Below, in pieces: positions 1 to 32,000 of a stretch of DNA of 32,000 nt. The position numbers were made by a program, and so were the translations under genes. The notes under the pieces are model-generated. The model searched no databases. It was not told the DNA's origin and saw nothing but the letters and a program-made list of their open reading frames with translations. Each line of letters starts with the position of its first letter. Position 1 is the first letter of the stretch. Source of the stretch: Gynuella sp. (GTDB lineage: Bacteria > Pseudomonadota > Gammaproteobacteria > Pseudomonadales > Natronospirillaceae); NCBI GenBank assembly GCA_028282465.1, contig JANQHX010000030.1:16191-48190 (forward strand), in the 5' to 3' direction.

Positions 1-510
1 TTACCTGAGCAAAACCCTGAACTCACTATTTTATTAAAAAAAGACAAAGACTTATTCTCTAGTGAGTTTGAAGAAAAACCTCTTGAACACTTTTTGCCTG
101 AAGCATTTGGCCCTGCTGATTTAGATATTTCAGATAGACTGATGTTACCCGTGACTCATGAAGTAAAAGTAGAGGGCGAAGCAGATTTAGAGAAGCTGGC
201 CATCTCAGCCGCTAGCAAAAGCTATGTGCCTTACACTCAATGTATCGCAGGGGTAGCAATCGAAACTCGGGATGGTCGAAAGATAGCAGGGCGCTATGCA
301 GAAAATGCTGCTTATAATCCAAGCTTGTCGCCCATGCATTCTGCTTTGAGTCAATTGAACTTAAACACGCCACCCGATACTGAATTTGAAGTGAAGTCTG
401 TGGTGTTGGCAGAAAGGGTGATGGCGAATGGCGCGAGTCAACGTCGATTGACGGAATCAATGGTGAATGCAGTGCAACCAGACGCTGAGTTTAGTTATAT
501 TGCTCTTTAA
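1..510 (+). CDS. cdd: cytidine deaminase, C-terminal part (5' end lies left of the window)
   Basis: Frame 1 is open from base 1, with no stop before the listed ORF at 94. The translation ..LPEAFGPADL..YAENAAYNPSLSPMHSAL.. matches my recollection of the C-terminal half of E. coli-type Cdd (..LPDAFGPKDL..YAENAAFNPTLPPLQGAL..). It lies next to the deo genes. Confidence 0.85.
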   Translation, partial: LPEQNPELTILLKKDKDLFSSEFEEKPLEHFLPEAFGPADLDISDRLMLPVTHEVKVEGEADLEKLAISAASKSYVPYTQCIAGVAIETRDGRKIAGRYAENAAYNPSLSPMHSALSQLNLNTPPDTEFEVKSVVLAERVMANGASQRRLTESMVNAVQPDAEFSYIAL

Positions 511-516
511 AAAATT

Positions 517-541
517 AGCAGCCTAAAACTATTTGGCTGCT
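517..541 (-). terminator. hairpin between convergent cdd and deoD, mainly a deo-operon terminator
   Basis: AGCAGCC (517-523) pairs with GGCTGCT (535-541): a 7-bp stem with an 11-nt loop. The A-run just 5' of the stem on the plus strand gives a T-run only for minus-strand transcripts. Confidence 0.5.
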
Positions 542-572
542 GTTATAGAGCGTATGGGATTTTAAAAAATGA

Positions 573-1277
573 TTAAAGCAAAGATTCCAATGCCATTTCA
601 ATCATGTCGTTAAATGTGGTTTGACGTTCTTCAGAACTGGTTTTTTCTCCGGTACGAATGTGGTCTGAAATAGTAACTATGCATAATGCCGACTTACCAC
701 ATTCAGCGGCTACACCATATAAACCTGCTGCTTCCATTTCAACAGCGAGCACACCATGCTTTTCCATTAAGTCAAACATCTGAGGTTGAGGGGTGTAGAA
801 TAAGTCGGCAGAAAATACATTGCCTACTTTAACAGGCATGGCATTCGCTTTGGCTTTTTCGACTACAGCGCTGAGTAAGTTGTAGTCGGCAATGGCAGCA
901 AAGTCGTTTCCACCAAATCTTATGCGATTCACATTAGAGTCTGTACATGCGCCCATTCCCACTACTACATCTCTGATTTTTACAGAATTACTAACCGCGC
1001 CTGCTGTGCCTACTCGAATGATGTTTTTAACACCGTATTCCATGTAAAGCTCTTTGGCATAAATTGAACAACTGGGAATACCCATACCCGACCCCATGAC
1101 TGAAACCGGTTTGCCTTTATAAGTTCCGGTGAAGCCCAGCATATTTCGAACGTCATTCACTTGCTCGGCATTTTCAAAAAATGTCTCTGCAATATATTTT
1201 GCACGTAACGGATCACCGGGAAACAACACAGTTTCAGCAAAAGCGCCAGAAGGGGCGTTGATATGAGGTGTCGGCAT
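573..1277 (-). CDS. deoD: purine nucleoside phosphorylase
   Basis: The 234-aa product aligns end to end with recalled E. coli DeoD ([33 protein letters not shown].. versus [33 protein letters not shown]..). Confidence 0.95.
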
Positions 1278-1352
1278 AGATTACTCCTAAAATAGAGGGC
1301 ACTCTTTAATGGCTAACATTTTTTATGGCGCCCAAAAGTTACTAGTCTGTTA

Positions 1353-2579
1353 TTAAAAATCTGTCGTTAAAAAGTTTTCGCCGTGCTCGAAGGCAGGCAA
1401 TGAAAAATAGCTCGCTAAGGACTGTCCAATATCTGCGAAGGTTTGTCGCTTACCAATGTTTTTAGCCGATAGGTTTTTACCATAAGCAATTACTGGAATG
1501 TGTTCTCTGGTGTGATCTGTTCCTTGCCAGGTCGGATCACAGCCATGGTCGGCGGTAATAATAAGTACGTCATCGGGCGCCATTTTTTGTAACAGCTCAG
1601 GCAAACGATTGTCGAAGTATTCGAGCGCTTCTGCATAGCCAGCAACATTACGACGATGGCCAAACGAGGAATCAAAATCCACGAAGTTGGTAAAAATTAA
1701 ACTATTGTTTCGGGACTCATCCATTTGTTCTAACGTAGTGTTAAACAGAGCCTCAAGGCCAGTGGCCTTAATTTTCTCGGAAATTCCCTGGTGAGCATAA
1801 ATATCAGCAATTTTTCCAATACTGATCACTTTGCCCCCTTGATCCGTTAGCTTATCCAGCAGAGTAGGGGCCGGTGGTAACACTGAATAATCTCGACGGT
1901 TTCCAGTTCGGGCAAAGTTGGTTTTATCCGTGCCAATAAATGGCCGAGCAATCACACGGCCAATGTTTAAATCATCCAGAAGATCTCGTGCCAATTCACA
2001 CAGATCCAATAGGCGTTGCAGTCCGAAAGTTTCTTCATGGCAGGCGATCTGAAACACGCTGTCTGCCGAGGTGTAAAAGATGGGTTTGCCAGTGGCCATA
2101 TGTTCTGCACCTAGGCGCTCTAAAATGTCTGTGCCTGATGCGTGGCAATTGCCTAGGTAACCGGGCAGGTCAGCCTTTTCGACTAATTCGTCCAACAACC
2201 ATTGAGGAAAACTGTTTTCTTCATCAGAAAAATAACCCCAGTCTTTAAACACCGGCACACCGGCAATTTCCCAGTGACCACTTGGGGTATCTTTTCCTGT
2301 GGACAGTTCTTCGGCATAGCCATATCGACCTATGGGGTCAATGTCGGTGCTCAGACCTGGAATGTTTTCTCCTGCGGATTCAGCTCCTAATCGACCCAAG
2401 CCAAGCATATTAAGATTGGGTAATGTCAAAGGCCCTTGGCGATTGATATTCGCTTTCCCTTGGTCACAGTGCTGAGCAATGTGCAATAACGTGTTGGAAC
2501 CGGTATCTCCAAAACGGTCTGCATCCGCAGTTGCGCCAACGCCAAAGGAATCCAGCACTAAAATAATGGCTCGTTTCAT
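1353..2579 (-). CDS. deoB: phosphopentomutase
   Basis: 408 aa with the DeoB-typical N-terminus [16 protein letters not shown] and the C-terminal metal-binding ..[22 protein letters not shown]. It occupies the expected position in deoCABD. Confidence 0.93.
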
Positions 2580-2591
2580 ATCCGTTGCCCT

Positions 2592-3929
2592 CTATTGCCC
2601 CATGCTAGGAGAAATGACTTCATGCACCACTGGTGGTAGTTCCACCGGGCTGTCAGAAATTGAAACAGCTTTGGAAATCCGGTCAGCTGCTTCATCCCAA
2701 TCGTTTTGATTGGCTGCATGAATCATGACTAACTCATCTCCAGCCTGATATTGTTCACCCAGTTGACGCCAATGAGACAAGCCCACTCGGTGATCAATGG
2801 TATCTGTAGGTGCTTTACGACCGCCACCCAGGCCAACTACGGATAGACCGATTTCGCGGGTATCCATGGCAGAAATATATCCACTGCTGTTTAGCTTTAA
2901 TGGCTCAATAACAGGCGCTTCAGCGAAATGACTCTGCCATTTAGATTCGAAATCTGTTGGGCCACCCAGATAACCAACCATCTTGAAAAAGATTTCAGCA
3001 GCTTTGCCAGAATCCAGAGCCTCGTTAAATTCACTTAAGGCTAAGTCTCGGGTATCGCATAGCCCTGAACTCATCAGCATTTCAATGGCGAGTGCTTGGG
3101 TGGCTTGGTGCAATCGTGAATGACGTTTTTCGCCGATTAAATACTCGATGGCTTCAACGGTTTCCAAAGCATTGCCCGCAGTCCATGCCAGGGGTTGGCT
3201 CATATCTGTTAACAATGCCGAGGTTTTGCAGCCTGCTCGGTTTGCCACAACCACAATGCTTTCTGCCAATTCTTTAGAGAGTTGGTAGGTCGGCATAAAG
3301 GCCCCTGAACCCACTTTTACATCCATCACCAAAGAATCCAGACCTTCCGCCAGTTTCTTACTTAAAATGGATGCCGTAATTAGAGGGATAGACTCTACTG
3401 TGGCAGTCACATCACGAATGCCATATAGACGTTTGTCAGCTGGTGCCAATTGTCCGGTTTGACCAATAATGGCGACACCACATTCCTTAACGGTTTTTTC
3501 GAATGTGCTGTTGGTCGGGGTAACGTTATAACCTTCAATGGCTTCTAGTTTGTCTAGCGTGCCGCCGGTATGGCCCAAGCCACGACCAGCAATCATAGGT
3601 ACAAAACCGCCGCAGGCCGCTACGATAGGCCCCAACATTAAAGACACCACATCACCGACACCACCGGTCGAATGTTTATCAACAGTCGGGCCGGGAAGGT
3701 TTAAATGATTCCATGCCATGACGTCACCCGAGTCTCGCATGGCACAGGTTAACGCTGTGCGCTCTGCCATAGACATGCCATTAAAATAGATTGCCATGGC
3801 CCAGGCTGCGACTTGCCCTTCGCTTAAACTGCCATTGCTAATGCCCTGAACCATAAATTCAATGGCTTCATTGGGTAGTGCTTTGTTATCTCGTTTGTCT
3901 CGAATAATTTCTTGAGGTAGATACATCAT
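2592..3929 (-). CDS. deoA: thymidine phosphorylase
   Basis: Strong similarity to E. coli DeoA (..[42 protein letters not shown]..). I moved the start from the tracked TTG (3941) to the ATG at 3929, because the TTG-GAG-GGT of the tracked start is itself a GGAGG ribosome-binding site 5 nt upstream of that ATG. Confidence 0.93.
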
Positions 3930-3959
3930 ATTACCCTCCAATTAACCTGATATTGGTCT

Positions 3960-4742
3960 TTAGTACTGACTTTGCCTTTCGACCTTTTCACCACCGACCG
4001 TTTCGCCACCTAAGGTGGCCTGCAGAGATGCCAATAGGCCAGAGGCTCCAAAACGAAAGTGTGCCTGTGTTACCCAATCCGCGCCCATGATTCCGTTGGC
4101 CAGTTCAATGTAATCTGCTGCTTGTTCGGTGGATCTCACTCCGCCAGCAGCCTTAAAACCACATGCTGGATTAAGTTCTTTAATGCAGTTCAACATAATC
4201 TCCGCGGCTTCCAATGTGGCATTCACCGGTACTTTGCCAGTAGAGGTTTTAATAAAGTTGGCACCGGCCTGAATGGCAATGGTGCTGGCCTGTTTTATCA
4301 AGTCAGGCTCTGCCAATTCACCGGATTCAATAATGACTTTTAGAATGGCTTGGTCGCCACAGGCAGCTTTGCATCTTTCCACCAGCTGCTGTCCAATCTC
4401 AACATCGCCGGCTTTTAGTGCTCGCCAGGGGAAGACCACATCTACCTCATCAGCACCCAGTGCAACGGCGTCGCGGGTTTCTGACTCTGCACGACTGATG
4501 TCAGCGCTGCCATCTGGAAAGTTGGTGACGGTTGCCACTTTGACATCTGTTTGACCCAACTGCTTTTTAGCGGTTTTGATAAACTGAGGATAAAGACAGA
4601 CAGCCGCTACATTGCCATGTTCACTCGATGCGTTTGAACACAGCTTTTCAATGACTGGATCATTGTCGTCATCATTTAAAGATGTCAGATCCATCAGGCT
4701 TAGTGCCTGAGCGGCAATTGCTTTCTTGTCCATATCAGTCAT
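3960..4742 (-). CDS. deoC: deoxyribose-phosphate aldolase
   Basis: Similar to E. coli DeoC (..[29 protein letters not shown]..). The start is set to the ATG at 4742, because the tracked TTG GAG upstream supplies the RBS. Confidence 0.92.
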
Positions 4743-4786
4743 TTTTTTCTCCAATAATTAACTTGTGATCAGTGGCTAATAGACCA

Positions 4787-6031
4787 TTAAATTGCTGTGA
4801 AAAGCCCGGCCAGCGATGCACTCATCAGGTTAGCCAATGACGCTGCGAATACTGCTTTTAATCCCATCTTGGCAATATCGCCTCGACGACCGGGTGCCAT
4901 ACCACCAATACCTCCCAATAGAATGGCAATAGACGACAGGTTGGCAAAGCCACAAAGTGCAAAGGTCACGATAATTTGCGTGTGCTCACTTAATGAATCT
5001 TTCACACTGACAAAATCTATATAGGCCACAAATTCATTCACAATGAGTTTTTGACCAATGAAACTCCCAGCCTGTATTGCTTCAGCCCAAGGTACTCCGA
5101 TTAACCAAGCCAGCGGCGCAAAGACATATCCTAAAATCTCTTGAATGGTGAGAGTCTCAAAACCAAACCAGCCACCAACACCGCCCACCATGGCGTTCAT
5201 GAGTGCAATCAAACCGATAAATGCTAGAAGCATGGCCCCTACATTTAGAGCAAGTGTAAGACCAGAGCTAGCACCAGACGCGGCAGCATCAATGACATTA
5301 GCGGGCTTATTGTCATCGTCTTCTACCAGTACTTTACCTAAGTCGGTTCGTGCGGTTTCGGTTTCAGGTTGAATGATTTTAGCCATTAACAAACCGCCGG
5401 GTGCTGCCATGAAAGAGGCGGCAATTAAATATTTCAGTTCAACACCCAATCCGGCATAGCCTGCCAACACTGAGCCTGCTACCGATGCTAGGCCACCCAC
5501 CATAATGGCGAATAGCTCAGATTGAGTCATTTTAGGAATAAAAGGTCGAACCACTAACGGCGCTTCAGTCTGGCCTACAAAAATATTGGCGGTGGCTGAC
5601 ATGGATTCAGTGCGGCTGGTGCCTAACAATTTATGAATACCGCCACCAATCAGCAAAATGATTTTCTGCATAATGCCCAGGTGATACAGCACCGCAATGA
5701 GCGCAGAAAAGAACACAATAATGGGTAAGACTCTTAAGGCGAAGACGAATCCACCACCGCCAAATACTTCAAACATCTGGTTACTGACTAGGCCTCCAAA
5801 TAAGAAACTGATGCCTGCCTGGGCACTGTCAATCACGCTCTGCACACCGCCAGATATAGCTTGCAGGACGTCTTTACCAAAGGGTACATAGAGTACAAAA
5901 GCACCCAGGGCTGCCTGCAGACCAAAGGCGCCTGCGACGGTTCGATAGTTGATAGCTTTGCGATTACTTGAAATCCCAAAGGCCACTAATAATAAAAATG
6001 CTATGCCGATTAAGCTCATTAAGGCGTTCAT
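4787..6031 (-). CDS. nupC: NupC/CNT-family concentrative nucleoside transporter
   Basis: 414-aa polytopic membrane protein with CNT-type motifs (..ANIFVGQTEAPL.., ..GFANLSSI..), located directly upstream of deoC. Confidence 0.88.
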   Translation of the reverse strand: MNALMSLIGIAFLLLVAFGISSNRKAINYRTVAGAFGLQAALGAFVLYVPFGKDVLQAISGGVQSVIDSAQAGISFLFGGLVSNQMFEVFGGGGFVFALRVLPIIVFFSALIAVLYHLGIMQKIILLIGGGIHKLLGTSRTESMSATANIFVGQTEAPLVVRPFIPKMTQSELFAIMVGGLASVAGSVLAGYAGLGVELKYLIAASFMAAPGGLLMAKIIQPETETARTDLGKVLVEDDDNKPANVIDAAASGASSGLTLALNVGAMLLAFIGLIALMNAMVGGVGGWFGFETLTIQEILGYVFAPLAWLIGVPWAEAIQAGSFIGQKLIVNEFVAYIDFVSVKDSLSEHTQIIVTFALCGFANLSSIAILLGGIGGMAPGRRGDIAKMGLKAVFAASLANLMSASLAGLFTAI

Positions 6032-6085
6032 AAATACCTCTTACTTCTTGTTATTTATTTTTGAGCAATGGTTTATCTCGACTGA

Positions 6086-6256
6086 TTAAGTGAAAAGCCA
6101 CTGCATGATTAATTTGTATCCTTCGCCCCCCAGGTAAACCCCTACAATGCCGATAATGCCAGACAGCACTGGTGGCGCTGGTAAAGGTAACTGAAGCATG
6201 GAGAACAGAGCGCCAACGCCTGCTCCTGCAATAAGTGCCAGTATGATTTCCTGCAT
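6086..6256 (-). CDS. small XapX-like (DUF1427-type) membrane protein
   Basis: 56 aa, MQEIILALIAGAGVGALFSMLQLPLPAPPVLSGIIGIVGVYLGG.., which resembles small XapX-domain proteins found with nucleoside operons. The start is the ATG at 6256, preceded by a GGGGG RBS; the tracked start at 6274 is a TTG inside that RBS region. Confidence 0.6.
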   Translation of the reverse strand: MQEIILALIAGAGVGALFSMLQLPLPAPPVLSGIIGIVGVYLGGEGYKLIMQWLFT

Positions 6257-6346
6257 GTCACACCCCCTGAACAAAAATAAAAATGACGTTCATTGATTGA
6301 ACGAATCACTGATCTGAGGAAGATTTTAGGAATGAGCTTGAGCTCA

Positions 6347-6368
6347 AAATGTGACGCAGATCACTTTT
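6347..6368. promoter_or_regulatory. CRP (cAMP receptor protein) binding site in the divergent xapX-nupC-deo / ORF6418 intergenic region
   Basis: AAATGTGACGCAGATCACTTTT matches the consensus AAATGTGATCTAGATCACATTT at 18 of 22 positions, with both TGTGA/TCAC half-sites spaced N6. A TAAAAT -10 on the minus strand (6328-6323) puts the site near -41.5 of a minus-strand start. Confidence 0.7.
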
Positions 6369-6397
6369 AAAGTTTGATCAATCGTTCTTAATTTGGG

Positions 6398-6417
6398 TAT
6401 TTACCATTTCTGTTGGC
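6398..6417 (+). repeat. left copy of an imperfect 20-nt direct repeat flanking ORF 6418-7818
   Basis: TATTTACCATTTCTGTTGGC here versus TAATTACCGATTCTGTTGGT at 7853-7872: 16 of 20 identical in the same orientation. Confidence 0.35.
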
Positions 6418-7818
6418 ATGGCTCGTTGGGGTAGGAAAATGACGGTTTACCAAAGGCAATTTAATTGTTGTAAGGCTTTTGGCTGCACAGAGCTGGGCAA
6501 AACATCAGAAAGCCCGGAAAAAGTCCATGACATGGGGTTTGAATCGACGTATTGCCCTAAGTGCAGTAGCTTCCCGCCTTGGGTTGATGATGAGACCGTG
6601 TGTTCTTTAATTGACGAGCTCAAGGACCAGCATTTTTCCCTTAAGCCAGTGGGGTGCCCCCAATGCTTGCCAAGATTTTTTGAAACTCAGCCTGAAGCTA
6701 GCCGTTATGGTAAAACATCAGCAGGACGGCAGCGCCTTAAGTGCCAGCGTTGTAGCAAAATATTCACCCCTGGAAGTATTGACCCTGACCCCAGGTGGAG
6801 TCAGATCATTCAGGGGGTGTTAGGGAAACGACCCGCGTTATCCATAGCATATGACATTGATGTGGCGCCTAAGGTCTATTACCAGCTATTGAATCGCCTG
6901 GCTAACGGGCTTCGAATAATGTCCCGTAAGCTGGAATCTGATCACGGCAAAAGACCCTTTATGGCAATTCTGACCGAAAGTAAGGTGCTGCCCTTTAAGC
7001 ATGGACATTCACTGTGGGCATTGACCAGCTGCGACGCCAACACAGGGTACGTACTGCTAAATACAACTAACTTAAGCCAGAACCCAATTCCCCTAGAAGG
7101 CCAATACTCAGCGAAAGAATTCAACCGCTCGAAACCCTATCACCAACTTGGGTTATATAAAGCCTTGGTTAAACGATATGAAAACACCATGGCTAGGCTT
7201 AATTATGAAAATCTTAACTATGGGATTGCCAAACCCATTGCTCGCGCTCAATTAGTAAAGCCAGCATTGGTGGCTTATGCCCACTTTCAACTCCTGCGTA
7301 ACTTCACCCAGCATTGCGAACATTTTCATCACTATTTGGAGCATGAAAGTTGTATTCGAGGGGCTGGCTTAATGGGCAGTTTTGACGAAATAAAGCAGGG
7401 CAATGCAGACGTGTTTTATGTGTTTCGGCATCATCACAGTGGCAAAGAACTAAGTGAAGAGGGGGTTAATATTGGCTGGTGGAATGACCGCTGGTATCCG
7501 TTTAGAGCTGGCGCTTGGAGCCCCATCACTCCAAGAAAGCAGTTTAGAAAGAACTTTCATTTAGAGCTTCCTTTAGCTGTTAAAAACGCCTTTAAGCACT
7601 TATTGGGTGTGCTACCAAAAGAAATCAAAAGCCCTCAGCCATTATTAGCCATTATGGAAATTCAACGCTGCTTTTATAACTTCTGTAATCATGACGCAGC
7701 AGGCTACACACCCGCAATGCGCCAGGGTTTTACAGATTTGGTTTGGAATACTGATATGTTGGTTAACGCGATGGTGAAGGAAGTGAATAATTTTCACGAC
7801 TTGGATGCCAACTTATAA
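6418..7818 (+). CDS. hypothetical protein with two N-terminal zinc ribbons, an IS1 InsA-like ZnF+HTH segment, and a transposase-like core that appears to lack the first catalytic Asp
   Basis: Long ORF with no competing frame. Cys pairs are C18/C23...C46/C49 and C80/C83...C109/C112. 'RYGKTSAGRQRLKCQRCSKIF' resembles recalled IS1 InsA '[21 protein letters not shown]'. An alternative start is the ATG at 6439, which follows AGGAAA. Confidence 0.7.
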   Translation: MARWGRKMTVYQRQFNCCKAFGCTELGKTSESPEKVHDMGFESTYCPKCSSFPPWVDDETVCSLIDELKDQHFSLKPVGCPQCLPRFFETQPEASRYGKTSAGRQRLKCQRCSKIFTPGSIDPDPRWSQIIQGVLGKRPALSIAYDIDVAPKVYYQLLNRLANGLRIMSRKLESDHGKRPFMAILTESKVLPFKHGHSLWALTSCDANTGYVLLNTTNLSQNPIPLEGQYSAKEFNRSKPYHQLGLYKALVKRYENTMARLNYENLNYGIAKPIARAQLVKPALVAYAHFQLLRNFTQHCEHFHHYLEHESCIRGAGLMGSFDEIKQGNADVFYVFRHHHSGKELSEEGVNIGWWNDRWYPFRAGAWSPITPRKQFRKNFHLELPLAVKNAFKHLLGVLPKEIKSPQPLLAIMEIQRCFYNFCNHDAAGYTPAMRQGFTDLVWNTDMLVNAMVKEVNNFHDLDANL

Positions 7819-7852
7819 CTCTCCACCCAAAAATGTTTACTCGCGAAACAGC

Positions 7853-7872
7853 TAATTACCGATTCTGTTGGT
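7853..7872 (+). repeat. right copy of the imperfect 20-nt direct repeat
   Basis: See the left copy at 6398-6417. Confidence 0.35.
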
Positions 7873-7955
7873 GAGATATTGGCGAGAGTGTCTGAACAAT
7901 AATCACTCCTTTTGTAAAGGTATTAGTACACACAAGAAACTTATTGATTAATAAA

Positions 7956-7975
7956 TGAGAATGAATATCATTAGC
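7956..7975. promoter_or_regulatory. Fur box upstream of ORF 8023
   Basis: GAGAATGAATATCATTAGC (7957-7975) matches the consensus GATAATGATAATCATTATC at 15 of 19 positions. Read as 7-1-7 it is TGAGAAT-G-AATATCA. It lies 48 nt upstream of the ATG and overlaps the likely -35 region of a TATTAT -10 at 7987-7992. Confidence 0.65.
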
Positions 7976-8022
7976 CTGTATGTGGATATTATTTATCCAG
8001 TTCAATCAACAGGTTTAAGAAA

Positions 8023-8460
8023 ATGCTAGAAAAATGGAAAGACCTAAATAGAAGTGGCGATAAGCTTTACCTTGAGAAAAACTATCAGAAAGCAGTGTTC
8101 GTTTATAAGAATGCTATACACTCTGCGCAAGACAACTGGCTTAGGTTCGCCACAAAAAATGAATTTTTTTCTAGATATACGATGAGTTGTCGTAATTTAG
8201 CGAACTGCTTACAAAGTGACTGTAAATCTCAGGAAGCACAAGACCAACTTCGAGAATGTTATTTCAAGCTAACGTCTGAATTAAATAGCAAACCTAAATG
8301 TAATCACTTGAAGTCATTGGTGAATTTCAGCTATCGAGCACTTGCTTCACATATTCAAAGCAATGGTTGCTTAATGGGGGAAGGGTCTAAAACCTACCTT
8401 GATGTGCACAGTTGCAATGAACAGTGCAATCAGTGTTTAAGTAATAGTATGGTTCACTGA
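8023..8460 (+). CDS. hypothetical Cys-rich protein (nine Cys, C-terminal C-x3-C-x2-C), possibly Fur-regulated
   Basis: 145-aa ORF, more AT-rich than its neighbours by eye. The N-terminus 'GDKLYLEKNYQKAVFVYKNAI' looks TPR-like. The C-terminus 'HSCNEQCNQCLSNSMVH' carries the Cys motif. The RBS is weak (AAGAAA). Confidence 0.5.
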   Translation: MLEKWKDLNRSGDKLYLEKNYQKAVFVYKNAIHSAQDNWLRFATKNEFFSRYTMSCRNLANCLQSDCKSQEAQDQLRECYFKLTSELNSKPKCNHLKSLVNFSYRALASHIQSNGCLMGEGSKTYLDVHSCNEQCNQCLSNSMVH

Positions 8461-8728
8461 ATTCATTGCTTTTTCAGAATTCATACATTGAATAAGAACC
8501 AAAGATAAAGGCTGTTTAAATTTCAGGCAGCTCAAACTTGTTAATTCAGTTTTAATAAATCTGCTAAATTTTTATCGAACTTCTATTCCAATAGAGTGAA
8601 CAATAACGAGAGTAGTTTGGTATTAAATCCAATTTACTTGTGCGCACTTAGATTCGAACATCTCCAACAATTTCTATCGTTCAATAACCTTATTTTTAGT
8701 GCGAATCAGTTAAGAGGCAGTAAGTAAA

Positions 8729-8743
8729 GAAAAATCATTCTCA
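8729..8743. promoter_or_regulatory. weak Fur-like 7-1-7 site upstream of bfr
   Basis: GAAAAAT-C-ATTCTCA. The right half is the reverse complement of the TGAGAAT half-site seen at 7956 and 9984. About 10 of 14 positions match TGATAAT-N-ATTATCA. Confidence 0.3.
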
Positions 8744-8838
8744 ATTAAAATTCTGATTAGCTAAATACGTTATTTAATGGATGACATTTAAATGAATTCA
8801 TCTATTCTATAACGGTTTTCGAAGGACAGGGGAAGGAT

Positions 8839-9312
8839 ATGCAGGGCGACACCAAAGTGATTAATGCTTTAAATAAAGTGTTAACCAATGAACTCACTTC
8901 AATCAATCAATATTTTCTACATGCAAGGATGTTCAAAAATTGGGGCTTAAATGGACTTGATAAAAAGTCTTACAAGAAATCAATTAAGGACATGAAACAA
9001 TCTGATGAACTCATAGAGCGAATTTTATTTCTTGAAGGTTTGCCTAATTTACAAGCATTAGGCCAGTTAAGAATTGGTGAACATACCGTTGAAATGCTTG
9101 AGTGCGATATGGAGTTTCAGGTTGAGCAAGTTAAACTCCTTAAAGAAACTATTGAGCTTTGCGAATCTTCCTCTGATTACATTTCAAGAGAGTTATTAGA
9201 AGAAATTTTAGAATACGAAGAAGAGCATATTGATTGGATTGAAACTCAGCAATATCTGATCAGTAATACTGGATTAGAGAATTACTTACAATCTCAAATT
9301 GGCGAAGAGTAG
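8839..9312 (+). CDS. bfr: bacterioferritin subunit, heme-ligand type (Met52 kept, ferroxidase ligands degenerate)
   Basis: Gapless alignment with recalled E. coli Bfr through residue 133 (MQGDTKVINALNKVLTNELTSINQYFLHARMFKNWGL..). By hand numbering E18, M52, E127 and H130 are present, but position 51 is D, 54 is Q and 94 is Q. GGAAGGA RBS. Confidence 0.9.
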   Translation: MQGDTKVINALNKVLTNELTSINQYFLHARMFKNWGLNGLDKKSYKKSIKDMKQSDELIERILFLEGLPNLQALGQLRIGEHTVEMLECDMEFQVEQVKLLKETIELCESSSDYISRELLEEILEYEEEHIDWIETQQYLISNTGLENYLQSQIGEE

Positions 9313-9322
9313 GAGCTAAATT

Positions 9323-9790
9323 ATGCAAGGCAAACAGAACGTTATTGACGCATTGAACAGAATATTAGCTCTTGAACTGGCTGCAATGGATCAGTATTTC
9401 ATACACTCAGAAATGTATGCCGATTGGGGACTGACGAAATTATACGATCGTATTTCCCATGAGTTTGAAGATGAGAAAGGTCATGCCAAAGCACTCATCG
9501 AAAGGATGCTGTTTTTAGAAGGCACTCCAGACATGGTGACTCGTGATCCGATACACATCGGTAAAGACGTGCCTGAAATGCTCCAGTCAGACTTAAACGT
9601 TGAGTACGCCGTTCAAAAAGAACTGTTAACGGCCATTAAGCTGTGTGAAGACGAGCAGGATTATGTCAGTCGGGAAGTTCTGGAAAAACTACTCGAAGAT
9701 ACGGAAGTTGATCACGCCTGGTGGTTAGAAAAGCAGCTTGGTCTGATACAAAAGGTCGGTTTGCAAAACTACATTCAATCTCAGATGTAG
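9323..9790 (+). CDS. bfr: bacterioferritin subunit, ferroxidase type (all di-iron ligands kept, Met52 replaced by Lys)
   Basis: Bfr fold motifs are present. E18, E51, H54, E94 and a C-terminal ExxH are kept, and position 52 is K. AGGAG RBS, 10 nt after the previous stop. Confidence 0.9.
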   Translation: MQGKQNVIDALNRILALELAAMDQYFIHSEMYADWGLTKLYDRISHEFEDEKGHAKALIERMLFLEGTPDMVTRDPIHIGKDVPEMLQSDLNVEYAVQKELLTAIKLCEDEQDYVSREVLEKLLEDTEVDHAWWLEKQLGLIQKVGLQNYIQSQM

Positions 9791-9934
9791 TTTATTCCAG
9801 TTCATCAATAACGGCTTCCACTGGAAGTCGTTAACCTTGCCTTAGCCGTTCTTCCCCCATTTTGATTCCTAATCCTCATTTTATATATCCCTATATTTTA
9901 AAAGCTTTCTTGCTTATTCCATTTTTGTTGTAAA

Positions 9935-9998
9935 TAAGAGTAATTATCATTTGAGAATATCAGAGATTTCTGTACTATTGCGTTGAGAATTAATCTCA
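9935..9998. promoter_or_regulatory. cluster of Fur-box-like sites upstream of bfd
   Basis: TAAGAGT-A-ATTATCA (9935-9949), a TGAGAAT half-site (9952-9958) and TGAGAAT-T-AATCTCA (9984-9998). Each full site matches TGATAAT-N-ATTATCA at about 11 of 14 positions. bfd is Fur-repressed in E. coli and Pseudomonas. Confidence 0.55.
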
Positions 9999-10105
9999 TT
10001 TGCGAATAATTCCGAGTAACGCGATCAAGTATTCGGAAATTAGGTATTCGAGAGATCAAGCAATCAAGTGGTCAAGAAACTAAATAGTTAAGATAGGTAG
10101 TAGAA

Positions 10106-10306
10106 ATGTACGTTTGTCTTTGTAGAGGTATAACTGATAGCCAGATAAAGCAGGCTGTTGCTGAGGGGGCGGAGAATACTCGTGAGGTAAGTGATATGTT
10201 GGGTACCGCAAAGCAGTGTGGCAAATGCGGGATGGTGACTCGCCAAATCATCCAAAAAGAACTCAACACAAAATCATCACTGTCAGATCAGTTTTACTCA
10301 GCCTAG
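10106..10306 (+). CDS. bfd: bacterioferritin-associated ferredoxin ([2Fe-2S] BFD-like)
   Basis: 66 aa, with MYVCLCRGITDSQI...AKQCGKCG giving the CxC...CxxC ligand pattern of Bfd. It is adjacent to bfr. Confidence 0.88.
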   Translation: MYVCLCRGITDSQIKQAVAEGAENTREVSDMLGTAKQCGKCGMVTRQIIQKELNTKSSLSDQFYSA

Positions 10307-10349
10307 TTGGCATCTTACCCATCACTAAAAAGTACCCTCTAGTGAGTGA

Positions 10350-10377
10350 CAAGCTGTGAAAAATAAGCAGCTTGTTT
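10350..10377 (+). terminator. probable rho-independent terminator after bfd
   Basis: CAAGCTG (10350-10356) pairs with CAGCTTG (10368-10374): a 7-bp stem with an 11-nt loop, followed by TTTG and a further T-rich stretch. Confidence 0.5.
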
Positions 10378-10555
10378 GACTCTAAATTTTTTAATTCCAA
10401 GTGTTTCCCAAATCCTCTCGTTTTGCTTTTCTAATCTCATTAAATAAAAACTTTTCGGGACAAGAAATCATTAAAAAACTTCAAAGACAACCAAGTGTTA
10501 ACTCCTGGTTTTTCATTTCGCTGTAAAGCGGCAACAAATTTCCCCAGGCTAAAGC

Positions 10556-10571
10556 TGGCCTTCAATTTGCT
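10556..10571 (+). promoter_or_regulatory. sigma54 (-24/-12) promoter of the fliE operon
   Basis: TGGCCTTCAATTTGCT versus TGGCAC-N5-TTGCW. GG and GC have the correct spacing and the TTGCT -12 element is intact. It lies 88 nt upstream of the fliE ATG. Confidence 0.7.
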
Positions 10572-10606
10572 CAAGTCAAAATATCTAAAGAATTAACGGC
10601 GCATTA

Positions 10607-10620
10607 GACAATTTTTTGTC
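10607..10620. promoter_or_regulatory. perfect 14-bp palindrome in the fliE leader (possible enhancer-binding-protein site)
   Basis: GACAA-TTTT-TTGTC, about 25-40 nt downstream of the predicted start. It is followed by the direct repeats TTTTGTCGCAAC / TTTTGTGTCAAC. Confidence 0.3.
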
Positions 10621-10658
10621 GCAACGAAATTTTGTGTCAACCGATTGGAGCAGTATTG

Positions 10659-11057
10659 ATGGATACAGGCAGAGTCGATATTAATCATGTTCTCATGCAA
10701 ATGAGAGCCATTAAAGAGCAGATGAATACTGCGAATTCGCAAGCGGTAAACCCTAATTCCAATGTTGAACAAATTCAAAAACCGGAAAACATAGGTAACC
10801 TTGATAAAGTTTCTGCGGTTGATGAAAACGAACCACCTGGGTTTGGTGAAATGTTTAAAGCGGCAATTGATACGGTAAACGCAAACCAAAAACATGCCGG
10901 CAATTTGGCACAGCGTTATGAAACTGGCGACGCCAGTGTTGATTTACCAGAAGTTATGATTGCGTTGCAGAAATCCAGTGTTTCTTTTCAGGCCATGACT
11001 CAAGTGAGAAATAAAATGGTCGAAGCTTACAAAGAAATAATGAATATGCCGCTGTAG
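10659..11057 (+). CDS. fliE: flagellar hook-basal body protein FliE
   Basis: The C-terminus ..FGEMFKAAIDTVNANQKHAGNLAQRYETGD..VDLPEVMIALQKSSVSFQAMTQVRNKMVEAYKEIMNMPL is typical FliE. The start is set to the ATG at 10659, which follows GGAG; the tracked start at 10632 is a TTG. Confidence 0.9.
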   Translation: MDTGRVDINHVLMQMRAIKEQMNTANSQAVNPNSNVEQIQKPENIGNLDKVSAVDENEPPGFGEMFKAAIDTVNANQKHAGNLAQRYETGDASVDLPEVMIALQKSSVSFQAMTQVRNKMVEAYKEIMNMPL

Positions 11058-11068
11058 GGAATTTCTAA

Positions 11069-12841
11069 ATGACAACTAATGTTCCAGCGGCTCCAAGTGG
11101 TTCTCAGCCACCCTCTAATAATCAGTCTCAATCAGAGTCTTTACCCGCTGAAGAAAACAGAATTAATGAAGACGGTTCTTCAGTTTTAGGGCCACGAGTT
11201 GAAGAGGGTCGGGAAGCCGAAAAGAAACTGCATCCTTTAGTTGCTGGGTTTTCAAAACTACCCATGGTTCGGCAAATAGGGTTAATGATTGGATTGGCCG
11301 CATCTATCGCATTGGGTTTGGCGGTTGTGCTCTGGTCAACGGAAGAAACCTACCGCCCATTGATGAACAGTAACAATACTTATGATGCCCGCGAAGTGAT
11401 TGATGTATTGCAGCTGCAAGGCATTACTTTCGATATTGATCCTGTCAGCGGACTAATTCTGGTAAAAGAAAGTGATCTACACAAAGCGCGCTTAGCCATT
11501 GCTGGAGCCGGTCTTTCAGACGACAAAACGATTGGTTTTGAATTGCTGGATCAAGACCAGGGTTTGGGCACTAGTCAGTTTATGGAAACCACAAGATACC
11601 GTCGAGGTTTGGAAGGTGAATTAGCCAGAACCATTGCCAGCATGAATCAAGTTAAGTCAGCCCGTGTGCATCTGGCTATACCACGACAAAGCGTATTTGT
11701 TAGAGACAACAGAGAAGCAACGGCTTCAGTTTTCTTAGAAATGTATTCCGGCACTACTTTAGAAAAAGAACAAGCCAAAGCCATTACCAATTTAGTGGCT
11801 ACCAGTGTTCCTGATCTAAATGCAGAAATGGTTACCATCGTTGATCAAAAAGGTAGGTTGCTTAGTAATTTTGATGAAGACCCAGAAGCCACTCAAACGG
11901 AAAAACAATTCGAATACACACAAAAAGTCGAAGACTCAGTTATTCGCAGAATCAACTCAATACTGGAACCTGTCATTGGTCAGGATGCCTTTAGAGCTGA
12001 AGTTGCAGCCGATGTCGATTTTACCCGCTTAGAGCAAACCGAAGAGTTATTTAATCCTGATCTCATTGCACTGCGAAGTGAGCAAACTATTTCTGAAGAA
12101 AAAACCGGTGAGTTTCAAGGTGGTATTCCAGGAGCTCTCACTAATCAACCTCCAGGGAATGCCGCAGCACCTGAAGAAGTAGACGAAAACGGAAACCCCG
12201 TTGATGCAAAACCCACCTCAAAAAGAGACGAAGCCACTCGCAACTATGAAGTAGATCGTACATTAAGTTACACACAGCACCAGCAAGGTCGTTTACGTAG
12301 GCTGACCGTTGCCGTAGTTGTAGATGACATGAAAACTGTTACTGAGAATGGTGAAGTAACCAAAGAGCCTTGGTCGCAAGAAGAGTTAGATCGTATTCGA
12401 ATTCTTGTACAAGACGCCGTGGGTTACGACGCTAGTCGTGGCGACAGTGTGAATGTAATTAACTCACCATTTATGGCACCAGATGCTAACTTAGAAGAAA
12501 TCACTTTCTGGAATCAACCTTGGTTCTGGGACGTGATGAAACAAGTATTAGCAGGTTTATTTGTATTAATACTTATCTTTGGAGTGTTCCGCCCAGCTAT
12601 TAAGAATTTGATTTCTCAAGGCGAAGAAGATCAGGAAGATGAGGAAGGTATTGATTCATTGACCATTGATGAAGAAGCGATTTCAGATGACAAGGTAACA
12701 CTTAGTGGCGCCGACGAGTATCTATTGCCTGGGCCGTCAGAAGGGTTTGAACGTCAACTGGATGCACTGCGCGGGTTAATTGCTGAAGACCCTGGCAAAG
12801 TAGCAATGGTATTACGCAACTGGATTATGGCAGATGACTGA
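11069..12841 (+). CDS. fliF: flagellar MS-ring protein FliF
   Basis: 590 aa with two TM segments flanking a large periplasmic region and typical FliF motifs (..RYRRGLEGELARTI..VKSARVHLAIP..). AGGGAA RBS. Confidence 0.93.
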   Translation: MTTNVPAAPSGSQPPSNNQSQSESLPAEENRINEDGSSVLGPRVEEGREAEKKLHPLVAGFSKLPMVRQIGLMIGLAASIALGLAVVLWSTEETYRPLMNSNNTYDAREVIDVLQLQGITFDIDPVSGLILVKESDLHKARLAIAGAGLSDDKTIGFELLDQDQGLGTSQFMETTRYRRGLEGELARTIASMNQVKSARVHLAIPRQSVFVRDNREATASVFLEMYSGTTLEKEQAKAITNLVATSVPDLNAEMVTIVDQKGRLLSNFDEDPEATQTEKQFEYTQKVEDSVIRRINSILEPVIGQDAFRAEVAADVDFTRLEQTEELFNPDLIALRSEQTISEEKTGEFQGGIPGALTNQPPGNAAAPEEVDENGNPVDAKPTSKRDEATRNYEVDRTLSYTQHQQGRLRRLTVAVVVDDMKTVTENGEVTKEPWSQEELDRIRILVQDAVGYDASRGDSVNVINSPFMAPDANLEEITFWNQPWFWDVMKQVLAGLFVLILIFGVFRPAIKNLISQGEEDQEDEEGIDSLTIDEEAISDDKVTLSGADEYLLPGPSEGFERQLDALRGLIAEDPGKVAMVLRNWIMADD

Positions 12842-13895
12842 ACAACTACCGTTAAAAACCGCTGAAGCAATTCAAGCTACTCAAGATGCTGAAAAAGTTC
12901 TTGATGGCGTTCGAAAATTAGATCGAGCAGGCATTTTATTAATGTCCGTCGGTGAGTCCGACGCAGCAGAAGTGTTGAAACATTTAGGGCCGAAAGAGGT
13001 TCAACGGGTAGGTACTGCCATGTCAGTGCTTCATGAAGTATCTCAGGAACAAGTTGAAGGCGTGGTCCAATTATTTCTAGATGAGCTGGGTGGCAAAACC
13101 AGTTTGGGAATTGGTGCCGACGAATACATTCGCAACATGTTGACCCAGGCCTTGGGTGCTGACAAAGCTGGAGGTTTGATTGACCGAATTCTATTGGGCG
13201 GCAATACCACGGGATTGGATACGCTTAAATGGATGGAACCCAGAGCCGTTGCCGACTTAATTCGTAACGAACACCCACAGATTCAAGCCATTGTCATTGC
13301 TTATCTTGATCCTGATTTGTCTTCAGAAATCTTGACCTATTTTGCAGAAAAAGTTCGATTAGACATCGTTATGCGGGTTGCTGCGCTAGACTCAGTACAG
13401 CCTTCGGCATTGCATGAGTTGAACAATATTTTGGAAAAACAATTTGCATCCAATGCGGGTTCACAACAACAGTCATTGGGTGGTGTGAAACGAGCAGCAG
13501 AAATAATGAACTTCCTCGAGTCCAGTGTTGAAGCTGAAATTATGGATGGCATTAAAGAAGTCGACGAAGATCTAGGCAATGAAATTGCCGATCTAATGTT
13601 TGTTTTCGACAATCTTCAAGATGTCGACGACCGAGGCATTCAAGCCCTGCTTAGAGAAGTATCGACCGACATGCTTAAGGTAGCACTTCGTGGTGCTGAT
13701 GATGGGTTGGCAGAAAAAATTCTTGGCAATATGTCGAAACGTGCTGCGGAATTGTTGCGAGACGATATGGAAGCTATGGGACCTGTACGTTTGTCTGATG
13801 TTGAAAGTGCACAGAAAGAAATTCTCACTGTGGCCAGACGAATGGCTGATGCAGGTGAAATTGCTCTGGGCGGTTCCGGCGAAGCCATGCTCTAG
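12834..13895 (+). CDS. fliG: flagellar motor switch protein FliG
   Basis: 353 aa with ..EHPQIQAIVIAYLDPD.. and ..MFVFDNL.., both typical of FliG. The start overlaps the fliF stop (ATGACTGA). Confidence 0.93.
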   Translation: MTEQLPLKTAEAIQATQDAEKVLDGVRKLDRAGILLMSVGESDAAEVLKHLGPKEVQRVGTAMSVLHEVSQEQVEGVVQLFLDELGGKTSLGIGADEYIRNMLTQALGADKAGGLIDRILLGGNTTGLDTLKWMEPRAVADLIRNEHPQIQAIVIAYLDPDLSSEILTYFAEKVRLDIVMRVAALDSVQPSALHELNNILEKQFASNAGSQQQSLGGVKRAAEIMNFLESSVEAEIMDGIKEVDEDLGNEIADLMFVFDNLQDVDDRGIQALLREVSTDMLKVALRGADDGLAEKILGNMSKRAAELLRDDMEAMGPVRLSDVESAQKEILTVARRMADAGEIALGGSGEAML

Positions 13896-13953
13896 ACATG
13901 ATAATTCGGTTTGTATTTTAAACTTGAAAAAGCAGTCAATGGTTTAGTAATTA

Positions 13954-15174
13954 ATGCGCGAAACTCTGTTAAAAAATCAGCGGGCAAGGGGCTCGGATCT
14001 CCATCACCAAATTGAGCGATGGTCTTATCCAAAATGGGATAGATCTGGTCATGTCATTGAACAAGAACCTGAGCCAGAAGAACAAAAACTTGATACTCAA
14101 GAACAAGAAGAAACACCGAAAATAGAGTTACCTACAGCTGCGGAGCTGCAGCAAATTAGAGATGATGCTTATCAGGAAGGTTATGCATCTGGCGTTGCAA
14201 GAGGGCAAGAAGAAGGTCGACAACAGGGCATTCCTTTGGGAAAAAAGGAAGGTCATGAACTGGGCCAACAAGAGGGTTACGAGGCGGGTAAAAAGCTTGG
14301 TCATGATGAAGCCTATAAAGACGCAGAAAAAGAACTCAGCCTTCAGCAACAAGTGCTGACCCAAACACTTACCCAATTAAAAACTTTCAGCCAGTCACAG
14401 GAACAACACATGGAGCAGGCCATGGTTTCCATGGTCATCCAAATATGTCAGAACCTGTTGTTGAAAGAATTAGATAAAGACCCTGAATTGATTCAGTCAA
14501 TTGTTAAAAAAGTAATTCAATCACTACCTGAAAACCCCAAGAACATTCAAATAAGAGTACACCCAGATCAAGTTGAAGCCGTTCAGAAAGCTGCTCAGCA
14601 GAGTGATGAATCTTGGGTGGTATCTGCCGATGAAAATCTGTTGCCAGGTGGCTGTGCGGTGACCACATCTCAAAGTCAAGTTGACTACACTCTGGAGCAT
14701 AGGTTTCGTCAACAGATTTCAGCACTATTGGCCGAAACAGATCTGAGTGAAGAGGTCATAAACCATTTAATTGAACCTTTACCCGAACAACCTGAAGGGC
14801 CGGTAATGCCCGGTGAAGATTCCGAGCAGTTGGAATCAGTTCAGGCAGATATTTCTTCAGAGCTCGATGAGATAAACCAATTAATGGAAAACTCTGCAGA
14901 ACCATCAGGATTCAAAAGTGATGATCAACCCGCAATTGCAGATGATATTGACGAAGACGAACCTCAAGACAGTCTAGAAGAATTGCAAGCGTTAGATTCC
15001 GAATTAGATCGCTATGCGCAACGTGAAGAAACCATTGACCCTGAGTTGGAAAAACTCATGGCTCAAATACCAGGGGAACAAGATCCTCTAGAGCCAACTG
15101 ATGAGTTAGAAAATCAAACTCCAATGGAAAATGAGGCTGAACCTACATCTACGGAATCAGATTCTGATGAGTGA
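13954..15174 (+). CDS. fliH: flagellar export protein FliH with a ~145-aa acidic C-terminal extension
   Basis: N-terminal A/GxxxG repeat region ([44 protein letters not shown]) and FliH core (..[30 protein letters not shown]..). Residues ~261-406 are an extra D/E-rich tail. Confidence 0.85.
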
Positions 15175-16747
15175 AACAATGGCTAACCCAGAAGTGGAAC
15201 AGTTAGCTGATCAAGGGGAGCCATCGAACCATGAATCAGAAAACAGGTTGAGCCTTCCTAATGAAGAAGAACTCACGGCAAGATTTCAAAAACTCAGCCA
15301 ATTAATTCCCCCAGATAATCCAGTTATTGTATCCGGTCGTCTGACCCGCATGGTTGGCCTCACGCTCGAAGCCACAGGCTGCAACGTTTCGGTAGGTGAG
15401 CGCTGTCTGGTAGAAGATGGCAATGAAACCGCTGAAGCCGAAGTTGTGGGTTTTCAGGATGATCGAATTTTTTTATTGCCAGTTACTCCTATTCATGGGC
15501 TCAAAGCGGGCGCTAGAGTGACACCAGTGGAAAATGCCAGCCAGTTGGTGATTGGGGAAGAATTACTGGGCCGGGTAGTGAATGGCTTTGGTGAGCCTAT
15601 CGACGGTAAAGGTGCTCTACACTGTCGGGTGCAAAAATCTTTAAGTGCCGACATTATTAATCCATTGCATCGAAAACCCATACGTGAACCACTGGATGTA
15701 GGCATTCGTGCAATTAATGCTTTGTTAACTGTCGGTCGAGGCCAACGCTTAGGTTTGTTTGCTGGATCTGGTGTTGGTAAATCTATGCTGTTAGGCATGA
15801 TGACCAGATTCACCACTGCAGATGTTATTGTCGTAGGGTTAATTGGTGAACGTGGCCGAGAAGTTAAAGAGTTTATCGAAGATATTTTAGGTGAGGAAGG
15901 GCTTCGCCGTTCTGTGGTCGTGGCGGCGCCTGCAGACGACTCTCAATTAATTCGTTTGCGAGCAGCCCAATACAGCACTGCTATTGCTGAATATTTCAGA
16001 GAGCAAGGCAAGAATGTTTTATTACTAATGGACTCATTGACACGCTTTGCTCAAGCTCAACGGGAAATTGCATTAGCCACTGGTGAGCCTCCAGCCACCA
16101 AAGGTTATCCACCTAGTGTATTTGCAAAAATTCCTCAGTTAGTTGAACGAGCCGGTAATGCCGCCGAAGGGGGGGGTTCTATTACGGCTTTTTATACAGT
16201 TTTAACCGAAGGCGATGACCAACAAGATCCGGTGGCAGATGCTTGTCGAGCCATTCTTGATGGGCACGTGGTGTTGTCTCGTCGACTGGCAGAAGAAGGT
16301 CATTATCCCGCTATTGATATTGAAGCTTCCATTAGTCGGGCCATGCCCCAAGTCGTGCAACCAGAGCATTTGCAAGTCGCCCAACAATTTAAACTCCTTT
16401 ATTCAAAATATCAGCAAAACAAAGATTTAATTACTATTGGTGCTTATACACCGGGCTCAGATCCAGAGCTTGATTTGGCCATAGATAGACTACCTCAAAT
16501 GCAAAAAATGCTAAGGCAAGGTCTGAAAGAAGAAGTGCATTTTGACCATGCCATGCAAGCGCTTGCAAAGGTTTTTGTGCCAGATGGGCAAGCTCCAGCC
16601 AAAACCCCAGCGGATGCTGAACCAAATCCTCAAACCAAAGAAATGCCTCAGGGCATTAAACCCGGTGCCAGACCAAAGCCTAAAGCCAGACCGAAACCCA
16701 AGGGGCGACCTCGGGTAGCAGCAAAGCAAAATACTAATAATGGTTAA
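15167..16747 (+). CDS. fliI: flagellum-specific ATPase FliI with an extended N-terminus and a ~55-aa Lys/Arg/Pro-rich C-terminal tail
   Basis: Walker A GSGVGKS, Walker [10 protein letters not shown], and FliI-type flanking sequence. The start is uncertain: the ATG at 15167 overlaps the fliH stop as ATGAGTGA, 15179 is also possible, and the tracked 15131 is unlikely. Confidence 0.9.
16667..16702 (+). repeat. tandem 18-nt coding repeat inside the fliI tail
   Basis: GCCAGACCAAAGCCTAAA / GCCAGACCGAAACCCAAG (14 of 18 identical) encodes [12 protein letters not shown]. Confidence 0.6.
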
Positions 16748-16750
16748 TCC

Positions 16751-17194
16751 ATGAAACGATCAGATCGAATGGCGCTGGTGGAAAAACTAATTGCTAGTCA
16801 AGAAGATAAAGCTGCCAGAGCCATGGGCATGGCTAAACAAAATTTATTGAATGAAGAAAAAAAACTAGCCGATTTAAAGTCCCATAAAAAAGACTACGAA
16901 GCGAATTTGCTGCGTCAGGGTCAATCAGGTATCTCAGGTCAACAATGGCAAAGTTTTCAATTTTTTATCAATCAATTAAGCCAAGTTATACAACAACAGC
17001 ATCAACAGGTAGGTGTAGCACATCACCAATTTGAAAACGTCAAGAAACAATGGCAAGCCGTTCATGCTAAGCGACAAAGTATTGGCAATTTGGTTGAAAG
17101 TGTCCGATTTCAAGAACACCTCGAACAAGAAAAGAAAGAGCAAAAAATGTTGGATGACTTAGTTCAACAGATGCAGTTGAGATCGAAATCTTAA
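16751..17194 (+). CDS. fliJ: flagellar export chaperone FliJ
   Basis: 147-aa coiled-coil, Q-rich protein immediately after fliI. Its size, position and N-terminus (..ALVEKLIASQEDKAARAMG..) fit FliJ. Confidence 0.8.
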   Translation: MKRSDRMALVEKLIASQEDKAARAMGMAKQNLLNEEKKLADLKSHKKDYEANLLRQGQSGISGQQWQSFQFFINQLSQVIQQQHQQVGVAHHQFENVKKQWQAVHAKRQSIGNLVESVRFQEHLEQEKKEQKMLDDLVQQMQLRSKS

Positions 17195-17280
17195 AGTCCT
17201 CCTTTAATTACCTATTCCTATTCTGGCAAGAGTGCCATCTCAGTCTACTATTAAAAATTATTACCATTAGGAAAGGCGTT

Positions 17281-17568
17281 ATGTCAGAGACATCTGAGAT
17301 CAGTTGTCCAAGTCTCTTCACCATTCAGAGCGTAGAAGAATTCAAAGCAGTACTGGATCCACATATAGCAGAACTAAAAGACCTAGTACTGGATGCTAGC
17401 AATGTTGAAAAGGTGGACTCCTGCGGTCTTCAGTTGCTGGTTGCTGCCAAAGATAAACTGCAACAAGGGGGGGCTTCGATGAAGATCCATTCTCCTAGCG
17501 AAGTTGTGTTGAAAATTTCAAGAATTTTAGGTCTCGAAAAAGACCTGGAAATAACTGCAAGTGCATAA
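17281..17568 (+). CDS. STAS-domain protein (anti-sigma-factor-antagonist-like), first gene of the che block
   Basis: 95 aa. '..LDASNVEKVDSCGLQLLVAA..' matches the SpoIIAA/RsbV 'D-S-x-G-L' phospho-Ser motif (Ser47 by my count). AGGAAAGG RBS. The stop is 12 nt before cheY. Confidence 0.8.
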   Translation: MSETSEISCPSLFTIQSVEEFKAVLDPHIAELKDLVLDASNVEKVDSCGLQLLVAAKDKLQQGGASMKIHSPSEVVLKISRILGLEKDLEITASA

Positions 17569-17580
17569 TCGGAGATTCAA

Positions 17581-17943
17581 ATGAGTAGAATTTTGGCAGT
17601 TGATGATTCCGCCTCCATGCGACAAATGGTCTCATTCACATTGAAAGGAGCCGGATTTGATGTCACTGAAGCAGGAGACGGGCAAGAAGCATTAGAAATA
17701 GCGAAAAACAATGTATTCGATCTGGTTTTATCTGACGTCAATATGCCGGTGATGGACGGCATTACCCTGGTGAAAAACCTGAGAGAAATGTCCGATTACA
17801 AATACATTCCCATATTAATGCTAACGACTGAGTCATCTGGTAATAAAAAAATGGAAGGTAAAACTGCCGGCGCCACTGGTTGGATTGTCAAACCTTTTAA
17901 CCCTGATCAGCTTTTAAAAACCATCAATAAAGTTATGGGTTAA
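17581..17943 (+). CDS. cheY: CheY-like single-domain response regulator
   Basis: 120 aa with the DD pair (..LAVDDS..), phospho-acceptor ..LVLSDVNMP.., ..MLTTE.. and ..IVKPF.. Confidence 0.9.
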   Translation: MSRILAVDDSASMRQMVSFTLKGAGFDVTEAGDGQEALEIAKNNVFDLVLSDVNMPVMDGITLVKNLREMSDYKYIPILMLTTESSGNKKMEGKTAGATGWIVKPFNPDQLLKTINKVMG

Positions 17944-17980
17944 AACTGTTGGAGAAGTACCACCCAAGCGAGGGCAGCCA

Positions 17981-20119
17981 ATGAGTGGAATAGATTTAAG
18001 CCAATTTCATCAAGTGTTCTTTGAAGAAAGTTTTGAAGGACTAGATGTGATGGAAAATGGCTTATTGGGTTTAGATATTGGAAATGTTGATAACGAAACC
18101 ATTAACGATATCTTTCGCGCTGCGCATTCCATAAAGGGTGGCGGAGGTACGTTCGGTTTTTCAAGTGTTTCAGATTTTACCCATGTAGTAGAAACCCTAT
18201 TGGATGAAATTCGCGCTGGGCAAAGAGCAATCACCCGCGAATACGTTGACTTGTTTTTGTCATCTGTAGACTGCCTTCGAACCATGCTGACGGAATTGCA
18301 AGATGGTCAAGAACCCGACTTAACTGGCCCCAATAAATTAAAAGAAAAATTTGAAGCCGTATTAGAAACACCTTCTCAGACATCAGTAGAACCAGACGCA
18401 GAACCAACTACTGAAGGCGGATCAGAAAAAGTCAATGATTCTAAAGGTTGGGCAATTACCTTCATACCTGGAGCTGACATCTGTCGTACTGGTAATGAGC
18501 CCTATCGAATTATAAATGAACTAGAAGGGTTAGGTGAGCTAACCACTCAGTGCCATGTGGACAGTATCCCAGATTATGATGCCATGGAGCCAGAACAGAT
18601 GTTCCTCTATTGGCACTTCAAATTAATTTCAGATTGCTCACTTGAAGATGTAAAAAGCCCATTTGATTGGGTTGAAGATGAGTCAGAGCTGACCTTCACT
18701 CCTTTATCCGAAGAGTCAGTTCAATTAGATGAACAAGAACCAACTTCAGACGCTCAGTTCGCTGCCCAGGAAATGACAACTCAAGCTCAACCAGAGCCAA
18801 TTCAAGTTCAGGCTGATGACGCGCAAACGCAAAAAGAATCATTGTCTCCTCAGGCACCCGTAGCAGCCCAAAAGAAAACAGTTAAACCAGAATCTCAAAG
18901 TATTCGAGTAGGCATCGACAAAGTTGACTCATTGATAAACATGGTTGGCGAACTGGTGATTACACAGTCCATGCTGGGCCAACTGGGCAGAGATTTTCAT
19001 ATGGATCGGCTGCACCGACTTCAGGAAGGTCTCACTCAACTGGAACATCACACGCGAGAACTTCAAGAGAGTGTAATGCGCATTCGAATGTTGCCTATCA
19101 GTTTTTCGTTCAGTCGATTTCCAAGGTTGGTGAGAGATTTATCCTCAAAACTAGGAAAGAAAGTTGACTTAGTTTTATTAGGTGAAAATACCGAGCTCGA
19201 TAAAACCGTTATGGAAAAAATTGGTGATCCCTTAGTGCATATGGTCAGAAATTCGCTGGACCATGGCTTGGAAACCCCTGAAAAAAGAAAGGCATCTGGT
19301 AAATCCGAAGTAGGCACTCTGACATTAAATGCCTATCACCATGGCGGCAACATTATTATTGAAATAATAGATGACGGCGCAGGAATAAATGAAGAAAAAA
19401 TTCTATCGAAAGCTATAGAAAATGGCTTAGTTGCACCCACTGACTCCCTAACTCCAGAGCAGGTTCAAGACCTCATTTTTCATCCAGGGTTTTCAACTGC
19501 TGATGAAATCAGTGATGTGTCTGGCCGTGGTGTTGGAATGGATGTGGTACGAAGAAACATTCAGGCCTTGAATGGTTCGGTCGAAGTTCATTCAGTACCA
19601 GGTGAGGGGTCTACTTTTAAAATTCGATTGCCGTTAACCCTTGCTATATTAGATGGGCAATTAGTTCGAGTTGGCCCTGAAACCTATATTCTGCCTCTGG
19701 TCAGTATTGTTGAGTCCATTCAAATTGATCCTACCTTGGTTAATTCCGTCGGTGGTGGTTTTGAAGTTTACCGTCTGAGAAATGAATACGTACCTATTAT
19801 TAGACTGTTTGACGTGATGAATGTGGAGCCTGATAGCCAAACCCTAAGTGACGGCCTTTTAGTAGTGGTAGAAGGTGAAAATAAAAAAGTTGGGTTTGTG
19901 ATTGATGATCTTCTTGCTCAACAACAGGTAGTGATTAAGAGCTTGGAGTCCAACTATAAAAAAGTCGAGGGCATCAGTGGTGCCACGATTTTAGGCGATG
20001 GTACGGTAGCGCTCATTTTAGATATTACTGGCTTAATTCAAGTGGCTGGCATTAAAGCTAGTACATTAAATCAATTAAAAGAATTAGAGAAGTCAGCTCA
20101 GGGCGATGAAGCCGCGTAA
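17981..20119 (+). CDS. cheA: chemotaxis histidine kinase CheA
   Basis: P1 Hpt 'AAHSIKGGGGTFG', a dimerisation region, HATPase boxes (..HMVRNSLDHG.., ..DDGAGI.., ..GRGVGMDVV..) and a C-terminal CheW-like domain. Confidence 0.95.
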   Translation: MSGIDLSQFHQVFFEESFEGLDVMENGLLGLDIGNVDNETINDIFRAAHSIKGGGGTFGFSSVSDFTHVVETLLDEIRAGQRAITREYVDLFLSSVDCLRTMLTELQDGQEPDLTGPNKLKEKFEAVLETPSQTSVEPDAEPTTEGGSEKVNDSKGWAITFIPGADICRTGNEPYRIINELEGLGELTTQCHVDSIPDYDAMEPEQMFLYWHFKLISDCSLEDVKSPFDWVEDESELTFTPLSEESVQLDEQEPTSDAQFAAQEMTTQAQPEPIQVQADDAQTQKESLSPQAPVAAQKKTVKPESQSIRVGIDKVDSLINMVGELVITQSMLGQLGRDFHMDRLHRLQEGLTQLEHHTRELQESVMRIRMLPISFSFSRFPRLVRDLSSKLGKKVDLVLLGENTELDKTVMEKIGDPLVHMVRNSLDHGLETPEKRKASGKSEVGTLTLNAYHHGGNIIIEIIDDGAGINEEKILSKAIENGLVAPTDSLTPEQVQDLIFHPGFSTADEISDVSGRGVGMDVVRRNIQALNGSVEVHSVPGEGSTFKIRLPLTLAILDGQLVRVGPETYILPLVSIVESIQIDPTLVNSVGGGFEVYRLRNEYVPIIRLFDVMNVEPDSQTLSDGLLVVVEGENKKVGFVIDDLLAQQQVVIKSLESNYKKVEGISGATILGDGTVALILDITGLIQVAGIKASTLNQLKELEKSAQGDEAA

Positions 20120-20151
20120 AAAACTAACATTACTCAGCGAGTGAGATAAAT

Positions 20152-20682
20152 ATGGAAGCTGAATTAGAAAATGCCATAGAAGAAACGGGTGAGTCAGAGC
20201 AATATCTCACCTTCATCATGGCAGACGAAGAATATGGTGTGGATATCCTTAGTGTTCAAGAAATACGAGGTTGGGAGCCCTGTACACAAATTCCCAATTC
20301 ACCTTCTTTTATGAAAGGTGTTATCAATTTACGCGGCACTATTGTTCCCATTATTGATCTTCGGGAACGCTTCGGATTAAAAACGGTTGAATACAGCCCG
20401 ACTACTGTTGTTATCGTTTTAAAGTTAGAAACCGAAAAAGGTAATAGAGTTTCTGGCATTGTGGTAGATGCGGTATCCGATGTGTATACGCTCGCAAAAA
20501 AAGATATGAAAGATGCACCTAATATCGGCGAAAAAATGAATGTGTCTTTCATAAAAGGATTAATTAACGTTAATGACAAGATGGTGATACTGCTTGAGTT
20601 AGAAACTTTAGTGGGCACGGATGAGATTGAAAATTTTGCAGAAATAGCTTCTATGGTTTCTAAAAACTCGGTTGCGGAGTAA
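20152..20682 (+). CDS. cheW: coupling protein CheW
   Basis: 176 aa with the typical ..QYLTFIMADEEYGVDILSVQEIRGW..VINLRGTIVPIIDLRERFG.. Confidence 0.92.
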   Translation: MEAELENAIEETGESEQYLTFIMADEEYGVDILSVQEIRGWEPCTQIPNSPSFMKGVINLRGTIVPIIDLRERFGLKTVEYSPTTVVIVLKLETEKGNRVSGIVVDAVSDVYTLAKKDMKDAPNIGEKMNVSFIKGLINVNDKMVILLELETLVGTDEIENFAEIASMVSKNSVAE

Positions 20683-20688
20683 AAGAAT

Positions 20689-23600
20689 ATGAATAGATTA
20701 AGTGATACCGAAGGTTGGCTGGAACGGGTTAATTTTTTAAGATCGTTAAGAGTGTCAGCAAAACTCACCCTAGCTGCCGCAGTAACTTTTATATTAATTG
20801 GTTACTTAGCCTATTCATTAAACGCTAACATAAACTCTCAAATTGAATTTAATGCCAAAGAATCGCTGGGTACCAATTACTTAATGCCAGCATACGATTT
20901 AATTAAATTTATGCAGGTGCATAGAGGTACTACTAACGCCTATTTAAACGGCAATGAAGCCGCTAAGGATAGGGCTCTGGGAGCAAGGTCAAATTTAGAT
21001 AAAGCATTTAATTCCGCGATACAGGCTTTGCAAGCATCAGGTGATCCCTTAAATATTCAGGGTGATATTGAATCACTTTCAGACTATTGGAACGAATTAA
21101 AGAACCGCGCATTTGAGGGCCCAGCTCCGGAAGTATTTGTAGACCATTCAGACATGATTAGCAACACTCAAAACGTCATTGTCAAAGTGGCGGACTCTTC
21201 TAACCTAACCTTAGACCCTGAGCTTGATACCTTTTATTTAATGGAGATAGTGAGTTTTAGACTTCACGCGCTGACTGAATACATGGGGCAGTTACGTGGC
21301 GCGGGTTCTGGCATGATCGCCTCAGGAAATTATTCGAAAGATCGGTTAATCGGGTTTGCTAAATTAGAGGGTAAGGTAGACATAGATGGACTAGAGAATT
21401 CCTTGAATTCCGCTTATGCCGATAACCCCGAGTTAAAAAATATCCTAGGTAACGAATCTCGACAAGTTGTAGAAAAATCACGAACATTTTTCAATCAAGT
21501 GGGTTATCTGGTTCAAAATGAAAATTCAAACATTTCCAGTTCAGAGTATTTTGATTTAGGAACCAGTGCAATTAACTCAATTTATGACTTCGCTGACTCG
21601 GTTAATCAAGAGCTTAAAAGGCTGATTGATATTCGCGTGTCAGACATGAAGACTGAACGCAATAATTTGCTAGCAAAGACTATCTTAGGCGTTGCACTGT
21701 CTCTAGTTTTTATTGTTTTATCCATCAGTGGGGTCGTTTCTCCGGTTAAGCGCACGCAATCATTACTTCAAGCCATTGGCGATGGCAAACTCGACAATAA
21801 GATCCTAATTAATAGTAAGGACGAACTCGGAGAAATGCTGAAAACCTTAGAGTCAATGCAAAAGCAAATGAAAGACTCTATTGAAGAACAGCGACGTATT
21901 TCAGACGAAGCCTTGAGGGTGAAAAGTGCACTGGATGTTTGCGATACTTCAGTCATGATGGCCGATAAAAACCTCAATATCATTTATATGAACAAATCAG
22001 TTCAAGATATGATGATAGAGGTGGAAGAAGATTTGGTTAAGGACTTGCCAAACTTCAATGCACGTAAGTTGATGGGGGCGAACATCGACCAGTTTCATAA
22101 AAAACCCCAGCATCAACGAGAACTTCTAAAAACACTCAATAAAGCTCATCAAGCTCGAATTAAAATTTCAGACTTAACATTTAAGCTAATAGCGACACCT
22201 ATTTTTAACGTAAATAATGAACGTATTGGAACCGTGATCGAGTGGCAAAACATCACAGCTGAGCTCGCTGCTGAAATGGAACAAAGGATGATTGCAGATG
22301 CCAATGCCCGAGTGAAGCAAGCATTGGATTGGGTAACCACTAACGCCATGGTAGCCGATTCTGATTTCAATATTGTGTATACCAATAAATCATTGCAAAA
22401 CATGATGAAGGAAGCAGAACATGATTTAAAAACAGCATTACCGAACTTTGATGCCGATAATCTTGTGGGTAAAAATATTGATGTATTCCATAAAAATCCA
22501 TCACATCAGAGAAACCTCTTGTCGAGCTTAACTGGTACTCATAAAACACAAATTGAAGTAGGTGGCAGAGTTTTCTCTCTCATCGCCAATCCAGTCGTAA
22601 ATGATGACGGAGCGAAAATTGGTGCAGTCGTTGAGTGGAACGACAGAACCAAGGAAGTATCTATAGAACAAGAAATAGATAACCTAGTTGATACCGCTGC
22701 GAGAGGTGACTTAACCGTTCGTGTTAGTGAAGAAGGTAAGTCTGGTTTCTACATGAACTTGGCGCAAGGTCTGAATCGTTTAATAGCTATTTCTGATGGT
22801 GTGGTTAATGACACGGCAAGAGTGCTGGACGGAATGGCTCATGGTGATCTGACTGAGACCATTGAAAAAGACTACGAAGGTTCGTTTGGAAAGCTAAAAC
22901 GAGATGCCAACGCAACGGTTGAAAAGTTAACGGAAATTATTTCCCAAATTAGAGAGTCAGCGAATACCGTAACAACAGGTGCCAGTGAAATTGCTCAGGG
23001 TAATGCTGATTTAAGTCAGCGAACGGAAGAGCAGGCTTCGTCACTTGAAGAAACGGCTTCTTCAATGGAAGAAATGACCAGTGCAGTACGACAAAGTGCA
23101 GAAAATGCCAGTCGAGCCAATAGCCTAGCCGCCGAAGCAAAAGACAAAGCGCAAACCGGTGGTGAAGTGGTGGATCGAGCAGTGAAAGCCATGGAAGAAA
23201 TTAATTCAGCCAGTAAGAAGATATCCGACATCATTGGTGTCATTGATGAAATTGCATTTCAAACCAATCTACTGGCTCTGAACGCGGCGGTTGAAGCGGC
23301 ACGAGCCGGTGAACAAGGTCGAGGTTTTGCTGTGGTAGCCGGTGAAGTGAGAAGTTTGGCTCAACGATCTGCAGGTGCAGCAAAAGAAATTAAAGACCTT
23401 ATTCGCGACAGTGTTGAAAAGGTGGATGCCGGTACTCAGCTGGTGAATGAATCTGGCCAAACCCTTTCAGACATTGTGACATCGGTGGAAAAAGTTTCGG
23501 GTATGGTGAGCGATATTTCTAACGCTTCTCAAGAACAAACCAGTGGCATAGAGCAGGTTAATAAAGCCGTTTCTCAAATGGATGAAATGACTCAACAGAA

Positions 23601-23850
23601 TGCCGCTCTCGTTGAACAAGCCTCAGCAGCTGGTGAAGCCATGGCGGATCAAGCCAGAAGCATGATGAAGCTTATGCAGTTTTTCACCACAGATGCTCAC
23701 CAAGTCGCCACGGCTGCTGTTTCAGAATCCGGTGCGCATAAAACCCCAAAGACTACCTCGGCAGAACCTGATCACAATGTGATTAAGTCGCCGGTAATGG
23801 GCAATGCCCAACAAGTATCAGACCCCGAAGATGAGTGGGAAGAGTTTTAA
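20689..23850 (+). CDS. methyl-accepting chemotaxis protein: TM1, ~280-aa NIT-like periplasmic domain, TM2, HAMP, two Aer2-like PAS domains, di-HAMP, MA domain, C-terminal EWEEF
   Basis: 1053 aa. Hydrophobic segments lie at aa ~24-44 and ~326-350. The PAS motifs 'FHKKPQHQR' and 'FHKNPSHQR' are each followed by a Trp 49 residues later. The hairpin tip is ..[38 protein letters not shown]... GGAG RBS. Confidence 0.93.
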
Positions 23851-23863
23851 GGAGCAGTAAAAT

Positions 23864-26647
23864 ATGGCTGATCAGCCGAGTAGAAAACCAAGGAGGCTTT
23901 CACTTAAGTCAATTCAGATAAAGCTATTTGCATTCCTGGCGTTAGTTGGGGTTAGTGTGGCCATACAGTCGCTTATGCAAATTAGCTCTGCTAATAAGTC
24001 AGTTGATCAAATTCACTATCTAAATGATATCGAAATCAAGCGGGTTAATTATTCGCAGGATTTAAAGTTTTACATCACGCAAGTTCAGCAATGGTTAACT
24101 GATATCAGCGCAACTCGAGGTCTGGATGGACTAGACAGTGGTTTTGATAAGGCTGCGGAATACCGATTAAAGTTCTTTGATCTTCTACAAGAGCTCAAAG
24201 CACTCGACACGGCAAATATCGATTTATTCGAGGATATCAATAATAAATTTCAAATTTACTATGATACTGGCGTCACAATGGCTCAAGGCTATGTAACTCG
24301 CGGGCCTGTACAAGGAAATATACTAAAAAGGGAATTTAATGATGAAGCCCGAGAGATTAATACTCTGCTTGATGGGTACGTGAAAGATACTCAACAGGAA
24401 ATGAACGATCTGGTAGCCCTCCAGCTTGCAGAGTTGAATCGTAATAAAATCACCACTGAAGCATTTGCTGGTTGGTATGGCGTGCTCTCTGTCGTAATGA
24501 TTTTTGGATTGGTTTACTGGATAAGAAGACCTTTTCAAAACTTTCATGAAAAGCTGACTAATTTACTGAAATTTCAGGAAGAGCAAAGTAATTATCGGAT
24601 AGACATAAGTGATATAGATACCGACGAAGATACTGAGATAGGTCGGTTCGGAAATGTACTGTCAGCCATTATTGTGAATCAAGAAAAAACACGTTTAATC
24701 ATGGAAGAAAACTCTGTTCGTCAGACTCAAATAGAAAAGGCATTAGACGTTTGTGATACCTGCGTCATGATGGCAGACAACGACCTAACTATTCGATACA
24801 TGAACCATTCCGTTCAAGAGATGATGCAAGAAGTTGAGCCAAAGCTGAAAGAGTCTCTACCAAACTTTAATGCCTCCACCTTACTGGGTTCTAACGTAGA
24901 CCAATTTCATGTTAAGCCGCAACATCAGAGGACGATACTTAAGGAGTTGACTCAGCCTTATCAGGCAAGAATTAAAGTTTCAGGCCTTTCATTCAACTTG
25001 ATTGCTACACCCATATTTAGTGATTCCAATGAAAGGCTTGGAACTGTCATTGAGTGGAAAAATATTACTCAGGAATTAGCTGACCAAGAAAAGAGTAAAA
25101 AAATTGCTGATGCCAACTCCAGAGTCAAACAGGCATTGGATAACGTCAATACCAATGCAATGGTTGCAGATTCCGATTTTAATATTGTGTATATGAACGA
25201 GTCGGTTCAGAACATGATGCTTGCGGCGGAAGCTGATTTGAAAAAACAGCTTCCAAACTTTGACGCTAAGAATTTGTTAGGTCAAAACATAGATATATTT
25301 CATAAGAATCCAGCGCACCAACGAAATCTTTTGAGTCATCTAAATGATACCTTTCGAACTCAGATCCAGGTGGGTGGCAGAACTTTTGGATTAATCGCAA
25401 ACCCAGTCTTTAACGAAGCAAAAGAAAAAATTGGCGCGGTAGTGGAGTGGGAAGACCGCACCATTGAGGTGGCGGTAGAGCATGAAATTGATCATCTGGT
25501 TGATAATGCTCTAAAAGGCAATTTGGCTGTTCGTATTGGTGAAGAGGGCAAAGAAGGTTTTTATAAAACCCTGGCTCAGGGGCTAAATAAATTGGTGGGT
25601 ATTGCTGATGATGTCGTCAATGATACCGCTGAAGTGTTGGATGCAATGGCCCATGGTGATCTTACCAAGACAATAGACAAAGAATATCAAGGGGCTTTTG
25701 GGAAACTCAAACAAGATGCTAACGCAACAGTAGAAAAACTCACAGAAATTATTTCTCAAATTCGTGAGTCAGCAGATACTGTGACGACAGGTGCAAGTGA
25801 AATTGCCCAGGGTAATGCAGACTTAAGTCAGCGTACAGAATCACAAGCCTCTTCACTTCAAGAAACCGCTTCTTCAATGGAGCAAATGACCAGCGCAGTA
25901 AAACAGAGTGCAGAAAATGCCAGTCAAGCGAATACTCTCGCAGCGGAAGCTAAAGATAAAGCACAATCTGGCGGGCAAGTGGTTGATCGCGCAGTCAAAG
26001 CCATGGAGGAGATAAATTCCTCCAGTAATAAAATATCCGACATCATTGGTGTTATTGATGAAATAGCATTTCAAACCAATCTTCTTGCCTTAAATGCAGC
26101 GGTGGAAGCCGCTCGTGCAGGTGAGCAAGGTCGTGGCTTTGCAGTGGTTGCAGGTGAAGTCCGTAGTCTAGCTCAGAGGTCAGCTGGCGCGGCGAAAGAG
26201 ATTAAAGATCTCATTAGAGACAGTGTCGAAAAAGTGGATTCTGGTACTCAATTAGTTAATGAATCTGGAGAAACACTTGCTGCCATCGTGTCATCTGTCG
26301 AAAAAGTGTCGAGCATGGTGAATGACATTGCTTCAACTGCCCATGAGCAAACCAATGGTATCGACCAAGTGAATATAGCCGTGTCGCAAATGGATGAGAT
26401 GACCCAACAGAATGCCGCGCTTGTAGAAGAAGCATCGGCTGCGGGTGAGGCGATGGCTGATCAAGCTCGCAATATGATGAAGCTAATGGAATTTTTCTCT
26501 ATTGGCCAAGACTCAGCTATCAGTCATGCGGCGGCGACTCAATCAGTTACTTCTAAATCAAGTATGACGCATCATGTTACGAACTCCCCAGCGGGTGGAC
26601 TATCGCCGACAGTATCTGATGTTGATGACGAGTGGGCTGAGTTTTAA
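23864..26647 (+). CDS. methyl-accepting chemotaxis protein, paralog: TM1, ~155-aa helical periplasmic domain, TM2, linker, two Aer2-like PAS domains, di-HAMP, MA domain, C-terminal EWAEF
   Basis: 927 aa. From PAS1 onward it is collinear with, and highly similar to, the upstream MCP, while the N-terminal sensor is unrelated. AGGAG RBS. Confidence 0.93.
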   Translation: MADQPSRKPRRLSLKSIQIKLFAFLALVGVSVAIQSLMQISSANKSVDQIHYLNDIEIKRVNYSQDLKFYITQVQQWLTDISATRGLDGLDSGFDKAAEYRLKFFDLLQELKALDTANIDLFEDINNKFQIYYDTGVTMAQGYVTRGPVQGNILKREFNDEAREINTLLDGYVKDTQQEMNDLVALQLAELNRNKITTEAFAGWYGVLSVVMIFGLVYWIRRPFQNFHEKLTNLLKFQEEQSNYRIDISDIDTDEDTEIGRFGNVLSAIIVNQEKTRLIMEENSVRQTQIEKALDVCDTCVMMADNDLTIRYMNHSVQEMMQEVEPKLKESLPNFNASTLLGSNVDQFHVKPQHQRTILKELTQPYQARIKVSGLSFNLIATPIFSDSNERLGTVIEWKNITQELADQEKSKKIADANSRVKQALDNVNTNAMVADSDFNIVYMNESVQNMMLAAEADLKKQLPNFDAKNLLGQNIDIFHKNPAHQRNLLSHLNDTFRTQIQVGGRTFGLIANPVFNEAKEKIGAVVEWEDRTIEVAVEHEIDHLVDNALKGNLAVRIGEEGKEGFYKTLAQGLNKLVGIADDVVNDTAEVLDAMAHGDLTKTIDKEYQGAFGKLKQDANATVEKLTEIISQIRESADTVTTGASEIAQGNADLSQRTESQASSLQETASSMEQMTSAVKQSAENASQANTLAAEAKDKAQSGGQVVDRAVKAMEEINSSSNKISDIIGVIDEIAFQTNLLALNAAVEAARAGEQGRGFAVVAGEVRSLAQRSAGAAKEIKDLIRDSVEKVDSGTQLVNESGETLAAIVSSVEKVSSMVNDIASTAHEQTNGIDQVNIAVSQMDEMTQQNAALVEEASAAGEAMADQARNMMKLMEFFSIGQDSAISHAAATQSVTSKSSMTHHVTNSPAGGLSPTVSDVDDEWAEF

Positions 26648-26697
26648 TTAACTCAGTTCTAAACCAGTAAATTTGCCTAAAGGTCGTACTTCAATCA

Positions 26698-27543
26698 ATG
26701 GCGTTATCTGAAGCAACTAACGAATTTCAACAGCGTGAATTTCCTATGACAGATTCTGATTTCAAGACTCTGTCAAGCATTGCTTATAATGCCACTGGCA
26801 TCGTTCTGGGAGATCACAAACGAAATCTTGTTTATAGCCGGTTAGCTAGACGAATCAGAAGTTTAAGCCTAAATAGCTTTAAAACTTATTGTGATGTTCT
26901 AGAAGGTGGTAATGAAGAAGAGTTGGATAATTTTGTTAATGCCATTACTACAAATCTGACTTCGTTTTTCAGAGAAAGTCATCACTTTGATTTTTTAGAA
27001 GAACTTCTGGAAAGAAAGCGAAAGGAAGGCAAGAGAAGTATCAGAATTTGGTCGGCGGGTTGTTCTACAGGTGAAGAGCCTTATTCAATCGCAATCACCA
27101 TTAGAAAAGTATTTGGTGATTCCCACGGATACGACGTGAAATTATTAGCAACTGATTTGGATTCTAATGTGTTGAATCATGGCCGGGAAGGAATATATGA
27201 CTATTCTAGAGTAGAGGCCTTAGATAAAAGAATTATCTCAACAAACTTCTCTAAAAATGTTGGCGGTTCCCAAGTAAAAGTAAAGCCTGAAATACGAAAG
27301 TACATACAATTCAATCGCCTAAATCTTTTATCTAGTTGGCCCATGACCAAAAAGTTTGATGTCATCTTCTGTCGTAATGTGGTGATTTATTTTAATAAAG
27401 AAACTCAGAAAGTTTTGTTTGATCGTTACGCACAGCAGTTAAATGAAGATGGCTATTTGATTATTGGGCATTCAGAAAATTTACATGGTGTGACTACGCG
27501 TTTTAAGTCATTAGGTCGCACCATTTATAAAAGGGTCAAGTAG
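26698..27543 (+). CDS. cheR: chemotaxis protein methyltransferase CheR
   Basis: ..GIVLGDHKRNLVYSRLARRIR.., ..FFRESHHFDFL.. and the SAM-binding ..IRIWSAGCSTGEEPYSIAI... The start could instead be the second Met, at aa 17. Confidence 0.92.
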   Translation: MALSEATNEFQQREFPMTDSDFKTLSSIAYNATGIVLGDHKRNLVYSRLARRIRSLSLNSFKTYCDVLEGGNEEELDNFVNAITTNLTSFFRESHHFDFLEELLERKRKEGKRSIRIWSAGCSTGEEPYSIAITIRKVFGDSHGYDVKLLATDLDSNVLNHGREGIYDYSRVEALDKRIISTNFSKNVGGSQVKVKPEIRKYIQFNRLNLLSSWPMTKKFDVIFCRNVVIYFNKETQKVLFDRYAQQLNEDGYLIIGHSENLHGVTTRFKSLGRTIYKRVK

Positions 27544-27548
27544 CTATT

Positions 27549-28190
27549 GTGAAACCAGTGACTCCACAGCAACCACAGCCAGATCCTTTTCGCGGTTTCG
27601 AACATATTAATAGGTTCTGGGACAAAGGTTTTAGTCAGTGGTCGGCCAAAATTTTACCTGGAGAGTTTTATGTGTCTCCGGGCGGGGAAGTTATCTCTAC
27701 TGTGTTAGGTTCCTGCATCTCTGTCTGTATTAAAGACAAACAGACAGGCGTTGGTGGTATGAATCATTTTATGTTGCCCTCTCAAGAAGAACACTCGTCT
27801 GTAGACTGGGGTTCAAATTCGTCGGCGGCCAGATACGGTAACTGGGCGATGGAATACCTAATTAACGAAATCATGAAAAACGGTGGACTAAAAAGAAATT
27901 TTGAAGTGAAGGTGTTCGGCGGCGGTCAAATTTTGGCGAACATGACAGACATTGGTCAGCGCAATATTTTATTTGCTCTAGATTTTTTAAGGCGTGAAGG
28001 ATTAAACCCAGATGCATGTGATGTTGGTGATGTTTATCCACGAAAAGTTTACTTCAATGTTGATACCGGAAAGGTGAGGGTTCGAAAGCTATCTGCCATG
28101 AAGAATCAGACTATTGTGCGTCGTGAGAAAGCTTATATGGATAGCATAGAAGAACATAAAGATGATGTGGATATTGAACTGTTTGATTGA
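27549..28190 (+). CDS. cheD: chemoreceptor glutamine deamidase CheD
   Basis: 213 aa with a GTG start. It has the CheD catalytic-type motifs ..TVLGSCISVCI.. and ..GGMNHFMLP.. Confidence 0.88.
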   Translation: MKPVTPQQPQPDPFRGFEHINRFWDKGFSQWSAKILPGEFYVSPGGEVISTVLGSCISVCIKDKQTGVGGMNHFMLPSQEEHSSVDWGSNSSAARYGNWAMEYLINEIMKNGGLKRNFEVKVFGGGQILANMTDIGQRNILFALDFLRREGLNPDACDVGDVYPRKVYFNVDTGKVRVRKLSAMKNQTIVRREKAYMDSIEEHKDDVDIELFD

Positions 28191-28199
28191 GGATAAAGA

Positions 28200-29255
28200 A
28201 TGGCGATTAAAGTACTGATCATCGATGATTCAGCAGTCATTCGTCAGGTGTTGCAACAAATTCTCGGTTCCGACTCCAGAATTGAAGTGGTAGGCACCGC
28301 AGCAGATCCGATCATTGCAAGGGAAAAAATTAAGCAATTGAAACCGGATGTGCTAACCCTTGACATAGAAATGCCAAAGATGGATGGCATAACCTTTTTA
28401 AAAAATTTAATGCGTTTACATCCCTTGCCCGTCATCATGATTTCAACCTTAACCCAAAAGGGCGCGGGCGTTACTTTAGATGCATTAGCCATAGGTGCAG
28501 TAGATTTTGTTGCTAAGCCACAGATGAGTGCGGCACAGAAACTCATTGACGATTATGCAGAAGATATTATTGAAAAGGTAATTACGGCGGCAAGTTCAAA
28601 TGTGAAAGCATTTGACCCGGAAGAGTTTACCTCTCATCAAAAACTAGAACCTATTAAGCAACCAACAAACAGTAAGCCGTTAACCTATCCTGTCATAGCC
28701 ATTGGTGCATCCACTGGTGGTACAGAAGCAATTAAAGATGTGCTTGCCAGATTACCAACATCATTTCCTCCAATTATCATAACTCAACATATTCCCGTTG
28801 AATTTAGTGAATCTTATGCTCAAAGATTAAACAAAAATTGCGAGTTAACTGTGCATCATGTGACCAGCCCAATGCCGTTGAGCCCAGGTAATGCCTATTT
28901 AGCACCGGGTGACAAACATTTATTAGTGACCAAAGAGCGGGGGCAGTATTATTGCCAATTATCAGATGGCCCAAAAGTAAATCGACACAAACCCTCTGTT
29001 GAGGTTATGTTTGATTCAGCACTGAATCTATTTGGGGAGAAGTTGGTAGGATTAATGCTGACTGGAATGGGGGCAGACGGTGCGGAATCCATGTTGAGGA
29101 TGCACGAAAAAGGCTGCCATACTATTGCACAAAGTGAAAAAACTTCAGTCGTTTGGGGTATGCCTGGTGCGGCCGTCGCGCTCAATGCTGTTGATAAGGT
29201 ATTGGATTTAAATGAAATTGCCCTGTACTTAGGAAATTACATTAAAAAATTCTAG
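28200..29255 (+). CDS. cheB: chemotaxis methylesterase/deamidase CheB (REC + CheB_methylest)
   Basis: REC domain (..VLIIDDSAVIRQ..LTLDIEMPKMDG..) and esterase domain (..IGASTGGTEA..GMGADG..). GAGGA RBS. Confidence 0.93.
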   Translation: MAIKVLIIDDSAVIRQVLQQILGSDSRIEVVGTAADPIIAREKIKQLKPDVLTLDIEMPKMDGITFLKNLMRLHPLPVIMISTLTQKGAGVTLDALAIGAVDFVAKPQMSAAQKLIDDYAEDIIEKVITAASSNVKAFDPEEFTSHQKLEPIKQPTNSKPLTYPVIAIGASTGGTEAIKDVLARLPTSFPPIIITQHIPVEFSESYAQRLNKNCELTVHHVTSPMPLSPGNAYLAPGDKHLLVTKERGQYYCQLSDGPKVNRHKPSVEVMFDSALNLFGEKLVGLMLTGMGADGAESMLRMHEKGCHTIAQSEKTSVVWGMPGAAVALNAVDKVLDLNEIALYLGNYIKKF

Positions 29256-29344
29256 CTATCGGAAAACACTATTGCACTAACCACACATAGGTCTAAACTG
29301 AAAATGAAACTTGGCCCAAAATGTTAAAAAAGGGGTAGATATAT

Positions 29345-29650
29345 ATGACTATTTCCGCTATTGGTAGTGGTGATGGAAAAGAGTTAACCATTAAAGTTTC
29401 GGGGCGTTTTGATTTCAGCGCGCACCAGGAATTTAGGCAGGTTTATGAAGGTGCATCACCTGATATTGAAAGCTATGTTGTTGATATGGCAGAAGCTACC
29501 TATTTAGACAGTTCGGCGTTGGGTATGCTGTTATTGTTGAGAGACCATGCGGGTGGTGATTCAGCAAACATTAAAATCAGTAACTGCAACAGCGATGTGA
29601 AAAAGATTTTGACCATTTCAAATTTCGGACAGTTGTTCGCAATTGATTAA
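29345..29650 (+). CDS. STAS-domain anti-sigma-factor antagonist (HsbA-like)
   Basis: 101 aa. '..EATYLDSSALGMLLLL..' carries the conserved Ser (Ser56 by my count). It lies directly upstream of the REC-PP2C-kinase gene, as hsbA/hsbR do in P. aeruginosa. Confidence 0.82.
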   Translation: MTISAIGSGDGKELTIKVSGRFDFSAHQEFRQVYEGASPDIESYVVDMAEATYLDSSALGMLLLLRDHAGGDSANIKISNCNSDVKKILTISNFGQLFAID

Positions 29651-29666
29651 CCGTCACCTAAAGACT

Positions 29667-29702
29667 GCAAGCTAGATACTGTTTTACTAGCTTGCCGTTT
29701 TA
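29667..29702 (+). terminator. strong hairpin with a U-rich tail between the STAS gene and the hsbR-like gene (terminator or attenuator)
   Basis: GCAAGCTAG (29667-29675) pairs with CTAGCTTGC (29687-29695): a perfect 9-bp stem with an 11-nt loop, followed by CGTTTTATC. Confidence 0.6.
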
Positions 29703-29726
29703 TCTCCCTTCGGTTTGAGAGTATTT

Positions 29727-31418
29727 ATGTCTAAAAGCCTTAAAATTCTTATCGCCGATGACAATGACTCCGATCGCTTAATTCTTACCGCTATTGTCAA
29801 AAAAGAAGGGCATGAATCGGTAACTGCTGCTAACGGTCAAGAAGCCGTTGATATGTATAAAGAGCATAAGCCTGATATTGTACTGCTGGATGCCCTCATG
29901 CCAGTGATGGATGGTTTTAATGCCGCCAGATTGATCAAAGAAGCCTCGGGTGAAGACCTTGTTCCCATTATTTTTCTAACCAGCTTGCAAGACGCAGCCT
30001 CGCTAGCGAAATGTTTGGACTCTGGTGGAGATGATTTTCTTTCTAAGCCTTACAACCGAATTATTCTAAAAGCAAAAATAAATGCTTTTAGTCGCATGAG
30101 AACCATGCATTCTGCAATTCAGGAGCACAACAAACAATTGCTCTTGGAACAACAAGTTGCCAAAACGATTTTTGATAACGTCGCTCATTTAGGCTGCTTA
30201 GATGCAGGAAACCTAAAATACTCTTTATCGCCACTAGCCGTATTTAATGGCGACACGGTTTTAGCAGAACGAAAACCTGATGGCGGTATGTATGTTTTTT
30301 TGGGTGACTTTACCGGGCATGGATTACCTGCAGCCGTAGGGTCATTACCTCTTGCCGAAATTTTTTATGGTATGACAGGTAAAGGTTTTAACATCGAAGA
30401 AATTCTTCGAGAGATAAACCAGAAACTCAGAAAAATATTACCAACGGGCGTATTTTGTTGTGGCTCCATGATAGACATGGACTTCTATGAAAAGTCTGCC
30501 AAGGTTTGGGTGGGAGGCTTACCAAACTGTTTTCTTTACCATTCTGGTAATAAAGAAATTACAGAATTAATTTCTAAAAATCTTCCGCTTGGGGTTTTAG
30601 ACTCCAAAAGTTTTAAGCCAGTATTTGAAGAATACTCATTGGATATTGGTGACAGATTCTTTCTATGGTCTGATGGTATTATCGAATCCCGGAATGTCGA
30701 AGGCGAAATGTTTGGAGAAGATCGCTTAAGAGACGTTTTCTATAAATGCCAAGAGCCTGAAGAACTGTTCCAGCAAACTCTGTCAGCCGTTGATGAATTT
30801 ATTGGTGTCGAAGGTGTCAGAGACGACGATATTACCGTGCTGGAAGCCAAGATGGTTGAGCATGCGGAATTGGGTGAAAGCAATCTCCAAAACATGAAGG
30901 GCACATCGGTAGGCCCTATGGATTGGGAGCTTGAGTTTGTATTAAAGGCGGCGACCCTAAAACTCTACAACCCATTGCCATTGGTGCTTCACATAGTTAC
31001 TGAAGTGGAAGGGTTGCGCTCTGTGAGCGGCCAGCTTTATACCCTATTGGCTGAATTGTTTTCCAATGCACTGGAACACGGTGTATTAAATCTTAGCTCA
31101 GAGCTCAAAAAATCGACTGCGGGTTTTGCAGAATATTATCAGGCAAGAACCAAAGCGCTTGAACAGCTTTCTGAGGGTGAGGTAAAAGTCACCTTAAGGC
31201 ACAAACCATTAAACCTGGGAGGTTTGTTAACCATTCGGATGGAAGACACTGGAAATGGCTTTGATCATGAATCAATTATCAATAGAAGTCGAACCAATAA
31301 AGAATATAGTGGTAGGGGCTTGCCTTTGATTTCCAAAATCTGCGATAGTTTCGCCTATAAAGGTAAAGGCAACATTGTGGAAGCTACCATTCAATGGCCT
31401 GTAGTTAAAAAGATATAG
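29727..31418 (+). CDS. HsbR-like response regulator: REC, PP2C/SpoIIE Ser phosphatase, and HATPase-type anti-sigma Ser kinase
   Basis: REC domain (..ILIADDNDSD..IVLLDALMPVMDG..), SpoIIE-type domain (..GGMYVFLGDFTGHGLPAAV..RDDDITVLE..), and C-terminal N/G boxes (..ELFSNALEHG..EDTGNGFD..GRGLPL..). The start is set to the ATG at 29727; the tracked start at 29715 is a TTG. Confidence 0.85.
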   Translation: MSKSLKILIADDNDSDRLILTAIVKKEGHESVTAANGQEAVDMYKEHKPDIVLLDALMPVMDGFNAARLIKEASGEDLVPIIFLTSLQDAASLAKCLDSGGDDFLSKPYNRIILKAKINAFSRMRTMHSAIQEHNKQLLLEQQVAKTIFDNVAHLGCLDAGNLKYSLSPLAVFNGDTVLAERKPDGGMYVFLGDFTGHGLPAAVGSLPLAEIFYGMTGKGFNIEEILREINQKLRKILPTGVFCCGSMIDMDFYEKSAKVWVGGLPNCFLYHSGNKEITELISKNLPLGVLDSKSFKPVFEEYSLDIGDRFFLWSDGIIESRNVEGEMFGEDRLRDVFYKCQEPEELFQQTLSAVDEFIGVEGVRDDDITVLEAKMVEHAELGESNLQNMKGTSVGPMDWELEFVLKAATLKLYNPLPLVLHIVTEVEGLRSVSGQLYTLLAELFSNALEHGVLNLSSELKKSTAGFAEYYQARTKALEQLSEGEVKVTLRHKPLNLGGLLTIRMEDTGNGFDHESIINRSRTNKEYSGRGLPLISKICDSFAYKGKGNIVEATIQWPVVKKI

Positions 31419-31442
31419 AACTGAAACAGTCGGAGAAATCTC

Positions 31443-31790
31443 TTGGTTGATGTTAATGACCATTTAAACACCGAAGCATTAGATGAATTGAAAGAAGTAA
31501 TGGAAGACGACTTTAGTTTATTGATAGATACCTTTGTAACCGATAGCGAAACCAGGCTACAAACTTTGTCAGACTTAGTGATGGGAACGGATGCCGATGC
31601 AATTAGACGGGAAGCGCACAGTCTAAAAGGCAGCAGTAGTAATATTGGAGCCACTAAGATGACAGACCTTTGCAAGAGCCTTGAAGATCAGGGCAAAGAT
31701 GGGGTTCTGGACGGCGTACAGGGCTTAAAAGATGCTATCGCACAGGAATACCAATTGGTCAAAGGCCTTCTTGAGCAGCACTATAGTTAG
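31443..31790 (+). CDS. single-domain histidine phosphotransfer (Hpt) protein, HptB-like
   Basis: ..IRREAHSLKGSSSNIGA.. is the canonical Hpt phospho-His motif. The TTG start follows GGAG with a 7-nt spacer. The alternative ATG at 31500 would truncate the first helix. Confidence 0.82.
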   Translation: MVDVNDHLNTEALDELKEVMEDDFSLLIDTFVTDSETRLQTLSDLVMGTDADAIRREAHSLKGSSSNIGATKMTDLCKSLEDQGKDGVLDGVQGLKDAIAQEYQLVKGLLEQHYS

Positions 31791-31809
31791 TGCTGCTTTT
31801 TCGTTTTTT
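31774..31809 (+). terminator. rho-independent terminator closing the che / partner-switch block
   Basis: AGCAGCAC (31774-31781) pairs with GTGCTGCT (31790-31797): an 8-bp stem with an 8-nt loop that contains the Hpt stop codon, followed by TTTTCGTTTTTT. Confidence 0.85.
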
Positions 31810-31889
31810 CACCTGCTTATTTTCCCACCAAACAGCTACTTAGCCTAGCTGGCATAAAATCAAAATAAATCCCTAACTATCTTAATCCT

Positions 31890-31905
31890 TGGCCTTTGCT
31901 TTGCT
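31890..31905 (+). promoter_or_regulatory. second sigma54 (-24/-12) promoter
   Basis: TGGCCTTTGCTTTGCT has the same TGGCCTT...TTTGCT frame as the fliE promoter, with GG and GC at the consensus spacing. It lies 38 nt upstream of an ATG. Confidence 0.6.
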
Positions 31906-31942
31906 ATTTCTCCGATAAACGAACGCTTCAGAGTTTAGGTTT

Positions 31943-32000
31943 ATGTTGCAGGCATCTTTTCTGAATCTACTAATGGGTTCTGATATTCACTCCAGCGAAA
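31943..32000 (+). CDS. 5' end of an ORF running off the window (MLQASFLNLLMGSDIHSSE..); by position possibly the next flagellar operon (fliK-like)
   Basis: The ATG at 31943 follows the sigma54 promoter, and the frame is open to the window end. Only 19 codons are visible, so the product cannot be identified. Confidence 0.3.
   Translation, partial: MLQASFLNLLMGSDIHSSE

Follow-up and report, generated by a model that had tools for sequence, protein, structure and literature searches.

An F7-type chemosensory cluster upstream of hsbA-hsbR-hptB orthologues in the flagellar locus of a Gynuella species

INTRODUCTION

The ancestral F7 chemosensory clusters, termed "stage 1", have the gene order STAS-cheY…cheB-MCP-STAS-serine phosphatase (Ortega et al. 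2020, PMC7184735), and are represented here by Vibrio cholerae cluster III and Vibrio vulnificus che2 (PMC7184735; Stuffle et al. 2022, PMC10107281). In Shewanella, an F7 system was proposed to work through a partner switch, with Che1 acting via CrsR/CrsA and RpoS as the output (PMC9855816). CheA2 and RsbU of V. vulnificus did not interact in a two-hybrid assay, a result mentioned as data not shown (PMC10107281). The hsbAR-hptB partner-switch genes of Pseudomonas putida lie between fliJ and fliK, and HsbA was without effect on FliA activity in that species (bioRxiv 2024.11.25.625174). In the flagellar clusters of Pseudomonas, the fliJ|hsbA junction is known as a site where insertions preferentially occur.

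Here, we analysed a 32-kb stretch of Gynuella sp. DNA (32,000 nucleotides; "the window") with an F7 (Aer2-type), stage-1-like chemosensory cluster at the fliJ|hsbA junction of a flagellar cluster, directly upstream of HsbA-HsbR-HptB orthologues. An initial annotation had pointed to the bracketing of the che genes by STAS and serine phosphatase genes, and had offered a partner-switch output as a candidate answer to what F7 systems do; the former was already published as "stage 1" (PMC7184735), and the latter was preceded by the Shewanella proposal (PMC9855816). The locus belongs to a known kind of system and varies an architecture already in print. Its new aspects are the HsbR/HptB form of the stage-1 F7 layout, embedded in a flagellar cluster, and a sigmaS-like -10 element conserved in front of STAS1.

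RESULTS

Downstream of fliJ, the gene order is STAS1, cheY, cheA, cheW, two Aer2-like receptor genes, cheR, cheD, cheB, STAS2, a REC-PP2C-kinase gene and an Hpt gene (Table 1). All 12 run on the + strand with strong Pfam support, in the order and at the positions reported in the initial annotation, and are separated by spacers of 5-89 nt. The heme-PAS receptors, cheD and the stage-1 gene order bear out its assignment of the che block to the F7/Aer2 type. In related loci, fliJ is also immediately upstream of STAS1 or hsbA.

Table 1. Features of the fliJ-fliK interval, in window coordinates
Feature	Coordinates	Strand	Details
fliJ	16751..17194	+	left boundary, final gene of fliE-J block; Pfam FliJ, E 2.7e-25
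GTCTACTATTA, sigmaS-type -10-like element (TCTAnnCTTA class)	17243..17253	+	38 nt 5' of STAS1 ATG
STAS1	17281..17568	+	Pfam STAS_2/STAS; STAS_2 E 2e-12
cheY (F7 type)	17581..17943	+	Pfam Response_reg, E 8.5e-29
cheA	17981..20119	+	Pfam Hpt, H-kinase_dim, HATPase_c, CheW
cheW	20152..20682	+	Pfam CheW, E 7e-37
Aer2-like receptor 1 (MCP1)	20689..23850	+	Pfam HAMP, PAS, HAMP_2, MCPsignal
Aer2-like receptor 2 (MCP2)	23864..26647	+	Pfam HAMP, PAS, HAMP_2, MCPsignal
cheR	26698..27543	+	Pfam CheR_N, CheR
cheD	27549..28190	+	Pfam CheD
cheB	28200..29255	+	Pfam Response_reg, CheB_methylest
hsbA orthologue (STAS2)	29345..29650	+	Pfam STAS
Hairpin and T-run, hsbA-hsbR gap	29661..29701	+	9-bp stem, 11-nt loop, -18.8 kcal/mol, z = -2.5 (RNA fold)
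hsbR orthologue	29727..31418	+	Pfam REC-SpoIIE(PP2C)-HATPase_c_2 (kinase/anti-sigma)
hptB orthologue, single-domain Hpt	31443..31790	+	Pfam Hpt, E 7e-17
Intrinsic terminator closing hsbA-hsbR-hptB unit	31773..31798	+	11-bp stem, -17.7 kcal/mol, z = -5.9
TGGCCTTTGCTTTGCT, sigma54-type promoter	31890..31905	+	canonical GG-N10-GC spacing

Like the Vibrio stage-1 clusters, the window has a 5' STAS gene, cheY, cheA, cheW, an Aer2-like 36H heme-PAS receptor, cheR, cheD and cheB, followed by a 3' STAS gene and a response-regulator serine phosphatase, and, as in Vibrio, cheZ is absent (ORF listing and Pfam search of the block). Its Che proteins are 44-49% identical to those of two Vibrio loci. Unlike the Vibrio clusters, which have two cheW genes, it has a single copy (no second cheW ORF in the ORF listing of the window), two tandem Aer2-like receptors bearing periplasmic domains, no mcpA-like receptor gene 3' of cheB, a 3' pair of the HsbA/HsbR type with just 31-35% identity to the Vibrio pair, an Hpt gene after that pair, and a position between fliJ and fliK. 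In the window, 89 nt separate cheB from the STAS gene, whereas the Vibrio STAS gene starts 11 nt past the intervening mcpA-like gene. The core cheY-cheA-cheW-aer2-cheR-cheD-cheB is shared with P. aeruginosa Che2 (PA0173-PA0180), which differs in having a soluble Aer2 and no 5' STAS gene. S. oneidensis Che1, a stage-2 F7 cluster, is also genetically linked to a STAS protein and a REC-PP2C-kinase regulator, but its switch genes and mcpA are upstream of cheY, it lacks the 5' STAS gene, Hpt and flagellar context, and CrsR is only ~25% identical to HsbR.

CheY keeps D8/D9, D52 and K104, and is 77% identical to its Gynuella and Oceanobacter counterparts and 64% identical to Vibrio F7 CheY. CheA comprises P1 (His49 in AAHSIKGG), P3, P4 and P5; its identity to other CheA proteins is 58-62% within the clade, and Vibrio F7 CheA is more distant at 45-49%. 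CheD scored 234 bits against the NCBIfam CheD equivalog (cut-off 223). Receptor 1 consists of a TM segment, a periplasmic domain of ~280 aa, a second TM segment, HAMP, PAS, heme-PAS, HAMP_2 and a signalling domain, with hydrophobic segments at 19-46 and 325-355 and FHKNP and WxDRT motifs; its top NCBIfam match is Vibrio Aer2, at a score under the family cut-off. Receptor 2, a tandem paralogue with 63% identity across the cytoplasmic part, has two TM segments and a periplasmic domain of ~155 aa. Its PAS domain is close to that of P. aeruginosa Aer2 (structures 3vol, E 8e-68, and 4hi4, E 7e-41), with the equivalents of heme-binding His234 and O2-stabilising Trp283 retained, and its signalling domain aligns almost without gaps to that of the 36H receptor Tsr of Escherichia coli (307 vs 306 residues).

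Stage-1 F7 clusters typically carry a STAS gene at their 5' end, and STAS1 fills this position here. Its product resembles the anti-sigma-factor antagonists RsbV and SpoIIAA and has a serine, Ser47, at the phosphosite canonical for such proteins; all aligned family members share D46, followed by either Thr or Ser at position 47. Helix 2 begins at residue 47 in an AF2 model (pLDDT 84), which among PDB entries best matches RsbV bound to RsbW (TM 0.80). Upstream of STAS1, GTCTACTATTA is the only match to GTCTANNMTWA on either strand of the window. The motif was found exactly once in each of four related loci (L005, L006, L090 and L092), 30-41 nt upstream of STAS1, against a background of 0.0065 per kb across 2.9 Mb of other loci. 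GTCTACTATTA is thus probably the promoter of the che block, of RpoS type, and because this element is conserved, read-through from fliJ is probably not the whole story.

By sequence identity and tree position, STAS2, the REC-PP2C-kinase and the Hpt protein are orthologous to Pseudomonas HsbA/HsbR/HptB, as the initial annotation had assigned them, and not to the Vibrio RsbV/RsbU (CrsA/CrsR)-type pair. STAS2 is 80% identical to the product of the Reinekea marina gene directly 3' of fliJ and 56-69% identical to Pseudomonas HsbA, but just 34-35% identical to the Vibrio F7-linked STAS protein, and has its conserved phosphosite, Ser56, within LDSSALG. HsbR shares 44-48% identity with Pseudomonas HsbR and falls within the HsbR-type clade, split from the Vibrio/CrsR type in 98/100 bootstrap replicates. 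Invariant across a 23-sequence alignment are REC D55, T85 and K107, the PP2C DxTGHG and DG motifs, and the kinase N-box and G-boxes. HsbR homologues carry the JGI label "HptB-dependent secretion and biofilm response regulator". The hptB gene has a TTG start and a GGAGA ribosome-binding site, and its product, with His59 in HSLKG, is 40-44% identical to Pseudomonas HptB and 40-45% identical to Hpt proteins encoded at the equivalent position in Pseudomonas and others.

The gene order hsbA-hsbR-hptB matches that of P. aeruginosa (PA3345-PA3347) and P. putida (PP_4362-PP_4364), with HsbA Ser56 and the Hpt histidine retained along with the three domains of HsbR; as in P. putida and most pseudomonads, the switch lies between fliJ and fliK. 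Unlike in Pseudomonas, a complete F7 cluster and an extra STAS gene precede it. With the Bacillus RsbV-RsbW-RsbU and SpoIIAA-SpoIIAB-SpoIIE switches, the locus shares STAS antagonists of the kind phosphorylated on Ser after a conserved Asp, a GHKL serine kinase/anti-sigma domain and a PP2C phosphatase. Unlike in Bacillus, kinase and phosphatase are fused to a receiver in one protein with His-Asp phosphorelay input, and there are two STAS proteins per single enzyme. The hsbA-hsbR spacer is far shorter in most relatives than in the window.

Within the block, a + strand scan found no convincing terminator (13 terminator-like sites, 13.2 expected by chance), in agreement with the earlier claim that none occurs until ~29667. 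The hairpin at that position is real but moderate, and is possibly an attenuator or partial terminator. The strong terminator after hptB and the sigma54 promoter beyond it were both recovered; 0/200 shuffles folded as well as the former, which splits hptB from fliK, whereas P. putida transcription runs on into fliK. The gene downstream of TGGCCTTTGCTTTGCT, with its ATG at 31943, is presumed to be fliK. A Flg_hook (fliK) gene is 3' of hpt in every related locus. A motif resembling TGGCCTTTGCTTTGCT also occurs at 10556, 5' of fliE.

Counting the window, eight or more lineages of a single marine Oceanospirillales clade share the whole layout: a survey of relatives found it in at least seven others (loci L002, L086, L088, L005, L006, L090 and L092), including Gynuella, Oceanobacter, Thalassolituus and Marinicellulosiphila. 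The order fliJ-hsbA-hsbR-hptB-fliK without che genes occurs in Reinekea, Saccharospirillum, Marinimicrobium, Pokkaliibacter and ~10 Pseudomonas species, confirming what the initial annotation had stated for some pseudomonads; the block from STAS1 to cheB therefore behaves as an inserted, deletable piece, as it had suggested. All che+ loci plus Reinekea and Saccharospirillum form a clade (96/100 bootstrap), 99/100 replicates pair a che+ metagenome locus with a che- Reinekea as sisters, and among che+ taxa the cheR-D-B tree is congruent with the hsbA-R tree. These trees make a single acquisition of the che block at the fliJ|hsbA junction probable, followed by two or more losses. All che+ loci retain hsbAR, as do the che- loci, which makes the dependency one-way. 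The cheB-hsbA spacers are 84-298 nt in che+ loci (~62 nt in Oceanobacter), compared to 11 nt for mcpA-STAS in Vibrio, and their length suggests that hsbA keeps its own promoter.

DISCUSSION

We are highly confident in the anatomy and evolution of the locus described above. As an explanation of the whole, we favor an F7 array that serves as an accessory input to the HsbA/HsbR switch, with a probability of roughly 0.5. In this model, the che block would be transcribed from its own, probably RpoS-type promoter, and the two membrane-anchored heme-PAS receptors would sense O2 or related gases along with periplasmic cues and set CheA activity. Phosphorylated CheA would pass phosphate to CheY and CheB and, directly or via CheY/HptB phosphate exchange, may bias the phosphorylation state of the HsbR receiver. 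HsbR would thereby be switched to act on HsbA Ser56, and possibly on STAS1 Ser47, either as a kinase or as a phosphatase, changing which partners are sequestered by HsbA and HsbR: RpoS, FlgM/sigma28 or a diguanylate cyclase. The initial interpretation stood as to gene identities, HsbA/HsbR/HptB orthology and che-less relatives; the bracketing itself was not new. The action on flagellar gene expression via FlgM that it proposed is weak, and is disputed by the HsbA/FliA result from P. putida, in which the module has this same position between fliJ and fliK (bioRxiv 2024.11.25.625174).

Functional coupling of the F7 array to HsbA/HsbR/HptB, taken by itself, is a tentative proposal. The only SpoIIAB-type kinase gene near STAS1 is hsbR, STAS1 keeps its phosphosite and an RsbV-like fold, and Shewanella Che1-CrsR/CrsA, with RpoS as its proposed output, is a published analogue. 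The two systems could instead be neighbours without a functional link, with the F7 block as cargo in a permissive intergenic flagellar site, HsbA/HsbR/HptB driven via HptB by hybrid histidine kinases as in Pseudomonas, and F7 output otherwise through CheY. Consistent with this, hsbA-fliJ is a preferred insertion point, repeated losses of the che block have left hsbAR-hptB intact and unchanged, cheB-hsbA spacers are long, STAS1 has its own promoter-like element, and the V. vulnificus CheA/response-regulator phosphatase two-hybrid was negative (PMC10107281). Comparison of che+ with che- sequences also found no che+-specific residues in HsbA, HsbR or Hpt, and thus no sign of adaptation to a new partner. 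A CrsR-type module encoded elsewhere in the che+ genomes is a further possibility that speaks against the coupling. However, F7 clusters adjoin STAS and REC-PP2C-kinase modules of two distinct lineages (CrsR/RsbU type and HsbR type), which makes chance insertion hard to invoke; what the F7 block of the window clade has lost is precisely the 3' module for which HsbAR could substitute; and the adjacency is kept across at least eight lineages with protein identity down to ~50%. We consider unlinked neighbours somewhat unlikely. Least probable is a true motility (aerotaxis) pathway in which CheY-F7 acts on the flagellar motor. The block does sit between fliJ and fliK, and both receptors have two TM segments and periplasmic domains, in line with the association of periplasmic sensors with motor-controlling F7 systems (Ortega et al., PMC7184735), but it has no cheZ, its receptors retain the PAS-heme/poly-HAMP Aer2 core, its promoter element is sigmaS-like rather than of the sigma54 or sigma28 flagellar type, and its CheY resembles that of Vibrio F7, Aer2-containing systems having been reported without direct modulation of flagellar motility (PMC10107281).

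Alternatively, neither insertion nor replacement occurred: the whole 14.5-kb unit would be the ancestral F7 cluster, HsbA/HsbR would be direct orthologues, evolving fast, of the 3' STAS-phosphatase pair of stage-1 clusters, and the loci of Pseudomonas and Reinekea would be remnants after che loss or relocation. The domain architectures are identical, and the HsbR tree is graded from Vibrio through L024 and L091 to the HsbR clade. P. aeruginosa HsbAR is located apart from Che2, beside cheR-like genes, and we know of no partner switch reported adjacent to Che2. Against this, at similar che divergence (~50-52% identity), hsbAR identity is sharply bimodal, at 56% for Oceanobacter vs 33-38% for Vibrio and L024, and the L091 phosphatase is 35% identical to HsbR of the window. 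Hpt goes with the HsbR type only, and the mcpA-like gene with the CrsR/RsbU-type module, none following cheB in HsbR-type loci; the Vibrio, L024 and L091 loci have their own mcpA-like receptor and/or STAS-phosphatase module and no Hpt. Pseudomonas, Marinimicrobium, Pokkaliibacter and Halioxenophilus, outgroups to the che+ clade, all lack che at this site. An ancestral unit is quite unlikely on these grounds. In the favored reading, with the F7 array as an accessory input, the HsbA/HsbR switch could also run without F7 and would stand in for the dedicated 3' partner switch of other stage-1/2 clusters, since the F7 block of the window clade has no 3' STAS-phosphatase pair of its own, and such a pair adjoins every other stage-1/2 cluster examined.

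Gene content and boundaries of the locus

Open reading frame (ORF) mapping and Pfam scans recovered every gene listed in the initial annotation at its assigned coordinates, all on the plus strand. The short intergenic gaps it described were also found, at 5-89 nt: 12 nt separate the end of STAS1, the STAS gene 5' of cheY, from the cheY start, and hsbA (STAS2) begins 89 nt past cheB. We refer to the unit from STAS1 to cheB (17281-29255) as the che block, and to loci with or without it as che+ and che-.

Genes of the chemosensory and Hsb locus, with positions in the window
Feature	Position	Strand	Evidence
fliE to fliJ	10632-17194	+	ORF map, Pfam
STAS1	start 17281	+	ORF map, Pfam STAS
cheY	start 17581	+	ORF map, Pfam
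cheA	start 17981	+	ORF map, Pfam
cheW	20152-20682	+	ORF map, Pfam
Two large MCP genes (MCP1, MCP2)	starts 20689, 23864	+	ORF map, Pfam
cheR, cheD, cheB	starts 26698, 27549, 28200	+	ORF map, Pfam
STAS2 (hsbA)	start 29345	+	ORF map, Pfam
REC-SpoIIE(PP2C)-HATPase_c_2 (hsbR)	start 29727	+	ORF map, Pfam
Hpt	start 31443	+	ORF map, Pfam

The strong terminator predicted after Hpt was confirmed at 31773-31798 (z = -5.9), and the putative sigma54 promoter at 31890, TGGCCTTTGCTTTGCT, has canonical sigma54 spacing. A terminator scan agreed that no convincing terminator lies inside the block, where weak sites were at chance level (13 observed, 13.2 expected). The claim that no hairpin terminator occurs until 29667 stood as to the hairpin, which with its T-run lies on the plus strand between hsbA and hsbR at 29661-29701 (-18.8 kcal/mol, z = -2.5). 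As to its role, this 9-bp stem, inside a 76-nt spacer that is unusually long (just 12-33 nt in several relatives), could act as an attenuator or represent a repeat element. A sigma54-type motif resembling the one at 31890, TGGCCTTCAATTTGCT, was also present about 100 nt 5' of fliE (10556-10571), and translation of fliE probably begins at the ATG at 10660, not the TTG at 10632.

The 3' module is orthologous to HsbA, HsbR, and HptB

STAS2 is a single-domain STAS protein with Ser56 in an LDSSALG motif and 56-69% identity to Pseudomonas HsbA; the matching position of P. aeruginosa HsbA is phosphorylated (bioRxiv 2024.11.25.625174). HsbR combines REC, PP2C, and GHKL kinase/anti-sigma domains with their catalytic motifs (Pfam). 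In a 23-sequence alignment, the invariant columns included D55, T85, and K107 of the receiver, D194, G197-H198-G199, and D316-G317 of the PP2C domain, and N447, G509, G511, and G529-R530-G531 of the GHKL domain. The gene directly after hsbR encodes a single-domain Hpt protein with His59 in HSLKG (Pfam Hpt), an arrangement common to more than 20 loci.

Window HsbR is 44-48% identical to Pseudomonas HsbR, while identity of window HsbA and HsbR to the Vibrio F7-linked pair is merely 34-35% and 31-33%, respectively. In neighbor-joining trees with bootstrapping, the window genes grouped with Pseudomonas HsbR/HsbA and not with other REC-PP2C-kinase lineages. The closest HsbR-like proteins (55-67% identity) came from Reinekea, Gynuella, Saccharospirillum, and related Oceanospirillales, several of them named 'HptB-dependent secretion and biofilm response regulator' by JGI. 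NCBIfam gave no equivalog-level name for STAS1, HsbA, HsbR, or Hpt. A profile search of genome contigs with the HsbR alignment yielded about 20 full-length relatives among the 80 loci listed, the others being unrelated receiver domains.

The che block resembles a stage-1 F7 cluster with a different 3' end

Stage-1 F7 clusters consist of a STAS gene, che genes, an mcpA-like gene, a second STAS gene, and a serine phosphatase gene, the definition also including a complete F6 system in another part of the genome, and the function of stages 1 and 2 was called unknown (Ortega et al. 2020, PMC7184735). The window shares with them a STAS gene directly 5' of cheY (Pfam STAS, RsbV-like fold), the core order cheY-cheA-...-cheR-cheD-cheB without cheZ (ORF map, Pfam), and an Aer2-like receptor (36H, PAS-heme, poly-HAMP) within the cluster, of which it has two. 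The STAS1 family also adjoins cheY in five related loci (L005, L006, L090, L091, L092). CheA keeps its P1 histidine and CheY its acidic pocket. The closest relatives of the che proteins outside the clade are Vibrio stage-1 proteins (44-49% identity). Window CheA is 58% identical to the Thalassolituus lineage; the dataset of Ortega et al. took in Thalassolituus oleivorans F7 proteins, which are labelled F7 in the supplementary trees.

The window departs from stage 1 in three respects. It has one cheW, in place of the two cheW-like genes present at both L021 and L022 of Vibrio. It lacks an mcpA-like receptor gene 3' of cheB, where hsbA stands instead; Vibrio L021 and locus L024 have an MCP gene there, of 408 or 417 aa. 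Finally, the 3' STAS and serine-phosphatase response regulator match stage 1 in architecture and belong to the HsbA/HsbR lineage, not the Vibrio F7-linked one (98/100 bootstrap).

Both receptors were Aer2-like in PAS-heme/HAMP comparisons. The second PAS domain in MCP2 has structural matches in 3vol (E 8e-68) and 4hi4 (E 7e-41), both PAS/di-HAMP structures of P. aeruginosa Aer2, and keeps the heme-ligand histidine and O2-stabilising tryptophan equivalent to PaAer2 His234 and Trp283; MCP1 carries the same motifs, FHKNP and WxDRT. Alignment of the signalling domains with Tsr of E. coli, a 36H receptor, is nearly gapless, and the best NCBIfam match was the Aer2 equivalog, at 660 bits, under its 1200-bit cut-off. 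In contrast to PaAer2, which lacks transmembrane and periplasmic regions, each receptor has two hydrophobic segments enclosing a periplasmic domain (about 280 aa in MCP1 and 155 aa in MCP2), neither of which has a Pfam match. The two are 63% identical over their cytoplasmic part, which marks them as tandem duplicates.

STAS1 is short and fast-evolving, with 26-36% identity among orthologues. A single-sequence homologue search returned the query itself only; the family was recovered with an alignment of three orthologues taken from the loci. In the family alignment one Asp is invariant and the next residue is either Thr or Ser, a position that opens helix 2 in an AlphaFold2 model (pLDDT 84). 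The best structural match to this model was RsbV of the RsbV/RsbW complex (TM 0.80).

Distribution and history of the che block

Neighbourhoods rebuilt from called genes and tblastn maps showed that the adjacency noticed in the window is conserved, its layout recurring in at least seven further lineages. The complete order fliJ-STAS1...hsbR occurs in the complete genomes of Gynuella sunshinyii (CP007142) and Thalassolituus sp. LLYu03 (CP191496), in Oceanobacter sp. NORP38, and in an abundant TARA Oceanospirillaceae MAG, and its 3' part was seen in the complete genome of Marinicellulosiphila megalodicopiae (AP023087) and the metagenome contigs L002 and L086. The che-less order fliJ-hsbA-hsbR-hptB-fliK, which the initial annotation had suggested for some pseudomonads, is real: it is present in two Reinekea, Saccharospirillum, Pokkaliibacter, and at least ten Pseudomonas/Ectopseudomonas species, and matches the P. 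putida operon hsbAR-hptB-fliK...flhB (Leal-Morales et al.). The window genes also lie between fliJ and fliK, with the che block parting fliJ from hsbA. In Marinimicrobium and Halioxenophilus these hsbA-hsbR-hpt genes lie 3' of fliI, and tblastn gave no fliJ match there. The Vibrio and L024 F7 loci examined have no Hpt gene, and in a Cycloclasticus symbiont (L091) a STAS-phosphatase-MCP set is divergent from STAS1-cheY....

Several of these loci had further peculiarities. The Cycloclasticus symbiont locus (2798-20264) is an F7 variant in which cheA appears to be split, cheW is followed by a gene for a ParA-like ATPase, and a receptor combines globin and PAS domains; its divergent set encodes STAS, REC-PP2C-kinase, MCP, and REC-REC-GGDEF proteins. 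In Vibrio aestuarianus (L021, 11895-13580), a gene for FapA (flagellar assembly protein A) lies directly 3' of the F7-linked REC-PP2C-kinase gene, so there too a stage-1 F7 neighbourhood touches a flagellar-assembly factor. Marinicellulosiphila megalodicopiae (L088, 14080-16521) has an IS1595-family transposase and unrelated genes after fliK, and thus fliL-fliR and flhB stand apart from the cluster.

A neighbor-joining tree of HsbA plus HsbR (100 bootstrap replicates) split the HsbR type from the Vibrio/L024/Cycloclasticus type in 98/100 replicates and united all che+ loci with Reinekea and Saccharospirillum in 96/100. A che+ metagenome locus was sister to che- Reinekea in 99/100, and the che+ loci never formed an exclusive group (0/100). 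Contig L086 is independently tied to Reinekea by downstream genes common to L086, L087, and L004. Among che+ taxa, the cheR-D-B tree agrees with the hsbA-R tree. At a che identity of 50-52%, hsbAR identity is 56% in Oceanobacter versus 38% in L024; Vibrio has 44-45% for che and 33% for hsbAR. On the simplest reading, an F7 block of stage-1-like type that had no mcpA-STAS-phosphatase tail of its own was fixed between fliJ and hsbA in the clade ancestor; it would then have been inherited vertically with hsbAR-hptB and lost at least twice. The hsbA-fliJ junction is listed among the sites preferred for insertions in the flagellar clusters of Pseudomonas (Leal-Morales et al.).

A conserved putative promoter element precedes STAS1

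The pattern GTCTANNMTWA, a sigmaS-type extended -10 (TCTAnnCTTA class) derived post hoc from sequences already viewed, has one match in the window, at 17243-17253, with 0.74 expected over 64 kb (both strands). It occurs exactly once each in L005, L006, L090, and L092, in every case 30-41 nt 5' of the STAS1 start codon, against a background rate of 0.0065 per kb across the other loci (2.9 Mb). So constant a position, in spacers that otherwise cannot be aligned, goes far beyond chance. The conserved putative -10 suggests transcription of the che block from a promoter of its own and not simply by read-through from fliJ. A predicted sigmaS-type promoter agrees with the reported RpoS dependence of V. 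cholerae cluster III and of P. putida PhsbA (bioRxiv 2024.11.25.625174).

Upstream of hsbA, a strict sigmaS-like -10 was found in 2 of 25 loci and is not conserved; in the window, a copy with one mismatch, GTCTAAACTGA, lies about 55 nt 5' of hsbA and overlaps a weak sigma28-like TAAA-N16-GCCCAAAA. No sigma54 or convincing sigma28 promoter was found 5' of STAS1 or hsbA, the sigma54 candidates TGGCAAGAGTGCC and GGAAAACACTATTGC being ruled out by wrong GG-GC spacing. A sigma70 scan gave 14 matches versus 33.7 in shuffled sequence, none of them in the relevant spacers.

Possible coupling of the F7 array to the Hsb switch

Our comparisons establish the parts list, the orthology of its genes, and their conserved synteny. 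The central idea of the initial annotation, that the output of F7 systems may be, at least in part, a partner switch, turned out not to be new, since Ortega et al. defined the bracketing and a Shewanella group proposed a path from Che1 through the phosphatase/STAS pair CrsR/CrsA to RpoS (PMC9855816). The locus therefore opens no new class of system, its architecture and the hypothesis being already published. In the literature consulted, we found no description of the replacement of the 3' module by HsbA/HsbR/HptB orthologues, the nesting of an F7 cluster between fliJ and fliK, a single cheW in such a cluster, the lack of mcpA, duplicated Aer2 receptors with periplasmic domains, or the promoter element 5' of STAS1; surveys of CrsR context (Bouillet et al. 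2016, 2018) may depict the variant. Neither the text nor the 31 supplementary files of Ortega et al. mention Hpt or fliJ.

We hypothesize that an F7 array sensing oxygen has been rewired onto HsbR-HsbA-HptB in this clade of Oceanospirillales, a tentative reading to which we assign a probability of roughly 30%. Aer2-type heme-PAS receptors would control CheA, and phosphorylated CheA would serve CheY and CheB. The HsbR receiver could be a further target, reached directly or through CheY/HptB phosphate exchange, so that CheA would determine how HsbR is balanced between kinase and phosphatase activity. In turn, HsbR would set phosphorylation of HsbA at Ser56 and perhaps of STAS1 at Ser47, giving two STAS substrates and a branched switch by which O2/redox state would act on sigma-factor availability (RpoS, sigma28) or on c-di-GMP within the flagellar programme. 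Reported targets of such switches are FlgM/FliA and RpoS in P. aeruginosa (Leal-Morales et al., among other sources), CfcR/CfcA and not FliA in P. putida (bioRxiv 2024.11.25.625174), and RpoS for Shewanella CrsR (PMC9855816). The Pseudomonas switch is characterised by phosphorelay from hybrid sensor kinases through HptB and by binding of HsbA/HsbR to FlgM, RpoS, or a diguanylate cyclase; the genes for these partners lie outside the window.

Coupling is favoured by F7 clusters adjoining REC-PP2C-kinase/STAS modules of two distinct lineages, and by the absence from the clade's F7 block of precisely the module for which HsbAR could substitute. Every che+ locus has hsbAR, while hsbAR without che is common; moreover, the STAS1 phosphosite is kept, and the sole nearby SpoIIAB-type kinase domain is that of HsbR. 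However, a V. vulnificus two-hybrid assay gave no interaction between CheA2 and the phosphatase RsbU (PMC10107281), the cheB-hsbA spacers are long, and the che block was repeatedly lost. HsbA, HsbR, and Hpt also carry no che+-specific substitutions: residues common to all che+ copies and missing in che- relatives were sought as a sign of adaptation to CheA, and none was found.

This locus type sets the ancestral F7 (Aer2) system beside the HptB-HsbR-HsbA switch; if true, the rewired array would name the missing output of the one and a physiological input of the other. It is a second, independent link of F7 to a REC-PP2C-kinase/STAS switch, from a paralogous lineage other than that of Vibrio and Shewanella, which strengthens the guilt-by-association argument for partner switches as F7 output. 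Natural presence/absence comparisons are available, such as che+ versus che- members of the Reinekea lineage, and named, sequenced species with the layout (Gynuella sunshinyii, Thalassolituus, Marinicellulosiphila) are candidate organisms for studying the coupling.

Other features of the window

The genes fleQ, fleS, and fleR, directly 5' of fliE in L004, L087, L089, L090, and L092, are absent at that place in the window (6418-10305). Found there are a 466-aa ORF with a weak IS-type zinc-finger match only (6418-7818), a 145-aa ORF without matches (8023-8460), tandem bacterioferritin genes (8839-9312 and 9323-9790), and a small Bfd-like ORF (about 10107-10305); GC content falls to 0.335 at 8-9 kb. 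Positions 94-6031 hold a nucleoside-catabolism/uptake set, with a cytidine deaminase fragment on the plus strand and purine nucleoside phosphorylase, phosphopentomutase, thymidine phosphorylase, a DeoC aldolase, and a NupC-type transporter on the minus strand. Within 13954-16747, the long FliH protein (406 aa) shows a weak match to a Yae1_N-like repeat. The listed fliI ORF, which begins at 15131, shares 44 nt with fliH, so the true fliI start is probably further downstream.
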